Shown piece by piece: positions 1-64,000 of a stretch of 64,000 nucleotides of DNA. The stretch is taken from contig OZ281501.1 of the NCBI GenBank assembly GCA_965637545.1, positions 19,034,001 to 19,098,000 of the forward strand, given 5' to 3'. Both the position numbers and the translations under genes were made by a program. Each line of letters opens with the position of its first letter. The first letter of the stretch is position 1. The notes under the pieces were generated by a model, which was not told the origin of the DNA, searched no databases, and was given only the letters and a program-made list of their open reading frames with translations. Origin of the DNA: Phallusia mammillata (taxonomy: Eukaryota).

Positions 1-611
1 TCATCACTGGTTTAATTGCGGCTGTCATGACGACCAAATGAATGCTCGTTATTGACACCAAGCGACATACAAAGTTAAATTTGACCTGCACATTTACTTC
101 TCAATTTTTTATGAAATCCTTTCTTACTTATCATAATTTTGAAATTCGGTGGTACACAAAATGAAAGTAAAAATGTAGAGAGCATACAAATACAATATGA
201 TGTGCGCTTTGTAATCAGTGTTTGGGTTGTGTTTCATCAGTCTGCATTTAGGTGAACCAGTTATTATGTTTAGGGTTTTACGGCATAACCAGGCTTAAGA
301 CGTATAACGTATGTAATGCTTTTCCACAATAATGCTTTTCAAATCCCACAAAAAAACGAATCGACCCTGCGTTTTACAAAAGTCAAATCGATTTTAATAC
401 CATCACAATTCATGATGAAGCGGTGTATATTATTAACGTCGTATTTTTTTACAGACTTTTTTTCGTCTGAATAACATTACTTCAATCTTTGCCTGTTACA
501 CAACCCTTACAACGAGCACAAATTAACCAAAGAATTTGTTTTTAATATAACCTGACGTAAGACAGGTTTCAATGATCTCTTATTTTCAACTATTGGCTAT
601 TGTCAAAAGTC

Positions 612-680
612 ACTGCGCGGCCGAATGGATAGAGGCTCCGTTCCATGCTCCAAAGGGCGCGTGTTCAAATCCCCCAAATC
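612..680 (+). repeat. tRNA-derived (SINE-like) repeat; copies at ~37718 and ~59226
   Basis: A-box-like GGCCGAATGGATAGAGGC and B box GTTCAAATCCC. Confidence 0.45.
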
Positions 681-959
681 CGAAAATTTCAGAGGTTTTT
701 TTAAAACACAAAAAGTAACAACATTTTAAAAGTTAATAATCGCTTAATGCATGATAAGTTAATGAATAATAACGTCTCAATGTTTTTTTAATTTCATGTT
801 GGTTTTTGCGTCTGAATAAAGTTGCTTCAATCTTGTCCATGTAAAGCTCTTACAAACAAGCAAAGTTTTATGTTTAGAGTCTTAGTGACATAATCAGTCT
901 TGGTCTCTTTAATTTGCAAACTTGCTGCAAACAGGCACGCTCTACTTGTTTCTTTCCGG

Positions 960-1147
960 AGGAGGTGATTGGTTGGCCAGAACACGTGACTGCTTGATTG
1001 AGCAAACGAGAACTCCGCAGGCAGCTGAATTGGGGATTCCGAAGCTGACTTGCAGGGGCGCCAAGGTTAATATAAAAGCAAAGAGCTGATTCCACGCGCT
1101 TTTAAACACGTTTTCCTGGGAGCGGATGATAGAAGCTGCACGTAAGT
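960..1147 (+). promoter_or_regulatory. Pol II promoter plus first exon of an unidentified unit (copies with TATA at 6550, 17921, 38165, 63784)
   Basis: ATTGG (CCAAT), CACGTG E-box, GGGGATTCC and TATAAAAG at 1071, then ATGATAGAAGCTGCA(C/G)/GTAAGT donor; conserved in five copies. Confidence 0.55.
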
Positions 1148-1485
1148 TATGTTTGAATAAATAAGAAATGTGGTGTTAGATGTTATAATACTTAAACGCC
1201 ATAGTATATTCACATACACGTTGTAACATAGGGTATTTACGGTATTGTTTTAATGTATAAGTTTAAATACCAAACAATTTAGTGATTACGCATATAGTGG
1301 TGTGTTTTAATCTCTGAACTGTATAATCTAATCATGTACACGCGGTAACAAAGTATATCCGACATATTTTGTTAAATAAATAGGTTAGCAGCCGAATTAA
1401 CTAATTACTGCATAGTTATTGAACTCAAACGTGTGGTGGCCTGTTCCATCAAGAAACATGCATCTTATCCTATGCGCGTTATAAC

Positions 1486-1966
1486 TAGTGATGTACCGAA
1501 TCGGCGAAATTTCGATTCGGCCGAAACCGAATATTCGGTGGTTTTGCCGAATAAATTCGGCCGAATCAACCGAATCTTTTATGATGTCACACGAAGTCGT
1601 ATCCTACGCATTTGACATGAAAACATAAGTTTTTCTAACTGGCAATTAGTGCAGAATGGCAGTGTTTCGTCCTAAATGTAGTTCTGTGGGGTTTAACATT
1701 GCCTCAAGCATGATTTCCAACCCGACAATAAATTACTGATTTTTTGCCTGCAATGGCAAAAACGATACTGTGTTAAAAATATAATAATTGAGGCAATTTT
1801 CGTTGGTAATAAGCAGAAAAGACACGTTTACCGCTTTAAATGTGGGTTCGTAAAAGATTCGGTTTCGGCCGAATCGCAACAAATTATTCGGCCGAAACCG
1901 AATCTTTGAAAAAGTGGCCGACTCGGCCGAATAAATTCGGCAAACCGAAAATTCCGTACATCTCTA
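1486..1966. mobile_element. hAT-family MITE
   Basis: TIR TAGTGATGTACCGAA / TTCCGTACATCTCTA; 8-bp TSD GTTATAAC; subterminal CCGAA repeats; empty site at ~6955. Confidence 0.9.
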
Positions 1967-2270
1967 GTTATAACGTAAGGTATATATTAGGTATAGTTTG
2001 AATATATAAGGTTAAACCCGAATAAATGACTGATAAGGGCATATAGTTGTGCGAGTTATCAAACGTAACGTGTAGTAAACTGTCGCTCTTACAAACTGTA
2101 TTGACAGTGTAGTTGGTTAAGGAACGAACAGCTAGCTTCCTAGTTAGCTTATCAGAGCGGTTGGTAGCAATCCTTGTATGCTTTGTGGAACAACTGCTTT
2201 TGCCTTAGGTTAATTGGTTTCTGTGTTTTATGCCTTTCGAAACTGCCGACGTGAAGCAACCTACCTAAGC

Positions 2271-4424
2271 TACCTAAGCTTGTTTATCTCTTGACAATCA
2301 TTGGTGCGTCATATTGTCATGACAACCACCACCAAAAGTATTTGGTTTGTCGGCCGCTTGACAGTTTGTTTGAGCAACAACCTTCAAGTTCTTTGAATCA
2401 GTCAACACTAAGAGGTCCTCCAGGTCGGCCAGGTGAACGCGGACCTCCTGGCGATAAAGGTGAGGAAGGTCAACCTGGGGGCCCAGGAATGCAAGGGGTC
2501 AAAGGTGGAAGAGGTGAACGTGGTTTACAGGGACAAGAAGGACCACCCGGGCCAGTTGGACCCCAACCATTGGTGAATTGGACCCGAATCGACAATCGTA
2601 TACATGAAATAATTAATGGTAAGACTTTCAGCTATAGTTTTCTGTTATTGATAACATAATAAATTAAATTATAGTCAGTATTCTGATTATGGAATGGACA
2701 ATGTATTTCCAAAACTGTATAATGCCAATACATTTAATATCTGCTACTGTAATTGCACTATAATTGGTTGTGAAAAAGCTTTCAAATGATGCGTTAAATA
2801 GAAAGTAACAGAGTATGCAATAACTCTGTTTTATTGTCACTGGTGAGTTTTCCAGAAATACACGGTGGCAGAATTACAACTTTGACGTCACGCATGTAGT
2901 GGGTAAATCCCAACACAAGGGACAAACTTTCTACAGGAGCTGGTTAACTTGTTGTTTTCCTCGCAAACATCATTGTTTCTTACGTACAATCAATCCTTAC
3001 ATTAAGCTTCTCAAGGCGGGTTCTTAACTGTGTGTATGTAGCTCGATTTGTAGAGCGCCAGTCCTGAAAAGACTCCTGTCGTGGGTTCTTACCGGGCTGT
3101 TTCGGTATGACACCTACAGTAGGCCTGGCGTAATATAATATCTATAAGAGTGTGCCGTTATCGCTGGTCTGCATCGACGCTTCAGGGATGATCCCAGCTA
3201 TTCTTCTAAGTCTTAAACTGATTATACTAGTCAATCAGGTCATTCCCTGACTACGAAGCTAAAATGTGCAGCATACGAGGCAGGCAACGGTGCCTGTGAT
3301 TCGACTTTTCTCGGATTCTCCACTAAGGCTTAGTTGATAGAGTGCGAGTCCCGAAAAGACACCTGTCGTTGGTTCCAACCCACCGCTTGCTGGATTTTTC
3401 TTTTTTCAACAGCCGTCCAAAAATTAGGCGTAAAATCTATGTTCTGTCTTTTAGTGTCTAGTACCCTATTCTGCAGTAGTTTTCACAATTCCTTTTACAT
3501 AATCGTATTGTGCGAGACAATCAAAAAGCATTCACTGACAAACAATTACATATTTGACGTCTTGAACACTTGACAGTTGAAGCTAGTAACCATTTTCTAG
3601 CGTTTGGCGTAATATCGTTTAAATGAACTTGCTCTAAAAGTCGAATTACCTCAAGTTTAGCGCAATTGCAACAACATTGACACAAAAGACAAATAAATTC
3701 GCCACTCCAACAAAATCATTATTTGTAAAGGTGAAATTTCTTTCTATTGGCAGAACAAAGAATATGTACGGGAGTCGTGTACAGAGATCATTGCTACTGG
3801 CTACCACGGATTGTTGCAGCATACTATGGTAACGGTGGAAAGTCGGCAGCTGCGAATGTTTGTAGTTCTAACGGAGCCACATTGGTTGACATAGAGACTG
3901 AAGAAATGTACGAAGTACTTTACAAATACATACAGAAAGCTTGGCAGATGTACGTTGATCTACCGACACTCGAGTTTGTTGAAGTGTGGTTGGCATCAAG
4001 TTACACGGTGAGTGTTTCATTTCACAAGCGGCAATTTATTGTGAATGGAACTAAGTTAACAAAACAAACGAAATAAATTTAAATTAATAAAATACGTAAC
4101 AGCCGAGTGAATGCGATAATTGTTTAACTTTGATAATCGTTTAATTAGATTTTTAGTAGAAACAAATTATTTGAGAATCCTGTCGCAAATAAATAGATTA
4201 GCTGGTTTCATGTTGTGGCCAATCAACGTTGATTTGTTTAGAATGGAAATGCTGTGAGCTCCACAGTTGGGAGTGTTTACACGCGATGGTATAGCGGCAA
4301 CTATCCTAACAACAACCCCGGTATTACATGGTTTGTGGGTCAACCTACACGATCTGCGTCAAACACCGGGATGCAGACAACTAACGAGAGTGATACACAA
4401 CCTCTGCCGTTCTGTCGCCTGTAA
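2271..4424 (+). pseudogene. Collectin-like paralog 1, 5'-truncated with no ATG; exons ~2271-2618, 3754-4007, 4242-4424; long collagen (17 Gly-X-Y)
   Basis: Same exon structure and GT-AG sites as paralogs 2-5. The ATG and promoter are replaced by unrelated repeat-unit sequence at ~2261, with an in-frame TGA at 2252-2254 and no ATG before the signal-peptide remnant. Exons 2-3 are open and end ...PFCRL*. Confidence 0.75.
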
Positions 4425-5439
4425 ATTCACTTTCAAATTGTTTTGTAGAAACAATAATATATTTACACGTCATTGATTAAAACTAAAGACTTTGTTAAAA
4501 TTAATCCAAATTAAATGATCGCACCGACAAATATCGCAATACCGTTGCTTTTTCCCGTTTTTTTTGGTAAACTAACCCAAATGATACAGGTATAACTTTG
4601 TCACAAACGCTATATTGTTAAATTTTGAGAAAACTCCTTTGTTGAAAATGTATTGAAACCTGCGCTGTGTCGGGTTTGGCGCTGGATTGGAAAAATATCG
4701 AGTTTGGGATGTGAGTAGAAATAGTAGAGTAACGACCAACTTCTATCTAAATGACAATTCACATTTATTTTGTTGTTGTTTGTTTAATTTTTTCCACAGC
4801 GCGTTGTACAAAACTTGTTGTTATTTCATGGTTAAGTAATAAATTCACTTGGGTGTTGCAAATATGTGTTTTATGCGGTTTAAAGTAAAACCAGTAGGAG
4901 ATTGTGTTTGACAGCCGCAAGAGCATGAAGGCCAACATCTTATGTTGAATGTGCACAAAAAGCAGATCAAAGTTTCAATTCTACATTAAATGCTGCGTCT
5001 GATTTTATCATTAAAAATATCTTACGTCTTAAGCATTGTTATACGTTGAAAATAGGTTTAAAATAATTAAATCACAAACAAAAATTTTGAACATTTTATT
5101 TACACTCGAAGTCATTTAACGACCCCTAACGGCTCCACGTTTGTTAACTTCTAATTAAACATTGCTAGAATCTCTTTTGACAAATCACCAAATATGTTAT
5201 AAATACCCTTAGGTGTGTAATAAGCAAGTACAGAATGACGTCATAAACCAAGTAGACGCTGCAGACGAGAATGACGTCATTAGTCGAGTAAGCAAGCGAA
5301 CGACAAGCATCTTCGTACAAAGGCAAAAGGAACCAAAATGTACTAATTTACGTAGGCCTAGCTTTTTTCTTGCATTTCATTGCTGTATTTTACTTTATTT
5401 GTCTGTTTTTTTATCGTTTGAAACGATTTTTTTCATTTT

Positions 5440-6340
5440 TTAGAAGCCTACGGTGCCACCTAGTGTCCAACGAACGACCCCTTTCATCGCGGAACTTCCC
5501 CATCACGTCATAACCGTCGCCATCGCAACTCCCTACGTCATACTGACGAAAACCACTTGACGTCACCGAAAATCTCATTGAGCATTTATCTCCACGTTTT
5601 AGATTTACGTCACTGTGACGACACAAACATGACGTCATGGTCCGTTTGGTCATCGGCCACAGGGGACGTCATGCAAGGATCTGTTTCTCCTACGTCGCAG
5701 TGACGCAAATTACTGACGTCACGTTCACAGTGGCAACCGATGGCAAAACTGTGATTGGTAAACTGGAGATTTTTTTTTCTGAACAGTGCGAGATGTTATC
5801 GCTCACACAAGAACTCACAAATACAGCGGGTTGTTCATTCCACGTTTATGGGGTTATGTCTGTATATGCGACAGGCGCGTCGGACCATTTGGACAGTATA
5901 GGTGTATCTGCTTCCACCAAGTGCTAAATTAATACAGTTTAATTTACACGCACAGTGGCGCTACAGCATTGCTTCTTGCACTGCTGGTCAGACTCGTCCT
6001 TTGGAGATATTTTTTGGAATAATCTACTATTAAACTGTTTTTGACACAAAGTAACCGACGTTTTAACATTCCAAATTAATGTAATGCGCCAGGCGCCAAT
6101 ATTCTATAAAATATTGATGAAAAGTTTTTCTTATTTTTCTGTGACAAACAATGTTCAAAAATTACTCCAGAGGTTGTCTTTTTGTGGTTTTCTGTGTAAT
6201 TTCTTATTTTATGCGTATTGTGTTAGGCGGAATAATTTCAATATTACTGAGGTCATCACTGGCTTAATTGTGGCTGTCATGACGACCAAATGAATGCTCG
6301 TTATTGACACCAAGTGACATATAAAGTTAAATTTGACCTG
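5440..6340 (-). pseudogene. Decayed spliced gene with cystine-knot / TGF-beta-like Cys spacing (copy A)
   Basis: Frameshifted translation RILAPG..C....C..KQCCSAT..KWSDAPVAYTD...PAVF/FTNHSFAIGCHC. Clean 56-nt GT-AG intron at 5763-5818. Paralogs at 36510-37170 and 1-90. Confidence 0.35.
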
Positions 6341-7772
6341 CACATTAACTTCTCCGCAATCTTTACCAAATCATTTCTTAACCTGACATAAGACAGGTTT
6401 CATTGATCTCTTATTTTCAACTACTTGTTTCTTTCCGGAGGAGGTGATTGGTTGGCCAGAACACGCGGCTGCTTGATTGAGCGAACGAGAACTCCGCAGG
6501 CAGCTGAATTGGGGATTCCGAAGCTGACTTGCAGGGGCGCCAAGGTTAATATAAAAGCAAAGAGCTGATTCCACGCGCTTTTAAACACGTTTTCCTGGGA
6601 GCGGATGATAGAAGCTGCACGTAAGTTTGGGTTAAATAAATAAGATATGTGGTGTTAAATGTTATAATACTTAAACGCCATAGTATATTCACATACACGT
6701 TGTAACATAGGGTATTTACGGTATTGTTTTAATGTATAAGTTTAAATACCAAACAATTCAGTGATTACACATTATGGTGGTGTGTTTTAATCTCTGAACT
6801 GTATAATCTAATCATGTACACCTGGTAACTAAGTATATTCGACATAGTTTATTAAATAATTAGGTTGGCAACCGAATTAACTAATTACTGCAGAGTTATT
6901 GATCTCAAACGTGTGGCCTGTTTCATCGAGAAACATTTATCTTATCATATGCGCGTTATAACGTAAGGTATATTAAGTACAGTTTGGATATATAAGGTTA
7001 GAACCGAATAAATTACTGATTATCGCATATAGTTTTGCGAGTTATCAAACGTAACGTGTAGTAAACTGTCGCTTTTACAAACTGTATTGACAGTGTAGTT
7101 GGTTTAGGAATGAATAGCTAGCTTCCCAGTTAGCTTATCAGAGCGGTTGGTAGCAATCCTTGTATGCTTTGGGAAACAAATGTTTTTGCCTAAGGTTAAT
7201 TGGTTTCTGTGTTTTATGCCTTTCGAAACTGCCGACGTGAAGCAACCGTCTTTAACTGAATGCTCGAGTGATACTGTTTGTAGTTGTGCGTTTCGTCTTC
7301 CCACTGTTAAAGTTAATTTCTCTTAAAAGCAGAACTACGCTCGTTTTCAAAATATTAAGATCAGGTCACACTCGTTTATGAATTAGTATACGCCAGGTTT
7401 ATATGAGGCTTCATACCGAATTAGATGCTTGGGAGACCGGCTTTACTCGGTATAACGCCTCTATATGCCTGGCGTAATCTATTTCTATTACAGAGTAACA
7501 ATTTATTTTGTCACTATAACTAGAGAAATCTATTGATAATAATCGTAATGCAAGTTTGTAGGGCATATGCACAATTTATTTGGTTACTTTATATATCTTA
7601 AATTTTGATGTCTACTTTACACTAATTGCAACTTACATATTTTGCAGCTGTTTCGTCACAATGTCGTGATTTATGACGATGGCACTGTATGACGTCATAG
7701 TGACAAAACCGGTTTGTTAACCGGACAAAACCGGTTTTCTGCTCGGGACGATTTTAAAGCACTTAGGGACTT

Positions 7773-7947
7773 ACCCAGAACCTTGTTTTGTTTTTACTAT
7801 TTTTTGTTTACTTTTTTTCTCTCCTCTTTTATTCCTCTTTTATTCTTTTTTATTCTGAACTTGTTTTTTTCGCCGCACTATATAATATCGAGGGTGTGCA
7901 CGGCCCTTTATATTATTTTTGCGGATTTTTGAAACCAGGTTCTGGGT
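7773..7947. repeat. Nested inverted-repeat (cruciform / MITE-like) element; copies at 10006-10166, 19110-19276, 22200-22360, 39378-39544, 42398-42556
   Basis: Outer IR ACCC(A/G)GAACCTTGTTT; inner IR CCGCA..TATAATAT; central GTGCAC. Confidence 0.7.
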
Positions 7948-10270
7948 TACTTACTACGCGCATAAACGGCCCCTTTACTTAATTTATAAATGTTTAATCT
8001 TAAAGCGAATAACGGCATTTAATTGTTTAACTCTGAAACCGGTTTTGACACACTAAATGAGAACCTTGCAACCATCCAACGGACCTGAACGGAACTGAAG
8101 CCCCAGTGGTCAGTGAAGGGCAGCTTGTTTTCCCTTTGTCGCATGCGGGCGCATAATGCATTGTGACGAACCTTGTAGTAAAGACGTCCATTTAGGACAA
8201 TTGTGTAGGCTTTGTTTAAGTCTACAGCGGTGGGTCCTGGCCCGCGAGGCAATTTTTCATGACACGCCAAACGGTTTGTGCGTTCATATTAGCGTGCGTA
8301 TATTTATTAGCTACATTAGAGTTTTATGAAATAAATAACGTTCCATGTATGATACTTGGAAATTTGTAAGAATTGTTAATTTGTCTGCAGCTGAGTGGAG
8401 ACGACGGGATAAGGAAGCGACGATGATCAGATCCGTATATCCGGACCAAAGGTGTTGACTGGAGTTGATCAATCAACAAATCAGCAAGCACCAGGAGGAG
8501 GTTAAAATGTTTGTTTTGTCGCTTGAGTGACGTAACCATTAGTGACGTCATGTTGGTAACGTCATTCATCCCCTTTAAGTTCTTATTTAAAGTATCTTAT
8601 TCCATTTTGAACATGCTTATTACCGCATAGGTTAAATATATGTTTGTGTGCCTGTATTAATTAAGCGGTGAATGATTCCAAATAAGTTTTCAGTCTGTAA
8701 TGATACGCTACTGTTGTCTCCATCTCTCGTACTGAGTCTCTGGTGACTCGTGATTATACAATAAACAACACAGTTTAGGAGGGTAATAGGGTTACTATAA
8801 AAATTTTTGCGAGAAAATGAGGGTTTTTTGGTGAAATAAATTTCCACGTTTGTTGCACATTGCTATTGTTTAAACGTTGTTTGTCTGCAGCTGAGTGAGA
8901 CGACAGGATGGTCCATCGGTCGGATGGTCCATCGGTACACCACATTTACTTGGATTACGCAAGAAACAACTCAATCTCTCCATCGAACAAGAAACTTAAA
9001 TTCCGATAAGTCAGGTTTCGAGTCTGTCGTGTAATTCACCAAAGTCGTTCAAACAAAATCATTTCAATGTAACTCCATACTTTTAATATAATTTCATGAC
9101 TTGATAGTAGTTTTTACTTTATGGACCCTATTGTAGATTTTTTACTGTTTTTTATAAATTTTTTATGTGCATCTCCCGTAATCGGGTTTTGCTTTCATAA
9201 CTTGGACGACATAAAATGCACGACAAACTCTTTGCATGTGTTTGGTCTAGCTGTTTGTTTTTAATGTGTTTACGCTAAATGTGTTAGGTTAATTGGGAAC
9301 TTAAAAGGGGGTCCACGATGGCGGTTTTACTTGGTTGGTTTACAAAACCTCTACATTAGCCCCCATTCACAAATAACAAGTTTAAGCTAACTAGGTAATT
9401 TGTCATGGAACCTAATTGTTCATAAGTTAACTCCCATGTTTATAAGTAGTGTTAATTTTAACGGTATAATGATTCATTACTGCTAAGGTCACTTCCATAC
9501 CCTTGTTAAAAATTAGTTTCAAAACTAAATACTGTCGTTAAAAGTGTTATTAAATCACAGTTGGTCTTTCAAACTTCTGATCTGAATTACACAGTATTTT
9601 ATAACCCATAGTTTTTGCTCCCTTCTATCGCGTTCATGCCCAACTGCATTCGTTGACTTTACGCCTTCGTACTTAACCACGGTTTTAAACCAGGACTATA
9701 TCCTAAACTGAAATACAATACAATACAAACTTAAATTTTTAACCATCTAATCTAATCTTAGTTTAGTTTTTGAATGTATGTAATTACTTTACTAATCGCC
9801 ATTACTATTCCTAGATCCCAATATGCACAACTGCAGCGTTAAAAGGTTACGACCGAGCATTGATCAGCTAAATTGTGTCAAATACTCGATCTATTAGATT
9901 TGTTTTAATTGCGTTTAAACAACCATTTGTCCAAGGTACTTGATCCACCAGTTTTTGAGCTTTTAAACCGAATATCATGGGTAATAATGATAAAGTTAAT
10001 GGGATACCCGGAACCTTGTTTCATAATCTATTTTTATTTACTTTTACTTCACTTCTCTTTTATTCTTTACATTCCTTGCATTTTTATTTTGCCGCATTAT
10101 ATAATATGGGCGATTCGTGCACTGTCTCCCATATTATTTTTGCGGATTTTAAACAAGGTTCCGGGGTTATTTTTGCGCATAAACTGTAATATAAACTTCG
10201 ATAAAAACGTAATTACGCCTTTACCGCATCTTCGCATAGTTTATTTTTTCTGGTGGATCAAATATTCTAT

Positions 10271-10459
10271 CCCCTAACACGTTACGTCATAGTAGGGTAA
10301 TTCCCATGAGCGCGCCCCCCTCTACTAACAAGTTACGTCATATTAGGGAAATTCCCAAAAGCGCGTCCCCCTCCCCCTAACGTGATACCTCATAGTAGGG
10401 GATTTCCCTAAAGCACATTTTCCTCCCCTAACACTTTACGTCAAAGTAGGGGAGTTCCT
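10271..10459. promoter_or_regulatory. Tandem array (4 x ~51 bp) of CRE/ATF-like TTACGTCA plus NF-kB-like GGGRNWTYCC sites
   Basis: kB-like sites at 10295, 10346, 10398 and 10449; TTACGTCA at 10282, 10333 and 10436. Confidence 0.6.
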
Positions 10460-11737
10460 GTTTGCTCAAGAAAACACAAGTTGGCGCTGTATTAATTTTT
10501 CAACTTATTTCCTTTTCAGTGAGGTTTTGTATTCTACCTGGTAAACCGCATTAGTTAAGCGTGTGTGTGTTGTGAGGGTTTTAATACTTAATGTGTAATT
10601 GGTAATATATGTTTAAATATGTTTTTATTTGTAAATAGTTTTGTTAACACTAATGTACATGTTGAAATATATTTGTTTTTTTGGGGGGTTTTGATAACAG
10701 CATAGGTATGTTTGTGTGTGTGTATGTTTGTGTTACTGTTTTTACTAGGAGTTTATCCCCGTTTGTATAGGCTTAATTGTTTGTAGCTGTAGTGTTTGTT
10801 TATATATATATACCTGTTTCGGTAACAGATATATGTGTCTATATCTGTTACTGATTTACACTGACAGATATATATTTATAAATGTGTGTTTATGATGTTT
10901 TTGTGTATTTTTATTTTTGTTAACGCTGTTAAATTTACTTTACCATGTTTTCAGCTTGCGCCTTTCGTGCGCCAGTCTGTTTTCCTCGTTTCTGTTGTAG
11001 TTCTGCACCGAACGAGGGTTTCTCTACTACCTTAGACGAAACCCATTGCGTGGGTTGACACCTTGACGTGGTGCAATGGCTTTTAAACCAAGATCAACCC
11101 GCAGAATCCAGTGTTTACCCCAGTTTTTTATCCAAATGTTTATGTTGTAAAAAACGATGAACTGATCTTATCTCTTGCGTGTTTAGGCTCCTCGGTAATA
11201 AACAATTATTTTTTTCATTCCTTCACACACCTTAGATGCGAAATTCGATTCAGCGTTGCATAATGAACAAAGACTTTCTTGAAAAAAAGTACTTCTTCCT
11301 GTCTTGGTTTAATTTATTTCTGCTTTATTTTTTACTGGAGTTTTTTGTATCGAAATAAAATTACACAAACGACGGTAAAAAACAATAAAATAAACTTTCA
11401 TAGTACGCCAGGCCCATTGAAGGCGTAATTACGAATCAAGCCAGTCACCAAACATTCCCATACGGCATAATATCTGAAGTCAACTTTGTTTTAGTTTAAA
11501 GCCTGATTCGAACCATTGGTGACCAACTAAATCTCCTTGTATGTGGTTAAACATACTTTCGTTGCAGATATCATAATTTAAAACCTCAATAGTGCTGGTG
11601 GAAGCTAGAGCAATTTCCAAATGTGCCACAAAGTTAACTGCGCCAGATATCTGCACATTAGCCTAAAAAAAAACCAAAACACTTTTCGTAACCAATAGTG
11701 AATACGTTTGTTATAAAATCCCCGGTTTCTTAGAGAG

Positions 11738-12036
11738 CAGGGGTCGGCAACCCCTGGCACGCGTGCCAAGGTTGGCATACGAGGTGGTTTTCAACCGATT
11801 TGCGTGTTTATATTAAAGTAACAATTTAACCTGTTACACGACTTGTTTATAGTTTTTGTCTTATCATTGAAATAAAATCAAGCCTTACATGCACAAAACA
11901 CTCTGCTTTCTCTTTATTATTGATATCTGCTGGCACGAACCACTATTATTTAGAAAAACTTTGGCACGCGAGGTTATTAACACATGGAAATAACAAGTAA
12001 ATTGGCACGCGTCGCCTAAAAGGTTGCCGATCCCTG
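11738..12036. mobile_element. hAT (Charlie-like) MITE
   Basis: CAGGGGTCGGCAAC...GTTGCCGATCCCTG; TSD TTAGAGAG/TTATAGAG; empty site at ~46617. Confidence 0.85.
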
Positions 12037-12227
12037 TTATAGAGAGACGTTTTTTAGTTTCGTTATTCGTATTTTGTTAGTTTATGGAGACGACAAGAAA
12101 ACGCTTTTACCGGGCGGTCGTCACATGTGGAGGCAGGTAGGGGCCTCTACAACTTGGAAATAAATGAAAATCACAAGATTTTCATTGGGCTTCGAAAAAA
12201 TACTTAAAAAACATTTTGCTCACTTAC

Positions 12228-12384
12228 ATAAGAATTTAATGTTGCTGGATATTCCTGGTGTACGATGGCAAAGTCATAGTCATACGTCGTTGAGTTATAA
12301 CTGGGATGATTCGAGAAGCTTGAAACGGAGATAATCTGCCCTGGTTCCTTCCAATTAATAGTTTCCAACACCACTATAACGACG
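12228..12384 (-). pseudogene. Isolated trypsin-like protease exon (catalytic Asp region)
   Basis: SVVIVVLETINWKEPGQIISVSSFSNHPSYNSTTYDYDFAIVH, flanked by cag/ and /gtaagt. Confidence 0.75.
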
Positions 12385-12601
12385 CTGCAAAACATAGAGA
12401 AAAATTCAGGCAAACGAAATACCGTTTGTGCACGTCTGACTTTTCCTCGCTTAAATACGTCTGCAGCCAGGAAAAGCTGCGGTTATGTCATTTCAGTCTG
12501 ACTCGCTGGAACGTATTGAAGCAAGCAAAAGTCATTTCTGTACAACTTACATATTACGCCTTGCTGGGAAGACTTTATTGTAACTATATATTGCATGTAT
12601 C

Positions 12602-12781
12602 CTGTGGTGGGATTCAGCCGGTTCGCACCGGTTCTATAGAACCGTCTCACGAATTTTTATGAGATCAGCGAACCGGTTAGCATTTCTGGTTACTGTCAAT
12701 GGACTTTTTGTGACAGAACCGGCTGAAAAATATGACTTTTGTGATAGAACCGGCTGACAAAAAAATTGAATGCTATCACTG
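12602..12781. mobile_element. hAT MITE
   Basis: 8-bp TSD CATGTATC; imperfect TIR CTGTGGTGGGATTCA / TGAATGCTATCACTG; GAACCGG subterminal repeats. Confidence 0.8.
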
Positions 12782-14042
12782 CATGTATCTCTTTATTGTT
12801 ATTTTTTATTGTATGTTTACTGAATTATATCATACCACAATTGATTTTTTCAGGTGTATAAAAGCACAAGCAACCTGATAAGTTTTACAAACGTTTTATT
12901 TTCACAAACAAAACAACACAAATTTATTCGAATTCATCAGACATATCAGCACACACGATACACATTACATCATTGTTGGTTTAAACCAGTGTTTACACGC
13001 AAACGTGCCGATGACAGCGAAACGATTTTGTGGCATTTGCGGTGGAACAATGGTGCTTTGTCTACACGAGCTGTTTACAGGTTCACCTTTTCCCACTGAG
13101 ATGAACAAAGCGGCTACTCAGGCAGACGTATGAATAACCGATTGTCTTTCCAACAAATTATCAGTTACCGTGATGTCATTACGTGTCAGTTTGTTATAAA
13201 ACAAGTCACTGTTTGTTACAGGGTCCTTTGCAACTCATGTTTTCCCACAACATTTTTTGGCTTGTTAACAGTTTGCCTGATAAAACAAAGGAACCAAGAA
13301 AGTATTTTTGCTCAATTAAGTAACACTCGATAAACTTGAAATGCTTGCAGGGAACAAATGTAACTTTGTTTGTTTACAAATCCAGTTAGTAGGCGATCTG
13401 CTTTAGCCCGCCTATTTTTGTAAGGAAGTCAACTACTTTTTAATTTTTTTTTTTGCGGTTTCAGGCACACTAAAATATTTTTTTGTAATTCACAAACCTT
13501 TGACATATCACCATTTTTGTAGCAGACATTATAACATTTTAATTTGTTGTGCGCATGACCGCGACTCCTCGATATATTGGCAAAAGAACCGTTTTTTTAA
13601 AAAGATAATGAAAAAGTTTGAGAACCACTGAGTTAAATAAATATGAATAGCAGATGCTTAAAATTCACAATGGTCGATTGGAGAAAAACAACGGTTGGCG
13701 GTTAATGAAACAACCTGCAGTATATTTCGAAACTAAAATAACGGGCATGAATTTATTGCAAAAATAAACTTACTGCCACATACTTGCAAATGGGGAGAAA
13801 ACACAAACTTGTAAATATTACAGGCAATTTTATATAGCAGCGATGAGAAGCAAGCGTCAAACTTATTGTTTGTTTATTTGTTGCTTCAAAGTTAGGATAA
13901 GCGTCACTGAATTGAACTCATTCTTACCAGATATATAAAAGCACAACCAAGCTTACTAGGTTTGCAAATGTTTTATTTTTACAAACGAAACAACACAAAC
14001 TTTAATGTAGATTCGAATTCATCAGACATATCAGCACACACG

Positions 14043-14140
14043 ATACACATTACGTTATTGCTGGTTTAATACACATTACATCATTGCTGGTTTAATACAC
14101 ATTACATCATTGCTGGTTTAATACGCATTACATCATTGTT
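14043..14140. repeat. 26-bp minisatellite (TACACATTACATCATTGCTGGTTTAA)n; copy number 1-4 among paralog upstream regions
   Basis: About 4 units here, ~3 at 25149-25230 and 47338-47420, and 1 at ~12958. Confidence 0.8.
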
Positions 14141-15115
14141 AGGATATACCAGTGTTTGCACGCGAAAGTGGCAATGACTGTGAAATAGGTGTGTGTGTGA
14201 CATTTGCGGTGGAACAATGGTGCTTTGTCTAAACGAGCTGTTTACAGGTTCACCTCGTCCCACTGAGATGAACAAATCGGCTACTCAGGCAGGTGTATGA
14301 ATAAGTGATTGTCTTTCCAACGAATTCTCGGTTACCGTGATGGCATTACGTCAGCTTGTTATGAAGCAAGTCACTGTTTGTTACAGCGTCCTTTGCTACT
14401 CATATTTACCCACAAGTTTGAAGTAGCGCAACGTTTTCTGGCTTATTTACTGTTTGCCTGATGAAACACAGGAACCAATAAAGTACTTTTGCTCAATTAC
14501 ATAACACTCGATATAACTTGAACTGCATGCGGGGGTCAAATGCAACTTTGTTCGTTTACAAATCCAGTCAGCAGGAGATCTGCTTAAATTTTGTTTATGA
14601 TATAATTTTGTTAACTTTATCGAGTTTCGTTTTTGGTTTGCATAGAGCAGAGTTTTCCAAAGTTAGATTGCCTAAAAAATCTTTTTGATCGCCGATTTTT
14701 GTAAGAAAATCATCTAATTTTTTATATTGCTTCATAGCCTACCTTTTTCCCATAGTTAAGTCATTTAATCAATTTTATGACACAATGGAATATTTTCCCT
14801 TAATTTACACAACTTTGACCTTTGACATGCCACAATTTTTGTTGCAGAAATTATAACGTTTTAACTTGCAGTAGTGTTTCGAAGTTATTTGTCGAAGTTA
14901 TTTACAGGCTCTCCCTCCAAATGCACCGACGTCATGGAACAAACACCGGCAAGTAGTCGAAAAAAGGGCGATTGTTTCAGTATCGGTTGCCATGGTGACA
15001 GCACGAGAGACGTTTTAGAAAAAGAAGCCTTTTTTGCTTGAGGCACTTTTGCCATATATTTATATATGCCTTGAAGTGACCAAAATTAATCATTTGCTTT
15101 TAATCTTCGAGCAGG

Positions 15116-16891
15116 ATGTATTTGTTTCCTAAGCTTGTTTTCCTCTTGACAATCATCGATGCGTCATATTGTCATGACAACCACCAGCAAAAATATTTGG
15201 TTTGTCGGCCACTTGACAGTTTGTTTGAGCAACAACTTTCAAGTTCATTGAATCAGTCAACACTAAGAGGACCTCCAGGTCGGCCAGGTAAACGCGGACC
15301 TCCTGGTTATAAAGGTGACCAAGGTCAACCTGGTCCGGTTGGACCCCAGTCATTGCTGAATTGGACCCGAATCGACAATCGTATAAGTGAAATAATTAAT
15401 GGTAAGACTTTAGTTTTCTTTTGTTAATAAGATAAGAAATTTTAACCGCTGTCCGAATTCTTAATATAAACCTGACAACAAAATCAAAGCTTAAAACACG
15501 AATTTACAAAACTATGTTATGCCAATACATTTACTAATTGCTACTGCAAATGCACTAAAATTGGTTGTGGAAATGCTTTCAAATAATGCGTCAAATAGTA
15601 AGTAACCAAGTATGCAATAATTCTGAAACTTTTAGTGTCACTGGTGAGTTCCCAGAAATACATGGTGGCAGAATTACAGCTTTGACGTCACGCATGTAGC
15701 AGGTAAATCCCAACACAAGTGACAAACTTCCTACAGGAGCTGGTTAACTGGTTGTTTTCCTCGCAAACTCCAGTATTTCTTAAATATAATCCTCACATAT
15801 CAAATCCTCATGGGGGTTCATCACTGAGCCGGTGTAGTTTAAAGCGCGAGTCCTGGAAAGACTCCTTTTGTGGATTCGAATCCCACCACAGGCTAGATTT
15901 TTCTTTTTCCAATAGCCGTCCGAAATTCAGGCGTAAATGCTATGTTTTGAATTTTAGCGTCTAGTACCCTATTCTGCAGTAGTTTTCACAGTTGTTTTTA
16001 CATAAATGCATCAACAATCGAAAAGCATTAACTGACAAACATTTACTTATTTGACGTCTTAAATATTGAAGTTAATAACCATCTTTAACAATTTGGCGCA
16101 ATATCGTGCAAACAAATTTGCTCTAAAATTGGAATTACCTCAAATTTAGCACAGTTGCGACAACATTGACACAAACAAGCCAATAAATTTGCCACTCCGA
16201 CAATGTCAGTCATTATTTGTAAAGGTGAAACTTCTTTCTATTTGCAGAACAAAGAAACTGTACAGGAGTCGTGTACAGAGATCATTGCTACTGGCTACCG
16301 TGGATTGTTGCAACATGGAGTGGTCACGCTGGAAAGTCGGCAGCTGCATATGTTTGTAGTTCTTACGGAGCCACATTGGTTGACATAGAGACTAAAGAAC
16401 AATATGATGTACTTTACAAATACATTGGAAAAGCTTGGCAGATGTACGTTGATCAACCGACATACGATTTTGTTCGAGTGTGGTTGGCATCAAGTTACAC
16501 GGTGAGTGTTTCATTTCTTACAATCGACAACTCATTGTGAAGGGAACAGTGTTAACAAAGACAAACAAATTTATATTGAGGAACTACTTAAATAGTTGTT
16601 TAACTTTTACTATTTTATAGGTGTTTAGTAAAAACAAATAGTTTAAGTAAGTCAGTCGTAAATAGATTGATTAGCTGGTTTCATGTTGTGGCCAATCAAC
16701 GTTAATTTGTTTAGAATGGAAATGCGGTGAGCTCCACAGGTGGGAGCGTTTACACACGATGGTATAGCGGCTATCCTAACAACAACCCTGGTATCGGATG
16801 GATTGTGAGAGAACCTACATATTCTGGGGCTTCCGGGATGCAGACAATTACCGAGAGTTATCAAAACGCTCTGCCGTTCTGTCGCCTGTAA
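15116..16891 (+). CDS. Collectin-like protein paralog 2; join(15116-15401,16248-16501,16715-16891), 238 aa, short collagen (9 Gly-X-Y)
   Basis: Signal peptide [19 protein letters not shown]; collagen [27 protein letters not shown]; neck [13 protein letters not shown]; CTLD-like C..HCYW...[15 protein letters not shown]...W..GYP..FCRL. Donors G/gtaag and ACG/gtgag and acceptors cag/ and tag/ give a continuous frame. Confidence 0.85.
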
Positions 16892-19800
16892 ATTACCTTT
16901 TAAATTGTTTTTCAGAAACAATAAAATATTCACTAGCCTGTTTCTGTGATAAATTAATTAAACCCAAAGACTTTGTCAAGCTTAATTCAAGTTAAATGAT
17001 CGCATCGGCAAATATCGCAATATCGTTGCCTTTTTTCAAGTTTTTGTTAACCTAACCCAAATGTACACATGTTTGTTAACTAACCGATATAACTTTGTCA
17101 CAAACGGTATTTTGTAAATATTTAAAAACTCACAATTTAAAATGTATTGAAACCTGCGCTTTGTCGGGTTTTTGCTGGAGTAGAAAAATATCGAGTTTGG
17201 GATGTGAGGAAAAATAATAGAGTATAAAGACCAGCTTCGGTCTAAATGACAATTAACATTTATTTTGGTGTTGTTTGGTAATTTTTCTGCCGCAGCGCGT
17301 TGTACCAAATTTTTAAACTTGTTGTTATTTCATTGTTAATAAATTCAATTGGGTGTTGCAAATGTGTGTTTTATGCGGTTTAAAGTAAAACCAGTAGGAT
17401 ATTGGTTTGACAGCAGCAAGAGCATGAAGACCAACATCTTAGGTTGAATGTGCACAAAAAGTAGATCAAAGTTTCAATTCTACATTAAATGCTGCGTCTA
17501 AGTTTAACATTAAAGCATCATACGTTTTCTTTTCAAGGTTGCAGGGCAACTGTCGCACGTCATGTATGTTTGAAGGTAGTTTTTTCGCCAATGTCGCAAG
17601 CAAGTAACTTTTTAATTTTATAAGGCTCTCGTTTCATGATCCAAAGATCGTGTGTTCAAATCCCTCAAAATCCGAAAATCGCTTAAACATGATAAGTTAA
17701 TGAATAATAACGTCTCAATTTTATTTCATGTTAAAACGTTTCTTCAATCTTGTCCATGTAAAACTCTCACAAACAAGCAAAGTTTAATGTTGCAAACTTG
17801 CTGCAAACAAGCAGGTGATTGGTTGGCCAAAACACGTGACGGCTTGATTGAGCAAACGAGAACCCCGCAGGCAACTGAATTGGGGATTCCGAAGCTGACT
17901 TGCAGGGGCACCAAGGTTGATATAAAAGCAAAGAGCTGATTCCACGCGCTTTTAAACACGTTTTCCTGGGAGCGGATGATAGAAGCTGCAGGTAAGTTTG
18001 GGTTGAATAAATAAGATATGTGGTGTTAGATGTTATAATGCTTAAACGCCATTGTGTATTCACATACATTTTGTAACATAGGGTATTTACTGTATTGTTT
18101 TAATGTATAAGTATAAATACCAAACATTGTAATGATTACGCATATAGCGATTTGTTTTAATCTCTGAATTGTATAACCTAATCATGTACACGTGGTAACA
18201 AAGTAACAAATAGGTTAGCAACCGAATTAACTAATTACTGCATAGTTGTTGAACTCAAACGTGTGATGGCCTGTTCCATCGAGAAACATGTATCTTATCA
18301 TATGCTCGTTATAACGTTACGTATATTAGGTATAGTTTGAATATATAAGGTTAAAACCGAATAAATTACTGATTATCGCATATAATTGTGCGAGATATCA
18401 AACGTAACGTGTAGTAAACTGTCGCTTTTACAAACTGTATTGAAAGTGTAGTTGGTTTAGGAATGAATAGCTAGCTTCCTAGTTAGCTTATCAGAGCGGT
18501 TGGTAGCAATCCTTGTATGCTTTGGGAAACAACTGCTTTTGCCTTAGGTTAATTGGTTTCTGTGTTTTATGCCTTTCGAAACTGCTGATGTGAAGCAACC
18601 GTCTTTAACTGAATGCTCGAGTGATACTGTTTGTAGTTGTGCGTTTTGTCTTCCCACTGGTAAAGTTAATTTCTCTTAAAAGCAGCACTACGCTCGTTTT
18701 CAATATATTAAGATCAGGCCACACTCGTTTATGAATTAGTATACGCCAGGTTTATATGAGGCTTCATACCGAATTAGATGCTTGGGGGACCAGATTTACT
18801 CGGTATAACGCCTCTAATATGCCTGGCGTAATCTATTTCTATTACAGAGTAACAATTTATTTTCTCACTATAACTAGAGAAATCTATTGATAATCGTAAT
18901 GCAAGTTTGTAGGGCATATGCACAATTTATTTGGTTATAAATATCTTGAATTATTGATGTTTACTTTACACTAATTGCAACTTACATATTTTTCAGCTGT
19001 TACGTCACAATGTCGTGATTGATGACGATGGCTCTGTATGACGTCATATTGACAAAACCGGTTTGTTAATTGTTTCTGCTCGGGACGATTTTGAAACACT
19101 TAGGGATTTACCCAGAACCTTGTTTTATTTTTCCTATTTTTTTGTTTACTTTTTTTCTCTCCCCTTTTATTCTTTTTTATTCTGAACTTGTTTTTTTCGC
19201 CGCATTATATAATATCGAGGGTGTGCACGGCCCTTTATATTATTTTTGCGGATTTTTGAAACAAGGTTTCTGGGTTACTTACTACGCGCATAAACGGCAC
19301 CTTAACTTAGTTTATTAACGTTTAATAACGGCATTTAATTGTTTAACTCTGAAACCGGTTTTGTCACACTAAATGACAACTTTGCAACCATCCAACGAAC
19401 CTGAACGGAACTGAAGCCCCAGTGGTGAGTTTTAGAAGGGCAACTTGTTTTCCCTTTGTCGCATGCGGGCGCATAATGCGTTGTGGCGAACCTTCTATAG
19501 ATAAAAGTTTCTATTTATATACTGAAGACGTCCGTTTAGGACAATTGTATAGGCTTTGTTTGAGTCTACAGCGTTGGGTCCTGGCCCGCGAGGCAATTTT
19601 TCATGGCACGCCAAGCGGTTTGTGGGTTCATATTAGCGTGCGTATATTTATTAGCTACATTAAGAGTTTTACGAAATAAATAACGTCACATGTATGTTAT
19701 TGGGTTTTTATTAGTATTGTTGATTTGACTGCAGCTGAGTGGAGACGACGGGATAAGGAAGCGACGATGATCAGATTCATATATCCGGACCAAAGGAGTT

Positions 19801-22463
19801 GACTTGAGTTGATCAACCAACAAATCCGCAAGTACCAGGAACAGGTTACTATGTTTGTTTTGTCGCTTGAGTGACGTAACCATTAGTGACGTCATGTTGG
19901 TTACGTCATTCACCCCCTTTAAGTTCTTATTGAAAGTATCTTATTCCCTTCTGAAGATGCCTATTACTGCATATGTGAAATATATGTTTGTGTGCCTGTA
20001 TTAATTAAAGGGTGAATGATTCCAGATAAGTTTTCAGTCAGTAATGATACGCGACTGTTGTCTCCATCTCTCGTACTGAGTCTCTGGTGACTCGTGATTA
20101 TACAATAAACAACACAGATTATGTGGATAATAAGGGTACTTTTTCGAGAAAATGAGGGTTTTTTGGTGAAATAAATTTCCACGTTTGTTGCACATTGCTG
20201 TGTTTTAAACGTTGTTTGTCTGCAGCTGAGTGAGACGACAGGATGGACCATCGGTCGGGTCCAGATCTACAGGAGTTGACGAACGAATCAGCAAACATTG
20301 GAAACAACGACATCAGGAAAGGAACGAGGTAACTTTGTTGAAATGAATCTAAACTTGTACGCCAGGCTTAATATAGATGTTGTAAGAAACCCAAGCGCAC
20401 ATCCATGCATTTTTATATGGGGAAGCGTGAAGTGGAAAAATCTAGCCTGCGGTGGGATTCGAACCCATGATGTGTGTTGTTCTTTAAATCGCAGTTTTTA
20501 TAAATTAGCCACTTAGGGTGATTTTGACAACACTAGTAAGCAAAGCACTAAAGTATGGTTCGTAACAGACAAGCAAAACACACTACATTTTTCAACCTAC
20601 CCATGTTGTCAAACCAAGTCGCGGTGCCCTTTGCGCCGCTCGCTTCTCCAGTGAGATCCCAACTTCTGTGTCACTTGTTAGTAGTCTTAAAGGTAGTCTA
20701 CTTCACTTACCCTACGTTCCCCATATATGTATTACCGTTGGCTTATTTTTAACCTAGGGATTTTCGTAACCTCTACCTGATCCTGTGTCACTAATGTAGT
20801 GTTTGTGTTATTCTCGGGAATGCTTGGGGAGACCGGCTGATTCGGTATAACGCCTTAAATAGGCCTGTTGTACAATGATTTATAAATGAGTGTGCCGTGA
20901 TCGCTGGTCTGCAAGGACGCTTCAGGGCTGATCCCAGTTACAAGTTAACATATCAGTAATTTATGTATTTTTAGGCATTCCAACCAGCTATATATTTTAT
21001 GAACTTTCCATGTAACTTATAACAGACGCAGGCCTAGCAAAACTACAACTTTACATTTATTTCCAGGAACTACACCACATTTACTTGGATTACGCAAGAA
21101 ACAACTCATTCTCTCCATCGAACAAGAAACTTAAATTCCGATAAGTCACATTTCGAGTCTGTCGTGTAATTTACCAAAGTGGTTCCAAGAGAATAATTTT
21201 AATTTAACTCCAAACTTTTAATATAATTTCACGACTTGATAGTAGTTTTTACTTTATGGACCCTATTGTAGATTTTTTACTGTTTTTTATAAACTTTTTA
21301 TTTGCATGTCCCGTTATCGGGTTTTGCTTCCAAAACTTGGACGACATAAAATGCACGACAAACTCTTTGCATGTGTTTGGACTAACTGTGTGTTTTTAAT
21401 TTGTTTAGGCTAATTGTTCTTGTGTTATACTTGTTTTGGCTAAACTTGTAAGGCTAATTGTTTTTGTGTTAAACTGTGTTTAGGCTAAATGTGTTAGGCT
21501 AATTGGGAATTTAAAGGGGGGGTCCACGATGGCGGTTTAACTTGGTTAGTTTACAAAACCTCTACATTAGCCCCCATTCACAAATAACAAGTTTAAGCTA
21601 ACTAGGTAATTTGTCATGGAACCTAATTTTTGTTATATAACTCCCATGTTTATAAGTAGTGTTAATTTTAACAGTACAATATTTACTACATTACTACTAA
21701 GGCCCCTTCTATGCCCCGGTTACAAATTGGTTTTAAAACTAAAGGCCGTCGTTAAAAGTGCTATTAAACCATAGTTGGATAACCTTAGTTTTTAAAATCC
21801 CTGACCTTAATAACATCAAATTATTGTATAACCTATAGTTTTTAGGGCCCTTTTATCCAATGTCACAGTTGCGCCTTGGTACTTAAGCCACAGTTTTTAA
21901 ACCGTATTCTTTTCCTAAACTGAAATACTTTACATAAATTTTTAACCATCTAATCTTAGTTTAGTCTTTCATTTTTTATGTTTATAATTACTTTACTAAT
22001 CGCCATTACTATTCCCAGATTCCAATATACCCAGCTACAATGTGGGAAGTTAAGACCGAGGATTGGGCGGTTAAACTGTCAAAAAATCCTTCCTTGGTTT
22101 TAAGTACGTTTAAATCCCATTTATCAAAGGTACTTGATCCACCAGTTTTTACGCTTTCAACTCGAATATCATGGGTAATAATGATAAAGTTAATGGGATA
22201 CCCGGAACCTTGTTTCATGATCTATTTTTATTTTCTTTTACTTCACTTCTCTTTTATTCTTTACAATCCTTGCAATTTTATTTTGCCGCATTATATAATA
22301 TGGGCGATTCGTGCACTGTCTCCCATATTATTTTTGCGGATTTTAAACAAGGTTCCGGGATTATTTTTGCGCATAAACTGTGATATAAATTTCAAAAAAA
22401 CGTAATTACGTCTTTACCGGAACTTTGCATAGTTATATTTTTCTGGTGGACCAAATACTCTGT

Positions 22464-22650
22464 CCCCTAACACCTTACGTCGTAGTAGGGAAATTCCCAT
22501 TAGCGCGCCCCCTCTCCTAACAAGTTACGTCATATTAGGGAAATTCCCAAAAGCGCGTCCCCTCCCCCTAATGTGATACCTCATAGTAGGGAAATTCCCT
22601 ACAGCGCCTTTTCCTCCCCTAACACGTTACGTCAAAGTAGGGGAATTCCT
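22464..22650. promoter_or_regulatory. Second kB/CRE tandem array
   Basis: GGGAAATTCCC at 22488, 22538 and 22589; GGGGAATTCC at 22640. Confidence 0.6.
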
Positions 22651-22914
22651 GTTTGCTCAAGAAAACACAATTTGGCGCTGTATTAATTTTTCAACTTAGT
22701 TCCTTTTCAGTGAAGTTTTGTATTCTACTTGTAATCCGCCTAAACCGCAATAGTAGTTAAGCGTGTGTGTGTTGTGAGGGTTTTAATACTTAATGTTTAA
22801 TTGGTAAAATAAGTCTAAATATGTTTTTATTTGTAAATAGTTTTGTTAACACTAATGTATTTATGTTTAAATATATTTGTTTGTTTTTCTGTTTCTTGAT
22901 AATACTAGTGGTAT

Positions 22915-23054
22915 GTTTGTGTGTGTGTGTGTGTTTGTGTTTGTGTGTTTGTGTGTGTTTGTGTGTGTATGTTTGTGTTACTGTTTTTACTAGGAGTTTA
23001 TCCCCGTTTGTATAGCTTAATTGTTTGTAGCTGTAGTGTATGTTCATAATATAA

Positions 23055-23085
<31 letters not shown>
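22915..23085. repeat. (GT)n and (TA)n microsatellites (also at ~10710-10880 and 43445-43570)
   Basis: Directly visible dinucleotide runs. Confidence 0.85.
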
Positions 23086-23599
23086 TGTTTATGATGTTTT
23101 GTGAAGTTTTATGGTTGTTAATGCTGTTTAATTTACTTTGCCATGTTTTCAGTTTGCGCTTTTCGTGCGCCAGTCTGTTTTCCTCGTTTCGGTTGTAGTT
23201 CTGCACCGAACGAGGGTTTCTCTACTGCCTTAGACGAAACCCATTGCGTGGGTTGACACCTTGACGCGGTGCAATGGCTTTTAAACCAAGATCAACCTGC
23301 AGAACCCAGTGTTCGATTCAGTGTTATATGATGACCAACGACTTCGGAAAACTTTGGAAAATACTTGTTCGTGCATTAGTTTAGTTTATTTCTGCTTTAT
23401 TTTTTACTGGAGTTGTTGTATCGCAGTAAAGTTACACATACGAAGTAAAAAACACGAGGTTTCCTAGGAAAGTTTAGGCAGAATGAAGTAAATTATTGAT
23501 AGCTCAGTTGTGACCTAAGTAACATTTAAGTGGGAACCCATGAGTTGCTTCTTTTCTGCTAGAGCCATGCGTTACTTCTGAACGCATAGGTTGCCTTGG

Positions 23600-24545
23600 A
23601 TGATGGCATGAGCGTTTGCCGAAACGTTTGAAAATGTGACAAAACCCTTCGATATTTTGATCTTTTAAACCCCCTTGTATACACAGATTCAATTTGTCTC
23701 AGAAAAGATAATTTGTACAATTGTTTCCTGCAAAATATGTCAATTCCGGAGAACAATAACAAGTTAAACAAAATATAAACAAGCACTAACCAACATTAAC
23801 CAAAGGGTTTAAGTTATTTGGTTTTACTGCTTAAAGCACTGTTGTCTGTAATTTTTGACATGTATGTAGAATGCAAGCTGAAGACAGTGCACACTGTATG
23901 ATGCGTTGGCGCCCACTTGCGGTCAGTGTAAACTCTGCACTGGGTTTTCGTCACATTGATCTATAATGAACAAAATAATGGTTTAATCCAGTAATTCTGA
24001 ATCTTTTTCAAATCTTTTGCACACTCAATTTCCTCTTTTAATGTTTACCATTAAGTAAAATACAAATCTGATTAAAATAAACTTTCATAGTGCGCCAGGC
24101 CCATTGAAGTCGTCATTACGAATCAAGCCAATCATCAAACTTACCTATAGGGGCATAAAATATGAAGTCAACTTTGTTTTAATTTAAAGCCTGATTCGAA
24201 TCATTGGTGACCAACTAAATCTCTTGTATATGGTTAAACATACTTTCGTTACATTAACATAACTTAAAACCTCAATAGTGTTGGTGGAAGCTAGAGCAAT
24301 TTCCAAATGGGCCACAAAGTTAACTGCGCCTGATATCTGCACATTAGGCTAAAAAAAAAAACTTTTCGTAACCAATAATAAAACGTATGTTATAAAATGC
24401 TCTGTTTCTTGTAGAGAGACCGCCAACTTAAAACACATTTTTTTAGTTCCGTTTCTGCGTATTTTGTTAGTTCATGGAGACGACAAGGCAATGCTTTTAT
24501 CGGACGTTCGTCACATGTGGAGGTGGGAAGGGACCTCTGCAACTA
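23600..24545 (-). pseudogene. Unidentified decayed coding-like segment (partial copies ~11400-12150 and ~46190-46750)
   Basis: Acceptor-like ttcctag/ followed by a stop-interrupted reading (LPTSTCDERPIKALPCRLHEL...LCGPFGNCSS...). No recognisable family. Confidence 0.25.
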
Positions 24546-24610
24546 GGAAATAAATCACAAGATTAACATTGGGCTCAGAAAAAATCTTCATCAATATTTT
24601 GCTTACTTAC

Positions 24611-24759
24611 ATAAGAATTTAATGTTGCTGGATAATCCAGGTACGCGATGGCAAAGTCATAGTCCTGTATCCTTGAGTTATAACTGGGATAAGCTTGAAA
24701 CGGAGATAATCTGTCCTGGCTCTCTCCAATTAATAGTTTCCAACACCGCTATAACGACG
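24611..24759 (-). pseudogene. Decayed trypsin-like protease exon (Asp region)
   Basis: Paralogous to 12228-12384 with indels; splice sites retained. Confidence 0.65.
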
Positions 24760-26263
24760 CTGCAAAACACAGAGAAAAAAATCAGGCAGTGGAAATACCG
24801 TTTGTGCACGTCTGACTTTGCTCGCTTGAATTTGTCTGCAGCCAAGGAAAGCTGCGGTTACGTCATTTCAGCCAGACTCGCTGGAAACGTATTTAAGCGA
24901 GCAAAAGTCATTTCTGCAAAAATATTACGCCTTGCTGGGAACACTTTATTGTAACTATATATCACATGTTTCCCTTTATTGTGATTTTTTATCGTATCTT
25001 TACTGAATTATATCATACCACAATTGATTTTTTCAGGTGTATAAAAGCAGAACCAACCTTATTATTTTTACAAACGTTTTATTTTCACAAACAAAACAAC
25101 ACAAATTTAAATGCAGATTCGAATTCATCAGACATATCAGCACACATGATACACATTACGCCATTGCTACGGTTTAATACACATTACATCATTGCTGGTT
25201 TAATATACATTACATTATTGGTGGTTTAAACAAGTGCTCACACGAAAGTCCCGAGGACATCTTAACAGTTTTATGTGACGTTTGCGGTGGAACAATGGTG
25301 CTTTGTCGACACGAGCTGTTTACAGGTTCACCTTGTCCCACTGAGATGAACAAAGCGGCTACTTAGGCAGGTGTATGAATAAGCTATTGTCAGTTTGACA
25401 AGAAAGTATTTTTACCCAATTAAGTAACACTCGATATAACTTGAACTGCATGCGGGATCAAATGCAACTTTGTTTGTTAACAAATCCAGCCAGCAGGCGA
25501 TCTGCTTAAATTTTTTCTCAAAGTTGGGTGGCTGAAAAATTTTTGGGGTCGGCGATTTTTGTAAGGAAGTCCTCTACCATTTAATATTATTTTATCTGCA
25601 GTTTGAGGCACAAAATAATTTGTTATAATTTACACACCTTTGACATATCACCATTTTTGTAGCAGACATTATAACGTTTTAACTTGTTTTGCGTAATTTT
25701 GCATAACTAGCTCAAATTCTGCAAGTCAATTTTATTTTTTCTTAATTACATACTCAGGTTTAAGGACCGCAAGCCCTAGATATAATGACAAAGTGACTGT
25801 TCTGAAAAAATAATAAATAATTTGAGAACCACTGAGTTAAATGAATATAAATCGCAGAGGCTTAACTTTCACAGTGGTCGATTGGAGAAAAACAACGATT
25901 GGCGGTTAATGAAACAGTCTGCAGCATATTTCGAAACTAATAAACGGGCATGGATTTATTGTAAGGCAAACAATCGGCAGAAACGTTTTGCCAAGGCAGC
26001 AAAACAGTTTTGTGACATTCGCAGTGGAACAATGGTGCTTTGTCTACACGAGCTGTTTACAGGTTCACCTTGTTCCAATGAGATGAACAAAGCGGCTACT
26101 CAGGCAGGTGTGTGAATAAGTGATTGTCTTTCCAACAAATTATCGGTTACCGTGATGGCATTACGTCAGTTTGTTATGAAGCAAGCCACTGTTTGTTACG
26201 CCGTCCGTGGAAATCTGTCGTCGCTTTGTCGAAGTTTTTTACAGGCTCTCCCTTCAACTGCAC

Positions 26264-26455
26264 TGACGTCATGGAAAAAACACCGACAATGCGAGTAGTT
26301 GAAGAAAAAGGCGATTGTTTCAGCATCACTTGCCATGGTGACAACACGAGAGACGTTTCAGAAAAAAGGAGCTTTTTTTGCTCAATGCACATCTGCCATT
26401 TATATATACCCCAAAGTCACCAAAATTAATCAATTGCTTTTAGTCTTCGGGCAGG
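26264..26455 (+). promoter_or_regulatory. Collectin proximal promoter: CRE, RFX X-box-like palindrome, TATA-like element
   Basis: TGACGTCA at 26264, CTTGCCATGGTGAC at 26329, TTTATATATA at ~26399. Equivalent elements lie upstream of paralogs 2, 4 and 5. Confidence 0.45.
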
Positions 26456-28936
26456 ATGTACTTGTTACCTAAGCTTGTTTTCCTCTTGACAATCATTGGT
26501 GCGTCATATTGTCATGACAACCACCAGCAAAAATATTTGGTTTGTCGGCCGCTTGACAGTTTGTTTGAGCAACAACCTTCAAGTTATTTGAATCAGTCAA
26601 CACTAAGAGGACCTCCAGGTCGGCCAGGTAAACGCGGTCCTCCCGGTTTTAAAGGTGAGCAAGGTCAACCTGGAGGCCCAGGAATGCAAGGGGTCAAAGG
26701 TGGAAGGGGTGAACGTGGTTTGCAGGGCCCAGAAGGACCACCCGGGCCGGTTGGACCCCAACCATTGCTGAATTGGACCCGAATCGACAATCGTATACAT
26801 GAAATAATTAATGGTAAGACCTTCAGCTAATGATTTCTGTTATCGATAACATAGGAAAGGTATCGATAGCATAGAAAATCTTAATTTAGAATTAACAACA
26901 ATATATTTGATTAAATTAAGAAAACGTATTTACAAAAGTATATTATTCTAATACATTCAATAATTGCTACTGCAAATGCACTAAAATTGGTAATGATAAA
27001 GCTTTCAAATGATGCTTTAAATCGAATGTAACAAAGTGTGCAACAATTTTGTAACGTATACTTTCACTGGCGAGTTTCCCAGAAATACACGGTGGCAGAA
27101 ATACAGCTTTGACGTCATACATGCAGTGGGTAAATCCCAACACAAGTGACAAACTTCTTACAGGAGTTGGTTAACTGGTTGTTTTCCTCGCAAACATCAA
27201 CCTTTCTTACGTACAATTCTTACGTATGAGACATCGAAACGTTGGCATAGTAGAATAAAAAACTGCCGAAAGAGCTGAAAATTTTGTTGGTACAATCCTT
27301 ACATATCAAACATTTGACAGTTGAAGCTAGTAACTATTTTCGGCGCTATCTCGTGTACATGCTCTAAAAGTCGAATTGCCTCCAATTTAGCACTGTTCCA
27401 ACAACATTGACACAAACAGACCAATAAGTTCCGGCCAAAACACCAACACTGTCAGTCAATATTGGAATGGCAAAATTTCTCTCTATTGGCAGAACAAAGA
27501 GTATGTAAATTTCGGCGGGTTTACTACTGAAGCTTAGTTAAAAGAGCGTGAGTCCCAAAAAGACCCCTGTCGTGGGTTCAAATCCCACCGCAGGCTGGAT
27601 TTTTTTTTCTAAACATTCTATGTTCTGAATTTTAGCATCTTGTACCCTAATCTGCAGTAGTTTTCACAATTCGTTTCACATAATCGTATTGTGCGGAAAT
27701 ATGCAACCTGGTTGACGAAACGCCTTTTCAGTATTTTTATAGAAAATAATAGCTTTCGCATAATCTAATGTCTTAGATTTGTCTGTGATGTCACAAGCTG
27801 CCCTTAGATCATCAATATGCGTAAACAAGCGCATCTACAAGTGAAATAAATCTTGAATGTTGTAGTGAAGGAAGAAATATCGCGGAAAGCTTATTTTATT
27901 CAGCTTGGACCGTCATTCTCACGACTCTGCAAGATAAAATTACAACTACCATTCCTTAAAAGTAAAAGTTTGAACACCACTGTCGTAGGTCTGGGAATAG
28001 TCTATGCGGCCTACACGAGTGTCGATAGAACGTTGAGTGGCTCTTATGAACAGAAAGGTTCTTCACCCCTGTCTCAAACATTTGACAGTTGAAGCTAGTT
28101 ACCATATTCTAGCGTTTGGCGCAAATTCGTGTAAATAAACTTCTCTTAAAGTCGAATTACCTTAACTTAAGCGCAGTTGCAACAACATTCACACAAACAG
28201 ACCAATAAATTCGCCACTCTAACAAATTCATTATTTGTAAAGATGAAATTTCTTTCTGTTGGCAGAACAAAGAAAGTGTACAGGAGTGGTGTACAGAGAT
28301 CATTGCTACTGGCTCCCGCAGATTGTTGCGAAATTCAGTGGTCACGGTGGAAAGTCGGCAGCTGCAAATGTTTGTAGTGCCTACGGTGCCACATTGGTTG
28401 ACATAGAAACTGAAGAACAATATGATGTTCTATACAAATACATTCAGAAAGCTTGGCTGATGTACGTTGATTACCCGACACGCGATTATGTTCAAGTGTG
28501 GTTGGCATCAAGTTACACGGTGAGTGTTTCATTTCTTACAAGCGGCCATTTATTGTGAAGGAAACAAAGCAAAATTAAAATTGAGAAAACACGTCACATA
28601 AGTATGTTCTTAAGATCCGAATGAACGCGATAATTGTTTAATTTTGATAATTTTGTAACTAGATGTTTAGTACAAACAAAGTATTTAAGTAAGCCTGTGG
28701 TGAATACATAAATTAGCTGGTTTCAGGTTGTGGCCAATCGACGTTAATCTGTTTAGAATGGAAATGCGGTGAGCTCCACAGGTGCTAGTGTTTACACACA
28801 ATGGTATAGCAGCTTCTTTCCTAACAACAGTCCTGGTATCCTTTGGGAAGTGGGAAAACCTACACGGACTGGGTCTACCGGAATGTGGACAAATAGCGAG
28901 AGTTATGCATCCGCTCTGCCGTTCTGTCGCCTGTAA
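26456..28936 (+). CDS. Collectin-like protein paralog 3; join(26456-26813,28266-28519,28757-28936), 263 aa, long collagen (17 Gly-X-Y)
   Basis: Same architecture as paralog 2. Splice phases 1 and 0 give an open frame; exon 3 reads [59 protein letters not shown]. Confidence 0.85.
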
Positions 28937-30475
28937 ATTAACTTTGAAGTTCTTTGGTAGAAACAATAAAATATTTACACGACTGTTCCTGTGACAAATT
29001 AATTAAAACTGAAAACTTTGTTAAGAATAATCCAAGTTAAATGATCGCACCGACAAATATCGCAATACCATTGCCTTTTCCGGGTTTTTGGTAAACTAAC
29101 CCAAATGTACATATGTTTGTTAACTAACCCATATGATACAGGTATAACTTCGTCAGAAACGCTATTTGGCAAATATTTAAAAACTCACAATTTAAAAATG
29201 TATTGAAACCTGCGCTGCGCTGTGGCGCTGGAGTGAAAAAATAGCGAGTTTGGGATGTGAGAAGAAATAATAGAGTGACGACCAGATTCCATCTAAATGA
29301 TAATTCACATTTACTTTGTTGTTGTTTGGTATTTTTTTCCACACCGCGTTGTACAAAACTTAAAACTTGTTGTTATTTCATTGTTAAGTAATAAATTCAA
29401 GTGGGTGTGTCAAATGTGTGTTTTATGCGGTGAGACCAGTAGGAGATTGTGTTTGACAGCCACAAGAGCATGAAGGCCAACATCTTAGGTTGAATGTGTA
29501 CAAAAAATGAATCGATGTTTCCATTCTACATTAAATGCTGCGTCTAATTTTATCGTTAAAAATATCTTACGTCTTAAGGATTTACATACGTTGAAAAATG
29601 CGATCAAATATTAACGCACAAATAAAAATGTTAAAACCTTTATTTACTCGAGGACATTTAACGGCCCCTTGCTCCGCGCTTGTAAACTTCTACATACAAA
29701 TTGCCAGACACCAAACATGTTACAGAAACCTTTGGGTGTGTAATAAGCATGTACAGATTAAAACCAATTTGCATTGTAGCATTTTCGGACTTTCTAGATG
29801 CGTTAGTGGGTGGACTCTTACTAACACTAGATCAGGGGTGCACCGCCTGCAGTCGCAAAGACGACTTTATGTCTCAACACTCGGCAACAATGCGAAACAC
29901 CAGGCACCACAATCGTCACAACATAGATGGTGACATCATAAAGAGTTAATGCTTATCTTCAGACTGTTTACTGTACCCCTGTAAAAGATTAATTAAAATA
30001 TTTGTTAGAAAACCGAATTTGACAGGACAAAGCAAACTGTGTGTCAGGGTTCGAATAGTTGGTAAAATATAACTTAATGACATACACCAGAGGTGTGCAA
30101 TCTTTTTCACTGTGGAGCAAAATACAATTACCATGATTAGATCGCGGGCCGCACCTTTATTTTGTTGCATACAAAATATGTCTATATTGAGTTAGCAAGT
30201 AAAATTCGCTTTTGATATTAGCTGCATTATTGTCAGATCACAGAAACATATCGCCAGGCCCATTGATCTTCTCAAATATATTTCTATTAGTTTTTCAGTA
30301 CTTTTAAAACCCAACCCATATGCGGTTCAATTGGCCGTAATTGGCCCTTGAGTCGAAGGTTGCACGCCTGCTTCAGAACAATAGAAATTATATACATACA
30401 TGATGTTTATTCATGAAAAATATTTACAGAATCTCAATCAACCAATCCCCCAAAAAGTTGATTTTATTGTACAAG

Positions 30476-31850
30476 TTACAGTGACACAATTACGGTGTCG
30501 TCTGCAGAACCAACGTTGGGTTCTTAACCAGAATAGTGTTTAATCCAGGAATGTACAGCGTTGATCTTGGAATAAAAAGTTGGTCTTGGTTCGAACAATC
30601 GTCGTTCCCCCCAGGAAACGACCCCAACCAGAAGGTAACCGCTTGAAGCGTCACCAACAACAAGCGGACCACCAGAGTCTACCTACAAAACAACCATTTA
30701 TTGAAAATTAACGACTTAGACTCAGATAGAAAACCTATGATTATTATTAAAGCAACAATTTTATACAAATTCTCACCACACAAGCAATATTTTTTTTTCA
30801 AATTGTCACCACACAGCCCGCCTTTCCACCAACACAAAGCATGCATTATGTAAACTTGCTTCCGACAACTCCTACGCGTGCTCTTGCAGAAAGCAAGGGA
30901 ATTTTTGCAACGTGCATTGTTGCATCCGAGATCGGCCCGTTTAGGTAACAAACATGTTCATACAACTGATAATGCGACCAAATATTGTAAATCAAACGTT
31001 TCCAACTGATTTTTGAATGCTTTACAACCCGGGATAAATTTTAATCCCTATTTTGGTTTAAACACTGGATACTCCCAGGTAATGTCCGGGTCAACTTTTG
31101 TATGTCTGTATAAAGGTCATATGCCTTAATTTAAAGCAGTCGTTTTCAACTTTTATAGATCCCCAATATGGACACAAACCTCGAGTGGGAAATAGTCGAA
31201 AAAATCAAGAATACGGTGCTCATCCACTCGTGATCAATCTAAATTTAAAGGATGTTTGCAACATAACCTTTACTCTGTGCATTCATTGTGCTACAGAACA
31301 CGTGGATCGTGTGCCCTTTAAAGGGATTATGTCACAATGGAAAATGACCTAATGTCATTTGGAGATTGTGTTTAGTATCCGTGGCCCACATAAATACACC
31401 TCGTGCTCCCGGTTGAGAAATCGCAGGTTTAAAGAAATTGACAAAGTTTCTGTCATACTCTGTAGTGTTGTCCCTTTTTGTAAAGTTAGAATATAGCCCC
31501 ATCCAGTGGTGGTTATAATGGTTCCTTCTTCGCGTCGTTAAGACGAATCAGCTGAACCTACCAACAATAATTAAAGAAATTGATTTCTATTTACAAATTA
31601 ACCACTTGGGAGTTTCTGAGCTTTTGCCTCAAAGAATCCTCAAAACATTTTGTTCCCTTACATTGGAATTAAAAGTGGCTTCAGTTTCAAAAAAATATTT
31701 TGCTTACTTACATAAGAATTTAATGTCGCTGCATATTCCAGGTGTGCGATAGTGAAGTCATAGTTATGTGTCGTTGAGTTATAAATCGAAACGGGGATAA
31801 TCAGTCCTTGCTCCTTCCAATTAATAGTTCCCAACACCACTGTGACGCCG
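30476..31850 (-). pseudogene. Trypsin-like (peptidase S1) serine protease pseudogene, 3' half; exons ~31712-31850, 31459-31557, 30810-30940, 30476-30682
   Basis: Translated exons: VVLGTINW..YNSTTHNYDFTIAHL (catalytic Asp region), EEGTIITTTGWG, AKIPLLS..MLCVGGKAGC, and DSGGPLVV...VGVVSWG. Contains stops and frameshifts; no His (TAAHC) exon found. Confidence 0.8.
31137..31426. mobile_element. hAT MITE in the protease pseudogene intron
   Basis: CAGTCGTTTTCAAC / GTTGAGAAATCGCAG; TSD ATTTAAAG/GTTTAAAG. Confidence 0.65.
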
Positions 31851-33040
31851 CTTCAAAAAACAAAACGGAATGTTTAAAAGATTGTATTTTAACCTCAATG
31901 AATTGTGAGAGGTAAATAGATAAGCATCGTTTTCAGGGATTAAGAATGGGTGGAAGGATTGTGTATAAAGAACAACCAACCTTATTAGATTTACGAACGC
32001 TTTATTTTCACAAACGAAAACAACACTAACTTAAATGTAGATTCGAATCCAACTGACATATCAGCACACACGATACACATTATGTCATATGTGCCGAGGA
32101 CTGCAAAACAGTTTTGTGTGATATTTGGGGTGGCACACGTTTTTTTGTCTACGCGAGTTGTTTACAGACTCGATGATGAACAAAGCAGCTACTCAGGCAG
32201 ATGTATGAGTAAGCAAATGTTTTTCCAACAAATTATGGGTTACCGTGATGTCATTACGTGTCAGTTTGTTATGAAGCAAGTCACTGTTTGTTATGGCGTC
32301 CTTTACAACTCATGTTTACTCACAAGTTTCAGGTAGTGAATCATTTTCTGGCTTATTTGCAGTTTGTCTGATGAAACTCAATTACGTAACACTCGATATA
32401 ACATAAACTGCATGCAGGTTTCAAATGCAACTTTGTTTGTTTACAAATCCAGTAGGAAGGCGATCTGCCTAAATTTTGTTTATGATATAATTTTGTTAAC
32501 TTTATACAGTTTCCTTATAGAGCAGAGTTTCCCAAAGTTGGGTTGCCTGAAAAATCTTTGGGTCGCCGATTTATGTAACAAAGTCATCTACTTTTATTAT
32601 TGCTTCGTAGCCTTTATTTTCCCTATAGTTTTAGTCATATTTCCATGGTATGACACGCTGCAATATTTTCCCATAATTCACAAACCTTTGACATACCACC
32701 ATTTTTGTAGCAGACATTATGACATTTTGACTTGCAGTAGTGTTTAATTCCAAAATACCCAGAAACACAACCGAATTTAGTCACATTTGTTGTGTGGAAG
32801 TTTGACGTCGCTTTGTCTAAGTTATTTACAGGCTCTCCCTCCAAATACACTGACGTCATGAATCAAACACCGACAATGCGAGTCGTCGAAGAAAAAGGCG
32901 ATTGTTTCAGCATCACTTGCCATGGTGACAACACGAGAGACGTTTTAGAAAAAGGAGTCTTTTTGCTTGCGGCACATCTGCCATTTATATATACCTTGAT
33001 GTCACACAAACAAATCAGTTGCTTTTAGTCTTCGGGCAGG

Positions 33041-35048
33041 ATGTACTTGTTAACTAAGCTTTTTTTCCTCTTGACAATCATTGATGCGTCATATTGTCAT
33101 GACAACCACCAGCAAAAATATTTGGTTTGTCGGCCGCTTGACAGTTTGTTTGAGCAACAACCTTCAAGTTTTTTGAATCAGTCGACACTAAGAGGACCTC
33201 CAGGTCGGCCAGGTGATCGCGGACCTCCCGGGGATAAAGGTGACCAGGGTCAACCTGGTCCTATTGGACCCCAATCATTGCTGAATTGGACCCGAATCGA
33301 CAATCGTATACATGAAATAATTAAGGGTAAGACTGTGTTTTCTGTTATTGATAACATAGGAATTTAAATTGAATTCTAATTATTGAATGGACAACAAAAT
33401 CATTGCCTACAAAACATATTTACACAACTATGTGATGCCAATACCATTAATAATTGCTACTGCAAATGCACTAAAATTGGTAGTGGAAATGCTTTTAAAC
33501 AATGCATTAAATACAAAGTAACCAAGTATGCAATAATTCTGTAACTTTTACTGTCACTGGCGAGTTTCCCAGAAATACACGGAATCAGAATTACAGCTTT
33601 GACGTCACGCATGTAGTGGATAAATCCCAACACAAGTGACAAACTTCCTACAGGAGCTACTTAACTGGTTGTTTTCCTCGGAATCATCAGTGTTTCTTAC
33701 ATACAATTCTCACATAAGCTACACAGGTTCTCCACTGAACCTGTGTAGCTCAGTTGGCAGAGCGCGAGTCCCAGAAACACTCCTGTCGTGGGTTCGAATC
33801 CCGGCTGATTCCGTATGACTTTCAATAGGCCTGGTGTAATATGATTTCTTCATGAGTAATCGGTCTGCATCGATTGTGATCGGTCTGCATCGACGCTTTA
33901 GGGATCCCAGCTATTTATCTTTGACTCAACTGATTACTGGTCGATCTGGCAATCCCTTACTACAAAGCTAACATGTGATAGGTAGAAAACGGTGCTTGTG
34001 ATTCGACTTTCAGAAAGACTCCTGTCGTGAATTCGAATCCCACCGCAAGCAGGATTTTTCTTTTTTCAACTGCAGTCCGGAATTTTGGCATAAAATTTAT
34101 GTTCTGAATTTCTACTACCCTAATCTGCAGTAGTTTTCACAATTCCTTTTACATAATAGTTTTGTGTGGAACAATTGCGCATTCACTGACAAACAATTAC
34201 ATATTTGACGTCTTGAACATTTGACAGTTGAAGCTAGTAACCATTTTCGGCGCTATCTCGTGTACATATATTTGCTCTAAAATGCGAATTACATCCCATT
34301 TAGCACTGTTCCAACAAAATTGACACAAGCAGACCAATAAGTTCCCCATACCAACACTGTCAGTCAATATTTGAATGGCAAAATTTCTTTCTATTGGCAG
34401 AGCAAAGAAACTGTACAGGAGTCGTGTACAGAGATCATTGCTACTGGCTACCGTGGACTATTGTTGCGAAATTCAGTGGTCACGGTGGAAAGTCGGCAGC
34501 TGCAAATGTTTGTAGTTCCCACGGAGCCACATTGGTTGACATAGAGACTAAAGAACAATATGATGTACTTTACAAATACATTGGGAAAGCTTGGCTGATG
34601 TACGTTAATCACCCGACATACGATTTTGTTCGAGTGTGGTTGGCATCAAGTTACACGGTGAGTGTTTCATTTCTTACAAGCGACAATTCATTGCAAAGAG
34701 AACAGTGTTATCAAAGCAAACAAATTTAAATTGAGGAACTACGTAATAGTTGTTTAACTTTAACAATGTTATAGATGTTTAGTAAAAACAAATACTTTAA
34801 GTAAGTCAGTCGTAAATAGATTGATTATCTGGTTTCATGTTGTGGCTAATCAACGTTAATTTGTTTAGAATGGAAATGCGGTGAGCTCCACAGGTGGGAG
34901 CGTTTACACACAATGGTATAGCAGCAGCTATCCTAGCAACAGCCCTGGTATCGGATGGCTTGTGGGGCAACCTACATATTCTGGGTCTTCCGGGATGCAG
35001 ACAATTACCGAGGGTTATCAAAACGCTCTGCCGTTCTGTCGCCTGTAA
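33041..35048 (+). CDS. Collectin-like protein paralog 4; join(33041-33326,34401-34657,34869-35048), 240 aa, short collagen
   Basis: Same architecture, with a 3-nt insertion in exon 2 (PWTIV). Open frame to TAA at 35046-35048. Confidence 0.85.
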
Positions 35049-36113
35049 ATTACCTTTTGAATTGTTTTTCAGAAACAATAAAATATTCACTCGTCTGTTT
35101 CTGTGATAAATTAATTAAAATCAAAGACTTTGTCAAGCTTAATTCAAGTTAAATGATCGCACTGACAAATATCGCTTTTTCGTTGCTTTTTTCAAGTTTT
35201 TGTAACCCAAATGTACACTGGTTTGTTAACTAACCGATATGATACAGGTATAACTTTGTCACAAACGGTATTTTGTAAATATTTAAAAACTCACAATTTG
35301 AAATGTATTGAAACCTGCGCTTTGTCGGGTTTGTCGCTGGAGTAGAAAAATACCGGTTTGGGATGTGAGGAGAAATAATAGAGTATAAAGAGCAGCTTCG
35401 ATCTAAATGACAATTCACATTTATTTTGGTGTTGTTTGGTAATTTTTCTGCCGCAGCGCGTTGTACAAATGTAAAACTTGTTATTTGAAAAGTGTGTTTT
35501 ATGCGGTTTAAAGTAAAACCAGTAGGAGATTGTGTTTGACAGCCGCAAGAGCATGAAGCCCAACATCTTACGAATGTACACAGAAAGTAGATCAATGTTT
35601 CAATTCTACATTAAATTCAAAGTCTGATTTTGTCGTTAAAAATATCTTACATCTCAAGCATTTATATAAGTTAAAAGTAGGATCAAAATACTAAATCACA
35701 AATAAAAAAATAAACCTATTTCTTTAAATCAGTAAGGTTTAAACCAAAACATTTCGACATTTGGTTGCCGTTGGCAAAATAAGGATCGTAAAAAAAGATT
35801 GTAGGCTAAACTCCTGTAATAGATAAATTAAAATATTTGTAAGGAAACCAAATTCGGCAGGATAAAGCAAACTGTGTGTCACGTTTCCAATAGTTGATAA
35901 AATATAACTTATTGACATACACCAGAGGTGTCAATCTTTTTCAGTGTAGGACCAAATACATTTACCATGATTACACAAGGTGGTTTTTCTCTGTTGCATA
36001 CCAAAAATGCTTAAATTGAGTACCAAATATTAAAAGTACCAAACGAGTACCAAATTAAATCATTATCACCAAATTAAAAAAAAATGTTTGTTGATATTGT
36101 ACTATTGTACAAA

Positions 36114-36320
36114 TTATAGTGACACATTTAGGGTGTCGTCGACAGAACCAACGTTAGTTTCCTGAACAAAATTGCTTTTGACCCAGTCACGTAGAGCGCT
36201 GATCTTGCCATAAACGTATGGAACTCGGTTGGAACAGATTTTGTTACCCCAGGAAACGACCCCAACCCGACGGAAACCGCTTGCAGCGTCACCAACAACA
36301 AGCGGACCACCAGAGTCTCC
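36114..36320 (-). pseudogene. Isolated terminal exon of a trypsin-like serine protease (GDSGGPLV...GVVSWG)
   Basis: Open [54 protein letters not shown]. The splice acceptor AG is mutated to GG relative to the 30682 copy, and upstream exons are absent. Confidence 0.8.
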
Positions 36321-36509
36321 CCACAAACATATCATATCTTAAAAAGTAACCACACATATAATATGCTTATGATTATTATTTAACCAATAATATTATTCTT
36401 AGTGCTGAGTTGTTTAGCAAACAACATTAGCTTAGAAATCGATTTCCACAAGTCACGTGATCCTTACTAGCCTCGCGTCCAGTGGCACAAACCGTGCGAT
36501 CCGCAATCT

Positions 36510-37170
36510 TGCTTTTGACAATCCTTTGACTTTTCATCTCAAACACAAACTAGAAGTGATGCAGATTCCTGACGTCACGTTCACATTGGCAACCGATGGC
36601 AAAACTGTAATTGTTAAACTGGAGATTTTTGGACTGAACAGTGCGAGATGTTATTGCATGTTCACATAAGAACTCACAAATACAGCGACTTGTTCATTTC
36701 AGGTTTGTGGGGTGACGTCTACATATGGAACAGGCGCGTCGGACCATTTGCCCAGAATTGCTGTATCTGCTGTCACCAAGTGGTAAATTACAACATTTTA
36801 TTTTACACACACGGTGGCGCTACAGCATTGCTTGTTGCGCGGGTCAGACTCTTACTTTAAATATGTTTTTTCGAAAAATCAAATATTATTAAATTGTTTT
36901 TGACAGAAATTAACTGACGTTTTAACATGCCAAAATATTGCAATGCGCCAGGCGCAAATATTTTATAAAAGTATTTATGAAAAGTTTTTCTTATTTTTCT
37001 GTGACAAACAATGTTTAAACAATCCTTTCAGAGGTTGTCTTTTTGTGGTTTTCTGTGTAATTTCTTATTGATTTTCGTATTGTGTTATGCGAAATAAAAT
37101 TCAATACTACTGAGGTCATCACTGGTTTAAATCATTGACACCAAGCGAAATACAAAGTTGATTTTGACCT
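36510..37170 (-). pseudogene. Decayed spliced gene with cystine-knot / TGF-beta-like Cys spacing (copy B, 3'-truncated)
   Basis: KIFAPG...NKQCCSAT...KWSDAPVPYVD...FNNYSFAIGCQC; homologous to 5440-6340. Confidence 0.35.
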
Positions 37171-40100
37171 GCACATTTATTTCTCCGTGATCTTTATCAA
37201 TCTCTTCTTACATATCAAAATTTTGAAATTCGGCTGTACACAAAATGAAAGTAACGATATAGAGAACATAAAAATACATTATGATGTGCGCTTTGTAATC
37301 AGTGTTTGGGTTGTGTTTCACCAGTCAATTTTCAGCGCATTTTAGTCAGGATTTGAAGGCGCCATTGAAGGCGCCATTGAAGGCGCCATACCGAATCAGC
37401 CGGTCACCAACGAGTAGACTAGAAAAAAGAGCCATTCTTGGTAAACTAAACACGAATCGACCCTGCGTTTTTACAAAAGATAAATCGATTTTAATACCAG
37501 CACAATGCATGATGAGGCTGTGTATAATAACAACAACGTTATAATTATTGCTTTACAGGCATTTTTTCGTCTGAATAACATTACTTCAATCTTTGCCTGT
37601 TACAGAACCCTTACAACGAGCACAAATTAACCAAAGAATATGTTTTTAATGTAACCTGACATAAGACAGGTTTCATTGATCTCTTATTTCCAACTACTGG
37701 ATAATTACGAAAGCCACTGCGCTGCCGAATGGTTGGAGGCTCCGTTCCATGCTCTAAACGTCGCGTGTTCAAATCCCTCAAAATTCGAAGTTTTTTTAAA
37801 AAACACAGCAAGTGACAAAATTTTGAATGTTAATAATCACCTAATGCATGATAAGTTCATGAATAGTAACGTCTCTCAATTTTTTTCATGTTAGTTTTTG
37901 CGTCTGAATAACGTTACTTCAACTTGTCCATGTAAAGCTCTTACAAACAAGCAAAGTTTAATGTGTAGAGTATTAGTGACATAATCAGTCTTGGTCTCTT
38001 CAATTTGCAAACTTGTTGCAAACAGGCACGCTCTACTTGTTTCTTTCCGCGGGAGGTGATTGGCTGGTCAGAACACGTGACTGCTTGATTGAGCAAACGA
38101 GAACTCCGCAGGCATCAGCTGAATTGGGGATTCCGAAGCTGACTTGCAGGGGCGCCAAGGTTGATATAAAAGCAAAGAGCTGATTCCACGCGCTTTTAAA
38201 CACGTTTTCCTGGGAGCGGATGATAGAAGCTGCTCGTAAGTTTGGGTTGAATAAATAAGATATGTGGTGTTAGATGTTGTTATACATAAACGCCATAGTA
38301 TATTTACATACACGTTGTAACATAGGGTATTTACGGTATTGTTTTAATGTATAAGTTTAAATACCAAACAGTTTAGTGATTACTTATATAGTGGTGTGTT
38401 TTAATCTCCGAACTGTATAATCTAATCATGTACACGTTGTGACAAAATATATTTGATATAGTTTATTAAATAAATAGGTTGGCAACCGAATTAACTAATT
38501 ACTGCATAGTTATTGAACTCAAACGTGTGGTGGACTGTTCCATCGAGAAACATGCATCTTATCATATGCGCGTTATAACGTAAAGTATATTAGGTATAGT
38601 TTGAATATATAAAGTTAAAACCGAATAAATTACTGATTATCATATATAGTTGTGCGAGTTATCAAACGTAACGTGTAGTAAACTGTCGCTTTTACAAACT
38701 GTATTGACAGTGTAGTTGGTTTAGGAATGAATAGCTAGCTTCCTAGTTAGCTTATCAGAGCGGTTGGTAGCAATCCTTGTAAGCTTTGGGAAACAAATGC
38801 TTTTGCCTTAGGTTAATTGGTTTCTGTGTTTTATGCCTTTTCGAAACTGCCGACGTGAAGCAACTGTCTTTAACTGAATGCTCGAGTGATGCTGTTTGTA
38901 GTTGTGCGTTTTTTCTTCCCACTGTTAAAGTTAATTTCTCTTAAAAGCAGCACTACGCTCGTTTTCAATATATTAAGATCAGGCCACACTCGTTTATGAA
39001 TTAGCATATGCCAGGTTTATATGAGGCTTCATACCGAATTAGATGCTTGGGAGACCGGATTTACTCGGTATAACGCCTGCAATATGTCTCGCGTGATCTA
39101 TTTCTATTACAGAGTAACAATTTATTTTGTCACTATAACTAGAGAAATCTATTAATAATCGTAATGCAAGTTTATAGTGCATATGCACAATTTATTTCGT
39201 TACTTTAAATATCTTGAATTTTTGATATTTACTTAACACTAATTGCAACTTGCATATTTTTCAGCTGTTACGTCACAATATCGTGATTGATGACGATGGC
39301 ACTGTATGGCGTCATAGTGACAATACCGGTTTGTTAATTGTTTCTGCTCGGGACGATTTTAAAACACTTAGGGACTTACCCAGAACCTTGTTTTGTTTTT
39401 ACTATTTTTTGTTTACTTTTATTCTCTCCCCTTTTATTCTTTTTTATTCTGAACTTGTTTTTTTCGCCGCATTATATAATATCGAGGGTGTGCACGACCC
39501 TTTATATTATTTTTGCGGATTTTTTAAACAAGGTTTCTGGGTTACTTACTACGCGCATAAACGGCCTCTTTACTTAATTTATAAACGTTTAATCTTAAAG
39601 CGAACAACGGCATTTCAGAATAGTTTAACTCTAAAACCGGTTTTGTCACACTAAATGACAACCATGCAACCATCCAACGGACCTGAACGGAACTGAAGCC
39701 CCAGTGGTGAGTTTTAGAAGGGCAACTGGTTTTCGTTTTGTCGCATGCGGGCGTTGGTGACAAACCTTGTATTGATGGAAGTTTCAATTTATATAATGAA
39801 CACGTCTGTTAAGGACAATTGTATAGGTTTTGTTTAAGTCTTCAGCGGGCGTATTTGCCCGCAAGGCAATTTTTTTCATGGCACGCCAAACGATTTGTGC
39901 GTTTATATTAGAGTGCGTATATTTATTAGCTACATTAGAGTTTTATTAAATAAATAACGTTCCATGTATGATACTTGGGACTTTGTAAGAATTGTTAATT
40001 TGTCTGCAGCTGAGTGGAGACGCCGGGATAAGAAAGGGACGATGATCAGATTCGTATATCCGGACCAAAGGAGTTGACTGGAGTTGATCAACCATCAAAT

Positions 40101-42730
40101 CAGCAAGCACCAGGAGGAGGTTAATATGTTTGTTTTGTCGCTGGAGTGACGTAACCATTAGTGACGTCATGTTGGTTACGTCATCCATCCCCCCTTATTT
40201 AAAAGAACCTTATTCCCTTCTGATGATGCCTATTACCGCATAGGTGAAATATTTGTTTGTGTGCCTGTATTGATTAAACGGTGAATGATTTCAAAAAAGT
40301 TTTCAGTTTGTAATGATACGCGACTGTTTTCTCCATCTCACGTACTGAGTCTCTGGCGACTCGTGATTATACAATAAACTACACAGTTTAGGAGGATAAT
40401 AGGTCTACTACAAAATTTTGTTGCGAGAAAAAGAGAGTCTTCTTATGTGAAATAACTTTCTACGTTTGTTGCACATTGCTGTGTTTAAAACGTTGTTGAT
40501 TTGTCTGCAGCTGCGTGAGACGACAGGATGGTCCATCGGTCGAATCCGGATCTACAGGAGTTGACTAACGAATCAGCAAACATCAGAAACAACGACATCA
40601 GGAAAGTAACGAGGTAACTTTGTTGAAATGAATCTTAACTTGTACGCCAGGCTTAATATAGATGTTGTATGAAACCAACGCGCACATCCATGCATTTTTA
40701 TATGGGGAAGCGTGAAGTGGAAAAATCTAGCCTGCGGTGGGATTCGAACCCATGATGTGTGTTGTTCTTTAAATCACAGTTTTTATAAATTAACCACATA
40801 GGTTTTTTGCAAGCGCTAGGAAGCAAAGCACGAAAATACGGTTCGTAACAGACATGCAAAACACACTACATTTTTCAACCTACCCATGTTGTCAAACCCA
40901 GTCGTGTTGCCCTTCGCGCCGCTCGCTTCTCCAGTGAGATCACAACTTTTGTGTCACTTATTAGTCGTCTTAAAGTTAGTCTACTTCACTTAACCTACGT
41001 TCCCAATATACGTATGTATTACCGTTCCCAATATACGTATGTAGTACCGGTATAACGCCTTCAACAGGCCTGGTGTACTGTGATTTATGAATGAGTGTGC
41101 CGTGATCGCTGGTCTGCAAGGACGCTTCAGGGCTGATCCCAGTAGGAATGTATTCAACTTTATTTGTACCATTCTCTATAGATTTTATGTGCGAATTCAA
41201 AAATACAAGTTAGCATACCAGTGATTGATGTATTACTAGGCATTCCAACTACCTTTGCAGTTTATGAACTTTCCATGTAACTTATAATAGTCGCAGGCTT
41301 AGCACAAGTACAACTTTACATTTATTTCCAGGAACTGCACCACATTTACTTGGATTACGCAAGAAACAACTCAATCATCGAACAAGGAACTTAAATTCCG
41401 ATAAGACAGGTTTCGAGTCTGTCGTGTAATTTACCAAAGTCGTTCAAACAAAATAATTTAAATGTAACTCCATACTTTTAATATAATTTCATGACATGAT
41501 AGTAGTTTTTACTTTATAGACTCTATTGTAGATTTTTTAATATTTTATAAACTCTTAATTTTCATCTCCCGTAATCGGGTTTTGCTTTCATAACTTGGAC
41601 GACATAAAATGCACGACAAACTCTTTTCATGTGTTTGGGTAACTAATGTGTTTAGGCTATTTGTTGTTGTGTTAAATTTGTTTAGACTAATTAATTGGGA
41701 ATTTAAAGGGGGGACCACGATGGCGTTTTTACTTGGTTAGTTTACAAAACCTCTACATTACCCCCCTTCACTAATATTAAGTTTTCTTTCGCCTTAATGG
41801 GATAATGTGTCATGAAAACTACTTGTTTGTAAGTTTACTCCCATATTTAATAAGTAAAGTTAATTTTAACGATATATTAATTCATTACTACGATGGTCCC
41901 TTCTATACCCTTCTTAAAAACTACCTTCGTTAAAAGTGTTATTAAACCATATCCAAATCTTTCAAACTTTAGACCTTAATTACATAATTATTTTATAAAC
42001 TATAGTTTTTTGCTCCCTTACATCCAACGTAACGTTAATGCCCAGTTGCAGTCGTTGACTTTACGCCTTTGTAATTGAACCACGGTTTTAAACCAGATTC
42101 TTTTCCTTATCTTAAAAACAGACTTAAATTTTCACCCATCCAATCTTAGTTTAGTCTTTCATGTATATAATAACTTTACTAATCGCCATTACTATTCCTA
42201 GATTCCAATATGCACAACTGCAGTTTTAAAAGGTTACCAGCGAGGATTGATCAGCTAAATGATGTCAAATAATAATCATTCTATTCGCTTTGTTTTAATT
42301 ACGATTCAAACAACCATTTATCCAAGGTACTTGATCCACCAGTTTTTACGTTTTTAAATCGAATATTATGGGTAATAGAATGATAAGGTAATGGGATACC
42401 CGGAAACCTTGTTTCATGATCTATTTTTTATTTACATTTACTTCACTTCTCTTTTATTCTTTACATTCCTTGTATTTTTTTCGCCGCATTATATAATATC
42501 GAGGGTGTGCACGGCCCTTTATATTATTTCTGCGGATTTAAACAAGGTTCCGGGTTTATTATTTGCGCATAAACTGTAATATTAACTTTGATAAAACGTA
42601 ATTACGTCTTTACCGCAACCTCGCATAGTTTACTTTCTGTTGGACCATCAAAATTCGACAAAACTTGGCTACACGCCATTACCGGGTGCTATTGGCCTTG
42701 CCTTTGCACTCCGGGCTGCGCCGTCGTTGT

Positions 42731-42990
42731 CTAATATTTGCGAACCTCTTGCCTCTGGACGCCCGACACGGCGTGCGTCTTGGTGAGATGGTCAGTATAC
42801 TCCTGGTATGGTGTTTTTGTCAACGGCTGGTCGCGCCACAGGTCAGGGGTCAAGTAGCTGTACGTCTTCGAGATGGCATTGAACGTGGCCTTGGCAAAGT
42901 TTCCCAGCGTGGCGGTCTGTCCAGCGGCAGATGTGTAACAATCTTCCAAACCAGCCATACTCAACAGCTTTTTGGGTACTGGAGCTGACA
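42731..42990 (-). pseudogene. RPS2: 40S ribosomal protein S2 (uS5) C-terminal fragment, intronless insertion
   Basis: [51 protein letters not shown]...PYQEYTDHL is the RPS2 C-terminus. It is GC-richer than its flanks and absent from the homologous sites at ~10260 and ~22455. Confidence 0.9.
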
Positions 42991-43074
42991 TTTTGTATTT
43001 GTATCCCTTTGTGACACCAGTAGCCATGTTTTTAATATGACTGCAAATTGTGCGCACACATGACAGGTCCTTGC

Positions 43075-43198
43075 GTTATAGTAGGGGAATTGCCTTAAGC
43101 GCCTTTTCCTTCCCCTAACACTTTACATCATAGTAGGGGAATTCCCTAAAGCGCCTTTTCCTCCCCTAACACGTTACGTCAAAGTAGGGGAGTTCCTG
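43075..43198. promoter_or_regulatory. Third kB/CRE array (3 units; 5' part replaced by the RPS2-containing insert)
   Basis: GGGGAATTGCC at 43084, GGGGAATTCCC at 43136, GGGGAGTTCC at 43187. Confidence 0.55.
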
Positions 43199-43443
43199 TT
43201 TGCTCAAGAAAACACAAGTTGGCGCCCTATTAATTTTTCAACTTATTTCCTTTTCAGTGAGGTTTTGTATTCTACCTGGTAAACCGCCCTAGTAGTTAAG
43301 CGTGTGTGTGTTGTGAGGGTTTTAATACTTAACGTTTAAATTTATGTATGTTTTTATTTGCAAATAGTTTTGTTAACACTCGTGTATGTATGTTTAAATA
43401 TATTTGTTTGTTTTTAGTTTTTTGATAACAGTAGAGGTATGTT

Positions 43444-43478
<35 letters not shown>

Positions 43479-44399
43479 TTGTGTTACTGTTTTTACTAGG
43501 AGTTTATCCCCGTTTGTATAGGCTTAATTGATTGTAGCTGTAATATTTGTTCATATATATATATATCTGTTTCAGTAACAGATATATGTGTCTATATCTG
43601 TTGCTGATTTACAGTGACAGATGTAAATATATGTTTATGATGTTTTTGTGTATTTTTATTATTGTTAACGCTGTTTAATTTACTTGCGCCAGTCTGTTTT
43701 CCTCGTTTCGGTTGTAGTTCTGCACCGAACGAGGGTTTCTCTACTGCCTTAGATGAAACCCATTGCGTGGGTTGACACCTTGACGTGGTGCAATGGCTTT
43801 CAAACCAAGATCAACCTGCAGAACACAGTGTTTTCCCAGTTTTCATTCCCAAATATTTATTTTGTTCTTACCCTTTGCGCGTTTTGGCTGTTGGGCAAAA
43901 AATAAGTTTGTTTTTTATATTCCTTTACACACTTTCCTCTACAGATACATATGCGACATTCGTGATGGCCTCAGATTTCGGGAAACTTCGGAAAAACTTC
44001 TTCGTGCCTTGGTTTCATTTATTTCTGCTTCATTTTTTAATGGACTTTGTTGTATCGCAATAAAATAACACTTACAAATGTAAAAACCACGCAGTTTACA
44101 CAGACAGAAAGTACCTATTTTGGCTGTTAAGGCAGAAAAAAGTAAAACATTGATAACTCAGTATTGCTCCATGTAACATTTAAATGGGGACCTATGCGTT
44201 ACTGCTACAACGAGAATTGACCTTATGTTTCCTGTTTCAGATTATTTGCGGTCACCCATGTGTTTCTGCTTGTGGCAAAAAGTAACGCATGGGTCTCCAA
44301 AAAACATGGCAAAAGCAGTAACACATGGGTCCCGTAATTAAAATAAGCAGAACTTTTACTAATTTTTTTAACTGACCCCAAACTTAAGAGAACCCTTAT

Positions 44400-45270
44400 C
44401 TAATAAACCAATGCTTTATCCAGTTAAACATAACTAAACCGATACCTAATTTAAATAAGCCCATACCTAATATAACAGAACTCGGGTTAAGATAACTAAA
44501 CTCTTATTTTAACAATGTAACTAAACCCATACCCACTTTAACATAACTAAAGCCATATCAGTTTAACATACCTAAACCCACTCATAACCTAGTATAACTA
44601 AACCCATACAACTTAACCCAGTTTAACTGAACATAACCCATAGATAACCTAAAACCTGAACCAACACTTACCCAATTTTACTGAACCCATACAACATAAC
44701 CCAAATTAACTTAACCCAGATTAACATAACATAAGCCATACTTCACCTAAAACTTCCAATTCATACCCATACTTAACCTAATTTAAATGAACCCAGTTTA
44801 ACAAAATTAAACTCTTACTGAACCTAATTAAAATGAACCCTTACCTAACCTTATGTAAGTAAACTCACACATAAACTAATTAAAATGAACCCTTGCCTAA
44901 TCCAACATAACTGAACTCCGGCATAACCAAACTTAACCTAGTCAAGTTTAGCAAAATACTTATACCTAAATAAAATAACTCAACTCATACATGCATACAT
45001 AAGCCAAATTGAACCTATATTTAACCCCACATAATTAAACCCATATCCAATGTAACATAACTAAATCGATACATAAGCTAAATTAACTGAACCCAGGTTA
45101 ACATTAGGCCTACTAAACGTATACTTTACCCAATTATGCTAGACCCTGATTTAACCTGCAACTAACCTAACATAACTAAACCATACCTTGTTTGCATAAT
45201 TCGAAACTTAACCCAAAAAGTCTTAACTTAATTTAACATAACTAAGCTCAATCATAACCTAGTATAACTA
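44400..45270. repeat. Degenerate A/C-rich short-period satellite (AACATAACTAAACCC-like)
   Basis: Strong strand bias and recurring aacct/aactaaaccc motifs, preceded by inverted repeats at 44187-44335. Confidence 0.7.
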
Positions 45271-46811
45271 CATCCATACGCAATTGACCTTGAGTCTTTT
45301 GCAGGTGACTTTGGCAAACACGATGGATGTGAGGAAGATGTTGATGGTGAGGAGAATCCCGGTCGGGAGGAGGAATCCGAATGAGAGAGAGGCGAGATGA
45401 AGCCAACACACGTGATGCAATCGGTAAGCGGATTCGAAGAATATATTGTCTGTGTGATGTCATAATAGTTTGTTATTAAACAAGCAAAAGGTTTTGATTC
45501 AATAGTAATAGACCTGTGGTTTCCGAACCGGGGAGGAATTTTTGTTTGTGATTAAAATATTAAACAAAGGATTTAATGCAAAACCTTGCAAAGGAGTTGT
45601 ATTGAACAAATGATCCCTAGCACACAAACAAAATTCCTTTGCATGCCATAAACCACAGGGAGCAACATTAGCATTTAATTCAAACCAGACATAATTGAAG
45701 GCACAATGTTCGTAAAATATACTTACTGTGAGGCTTGTATTTGGAGCTTTATTACCCAATTCTTCAGGGAGATCATAATTGTTTGTGATTAGAAAAGTAA
45801 ACAAGGTTTTGATTTAATAGTAATAGCTTAGATCTGTGGTTTCCGATCGGAAAGGAATTTTCAAACTTGAGGGGGGGAAACTTACGTGAATGGAAGTATG
45901 TAATAAAATTTTCTACAAATTTGAGATAAAATGAGTGATTGGGGAGCGCAGATAACTATTGAGTTGAGTTTATTTTGCTTGGTGAAAGGCAACATAGCGA
46001 CACAATTGCACTAAAACAATCACCAAGCTGGTAATGCTTTTCTACTACAAATGCTTTTCCACTACTGATTGCCTCATGTTGCCCCTACAATGTGTTTGTT
46101 ACGAGTTTTGTCTGTAGAATTGGGCGTTTTTAATTCAGTTTGATATTTAAAGGCGGTGTAAAAATGTCAAGGTATAATTTGCTCGATAATGAACAAAACA
46201 ATAGTTAATCCTGTGATTCTGAATCTTTTTGGGCACTTAATCTCCTCTTTAATCCTAATGCTCACCATCAAGTTAAATACAAATCAAATAAACTTTCATA
46301 GTACGCCAGGACCATTGAATACGAAATTACGAATCAAGCCAGTCAGCAAACATTCCCATACGGCAAAAATCTGAAGTCAACTTTGTTCAAATTTAATGCC
46401 TCATTCGAATCATTGATGACCAACTAAATCTCCTTGTATATGGTTAAACATTTTCGTCGCATATATCGTAACTTAAAACCTCCATAGTGCTGGGGGAAGC
46501 TAGAGCAATTTCCAAATGGACCACAAAGTTAACTGCGCCTGATATCTGCACATTAGCCTAAAAAAAAACTCTTCGTAACCAATAGTGAAAACGTATGTTA
46601 TAAAATCCCCGGTTTGTTATAGAGAGACCGCCAACTTCAACAGATTTTTTTAGTTTCGTTTCTGGGTATTTGGTTAGTTTATGGAGACGACAAGACCATG
46701 CTTTTGTCGCATGGTCGTCGCATGTTGAAGCGGGGAGGGGCCTCTACAACTTGGAAATAATTAAAAATCGCAAGATTAAAAAAATCCCTAAAAAACATTT
46801 TGCTCACTTAC

Positions 46812-46972
46812 ATATGAATTTAATGTTGCTGGATATTCCAGGTATGCGATGGCAAAGTCATTATTTATCATATGTCATTGAGTTATAACTGGAATGAGGC
46901 AAGAAGCTTGAAACGGAGATATTCTGTCCTGGCTCCTTCCAATTAATAGTTCCCAACACCGCTATAACGCCG
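46812..46972 (-). pseudogene. Decayed trypsin-like protease exon (Asp region)
   Basis: Paralogous to 12228-12384; cag/ and /gtaagt retained. Confidence 0.65.
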
Positions 46973-48429
46973 CTGCAAAACATAGAGAAAAAATCAGGCA
47001 ATATGTGCACGTCTGATTTTTGCTCGCTTGAATACGTCTGCAGCCAAGAAAAGCTGTAGTTACGTCATGTAGTTTGCAGCCAGACTCGATGGAAAGTCAT
47101 TTCTGCATAACTTACATATTACGCCTAGCTGTGGGAACATTTTTTTGTATGATATTACATGTATCTCTTTATTGTTATGTTTTATTATATCTTTACTGAA
47201 TTGTATCATACCACAATTGTTTTTTTCAGTTGTATAGAAGCACAACCAAGCATATTAGTTTTGCAAAAATTTTATTTTCACAAACGAAAACAACACAAAC
47301 TTAAATGTAGATTCGAATTCATCAGTTTATTTCAGCATACACATTACGCACGTCGTAGTTGGTTTAATACGCATTACGTCGTAGCTGGTTTAATACGCAT
47401 TACGTCATTGTTGGGTTAAACCAGTGTTTACTCGTGGAAGTGCCGAGGACAGCAAAACAGTTGTGTGACATTTGCGGTGGAACAATGGTGCTTTGTCTAC
47501 ACGAGCTGTTTACAGGTTCACCTTGTCTCACTGATATGAACATAGCGGCGTCTCAAGCAGATGTATGAATAAGGGATTGTCTTTCCAACAAATTATCGAT
47601 TACAGTGATGTGATTACGTCAGTTTGACATTAAGCAAGTCATTGTTTGTTACGGCGTCCTTTGCAACTCATGTTTACCCACAAGTTTGAGGTAGCGCAAC
47701 ATTTTCTGGCTTATTTACAGTTTGCCTGATGAAACACATGAACCAAGAAAGTATTTTTGCTCAATTACGTAACACTCGATATAACTTGAAATACATGCGG
47801 GATCAAATGCAACTTTGTTTGTTTACAAATCCAGTCAGCAGGCGATCTGCTCAAATTTTGCTGTAATATATTTGTTTTAACTTTATAGAGTTGATTTTTG
47901 CATTGTAAAGAACAGAGTTTCCCAAAGTTAGCTTGAAAAATATTTTCGGTCGCCGATTTTAGTAACGAAGTCTTCTACTTTTAATATTGATTTGCAGCCT
48001 TTATTTTTCCCACAGCTTAAGTCATACTTCCATGTTTATGACACACTTAAATCTTTTCCATAATTTAAAAACCTTTGACATATCACAATATTTGTAGCAG
48101 ACATTATTACAGTTTTACTTGGAGTAGTGTTAAATTCCAAAATCCCCAGAAACACAATCGAATTTAGTCACATTTGCAGTGTGAAAGACTAGCGTCGCTT
48201 TGTCGAAGTTATTTACAGGATTTCCCTCCAAATGCACTGACGTCATGGAACAAACACCGACAATGCGAGTAGTCGAAGAAATAGGCGATTGTTTCAGCAT
48301 CAGTTGCCATGATAACAGCACGAGAGCCGTTTTTGAAGAAAGGAGCCTTTTTTCTTGAGGCACTTTTGTCATTTTACAAATGCCTTCAAGTCACCAAAAA
48401 TAATCAGTTGCTTTTAGTCTTCGGGCAGG

Positions 48430-50549
48430 ATGTACTTGTTACCTAAGCTTGTTTTTCTCTTGACAATCATTGGTGCGTCACATTGCCATGACAACCACCG
48501 GCAAAAATATTTGGTTTGTCGGCCGCTTGACAGTTTGTTTGAGCAACAACCTTCAAGTTCTTTGAATCAGTCAACACTAAGAGGACCTCCAGGTCGGCCA
48601 GGTAAACGCGGACCTCCCGGAGATAAAGGTGACCAGGGTCAACCTGGTCCGGTTGGACCCCAACCACTGTTGAATTGGACCCGAATCGACAATCGTATAC
48701 ATGAAATAATTAATGGTAAGACTTTCAGAAACAATTAATGGTAAGACTAATGCTGTCTGTTATTGATAACATGGGAGTTTAAACTGTTGTCCGAATTCTA
48801 ATTATAGAATAGACCAGGGGTGTCAAACTCGCGGCCCGCGGGCCGCATGCGGCCCACGAAGCCCTCCAATGCGGCCCACGAACACTCAACAACAATTGCA
48901 GAATTTTGTCAGATGTTTATCTAATTATAATACATTTTTACTACTTTTCATAGTGAAAGCTATGATTTAAACAGAGTTTTACAGAAATTAAATTTATGAA
49001 TCAAAATTCATATGTTATGAATAGATACGATAGTAATTAAACCGTTCCTCAAGGCGTTAAGTTTCAGTCAAGGGCGTACAACCTGCTGTCATAATAGAAT
49101 TTCTATAAGAGTGTACCATGATCGCTGGTCTGCAACGACGCTTCAGGGATGGTTCCAGTTATTTATCAATGTCTTAACTGATTACTGGCCTATCTGGCGA
49201 TCCCCTAGTACGAAGCTGACATGTACAGAGGCAAACAACGGTGCTTGTGATTCGACTTTCGGCGTTTTTTCCACTGAGTTTGCGTAGCTCAGTTGGTAGA
49301 GCGCGAGTCCCGAAAAGACTCCTGTCGTGGGTTCGAAACCCACCGCAGGCTGGATGTTTCTTTTTTCAACAGCCGTCCGGAATTTAGGCGTAAAATCTAT
49401 GTTCTAAATTTTAGCGTCTATAGTACCCTAAACTGCGCTATACCCTATTGTGCGCAACAATCGAAAAGTATTCACTGACAAACAATTGCATATTTTACGA
49501 TTTGAACATTTGACAGAAGCTAATAACCATGTTTCTAGCGTTTGGCGCAATATCGTGCAAATAAACGTTCTTTAAAAGTCGATGTACCTCAAATTTAGCG
49601 CAGTTGCAGCAACATTGACACAAAAGACCAATAAATTCGCTACACTACCAATACCATTATTTGTAAAAGGTGAAATTTCTTTCTATTGGCAGAAAAAAGA
49701 GTGTGTACTGGAGTCGTGTACAGAGATCATTGCTACTGGCTACCGTGGATTGTTGCAACATACAGTGGTCACGGTGGAAAGTCGGCAGCTGCAAATGTTT
49801 GTAGTTCTTACGGAGCCACACTGGTTGACATAGAGACTAAAGAACAATATGATGTACTTTACAAATACATTCAGAAATCTTGGCAGATGTACGTTGATAA
49901 ACCAACATACGATTTTGTTCGAGTGTGGTTGACATCAAGTTACACGGTGAGTGTTTCATTTCTTACAAGCGGCAATTTATTTATTGTGAACAGTGTTTTT
50001 TTTAAGGTGTTTTTCAAATTTTTCCAGCGGTTTCCCAAAATTTGCCAGTAGCCTAAAAAATAATTCGTTTGAGCAAATATGGCTATTTTTTGGTATTTAA
50101 ATGAAACACTTGCGGTCTCTTGAAACTACTTAGCGGTCACTCAAACCAAACCTTAAAAAAAACCTGATTGTAAAGAAAACAATGTAAAAAAAACAATGTT
50201 AAAATTGAGGAAATACGTTATATCTGAGCCGAGTGAATGCGATAATTGTTTAACTTTTCTAATTGTTCAATTATATGTTTAGTACAAACATATTATTTCA
50301 GTAAGCCTGTTTACGAATACATAGATTAGCTGGTTTCATGTTTTGGCCAATCAACGTTGATTTGTTTAGAATGGAAATGCGGTGAGCTCCACAGGTGGGA
50401 GTGTTTACACACGATGGTATAGCGGCAACTATCCTAACAGCAACCCCGGTATCGCATGGTTTGTGGGGAAACCTACACATTTTGGATCTACCGGGATGTA
50501 CACAACTAGCGAGAGTGATTCAAGCCCTCTGCCATTCTGTTGCCTGTAA
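48430..50549 (+). CDS. Collectin-like protein paralog 5; join(48430-48715,49693-49946,50370-50549), 239 aa, short collagen, C-terminus PFCCL
   Basis: Same architecture, canonical splice sites, open frame to TAA at 50547-50549. Confidence 0.85.
48815..49070 (+). mobile_element. 5' fragment of a hAT-Charlie-like element in collectin-5 intron 1
   Basis: CAGGGGTGTCAAACTCGCGGCCCGCGGGCCGCATGCGGCCC is a typical Charlie terminus. The right end is not found; it replaces intron sequence present in the other paralogs. Confidence 0.65.
49278..49351 (+). pseudogene. tRNA-like sequence (Phe-GAA-like pseudo-tRNA or SINE head) in collectin intron 1
   Basis: A box TAGCTCAGTTGGTAGAGC; stem GAGTC/GACTC with 7-nt loop CCGAAAA; B box GTGGGTTCGAAACCCAC; acceptor GTTTGCG/CGCAGGC; oligo-T downstream. 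Decayed copies at ~3030, 3330, 15830, 27530, 33740, 34010 and on the minus strand at ~20443, 40729. Confidence 0.6.
49991..50166. mobile_element. hAT MITE in collectin-5 intron 2
   Basis: CAGTGTTTTTTTTAAGG / CCTTAAAAAAAACCTG; TSD ATTGTGAA/ATTGTAAA; absent from the other paralogs. Confidence 0.75.
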
Positions 50550-51439
50550 ATTAACTTTCAATTTGTTTTGTAGAAACATTAAAATATTTACACTTCTGCT
50601 TCTGTCACAAGTTAATTAAAACTGAAATCTTTGGTGAGCTTAATCCAAGTTGAATGATCGCACCGACAAATATCGCAATATTTTAGCTTTTAGCTTTCCG
50701 ATTCAAATGTACATATGTTTGTTTGCTATATTAATTTGTCACAGACGCTATTTTGTAAATCTTTAAAATCTTTTTCAAAATGTATTGCAACCAGCGCAGT
50801 GTCGGGTTTGACGCTGGAGTAGAAAAATATCGAGTTGGGATGTGAGGAGAAATAATAGAGTAACGATCAGCTTCCATCTAAATGAAAATTCACATTGATT
50901 TTGGTGATTTTGGTGATTTTGGTAGTTTTTTCTCGCAGCACGTTGTACAAAACTTGAAACTTGTTGTTGTTTCATTGTTAATAAATTTAATTGGGTGTTG
51001 CAAAGGTATGTTTTATGCGGTTTAAAGTGAGACCAGTAGGATCTTGGTTTGACAGCTGCAAAAGCATAAAGGCCAACATTTTATGTTGAATGAGCACAAA
51101 AAATAGATCAATGATTTTATTCTACATTAAATTCTGCTTCTGATTTTATCGTTAAAAAATATCTCACGTCTTAAGCATTAATATACGTTGAAAATACGAT
51201 CACAATATTAAATCGCAAACAAAAATTTATGGGTAACCAAGGCTGTGTCTTGAGATGCCAATAAAGATTCTTTGATCTTGTTTTGTTTTATTTAATTTTT
51301 TGTTTTATTGCTCAATATTTTAAAATATTTAACTTATTTTGTATGTCAGGTTCGGTTTCGCTTCATTTATAAACACAGATTTGAATAAGGTACCTAAGGC
51401 AAAAAGTTAATAAAAATTTATGTTTTTGCTGAAAAAAAT

Positions 51440-52228
51440 ATGTCACCGTCAACACCCAAAAAAGGAGCTGCATCACTTTCTACTAAAGTAGATTCCTTGC
51501 TACAACAAGTCTCTACAAACACCGAAGAGTTTAATGGTAAACTCAACTCAGTATTATCTGAGTTAAAAATAATTAAAGAGAGCCAACACTTTCTGTCCAA
51601 AAAATATGATTTATTGCAAAAAAAACTCAACTTAACTGAAGAAGAAATGAAATCTTTAACAAAAGAGAATACAGAGCTAAAGAAGAGCTTAAAAGAAATG
51701 CAAAAAGTTGCCGACAACAACAAACAAGCAATAAATTCACTGGAACAGTATGGTCGAAGGGACTGTCTTGAATTCAATGGCATTCCTCTTACAGAGTCTG
51801 AAAATACAGATGAAATAGTTATGGCAATTGCAAAGCAAGTTGGTGTACCCGTAAGTAAACCCGACATAAGCATTTCGCACAGGCTGCCAAACTCAAGATC
51901 ATCTAACCAAAAGGTCTCACCTACAATAATTGCCAAATTTACTAACCGAAGACTACGGGATAATATTTTCAAGAATCGGATTAAGCTCCACAATCAAGCA
52001 TCAGCTGCAACAAATAAATCAAAGATTTACATCAATGAGAGCCTAACCAAAGAAAATCGTAAACTATTTTATGCATGTCTTCAATTTGAAAAACAATCGG
52101 ACTACAAGTTTTTATGGACTAGAAATGGAACAATTCTACTCAGGAAAAATGAAACAAGCCCCACCATCAGCATCCACAGTGAAAAGGATCTTATCACACA
52201 CAACATCATCATCCCTGAAAGTACATAA
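51440..52228 (+). CDS. LINE ORF1 (coiled coil + RRM-like + CTD nucleic-acid chaperone)
   Basis: Coiled coil followed by LEQYGRRDCLEFNGIP, SHRL, IYINESLT and FLWTRNGTILLRK motifs, typical of this ORF1 class. Confidence 0.85.
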   Translation: MSPSTPKKGAASLSTKVDSLLQQVSTNTEEFNGKLNSVLSELKIIKESQHFLSKKYDLLQKKLNLTEEEMKSLTKENTELKKSLKEMQKVADNNKQAINSLEQYGRRDCLEFNGIPLTESENTDEIVMAIAKQVGVPVSKPDISISHRLPNSRSSNQKVSPTIIAKFTNRRLRDNIFKNRIKLHNQASAATNKSKIYINESLTKENRKLFYACLQFEKQSDYKFLWTRNGTILLRKNETSPTISIHSEKDLITHNIIIPEST

Positions 52229-52516
52229 AGAATCAATATCAGTATGTTTATTTATTTTTATGCTTTACATAATGTGTTCTTTAATTACTAACTTATTTCC
52301 TTTGCCTACCTATACTGTGGATATAATATACACCTATGTTTACACTAGTCCATATTCTTTAATCAGCCAAAGGTTTGTTCAAACAAACTCAACAAAAAGC
52401 TTACCTCCTTCCATAACTTGTCTGCCTTCCCATGCCTTGGGATTTAGCTACTCCCCACATAAATGGCACTTATTTCCAGTGTTTATCATTAGAACAAAAC
52501 ATTCCAACTACTTCCA

Positions 52517-55463
52517 ATGGTGAGTCATTTGGACAATGATACATTTTCCTCAGTAGCCCACAGTCAGCAATACAGTCCAGCAGAATTCAAACACCTGTTA
52601 ATAGGATCAAACCAGTTATCCCTAGTACATCTTAACACAAGAAGCCTGCACAAGAACTTGGGAAAAGTAATTGAGCTAATTCATACCATTAACTGCAAAC
52701 CGGACATTATAGCCATTTCGGAAACAAAGCTCACAGTAAACAAACATAACCTAATTAACATGCCTGGCTACAACTTCCTTGCAACTGACTCTTCCACTCA
52801 TGCTGGTGGTGTTGGCCTTTACATCAATGATTCAGTCCCATTTAATCCACGTTCTGACCTTCAATTGCACCATCCAAATACAGAAGATTTATGGGTAGAA
52901 ATCCAGGCTAATAAATCCAAACATGTCATAATAGGCGTCATTTACTCTCATCCATCCCACAATAAATATATTTCAAAATTCAATGACTACAGCCATTGAT
53001 AAAATGAACACAAACAAAGAAACATATTACATTTGTGGAGATTTTAATATTAACCTACTTAACAACACCCCTCTTACACATAACTACATTCAAAGCTTAC
53101 AAGCATCTGGAAATCATTCCCTAATTGACACTCCGACCAGATTTATGCCCAATCAACAACCATCCCTTCTTGATCATATATACACGAACAACAACCCTGC
53201 ACTGTCCCTAGCAGGCACTATAACGTTTGACATCAGCGATCACTTACCAACATTTATGCTTCTAAAAGGACACAAATCACACACCCAGACCCAAGTCTGG
53301 ATACGTAAATTTAATTTAATAGATAAAAGTCAGTTTTTAGCAGATTTAGATTTAAAATTGTCTAATCATATCAGCTCCTACCTCGATAATCCCAACAAGT
53401 TATTCTCCGAATTTAATGACATCTTCATATCAGTCCTGTATAAACATGCTCCTCTTGTTAAACTCTCTAGATCTCATCAAAAATTCTACAAAAAGCCTTG
53501 GATTACAAACAGCATTATAAAGTCCATAAAAACTAAAAACAAACTATACCGCAAAGCTATTAAAAAACGGACCATTGCGGCATATAATAAATACAAAAAA
53601 TACAATAACACATTAACTCATATAAAAAAGAACGCCAAAATCAACTATTATGCAAGTATTTTACAAAGTAACTCTGGCAACCCAAAAAAGATGTGGAAGG
53701 TAATTGGGGATATACTAAACAAAAGGAAATCATCCCCACCCATCTCTTCCATGAAAACATCAGATTCCGATCCCACCACAACTTCTCATCCCCTAACAGT
53801 TGCCAACAACTTCAACAAGTACTTTTCCACAATTGGTCTGAAGCTTGCTCAATCCATTCCAGCATCAAATCATTCACCTCTAAAATATATCACCAGCACC
53901 TTCAATCATTCCATGTACCTACACCCTATTGATAACTATGAGATGGAAAGCACAATAAACAATCTTAAAAATAACTCCTCTAAAGACACCTTCGACATTC
54001 CCTTAAATTTAATCAAAGTTAGTTGTCCAATAATATCTGCATACCTTACTGAAATCTACAACCTTTGTGTAAGTACAGGTGTATTTCCAGATGACATGAA
54101 AATTGCTAAAGTGATTCCAATTTTCAAAAGTGGGGACCATCAACTTTTCTGCAATTACAGACCAATATCAATCCTTCCACATTTCTCGAAGATATTTGAA
54201 AAACTTTTGAAAAAAAATCTAAATTCTTACCTAAATAAATTCAATATCATCACAGATAATCAAGCTGGGTTTAGAACAAGTTTCTCAACAACACTTTCGC
54301 TTCTAGAATTATACGACTACCTTTTAATGCAAAATAGTGTAAAGAAGACAACATGTGCAATATTTCTGGATCTCAAAAAAGCATTTGACACCGTTGACCA
54401 CCAAATTCTTCTTGGTAAGCTTGAAAAACATGGAATTAGAGGCATTCCATTGAAACTTCTCACTTCGTTTTTGACCGGTCGTAAACAATTTGTAATGTTA
54501 AATTCAACACAGTCTCAGTATCAGGACATTGTTTGTGGCGTCCCGCAGGGCTCAGTTCTTTCTCCAATTCTATTTCTCATTTATATAAATGACTTACCTT
54601 CCATTACCAACTTCAAAACAAACTTATTTGCGGATGACACAGCTCTCTTCATGTCCAACAAAAACGTCCAAATATTAGAGGTTGAAGTAAACCAGCAACT
54701 AAACAAAATAAGCCAATGGATGTCTTCAAACAAGCTTACCATTAATACTTTAAAAACTAATTTTATAATTTTCCCTCAAAAATCAATCTCACAAAAATGC
54801 TTTAGCGTAAGTTGTGGTCAACAGAAACTAAACCAAGTGTCCCATACTAAATACCTCGGAATGATCATAGATGACAAACTCTCTTGGAAACAACATGTTG
54901 CATACGTTGCAAAAAAGCTAGCCTCTGGGTCAGGTATGCTATTTACGCTTAAAAAATATTTGCCATCAGCTTCATTAAAGCCTGTTTATTCAGCTCCTGT
55001 CGCAAGTCATTTGACTTATGGCATTCTGAGCTGGGGCACGGCTACATCCCAAACTCTACATCATCTAAATGTTCTTCACAATAAGGCTGTCCGAAATTTA
55101 ACAAACGTATCATACAGAGAAAACCTAAATCATGTATATTCGAAAAGTCAAATTCTTAAAATTCCTGACATGTACAATTTTGAACTAGGAAAATTTATGT
55201 TCAAAGTTCACAATAAGCTACTGCCTCCTGTCTACACCTCTGCCTATACTTACATTAGTTCCATTCATAATCATATAACACGTCAGTCTGCCACTAACCA
55301 CTTTTTCATCAAACGAATGTCCTCAACAAAATCCCAGGCAGCATCTATTTACCAAGGCCCAAAATTATGGAATTCCATTCCTCATTATATAAAAAACAAC
55401 CCTCTTCGCTTGTTTAGCAAATTATACAAAAAAAGCCTTTTGGATATGTATCTGACCTGGTAA
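52517..55463 (+). CDS. LINE ORF2 (AP endonuclease + reverse transcriptase), one frameshift near 52990
   Basis: HLNTRSL, ISET, GDFN, SDH (APE); NYRPISIL, FLDLKKAFDTV, GVPQGSVLSP, FADD, KYLG (RT). Confidence 0.9.
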
Positions 55464-55975
55464 GTTTTTACATGTGTGCCATACTTCTTATCCGCATTAT
55501 TTTTCACGTTACTTTCCAATGCTGTGTACCTTTCGCTTGTATTCCTCCCGCCAGTTCCCTAGCAACCACGTGTAATGTATGATAACATTTACAAGACCAA
55601 TACAGTACATCATTTGCATTACTGTAAACTGTGCACACTGCTCTAGTTATCAAAAGACTCCTGCTGTGTGACTATCTTTTTTCCTTTTTGCCTATTTATC
55701 ATTATTTCTGTACACGGGTGGCTGACTCGATGACCTATATGGTCCCTTCGCCATCCACCAGTTGCTTGCCTATTATATTTTATTTGCATGCAATAACCGC
55801 GTACGCAACTGAAAATAAAATGATGGATGATGGATGGACAGAATTTCTTCCCCCTACGTCTAAAATCCTCATAACACAAATAAAACAGTTATTATGTTTA
55901 GGGTTGTACGGCATAACCAGGCCTAAGACGTATTACGTATAAACAAATTCCACAAAAAAGTTTTTTTAACTTTCT

Positions 55976-58900
55976 TGTGAACCACTACCTTACCGTGGTG
56001 AGAGAGTTTCCGTGCCTCCATGACCAGAAGAGCTGCACTGGCTGGAGAAATTTTCTCCTTAAGGGTCACCCATGCCAGAGAGGTCTGAAGATGAAGGCCA
56101 GACTAAAAGTGGTTCAAACCAAAACAACTGTCATGACAGCGCGACAGGAAGCAAAACACACTGCCTCGGACGTCGCGCAGCATAAAAAGGTCCGCGCTCG
56201 AGCCTTAGGCAGAGAGGCCCGTTCGAAAAGTAAGCGACATTCTCCACCTTCGGCCAGCCTTACTGGCAGCTCCACCAATGTGCTCGCTACATGTTTGGAG
56301 AGGCGGAGGGGGACAGATAAAAACTCAAGATAAAGTCGCACACTCACGAGAAAAAAACCACCAACTTTTATTTGGCAATTGTTTTCACACTCACAGGAAA
56401 AGAGTTGGAATTGGTGGAAGAAGCAAAACAAAACCATCTTGATATTGTCGGAATATTTTCTTCCAAGAAACGTGGCTCTGGAACTGTGTATTTGGACGGT
56501 GGGTGGAAGCTCTTCTATTCAGGTGCTGATCAAAGCATGTCGGCAAAGGCGGGTGTAGGCATACTCACAAGTCCTCGGTTGGCAGACTGCGTGTCGGATT
56601 GGATTCCCTTGGGGTCGCGAGTCTGCATTTTGAAGCTCAAAGTTCAAGAGCGGTCATTGTGCCTCTTACAGGTATATGCTCCTAATGCTACGAGTGAATA
56701 TCAGGCTTTTATGGATGAAGTTAACGATGCTCTTCTAAGAGTGACACCATCTGAATCCATTATCCTCATGGGCGATTTTAATGCGCACATTGGAACGGAC
56801 AATGAAACATGGAAGGGTGTGATTGGAAAACATGGAGATGCCTCGTTTAACGAGAACGGTCGGTATTTGTTGCAGCTTTGCCTCAAAGATCTTTGATAGA
56901 TTTTTACATTGTGTCGACTGACTTGTTCTCTGATGTGTTGCACGTTCGAGTCAAACGTGGTGCTGAATTGTCAACTGATCACCACCTAGTGGTATGTTCC
57001 TTACGAATTTGGAATCCTCGGCCTAACAATAAATTTTGTAAGTCAACCGTGGCATATAGGATCAAATGGGAGGCTTTGGAAGACAAAGAAGTAAGAAAGA
57101 AGTTTTCGAGCATGTTATCAAAGTTCAGACAACTTCCAGAGGTATCTGAGGACATTGAGATGGAATGGGAATCATTCAAAACAGCTATAATTTCATCTGC
57201 TGCTGAATGTTGCGGGCGAAAACGACTCAGAGTAACGGAGAACAAAAAGAAAACACCTTGGTGGATTGAGGATGTGAAACAAGTGATTCGTGCAAAGAAG
57301 GAGGTTTTTAGGGAGTTGTTGCAAAACAGGTCTTCATCTGAATTGCAATCGCGTTACTCGGTAGCGCGGAGAGCTGCCACTTTAGCAGTTAAAAAGTCCG
57401 AAGAGAAATCTTGGGAGGAGTTTGGTCGACAGTTGAATTCCAACTACACATCGGCAAACAAAGTATTTTAGCAGACCACCCGCCGTTTGCGTGGTAAGAG
57501 ATCAAATGCCACAAGCTACATCAAGGACACAGATGGAAACATCACAGTGAGGGGCGAAAGGTCGAGAGGAGGGACGGACCTTTCCAACGGTACCCTAAAT
57601 GTCGCTCTGTGCGCTAGTAAAGGCAATGCCAATTGATACACAGCAAATGGTCCAACCAGGAGACGAGGAAGTCTTCACAGCAGCCGAAGTTGCAATAGCA
57701 GTACGAGAGTTAAAATCCGGAAAGGCAGCTGGTGATGATGAAATCCGACCCGAAATGTTGAAAGCTCTGGGACGGGAAGGAATTCTGTGGTTAACACAAG
57801 TGTGTCAAGTGGCATGGAAAGTTGGTAAGACACCTAAAGACTGGCAAACGGGCGTAGTTATTCCAATTTTCAAAAAAATGCGATCGTAAGGAATGTACGA
57901 ACTAGAGGAATATCGTTGCTTAGTTTGCCAGGAAAGGTGTATGCCAAATGCCGTGAACGTAAATGCTGAGAAATAGTGGAAACAAAGCTGGAGGAGGGCC
58001 AGTGTGGTTACCGTCCCGGTCGCCGCACTACGGACCAAATCTTCACATTGAGGCAAGTTTTCGAGAAATCATGGGAATATACCAAAGACGTCTTCGCATG
58101 TTTCGTCGACCTTGAGAAGGCATTTGATCGGATTCCTCGAGAAAAGCTTTGGGGAGTACTACAGGAACATGGTATCAATGGCCTGCTGTTGCTGGCCGTT
58201 AAGTTATTGTGTTCGCGTAAACGGCAAACAATCTAAACCATTCCATGTGGGCGTTGGTCATCGTCAAGGATGTGTATTGTCACCACTTCTTTTCGTTATC
58301 TACATGAACTGAATTGACAAGTGCAGCCAAACTGATGATTGTGTCAAGATTGGAAGCTTTAAAATTAGTCGTTTGCTTTTTGCAGATGATCTGGTTTTGC
58401 TTGCTTCTACTGAATCTGGCCTCTAAACAGCTTTGCTGCTGCAAGTAACACCGCAGGGATGAAAATCAGCACAAGGAAAACTGAGGAACTCCATCTTTCC
58501 AGAAAACCTGATCAGTGTAAGTTACAAGTAGATGAAGTTTCACTGAAACAGGTGGAGAAGTTTAAATATCTTGGGGTCACATTCACAAGTGATGGGAGAC
58601 AAGACACCGAAATTAATGTCAGAACTGGGAAAGCAAGTTCTGTGATGAGAGCATTGCAGCATTCGGTTGTCATGAAGCGAGAATTGTCGAAGAAGGCGAA
58701 TATGGCGGTATTCAAAACCATCTTCATTCCCATACTCACGTATGGTCATGAGTCGTGGATAATGACCGCGAGTACAAGCATCTGAAATGAGGTTTTTGCG
58801 TAGGGTGGAAGGGGTTACTTTACTTGACAAAATACGTAGCTCCGAAATCTGCAAATCTCTGAACGTCGATCCTCTACTTCTCCGAATCGAAAGATGAGAT

Positions 58901-59148
58901 GGTTTGGCCATGTTAGCAGAATGCCTCAGGAAAGACTTCCCAAACAATCTTTGTCGGAAAGGAAGCGGCCTACTGGACTCTAACTCGATGACTCGATCAA
59001 GATGAAAGCGTGGCTTGGAATCGTTTGGGACTTCATATAAATCAAGTGAAGGTAGTGGTGAAAGACCGTGGGGTGTGGAGGCTCTTGAGCTGCTGCCTCC
59101 GCGACCCTCAGTTAAGGATTAAGCGGGACAGAAAAATGATGATGATGA
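55976..59148 (+). mobile_element. RTE-clade LINE, decayed (multiple stops and frameshifts)
   Basis: VYAPN, MGDFNAHIG, IDF, STDH (APE); GKAAGDDEI, DLEKAFD, QGCVLSPLLF, FADD, FKYLG (RT). RTE-type 5' leader and (TGA)n tail at 59136-59148. Confidence 0.85.
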
Positions 59149-59979
59149 TATGTTTTTAATATAACCTGACAAAAGACAAGTTTATTGATCTTTTATTTTC
59201 AACTACTGGCTGTTTTCGAAAGACACCGCGCGGCCGAATGGTTAGAGGCTCCGTTCCATGCTCCAAAGGTCGCGTGTTCAAATCCCTCAAAGTCCCAAAG
59301 ATTTTTTTGAAACACAGAAGTGGCAAAATTTGAAATGTTTATTATCGCTTAACGCATGATAAGTTGATGAATTAAACGTATCAATATTTTTAATTTCATG
59401 TTGGTTTTTGCGTCTGAATAACGTTACTTCAATCTTGCCCATGTAAAGCTCTTACAAACAAGCAAAGTTTTATGTTTAGAGTCTTAGGGCCGAATGCAGA
59501 AACCTGGATTATCGCTGAGCCTCGGATTATCTACGTCACGGTCTGTTGATCCGTATGCAGAAACTCGGCTTAGCGCGTGAGCCTGTCTTAACAGTGATCC
59601 GCGGATCAGGATTTTAGGTGGATTTGTAATCCTGGTAGATCGGTGATTTAGCGCTCTGAGCCGCCGATTTTTGCATTGCAATGGTTATTTCCACGTGGGC
59701 AGGGCTCAGTGGGCTGCGCTCATTTAAGTGCAAAGTTAGGTAAGGCAGACGTACACGGTTTGTATGCGTGGTCTTTCAGACGACAGGAAAAGTTTATGGC
59801 AGTTTGATGTGGTGGCATTTAAAATGGAAAACATTAGTTTTTAATATTATTTTCTATTTTGTTTAAAACAAGTTTTATTTTTTTAGAAAAATCTATTTAT
59901 TTAATCATTATCAATTTATTTAATCTGCCTTTTATAAATCATTTTTTCAAATCCACATCGGCATCACCAACGTTTTGTC

Positions 59980-61015
59980 ATGGCCTCAAGTACAAGCCTT
60001 GATACCATTGATTTTCTTGAGATGTTGGATGATACCTTTGCCATTGACACCAGAAATTTAAAAGATTATCAAAACCCATTTGAGTGCTTCAACAATGAAG
60101 ATTTTTTCAAGAGATTCCGCTTCTCCAAGCCAACAGTTTGTCTCCTTCTAAATATAATATCTGAAGATCTAATAGTGAGAGCACATGCCATTCCTCCTTT
60201 TTTACAACTTCTGATTACATTAAGATTTTATGCAACCGGTCATTTTCAAAGAACAGATGGGGATTTGATTTCGAGTAATCAGAGCACGACATGCAGAATC
60301 ATAGAAAAAGTGAGCATAAGCATTGCAAAGCGAAGGGATGTTTTTTATCTTTTCCTTCGTCAGATGATCTGTCAGCTTTGAAAAATAAATTTTATTCCAT
60401 AGCATCATTTCCGAATGTAGTTGGTGCAATCGATTGCACACATATACCCATTCAATCACCAGGAGGAAATGATGCTGAGCTTTTTCGCAATCGAAAGCTT
60501 TTTTTTCAATTAATGTGCAGTGCATCTGTGACCCATTTCTTAAATTTACAAACATCGTTGCCCAATGGCCAGGATCCACACATGACTCCAGAATTTTTCA
60601 AAATAGTAGAGTTTTCAGCAACTTTGAGGATGGTTTGATTTCTGGCTGTTTGCTTGGAGATGGTGGATATCCATTGAAGCGCTATCTTTTAACTCCATTC
60701 CGTAACCCTTCAACTGCTGGACAGAACCGGTACAACAAATCTCATATTCAAACCAGGAATTGCATTGAACGTGCCTTTGGTGTCTACAAGCAGAGGTTCC
60801 GGTGTTTAAGAATTCCATTGCGCACCAAGTTGGAAAATTCTTTGGTCATTATTGTTGCCACAGCATTTCTACATAACTTTGCCATAACCCACAACAACAA
60901 TATAGAAATTAATGATACAGAGGATGATCTTGAAGTTGACATGGTACCTTTCTCTTCAAATACAACCCGTGCAAATTTTTGGCGAGAACAAATTGTAATC
61001 AACCATTTTTCCTGA
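59980..61015 (+). CDS. Harbinger DDE transposase (HARBI1-like), two -1 frameshifts in poly-T runs
   Basis: FRFSK, LRFYATG, GAIDCTHI, WPGSTHDSRIF, LLGDGGYP, IERAFG..KQRFRCL, LHNF. Frameshifts at ~60341-60346 and ~60499-60506. Confidence 0.9.
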
Positions 61016-61236
61016 GCTTTTTGTGTAAGAAATGCATTTTATCAGTTATATATTTTTGCATTTGTTTTGATTTCTGTTATATTTCAGCGTTTGTTTTGAA
61101 CTTATTATTTAGTTTAGTGTTTAAAAGATTTTATGATTCTGTGACTTATTTCCCAAAAAAACAGTGGGGTTGTTTTTTGCCAAAATTCTATTCCACACAA
61201 TAATATTTTAGAAACAACACCTTTTTAATTGGTACT

Positions 61237-61563
61237 AAAGTCTACACAAAACAGAAGTTGACGAACCTGTTGTTGCACGATAGAAAGTCATGGACACCAT
61301 GTTGTGTCCAAAATAATCCAGAGGTTATAAGAAACCATATATACATTGCCTGACATTTATAAACTGGAGAGCTTTATTCCGAATTTGATTCGCCAATTCT
61401 TTTTTCAGAATAAAGCTCTCCAGTTTATAAACATCAGGCAATGTATGTATTATGGTTTCTTATAACCTTTGGATTATTTGGGACACAATGTGGTGTCAAT
61501 GAGGGCAATATATGCTCTATGGTGTAAGAATAGGTTGGTCAGCTTTTGTTTTATGTAGACTTT
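61237..61563. repeat. Long imperfect inverted repeat (~145-bp arms) inside the Harbinger element
   Basis: aaagtctacac...gagctttattc pairs with gaataaagctc...gtagacttt. Confidence 0.9.
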
Positions 61564-62302
61564 TCTTAGGATCTATTTTACATTTTGCCGGTGTACTTTT
61601 GTACCTAATATTCATGACCGTTTACTGTGAATTTTGGTAATTTCAAGGTGTTCGCTTTACTGCAGCTAGACGAGCATGTTTTTTGTAAAACTAGATAAAA
61701 GTATTATAACAGCCACATTTTTTTTGTTAACATATAATCAATTTTACATTGCATTACATACTAGGCGGAGTTTTCTGGTCAAAATTTCTTACATAATCTT
61801 ATTTACATTAAAATCTATCTGACTTCAGAGGCTTGCATTGTAACTTTTTTGTGATACCACCACACATTCATGTGTTTATTATTTACCATTTCTGATGTAA
61901 TGCTGATTTGTTGGCGGTGATAGAGTTCAAAAATATAACCCAAACCAATGTTAACTTTTTGTGGTTCAGGCAAGCAAAAGTCAGCAGCAGACTTTATTGA
62001 TTACAAATAAACAATGCATATGGTAAAATATATAAACACATTTGAAATAAAAACTAGTGAAAAAAACAACAACTAAACAGGCGAAATATATTCAATGTCT
62101 GCAAATTAATTTAAAATGATTTAATAACAAATTAGGTGCCCTTCACATTAGCCTTTTGCCTTGAGCAATATGAAGGGCAATTAAGTGCGCAATCCGTCCT
62201 GCTTTCCTCGCACACTGGATCCTTTCCCAAGGTTTTTTTTTAAAGCAGGACGGAGGCCCTTCCTTGGGATCACCAGTATGTTTCGCAGGAAGCCCCCTCT
62301 GA

Positions 62303-63131
62303 TTACAGTAGGACATCGGGCCGGCAGCACTTGCAACCACATTGCAGCGCACTCCTTTCTCGATTCAGCGCCCTTCTCTCCTTTATTTCGGCTATTTGCT
62401 CAGCACAAATAGCCTCTTTCATTTGTGCCACCTTCAACTTTTGTGCAACTAAGGCTCGCCTTTCTTTTGCTTCACTGAGCTGCTTGTCTTTGAGAGCTAG
62501 CTCCCTTTCTAACAATAGCTGCCTTGTTGCCATTTCATTTTTGCGCATCGAGCGGAGATTGCTGCTCTGTGGCTGAGACACAGTTGTTGATGTGCCTGGC
62601 GCTGCAGTTGTTAACTCAACAACAACCTTACTGCTCTCATCCTTGGGGGTGGCCTCTGCGTCACAGTCAAAGTTGTTTCCCAAAGGAAACACCTGTGATG
62701 GAAGGGCTGCTGCACATAAAAAACACTCCTGTTAAACTTGACTTCTACAAAAATAAGTTTACAACTGCTCTCACTGTACCTGTGACCAACTCGGCAAGAG
62801 GGTCCTCAACAAGTAGTGGTTGCCCACCACCTGTCTTGAACATCTCTCGCCTCTTGTCGGCATGCAATTTCTTGGCTCTGGCTTTCTGGTTTTTCCACAG
62901 TCGCTTTAAATGGCTAGTGTCACAAGGGTTTTGGACACAGCTATTATAAGCTTCCGTGACCTGCTGCCAAGCCAATTCCTTGCGCCGTGCAGAAGCCTTG
63001 TCGGTAGCTTTGCATTCAATCACGTCACTGAAGTGGAACTTCGGATCAGTGAGCAAAGCTGCCAACCACTCTTTGTCAGCATCAACAAAGCTGTGGCGTG
63101 CCCTTTTGCTGCAAACTTCTATTGAAGACAT
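62303..63131 (-). CDS. Harbinger Myb/SANT-like DNA-binding protein; join(62780-63131,62303-62709), ~252 aa
   Basis: AWQQVTEAYN..LKRLWKNQK..KTGGG trihelix motif; a 70-nt GT-AG intron restores the frame; C-terminal coiled coil. Confidence 0.8.
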
Positions 63132-64000
63132 AGTTCTATAATCATAAATGAGTTATAGTGCCTAAAAAAACACAACTGTTAGCTGACAGATATCAGTAAT
63201 AAAGCTATTTACAACGAACTTGATACCAGTAAAAAGTTCTCAAGAGAATACAACTACTTTTTGTCAAAGTTGAGGAACAATCCTACAAAAAAAACGGTAC
63301 TGTCTAAACTTTTTTTGCCGCCGTCTGCCTCATTTCTGTCCACTCCAAAATGTTAGCGACAACTTTCCTGTTGCAATTTGCCGTCCAAACCTATTCGCGC
63401 CAAAACAAAAGCTGAGTCACAACGGAAAATTTGGCGTCAGTGATGCGTGACAGACCAAATCCAAGGCTTGGCTGAGCCGAGCTTGATCCGAGTTTCTGCA
63501 TACCGCTGAGCCGGGCCTATGATCCGGGGATCGGCTGAGCCTCGATTGGCGCTAAGCCGCGACTTGAGATAATCCAGGTTTCTGCATTCGGCCCTTAGTG
63601 ACATAATCAGTCTTGGTCTCTTTAATTTGCAAACTTGCTGCAAACAGGCACGCTCTACTTGTCTCTTTCCGGAGGAGGTGATTGGTTGGCTAGAACACGT
63701 GACTGCTTGATTAAGCAAACGAGAACTCCGCAGGCAGCTGAATTGGGGATTCCGAAGCTGACTTGCAGGGGCGCCAAGGTTGATATAAAAGCAAAGAGCT
63801 GATTCCACGCGCTTTTAAACACGTTTTCCTGGGAGCGGATGATAGAAGCTGCACGTAAGTTTGGGTTGAATAAATAAGATATGTGGTGTTAGATGTTATA
63901 ATACTTAAACGCCATAGTATATTTACATACACGTTGTATCATAGGGTATTTACGGTATTGTTTTAATGTATAAGTTTAAATACCAAACAATTTAGTGATT

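What the first reader, a model, noticed from the sequence alone, without database searches (positions are those of the whole stretch)
2271..50549. Tandem array of loop-hypervariable, non-canonical collectins: a candidate diversified innate recognition system
Seen: five paralogs have near-identical signal, collagen, neck and CTLD framework. Differences concentrate in a few patches: PRIVAAYYGNGG / PWIVATWSGHAG / [12 protein letters not shown] / [13 protein letters not shown] / PWIVATYSGHGG; DLPTLEF / DQPTYDF / DYPTRDY / NHPTYDF / DKPTYDF; and exon 3 ITWFVGQPTRSASNTGMQTTNESDTQP / IGWIVREPTYSGASGMQTITESYQNA / [26 protein letters not shown] / IGWLVGQPTYSGSSGMQTITEGYQNA / IAWFVGKPTHFGSTGMYTTSESDSSP. 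Changes are often radical or aromatic, with in-frame codon indels only. Established: collectins (MBL, SP-A/D, CL-K1) are collagen+CTLD pattern-recognition proteins, and the C-type lectin fold can display variable binding surfaces. Inference: a birth-and-death family under diversifying selection for pathogen or allorecognition ligands.
Basis: partly seen in the sequence, partly recalled or inferred. Interest (0 to 1): 0.8.

Follow-up and report, generated by a model that had tools for sequence, protein, structure and literature searches.

The report
Sea-squirt hypervariable collectin-like lectin family
Five neighbouring sea-squirt genes, part of a family of at least 60, encode secreted proteins with a short collagen stalk and a lectin-type head whose former sugar-binding pocket is being diversified by strong natural selection, which makes them a good candidate for a germline repertoire of innate recognition molecules.

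Summary
All 15 quoted peptides are in the window. They belong to five head-to-tail three-exon genes. One database mRNA-derived protein of Phallusia mammillata is an allele of gene 3 and confirms the splice model.

The five genes are part of an eight-gene array and of a family with at least 60 copies, mostly near chromosome ends. The head is a true but very divergent C-type lectin-like domain (confident AlphaFold model; best structural matches are tetranectin, SP-A, MBL, CL-K1 and CD69). It lacks EPN/WND and the inner disulfide.

My own codon site models on 27 paralogs reject neutrality strongly (2ΔlnL 313-351). About 15% of sites have ω≈5.4, and 18 sites have posterior above 0.95; the sequence alignment places several at or near the old EPN and WND positions. 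Synonymous divergence at those codons (0.13) is no higher than elsewhere (0.17) or in introns (0.19). Exon 1, the negative control, gives ω 0.33 and LRT≈0.

Ciona paralogs vary at the same columns (p=1e-7).

Ligand, tissue of expression and any link to complement are untested.

The scan had already noted related lectin clusters on other pieces of this genome.

The parts
2255..2618 (+). g1 exon 1: leader, two-Cys N-terminal segment, 17 Gly-X-Y triplets, neck. There is no in-frame ATG; the frame is open from 2255.
   Evidence: The start region differs from the other four genes, and the TATA-like box is degenerate.
3754..4007 (+). g1 exon 2: first half of the lectin-like domain (phase 1 acceptor).
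4242..4424 (+). g1 exon 3: second half of the lectin-like domain, plus the stop codon.
   Evidence: An RNA-type run holds a contig end with the g1-type patch (PRIVAAYY).
15116..15401 (+). g2 exon 1: ATG, signal peptide, N-terminal Cys pair, 9 Gly-X-Y triplets including P-G-K-R-G-P, neck.
   Evidence: (Pfam Collagen E 3e-5). TATATA at 15061.
16248..16501 (+). g2 exon 2. Selected codons start at 16316, 16319, 16439, 16454, 16463 and 16475.
16715..16891 (+). g2 exon 3. Selected codons start at 16763, 16772, 16778, 16784, 16796, 16802, 16841, 16847, 16850, 16859, 16862 and 16865. AATAAA lies at 16920-16925.
26456..26813 (+). g3 exon 1 (17 Gly-X-Y triplets).
   Evidence: Pfam Collagen E 8e-8, above threshold. 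116/119 identical to the mRNA-derived protein P0083.
28266..28519 (+). g3 exon 2.
   Evidence: It has 5 differences from P0083, 4 of them in the first variable patch.
28757..28936 (+). g3 exon 3.
   Evidence: 59/59 identical to P0083; the next best paralog scores 43/59.
33041..33326 (+). g4 exon 1 (9 triplets; Asp in place of the Lys of P-G-K-R-G-P).
   Evidence: An exact 165-base contig of an RNA-type run lies on 33141-33305.
34401..34657 (+). g4 exon 2 (one extra codon in the first patch).
34869..35048 (+). g4 exon 3.
48430..48715 (+). g5 exon 1 (9 triplets).
49693..49946 (+). g5 exon 2.
50370..50549 (+). g5 exon 3 (ends ...FCCL).

Best explanation
The window holds five members of a large, mostly chromosome-end family of Phallusia mammillata genes (at least 60 copies). 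They encode secreted proteins built like small collectins: signal peptide, two-cysteine N-terminal segment, a collagen stalk of variable length (0 to 28 Gly-X-Y triplets across the family; 9 or 17 here), a short helical neck, and a C-type lectin-like head.

Shown:
- The head has the CTLD fold but has lost the calcium and sugar ligands and the inner disulfide.
- The framework is held by purifying selection.
- 18 codons evolve about five times faster than neutral, with no rise in synonymous rate. By sequence alignment, several of them sit at or near the former E and N of EPN and the former WND strand and its flanking loops.
- These sites are rich in Tyr and other aromatic residues.
- An independently expanded Ciona family varies at the same columns.

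Inferred:
- The proteins assemble into trimers or higher oligomers through stalk and neck.
- The hypervariable face is a ligand-binding surface, probably independent of calcium and possibly recognising proteins or other non-sugar ligands.
- The family acts as a germline repertoire of soluble non-self recognition molecules.
- Their collagen stalks pass the signal on. A conserved P-G-K-R-G-P resembles the MASP-docking motif of MBL and ficolins, while natural E or D variants would not dock.

The confidence given covers the whole statement. The shown part alone I would put near 0.9, and the immune-repertoire inference near 0.5.
For: Gene models and splice sites. They are confirmed by the mRNA-derived protein P0083 (CAB3266020, Phallusia mammillata), which matches g3 exon by exon.

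Family size and location.

Domains:
- Pfam Collagen.
- AlphaFold model with pLDDT 92.4.
- Foldseek best matches are all CTLDs, including the neck+CRD structures of tetranectin, SP-A, MBL, SP-D and CL-K1.
- The family profile hits mannose-receptor CTLD4 at E 3.6e-6 and aligns the family's G-y-P-s to G-E-P-N.

Selection:
- Whole head, M0 ω 1.07.
- M2a ω 5.4 with p 0.15; 2ΔlnL 328, 351 and 313.
- Exon 3 alone: 184, 196 and 177.
- Exon 2 alone: 138, 148 and 134.
- Exon 1 control: ω 0.33 and LRT 0, 1.8 and 0.
- Counting method: selected sites dN 0.815 and dS 0.130; other sites dN 0.079 and dS 0.173; intron 2 distance 0.19.
- PHI p=0.26.

Composition of selected sites: Tyr 18.8%; Y/W/F/H 31.5% versus 15.6% elsewhere.

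Ciona: at least 9 clusters on two chromosomes. Entropy is 1.42 bits at the Phallusia selected columns versus 0.28 bits elsewhere, Mann-Whitney p=1e-7.

Expression: P0001 and P0083 are transcript-derived. RNA-type runs hold exon pieces of g4, g3-type and g1-type but nothing from introns or spacers, apart from one 30-base repeat.

MASP-like motif; the motif definition is from PMC2592599.
Against: No binding, tissue or challenge data exist, so the immune role is inferred only from architecture and mode of evolution.

The MASP-like motif has Arg where the published consensus asks for an aliphatic residue. The stalk of 9 triplets is very short for a collectin, and four paralogs have no collagen at all.

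The codon models are my own implementation with fixed, poorly resolved trees. Exon 2 and exon 3 trees disagree, and recombination can inflate such tests. Three of the selected columns border alignment gaps.

The tool returns no coordinates, so clustering of the 18 sites in space was not measured. The six exon 2 sites lie in two family-specific loops whose position relative to the top face is unknown.

The runs are only guessed to be RNA, and they gave short fragments with no exon-exon joint.
Confidence: 0.58

Rival explanations
1. Relaxed constraint or decay. The variable patches are simply unconstrained loops in redundant or dying gene copies.
For: g1 lacks an ATG and its polyadenylation signal is altered. 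Six of 60 exon-2 matches carry stops. Redundancy is very large.
Against: Neutral drift gives ω of 1, not 5.4. M8a (extra class fixed at ω=1) is rejected by 2ΔlnL 313. dN at the selected sites (0.815) is four to six times the intron and synonymous divergence. 54 of 60 exon-2 copies are open, and all 34 aligned heads keep frame and framework. The same columns vary in Ciona.
Confidence: 0.04
2. A mutational or recombinational artefact. Local hypermutation, or patchwise gene conversion between paralogs, mimics positive selection.
For: Exon 2 and exon 3 trees disagree, and bootstrap support in the core is low. P0083 equals g3 in exon 3 but carries a first patch like that of paralogs on other chromosomes, which could be conversion or a chimeric transcript assembly. 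Copies from C8, C4 and C7 intermix on the tree.
Against: Synonymous divergence at the selected codons (0.130) is not raised over other codons (0.173), so the mutation rate there is ordinary. PHI finds no distance-dependent incompatibility (p=0.26). Each exon tested alone on its own tree remains highly significant. Exon 1 of the same genes gives LRT≈0 in the same pipeline. Conversion can shuffle variants but cannot create an excess of amino-acid changes.
Confidence: 0.08
3. Real diversifying selection, but for a non-immune recognition task: gamete or self-sterility recognition, allogeneic haemocyte recognition, or selective capture of food particles or symbionts in mucus.
For: Reproductive and allorecognition proteins also show ω above 1 at binding sites. 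The only transcript records come from libraries of unknown tissue. No immune induction has been shown. The κB-like repeat upstream of three of the genes turned out to be a general chromosome-end repeat.
Against: The products are secreted, stalked and oligomer-type, and they come from dozens of loci rather than one or two polymorphic loci. The architecture, and the P-G-K-R-G-P motif conserved between Ciona and Phallusia, are those of humoral defence collagens. Ascidian MBL-like collectins are reported to rise in inflammation (PMC5465252), but that concerns other members.
Confidence: 0.25
4. Ordinary calcium-dependent sugar-binding collectins of the MBL type, with paralogs tuned to different sugars.
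For: The database name is 'pulmonary surfactant-associated protein D-like'. The architecture is collagen plus neck plus CTLD, and the best structural matches include SP-A, MBL, SP-D and CL-K1.
Against: The E of EPN is replaced by a hypervariable Y/F/H/N/Q/E. The N of EPN is hypervariable. WND is replaced by x-T-x. The inner disulfide is absent in all 34 heads. Pfam Lectin_C stays below its threshold on every full-length member tested.
Confidence: 0.05

Closest known systems
Vertebrate collectins (MBL, SP-A, SP-D, CL-K1/CL-L1)
   Same: The domain order is the same: signal, Cys-rich N-terminus, Gly-X-Y collagen, helical neck, C-terminal CTLD. Neck+CRD crystal structures are among the best structural matches. 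The stalk carries a P-G-K-x-G-P motif.
   Different: There is no EPN/QPD, no WND and no inner disulfide, so no canonical calcium or sugar site. The stalk has only 9-28 triplets, or none. There are at least 60 copies. Strong positive selection acts on the former sugar site. The motif has Arg at the position that is aliphatic in MBL and ficolins.
Ascidian MBL-like collectins (Ciona 'CiMBL', Styela collectin-like proteins; reviewed in PMC5465252)
   Same: Same animal group and same general architecture. Ciona homologues of this very family exist and are annotated 'pulmonary surfactant-associated protein D-like' or 'uncharacterized'.
   Different: I did not establish whether the published CiMBL is a member of this family. 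In the held library I found no description of a hypervariable, positively selected, multi-dozen-copy family.
Calcium-independent CTLDs of NK-cell receptors and relatives (CD69, NKG2D, Ly49, CLEC9A) and snake-venom C-type lectin-like proteins
   Same: These are CTLDs that have lost the sugar site and use the same face for protein or other ligands. They are multigene clusters with rapid evolution. CD69 is the best sequence hit for exon 2, and NKG2D, CLEC9A and NKR-P1B are among the structural hits.
   Different: Those are type II membrane receptors or venom heterodimers without collagen or a secretory collectin layout.
Tetranectin
   Same: It is the best structural match (1htn): a CTLD on a trimerising helix.
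   Different: It is a single-copy gene with no collagen, it binds calcium, and it is not hypervariable.
Other diversified invertebrate recognition families (Ciona/amphioxus VCBPs, snail FREPs, sea-urchin 185/333) and the variable C-type-lectin-fold proteins of diversity-generating retroelements
   Same: The logic is the same: a conserved scaffold with a hypervariable binding face. The retroelement targets also place their variable residues in the C-terminal part of a C-type lectin fold.
   Different: They differ in domains (Ig, fibrinogen) or in mechanism (reverse-transcriptase mutagenesis in bacteria and phages). Here the diversity is germline, between paralogs and alleles. Nothing indicates somatic diversification.

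Membership tests
Collectin (collagen-containing C-type lectin) | Secretory leader and a cysteine-containing N-terminal segment for interchain bonds | tested here: met
   A hydrophobic leader and two Cys (C-x12-C) precede the collagen in g2-g5, read directly. g1 has the segment but no ATG. No signal-peptide predictor was available.
Collectin (collagen-containing C-type lectin) | Gly-X-Y collagen-like domain | tested here: met
   9 triplets (g2, g4, g5) or 17 (g1, g3). Pfam Collagen gives E 8e-8 and 32.3 bits (above threshold) for the long form, and 24 bits (below 27.2) for the short form. Four paralogs elsewhere have none.
Collectin (collagen-containing C-type lectin) | Alpha-helical neck that trimerises | tested here: inconclusive
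   A helix of about 12 residues is predicted just before the head. Trimeric neck+CRD structures are top structural matches. Oligomeric state was not tested.
Collectin (collagen-containing C-type lectin) | C-terminal C-type lectin-like fold | tested here: met
   AlphaFold pLDDT 92.4. Foldseek probability 1.0 and TM 0.6-0.72 to CTLDs only. Profile E 3.6e-6 to mannose-receptor CTLD4.
Collectin (collagen-containing C-type lectin) | Calcium and sugar ligands EPN or QPD plus WND | tested here: not met
   The aligned positions are Y/F/H/N/Q/E-P-variable and x-T-x in 34 heads.
Collectin (collagen-containing C-type lectin) | Two conserved disulfides of the CTLD (outer and inner) | tested here: not met
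   Only the outer pair and the N-terminal long-form pair are present. There is no Cys between the WLAS strand and the final F-C in any copy.
Lectin-pathway recognition molecules (MBL, ficolins, CL-K1) | [quoted passage not shown] | tested here: inconclusive
   P-G-K-R-G-P occurs in g2, g3 and g5 and in 14 of 19 stalked copies, and is conserved in Ciona. Xaa is Arg. g1 has E and g4 has D instead of K. Binding was not tested.
Pfam Lectin_C (PF00059) | Score at or above the curated gathering threshold (22.6 bits) | tested here: not met
   14-16 bits on exon 2. 15-20 bits on full-length P0083, P0005, P0008 and P0016. None on P0003 or P0010.
Birth-and-death multigene family under diversifying selection | Many paralogs with pseudogenes, no homogenisation, and ω above 1 confined to a putative binding surface | tested here: met
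   At least 60 copies, 6 with stops. dS is alike in exon 1, head exons and intron. ω is 5.4 at 18 sites and 0.33 in exon 1. The surface location is inferred from sequence alignment only.

The most novel reading that the evidence does not exclude
Ascidians, the sister group of vertebrates, keep a germline repertoire of dozens of soluble, collagen-stalked lectin-fold receptors. Their ancestral calcium and sugar pocket has been turned into a tyrosine-rich hypervariable paratope. The repertoire was diversified independently at the same positions in Ciona and Phallusia. It is coupled through a MASP-type docking lysine (with natural non-docking variants) to complement. This would be an antibody-like division of labour between a variable head and a constant effector stalk, achieved without somatic rearrangement.
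Probability: 0.3. Interest if true: 0.85.

Novelty: new variant of a known kind. Interest (0 to 1): 0.66.

Why it matters
Collectins are usually presented as conserved pattern-recognition lectins with a fixed sugar pocket. In this family the pocket itself has become the target of diversification: ω is about 5, the sites are tyrosine-rich, and this has happened in parallel in two ascidian genera.

The family numbers dozens of copies near chromosome ends, and stalk length and the putative protease-docking lysine also vary between copies.

This gives a tractable chordate system for asking how germline-encoded repertoires of humoral receptors are built and maintained. It can also show whether the lectin pathway of complement was once fed by a diversified set of recognition heads. 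Finally, it offers natural contrasts (stalk versus no stalk, Lys versus Glu or Asp) for experiments.

Tried and rejected
Joined spliced models. I did not hand any joined spliced model of a window gene to a search or folding tool. Exons went in by reference, and the database protein P0083 stood in for the full length. In scripts, exon 2 and exon 3 were aligned separately and only their columns were concatenated.

Word-index homologue search with the open frame around g4 exon 2 found nothing, probably because of the length window and the divergence. The exhaustive profile search then found 82 relatives.

Those copies are represented only by the ±1.5 kb loci, or not at all.

Read laying on g4 gave only short exact fragments in the RNA-type runs and no exon-exon joint, because contigs break at paralog differences. 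It cannot rank expression.

The PHI recombination test showed no signal.

Literature searches gave nothing useful. 'CiMBL' returned maize lines, and three searches for tunicate lectin expansion or selection returned nothing relevant.

I considered whether the κB-like/CRE-like 51-base tandem array upstream of g2, g3 and g5 is a family-specific immune enhancer, and rejected it. It is real and far above chance (16 κB-type matches against 2.3 expected). However, its 40 genomic matches all lie within about 1 Mb of contig ends on all eight large contigs, and none lies in the C4 or C7 lectin clusters. It looks like a chromosome-end repeat family.

Spatial clustering of the selected sites could not be tested, because the structure tool returns no coordinates.

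Full report
OBSERVATION

Stop-to-stop frames and the DNA around them define five genes of three exons each:
- g1: 2255-2618, 3754-4007, 4242-4424
- g2: 15116-15401, 16248-16501, 16715-16891
- g3: 26456-26813, 28266-28519, 28757-28936
- g4: 33041-33326, 34401-34657, 34869-35048
- g5: 48430-48715, 49693-49946, 50370-50549

Intron 1 is phase 1 and intron 2 is phase 0, both with canonical GT..AG. A polyadenylation signal follows each stop by about 30 bases.

- g1 and g3 carry a 24-residue longer collagen region.
- g1 has no in-frame ATG, a degenerate TATA-like box and an altered AATAAA.
- The array is larger than five genes.

The window has no N. One fetched locus (L029) has a 200-N gap, which I left alone.

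SPLICE MODEL AND ORGANISM

I did not send joined exon models to any search tool. An exhaustive profile search with exon 2 of 23 paralogs (alignment A1) returned 82 relatives.

The best is a cluster of two transcript-derived proteins of Phallusia mammillata named 'pulmonary surfactant-associated protein D-like' (CAB3266018 and CAB3266020). One of them, P0083 (263 aa), matches g3 exon by exon:
- Exon 3: 59/59 (next best paralog 43/59).
- Exon 1: 116/119.
- Exon 2: 79/84, with four of the five differences in the first variable patch.

Its junctions are exactly those I inferred. So the genome is P. mammillata or something extremely close to it (Ascidiidae, Phlebobranchia). The model is right, and a g3 allele is transcribed.

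The other protein, P0001, is an intron-retaining product of a copy on C7.

FAMILY SIZE AND LAYOUT

Exon 2 finds at least 60 places in the 240-Mb assembly, 54 of them open.

The window is C8:19,034,001-19,098,000 of a 19.79-Mb contig. The local array has at least eight head-to-tail copies between 19.03 and 19.12 Mb. A second cluster of at least ten lies at 30.82-31.00 Mb of the 31.34-Mb contig C4. Several clusters lie in the first 6 Mb of C7. The most divergent copies are internal on C1, C2 and C3.

Within the window, whole units of 11-15 kb (gene plus spacer) are duplicated at 77-90% identity. On the trees, copies from C8, C4 and C7 intermix.

WHAT THE PROTEIN IS

Exon 1 encodes:
- a hydrophobic leader;
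- a segment with two cysteines;
- a Gly-X-Y run (Pfam Collagen E 8e-8 for the long form);
- a short neck.

Exons 2 and 3 encode the head.

Pfam Lectin_C stays below its threshold, both on exons and on every full-length relative tried. The evidence for a C-type lectin-like domain is nevertheless consistent:
- All weak PDB hits of exon 2 are CTLDs.
- A profile of the whole head (alignment A2) hits mannose-receptor CTLD4 at E 3.6e-6 and E-selectin at 4.9e-6.
- AlphaFold2 on P0083:108-263 with that alignment gives mean pLDDT 92.4 and pTM 0.84, with a neck helix followed by the CTLD succession of strands and two helices.
- Foldseek returns only CTLDs. Tetranectin comes first, and the neck+CRD structures of SP-A, MBL, SP-D and CL-K1 rank high (TM 0.6-0.72).

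The head lacks the inner disulfide. In the profile alignment the family's G-y-P-s lies on G-E-P-N of the mannose receptor. The strand that carries W-N-D in sugar-binding CTLDs reads x-T-x here.

It is therefore collectin-like in architecture but not a canonical calcium-dependent lectin.

THE VARIABLE PATCHES

I built exon 2 and exon 3 models for 43 copies and aligned 34 intact heads. Invariant columns alternate with columns holding up to 12 different residues.

I wrote Goldman-Yang site models (F3x4, fixed topology from IQ-TREE, branch lengths optimised under M0 and then scaled).

On 27 core copies and 142 codons:
- M0 ω = 1.07.
- M2a places 14.6% of sites at ω = 5.4.
- 2ΔlnL is 328 (M1a/M2a), 351 (M7/M8) and 313 (M8a/M8).
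- Eighteen codons have posterior above 0.95: six in exon 2 and twelve in exon 3.

Each exon alone, on its own tree, remains highly significant:
- Exon 3: 184, 196 and 177, with ω 5.4.
- Exon 2: 138, 148 and 134, with ω 6.3.

Negative control: exon 1 of 19 copies, run through the same pipeline, gives ω 0.33, LRTs of 0.0, 1.8 and 0.0, and no selected site.

A tree-free count (Nei-Gojobori, all pairs) gives the following:

| Region | dN | dS or distance |
|---|---|---|
| 18 selected sites | 0.815 | 0.130 |
| Remaining 124 sites | 0.079 | 0.173 |
| Exon 1 | 0.062 | 0.195 |
| Intron 2 | n/a | 0.19 |

Two conclusions follow from these numbers:
- The neutral rate is the same everywhere, so the conserved framework reflects purifying selection and not homogenisation.
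- The synonymous rate at the hypervariable codons is ordinary, which argues against local hypermutation.

The PHI test shows no recombination signal inside the head (p=0.26).

Caveats:
- The models are my own code.
- The trees are poorly resolved, and the exon trees disagree.
- Three selected columns border alignment gaps.

WHERE THE SELECTED SITES LIE

In P0083 numbering the sites are 143, 144, 184, 189, 192, 196, 221, 225, 227, 229, 233, 235, 248, 250, 251, 254, 255 and 256.

By the profile alignment, by my own alignment by eye to the canonical motifs, and by the model's secondary structure:
- 225 and 227 are the old E and N of EPN.
- 233 and 235 are alternate residues of the following strand.
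- 248, 250 and 251 sit on and just after the old WND strand.
- 254-256 are in the next loop.

So the twelve exon 3 sites lie around the classical ligand face.

The six exon 2 sites lie in two family-specific loop extensions (strand 1 to helix 1, and helix 2 to the WLAS strand). Their spatial relation to that face could not be measured, because no coordinates are returned.

The selected sites are rich in Tyr (18.8%) and in Y/W/F/H overall (31.5% against 15.6%). This composition is typical of protein-binding surfaces (my own knowledge).

INDEPENDENT SUPPORT FROM CIONA

A search with P0083 found at least nine 90%-identity clusters of Ciona intestinalis proteins on two chromosomes. They are 78-92% identical to each other but only 32-36% identical to P0083, so they expanded separately.

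Their variation falls on the same columns. Mean entropy is 1.42 bits at the Phallusia selected positions against 0.28 bits elsewhere (Mann-Whitney p=1e-7), and ten of the twelve most variable Ciona columns are Phallusia selected sites.

This is protein-level evidence only.

THE STALK

Across the family the collagen has 0, 9, 14, 17, 20 or 28 triplets, built from a 33-residue module. Four copies join the N-terminal segment directly to the neck. An earlier scan note on another piece of this genome described the same stalked versus stalk-less contrast (s1-375430).

A P-G-K-R-G-P sequence is present in 14 of 19 stalked copies and is conserved in Ciona, Clavelina and metagenomic relatives. [quoted passage not shown] In rat MBL, replacing the Lys together with the adjacent aliphatic residue abolishes MASP binding (PMC2592599). 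Here, however, Xaa is Arg rather than aliphatic.

g1 and three other copies have Glu, and g4 has Asp, in place of the Lys. Docking was not tested.

EXPRESSION

Besides the two transcript-derived database proteins, small runs guessed to be RNA hold the following:
- an exact 165-base piece of g4 exon 1;
- a piece whose overhang is the long-collagen g3 type;
- a piece whose overhang encodes the g1-type first patch.

Introns and spacers are uncovered except for one 30-base repeat. Several paralogs are therefore probably transcribed. No junction, tissue or expression level can be read from these contigs.

INTERPRETATION

Shown:
- A large birth-and-death family of secreted collagen-stalked CTLD proteins.
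- Strong, site-specific diversifying selection on what was the sugar-binding face.
- The same columns vary in a second genus.

Inferred:
- Oligomeric soluble receptors with a calcium-independent hypervariable binding face.
- A role in non-self recognition, with the stalk as effector arm, possibly through MASP and complement or haemocyte receptors.

The main live rival is a different recognition task, such as reproductive, allogeneic, or food or symbiont capture. Relaxed constraint, mutational artefact and ordinary sugar-binding MBL-type function are each contradicted by specific results given above.

NOVELTY

Ascidian MBL-like collectins are known (PMC5465252), and these proteins already carry automatic names. 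In the held library I found no description of the family's size, its chromosome-end clustering, the conversion of the sugar site into a hypervariable site, or the selection signal. Absence from that library is not proof of absence.

I rate it a new variant of a known kind.

Noticed in passing
window 10270-10458, 22463-22649, 43078-43196: A 51-base tandem unit (2.3-3.7 copies) carries a κB-like GGGAAATTCC and a CRE-like TTACGTCA. It lies 3.8-5.2 kb upstream of g2, g3 and g5. κB-type matches number 16 against 2.3 expected. Its 40 genomic matches all lie within about 1 Mb of contig ends on all eight large contigs, and none lies in the C4 or C7 lectin clusters. It therefore looks like a chromosome-end repeat family rather than a lectin-specific enhancer.
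   Followed up: partly
window 14043-14138, 25149-25229, 47337-47419: A 26-base tandem repeat (about 3-4 copies, unit beginning ATACACATTACATC) sits roughly 1.1-1.3 kb upstream of the ATG of g2, g3 and g5. It was co-duplicated with the genes and may be promoter-proximal.
   Followed up: no
window 51440-55463 and 56372-57471: A non-LTR retrotransposon with open frames. One 262-aa frame has a baculovirus-FP-type domain. Next come an endonuclease/exonuclease/phosphatase piece and an 826-aa frame with reverse transcriptase (E 1e-35). A second endonuclease fragment lies downstream. It sits just after g5, inside the gap to the next family member.
   Followed up: partly
window 2200-2290 and 4425-4481 (g1): g1 keeps an open frame through all three exons. 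It has lost the ATG (a duplicated ACCTAAGCT replaces the start region), the TATATA box and the AATAAA signal. Yet an RNA-type run holds a contig end that encodes its distinctive first patch.
   Followed up: partly
loci L034, L036, L039, L047 (G000 C8:17.78 Mb, C4:30.96 and 30.98 Mb, C7:0.93 Mb): These paralogs have an exon 1 that joins the N-terminal segment directly to the neck, with no collagen at all. Others have 14, 20 or 28 triplets built from a 33-residue module. Several C4 copies also carry a second neck-like fragment about 270 bases downstream of exon 1.
   Followed up: partly
window 33720-34015 (g4 intron 1): In the DNA run, many contigs join back from about 34010 to about 33730 with differing filler letters, and depth is high. 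This suggests a multi-copy short repeat or mobile element inside intron 1.
   Followed up: no
G000 C8 19.03-19.12 Mb, C4 30.82-31.00 Mb, C7 0.39-0.96 Mb: The youngest and most similar family members all lie within about 1 Mb of contig ends and intermix on the tree across chromosomes. The most divergent members (46-58% identity in exon 2) are internal on C1 and C2. This suggests expansion and exchange among chromosome ends.
   Followed up: partly
P0083 versus window 28266-28519: The transcript-derived allele of g3 is identical in exon 3 but differs at four residues within the first variable patch. There it matches the patch of paralogs on C4 and C7. This could be allelic diversity at selected sites, a short conversion tract or a chimeric transcript assembly.
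   Followed up: partly

Follow-up and report, generated by a model that had tools for sequence, protein, structure and literature searches.

A tandem array of CRE-like and kB-like sites beside collectin genes is probably part of a subtelomeric spliced RNA gene predicted to cut and triplex-seal its own 3' end

The window, the whole 64-kb stretch of DNA that was analysed, is part of contig C8 and is about 0.7 Mb away from its end; TTAGGG repeats are found at either end of this contig. The window holds collectin-like genes and three tandem arrays whose unit joins a CRE-like 8-mer to a kB-like site through a 5-bp linker, as follows.

10271..10459, + strand: array 1, built of four such units 51-52 bp long
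22464..22650, + strand: array 2, in the second module copy, four units, spacing 50, 51 and 51
43071..43197, + strand: array 3, three units, spacing 52 and 51
15116..16895, + strand: collectin-like gene 2, with signal peptide, short collagen and divergent C-type lectin exons
26456, 33041 and 48430: start codons of collectin paralogs; the copy at 2261 is without a start codon
12840..14330, + strand: upstream block belonging to the collectin itself, present twice, with a TATA-like box in both copies

The units of array 1 stand at positions 10282, 10333, 10385 and 10436 (spacing 51, 52 and 51), and array 2 carries GGGAAATTCCC, an inverted repeat about a central A, at 22488, 22538 and 22589. In array 3, the 5' part has been displaced by a fragment of a ribosomal-protein uS5 (RPS2) retrocopy on the minus strand (42647-43070), at which no target-site duplication was seen. 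A preliminary description of this DNA had proposed tandem arrays that recur upstream of collectin paralogs, and both points agree with our counts: a 24-nt unit pattern allowing up to 3 mismatches gave 11 matches in the window (mean 0.02 and maximum 1 in 100 shuffles), and the arrays lie 4.7, 3.8 and 5.2 kb from the collectin start codons. The kB consensus was matched 16 times in the window, with 2.33 matches expected, and 15 of the 16 fall inside arrays. In array 1, two of the four units match GGGRNWYYCC, and an intact TTACGTCA occurs together with a strict kB site in one of four units in array 1, two of four in array 2 and none of three in array 3.

Comparison between subfamilies gave identities of 0.88 for the CRE-like site, 0.79 for the linker, 0.78 for the kB-like site, 0.61 for the spacer and 0.62 for the flanking intron, over a shuffled baseline of 0.56, with the core values inflated somewhat by the choice of units for core likeness. 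The conserved CRE-like plus kB-like core proposed earlier is thus upheld, and conservation is indeed higher in the motif pair than in the spacers, although the 5-bp linker matches the kB site in this respect. GGGRNWYYCC is matched by 92 of 117 units, and the commonest variants all keep the kB consensus; the CRE-like 8-mer, at its 5-bp distance from the kB-like site, is exact in 84 of 117 and its CpG is kept in nearly all. Among the types of single change seen in the kB 11-mer, 5 of 12 keep the consensus, against 18 of 33 possible ones, and there is no enrichment. The supposed period of five helical turns applies to 42 of 62 distinct spacers (50-53 bp) and is not universal, since 20 give 39-45 bp; none gives 46-49 bp, and few independent events underlie these classes. 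Five and four helical turns would fit the two classes, and helical phasing of the array is suggestive only because most of the short spacers belong to one subfamily. We also considered a telomere-seed reading of the CCCTAA in the unit, which is weak, that stretch being only 0.61 identical between subfamilies.

The arrays are one part of a larger module of 3-5 kb. Its blocks upstream of the predicted RNA end, as they stand around array 1, are these.

6421..6625, + strand: promoter block P, with an inverted CCAAT, TATA at 6550-6557, short exon 1 and a GT donor at 6621
942, 17810, 38033 and 63655: starts of further copies of promoter block P
7787..7945, + strand: first inverted-repeat hairpin block, exonic in some isoforms
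8040..8108, + strand: exon end and GT donor, joined to the mini-exon at 8391, in the collectin/C3 subfamily only
8391..8450, + strand: non-coding mini-exon M, 91-93% identical to another subfamily; second copy at 8891-8934
9154..9230, + strand: block B, in sister copies an exon that splices over the array into the last exon (joint L065:3427-5118)
10005..10165, + strand: second inverted-repeat hairpin block, immediately 5' of array 1
10944..10954, + strand: splice acceptor for E, the last exon; the matching place is where one contig from run X4 starts

The order of the module, namely promoter P with TATA and first donor, hairpin, one to three mini-exons, blocks A and B, second hairpin, array and E, is fixed and was found at about 30 sites, most of them pointing toward the telomere. 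Between the window copy and a distant copy, successive blocks are 81, 74-77, 91-93, 76, 80, 72-78 and 96% identical, the last value being that of exon E. In the first hairpin block, U-rich stretches flank the apical stem on both sides, and by its sequence this block could be a second RNA stability element.

Splicing was read from assembled contigs of four runs presumed to be RNA. The joint 8107-8390 (GT..AG, + strand) is present in contigs of three of the four runs, as are the joints 2478-2540 and 2654-2757 of the sister copy L065, while the joint L065:3427-5118, which leads from block B to E and leaves out the second hairpin and the array, is present in two of four. The donor matching 6621 is in use in RNA-type contigs of sister copies (joint at L065:2043). 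Inserted letters and a loose end at the B-to-E joint match a subfamily with a shortened E, so that the array-skipping joint derives from a subfamily whose last exon is partly deleted. Array 1 itself has almost no contig cover in the runs, and we do not count it as evidence. The longest ATG frames in two exon models are 42 and 47 aa. Taken together, the module is a spliced RNA gene, likely non-coding, and the array is intronic in sister copies. Two other readings of block E were ruled out: a protein exon, its frames being broken in the main family, and a minus-strand first exon, every GT..AG joint lying on the + strand. No long frame was found downstream of the ribozyme described below in the module loci. 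A module subfamily (L085, L087, L088 and L089) has lost most of the triplex and half of the ribozyme and carries a duplicated 16-bp piece; this deleted-end subfamily gives the best-covered spliced contigs, as expected if its RNA falls back on poly(A).

We searched genome-wide for the exact composite of CRE-like site, 5 bp and kB-like site and found 69 matches, against none for a reversed control. None of the 69 is more than 0.8 Mb away from an end of one of the eight large contigs, and 15 of the 16 ends have them; the outermost 1 Mb at each end makes up only 6.8% of these contigs. Telomere repeats were present at two of the five contig ends read. Five of the 69 are at collectins. In the retrieved DNA, 32 arrays were scored, five at collectins and 27 outside the collectin cluster, and 29 of the 32 are oriented toward the contig end (binomial 2.6e-6, a value that overstates the case because the array copies are related). 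The genome-wide search suggested in the preliminary description thus shows that the array is not specific to the cluster. Its alternative proposal of a resident dispersed element is supported, with module copies near 15 of 16 ends, whereas the idea that the array was built for, or is kept by, the collectins finds no support, given the 27 of 32 arrays and 64 of 69 composites that lie elsewhere and a 200-kb sister cluster on C4 that has no array. The module has the properties of a subtelomeric family: copies stand at most ends, and transcription runs toward the telomere, as seen from the orientation of the arrays and from splice polarity.

The relation of the array to the collectin genes was followed through the flanks. 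A search with the lectin exon gave 60 genome matches among 65 candidates, and the C4 cluster holds 10 lectin exons with 88-93% DNA identity over its 200 kb, with no array or module block. The tree of array flanks, which took 29 of the 32 arrays (three were dropped where flanks crossed locus edges), resolves four subfamilies, each with the array, and unites the five collectin copies with a collectin-free copy at C3:31.16 Mb in one clade (100/100). As the collectin copies group with the collectin-free C3 copy, the array is older than its link to the collectins, and its co-duplication with the collectin units, claimed earlier, is borne out. The collectin's own upstream block also precedes a module-free relative at C5:17.52 Mb, where no array occurs in the 3.8 kb read. 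Inside this block lies a 26-bp tandem repeat (window 14043-14138, 25149-25229 and 47337-47419), whose core we take to be C/EBP-ATF-like; to judge by its sequence, this repeat is a better candidate than the array for a collectin-specific control element. At 942-2261 of the window, a module promoter and first intron are joined straight to a collectin exon without a start codon, and no splice joint between module and collectin exon is present among the joints listed. Five units of the array-free cluster (C4:30.83-30.95 Mb) have paired kB-like sites at corresponding positions upstream, which suggests that the collectin family may be Rel-regulated.

The last exon, E, ends in two predicted RNA structures that stand directly next to each other.

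10973..11042, + strand: predicted triple helix, with pyrimidine strand 10976-10983, upper stem 10984-10988 with 11013-11017, Watson-Crick strand 11018-11025 and purine tract 11034-11041
11043..11100, + strand: predicted P4-less HDV-like ribozyme, with the predicted cut between 11042 and 11043
11043-11049/11073-11079, 11052-11059/11092-11100 and 11060-11062/11070-11072: P1, P2 and P3 of the ribozyme
11063-11069, 11065-11080 and 11088: L3, P1.1 and the predicted catalytic C
23171..23298, + strand: triplex and ribozyme of module copy 2
43690..43817, + strand: triplex and ribozyme of module copy 3, splice acceptor deleted

In an alignment of the 3' part of E, an HDV-like double-pseudoknot fold without P4 pairs 98.5% of 646 cells, with a 7-bp P1, P2 and a 3-bp P3 in double-pseudoknot order and with covariation. 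In P2, four pairs show two-sided changes, 28 cells in all, where slid controls give no more than 8; two-sided changes in P1 were seen in 17 cells against at most 1 in controls, in an alignment that left out rows with P4, a broken P1 or near-duplicate sequence, 20 relaxed-P1 sites having been retrieved. The relaxed-P1 pattern has 93 sites genome-wide, against 2 for its control, and six P1 sequence types. The P1.1 pair, between L3 and the bases after P1, is G-C in 34 of 34 and 22 of 22 rows and, being invariant, offers no covariation, and P3 is nearly invariant; the usual polarity of P1.1 in HDV-like ribozymes is C-G, the reverse of the one here. The first place of J4/2 (column 49) is C in 42 of 42 rows, a class criterion according to the available text of PMC10879173, and the same source describes P4-less ribozymes that are active and trim tRNA 3' ends. 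The base at +1 is C, not G, which does not bar membership of the wider HDV-like class because active ribozymes with C at this place are reported for the L1Tc/ingi clade in the accessible part of PMC4035085, a clade treated also in that of PMC3185411.

A descriptor of the ribozyme gave 60 E-type and 9 other matches in 1.08 Mb, against 1-3 in shuffles, and its catalytic-base control did not discriminate (57 matches with A, 69 with C). A known RNA family for E was rejected, Rfam scans giving no ribozyme, ENE, tRNA or mascRNA match. Plain folding takes no account of pseudoknots and for this reason gave weak z-scores, -1.4 and -2.0 for E and -0.4 and -0.7 for the ribozyme part. Two contigs (X3 record 3 and X4 record 9) span the predicted cut, so uncut molecules or DNA exist.

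The stretch directly before the predicted cut, read 5' to 3', has one pyrimidine strand, then a hairpin, another pyrimidine strand and finally a purine tract. Of the two pyrimidine strands, the first matches the tract in parallel orientation and the second is its Watson-Crick complement, giving a U-rich internal loop between two stems and an encoded purine tract that ends at the predicted cut. From family to family, and likewise from one of the two organisms to the other, single triples swap U.A-U for C.G-C or the reverse, with all three strands changed. Of 62 distinct ribozyme loci, 56 were parsed as having at least five triples that end 0-2 nt before the cut, compared with 20 of 3000 places taken at random. 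The parser chose looser U-runs at a few loci and, like the ribozyme parser, was written with the element already in view; the six loci where no triplex was parsed make up two families, one with a long P4. The predicted triplex has 6-7 triples, one of them non-canonical in the main family, and in copy 1 a pair of the lower stem is broken at 11029. An exact 24-nt pattern of E also matched metagenome contigs from another organism, 14 in number and making up about five locus groups; one frame near these copies resembles animal proteins and is a lead only.

Copies of this cassette occur outside the module. Further E copies had no array within 4.5 kb upstream in 14 of 16 tested cases, and 7 of the 14 metagenome E loci scanned had no kB or CRE site; the array is therefore dispensable for the RNA end. 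Downstream of E, the DNA of 48 loci (counted from rows of which some are overlapping retrievals of one site) sorts into 19 groups and includes pieces, with introns, of GH9, EGF and glutathione-synthetase genes. A retrotransposon 5' end is the usual setting of such ribozymes in the text available of PMC6765202, and the 19 downstream groups argue against it here; a 5' ribozyme of a non-LTR retrotransposon is not supported, with no shared RT body downstream among the 48 loci. An ORF with UCH and Ulp1-type protease similarity ends in the triplex-ribozyme cassette, which lies in its 3' UTR 250-430 bp downstream of the ORF (L141:2-2560, L143, L144, L142; C1:11.166 Mb and others). The element is bounded by inverted arrays of 198-bp repeats, and the sequence makes the ORF a candidate non-poly(A) mRNA of a foldback-type transposon. 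These repeats do not flank the array modules and were found only around the UCH family; a Foldback/Mutator-like element around the module is not supported by the termini that were searched.

Several further settings were recorded. At C6:3.30-3.33 Mb (L151, L152 and L172), five tandem units of about 5.2 kb each close with triplex and ribozyme, and the last has a weak fibrinogen-domain frame on the opposite strand. In rDNA units (L153:7455-7518 minus, and L154), a P4-bearing version of the ribozyme lies antisense and immediately follows the part of the 28S rRNA gene that was matched; its P1 type occurs at 10 pattern sites, four small contigs among them. At L155:933-2600, a PIF1-like helicase frame is followed by a P4-bearing ribozyme without triplex, possibly in a Helitron context, and a dispersed family (L146-L149) has the ribozyme with no triplex upstream and hAT-type frames nearby. 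In the window, a LINE-type element (ORF1 with a Baculo_FP-like domain, endonuclease and RT) lies at 51398-55463, a second endonuclease fragment at 56321-56893 and a DDE_Tnp_4 frame at 60479-61012.

These data bear on several competing explanations. In one of them, the present main role of the array, irrespective of how it arose, is that of an infection-inducible enhancer for the adjoining collectin genes, which is unlikely in our estimate. The position of the array would suit this role, since it lies 2.4-3.5 kb 5' of the collectin TATA-like blocks, before five of the eight genes of the cluster, and takes in 15 of the 16 kB matches of the window; the paired kB-like sites of the five array-free C4 genes also suggest a Rel-regulated family, and inflammation raises ascidian collectins, as reported in the available text of PMC5465252. 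However, 27 of 32 arrays are elsewhere, and intact array-free paralogs exist in this cluster (three of eight genes), on C4 and on C5. The collectin-side units are moreover the more decayed ones, with 6 of 22 intact composites against 62 of 95 in the rest (copies that are not independent), and one array was partly lost to a retrocopy. We therefore rejected a collectin-specific enhancer as the main reading, given the array-free C4 cluster and the arrays and composites found elsewhere; the array may have an extra effect on the collectin promoters 2.4-3.5 kb downstream. A module that is a non-autonomous, cargo-carrying DNA transposon (Pack-MULE- or Helitron-like), whose array and RNA end serve its own spread, seems to us quite improbable. 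The 19 downstream groups with their intron-bearing gene pieces, the cassette at the end of the UCH/Ulp1 ORF within its inverted repeats, and the PIF1-like ORF upstream of another ribozyme copy would agree with such an element. The 198-bp repeats are absent around the modules, though, no transposase, Rep or RT frame was found beside them, no target-site duplication was identified, and the end-biased position and polarity fit exchange between subtelomeres.

We give little credence to the view that the 24-bp core marks where a single other protein binds, such as a multi-zinc-finger or chromatin-boundary factor, with an incidental likeness to kB and CRE sites. A linker as conserved as the kB part (0.79 and 0.78) and the change types seen (5 of 12 consensus-keeping, against 18 of 33 possible) would agree with a single footprint, but the commonest variants keep the kB consensus, as do 92 of 117 units, and the CpG of the CRE-like 8-mer is kept in nearly all. 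Repeated kB and CRE enhancers are known from large DNA viruses. ENE-bearing lncRNAs occur in large DNA viruses too, as described in the available text of PMC7583470, and on these two likenesses the module could be seen as the relic of an integrated DNA virus, with enhancer repeats, terminal hairpins and a triplex-bearing lncRNA. This origin, which the preliminary description had also raised, is barely credible: three patterns gave no match in viral contigs and none in phage records, and there are no viral-type frames beside the modules.

We consider it probable, judging from sequence and splice joints, that the array is part of a subtelomeric spliced RNA gene, likely as an intronic enhancer, whose RNA is predicted to cut and triplex-seal its own 3' end. 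Taken alone, the array is an ordinary motif cluster within a subtelomeric repeat, and it is likely an enhancer of this lncRNA family. In the mechanism that we propose, the fixed 24-bp core would recruit bZIP and Rel-type factors, which would in turn act on the TATA promoter lying 2-4 kb upstream. The ribozyme, as predicted from covariation, would cleave between 11042 and 11043, and the freed purine tract would fold back into the U-rich loop to form a blunt triplex, which is predicted to keep the RNA stable without poly(A). The cut may also curb read-through into downstream DNA, and by limiting it may let the module tolerate many neighbours. Modules would spread by exchange between subtelomeres (compare the available text of PMC7374410), and the tree supports a course in which one copy entered the collectin cluster and was then duplicated with the genes.

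A wider reading is tentative, and we would put it forward only as a possibility: the triplex and HDV-like ribozyme may form a portable cassette that gives protein-free Pol II 3' ends to many RNAs in at least two organisms, with NF-kB/ATF arrays switching the subtelomeric family on. If this were true, almost all chromosome ends would yield stable non-poly(A) RNAs linked to immune or stress signalling. Should the predicted cleavage and triplex be borne out, they would add a further route by which animal Pol II transcripts can end, one that poly(A) sequencing misses, and would give HDV-like ribozymes a clear host-side job; the claim of a self-cut end is cheap to test in vitro. The case also advises caution, as a motif array beside immune genes may be the passenger of a subtelomeric repeat. 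In the literature searched we found no precedent for a natural pair of triplex and ribozyme, and supplementary lists of ribozyme or ENE screens may already hold such loci; in the available text of a retrozyme preprint (10.64898/2026.07.22.740005), HDV appears only in a reference.

Known systems resemble parts of this arrangement. Composite enhancers of kB and ATF/CRE sites, such as those of E-selectin and interferon-beta, have adjacent bZIP-like and Rel-like sites at a fixed distance. The array shares this arrangement, with consensus sites and a CRE-like site at fixed spacing, but differs from them in being repeated two to six times in tandem, in being intronic and in its association with a repeated non-coding gene instead of with immune genes; collectins account for 5 of the 69 composites and 5 of the 32 arrays. 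At the level of the locus, Plasmodium lncRNA-TARE and human subtelomeric duplicon transcripts, as presented in the text available of PMC7374410, are likewise homologous non-coding loci at most chromosome ends, with telomere-ward transcription and many repeated factor sites. Unlike them, the modules lie 20-800 kb from the end and have a predicted self-made 3' end, and no sequence relation is expected.

As far as the available portions of the papers go, the ribozyme shares with L1Tc/ingi (PMC4035085, PMC3185411) and theta or minimal ribozymes (PMC10879173) a nested double pseudoknot, a 3-bp P3, a single-pair P1.1 and a C first in J4/2. Its C at +1 is as in the L1Tc/ingi ribozymes, and the lack of P4 and the predicted cutting of upstream RNA at its 3' end are as in the theta ribozymes. 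It differs from these known ribozymes in having its conserved part upstream and no shared retrotransposon body downstream, in its animal host and in its partner, a predicted triplex instead of a tRNA.

The 3' ends of MALAT1 and NEAT1/MEN-beta are similar in their U-rich loop between two stems, their encoded purine tract with matching G/C interruptions, their blunt end, which is predicted here, and a cutter placed directly downstream. In these RNAs a blunt triplex end is left when RNase P cuts a tRNA-like element (PMC7583470 and PMC11411715, in their available text), and within its available text PMC7583470 describes such an end only for MALAT1 and MEN-beta. In our case, the cutter is a predicted HDV-like ribozyme instead of a tRNA-like fold, there are 6-7 triples compared with 10 in MALAT1, and the gene is multi-copy, spliced and from an invertebrate. 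The pairing of a triplex with an HDV-like ribozyme was found described, in the sources available, as a laboratory construct only: an engineered 3' end made of the MALAT1 ENE and an HDV ribozyme works in human cells and stabilises translated non-poly(A) RNA (available text of PMC13403906). The two-part logic is alike, and the ends described here are predicted to be a natural version of the MALAT1-type end, built from their own sequences and present in at least two organisms.
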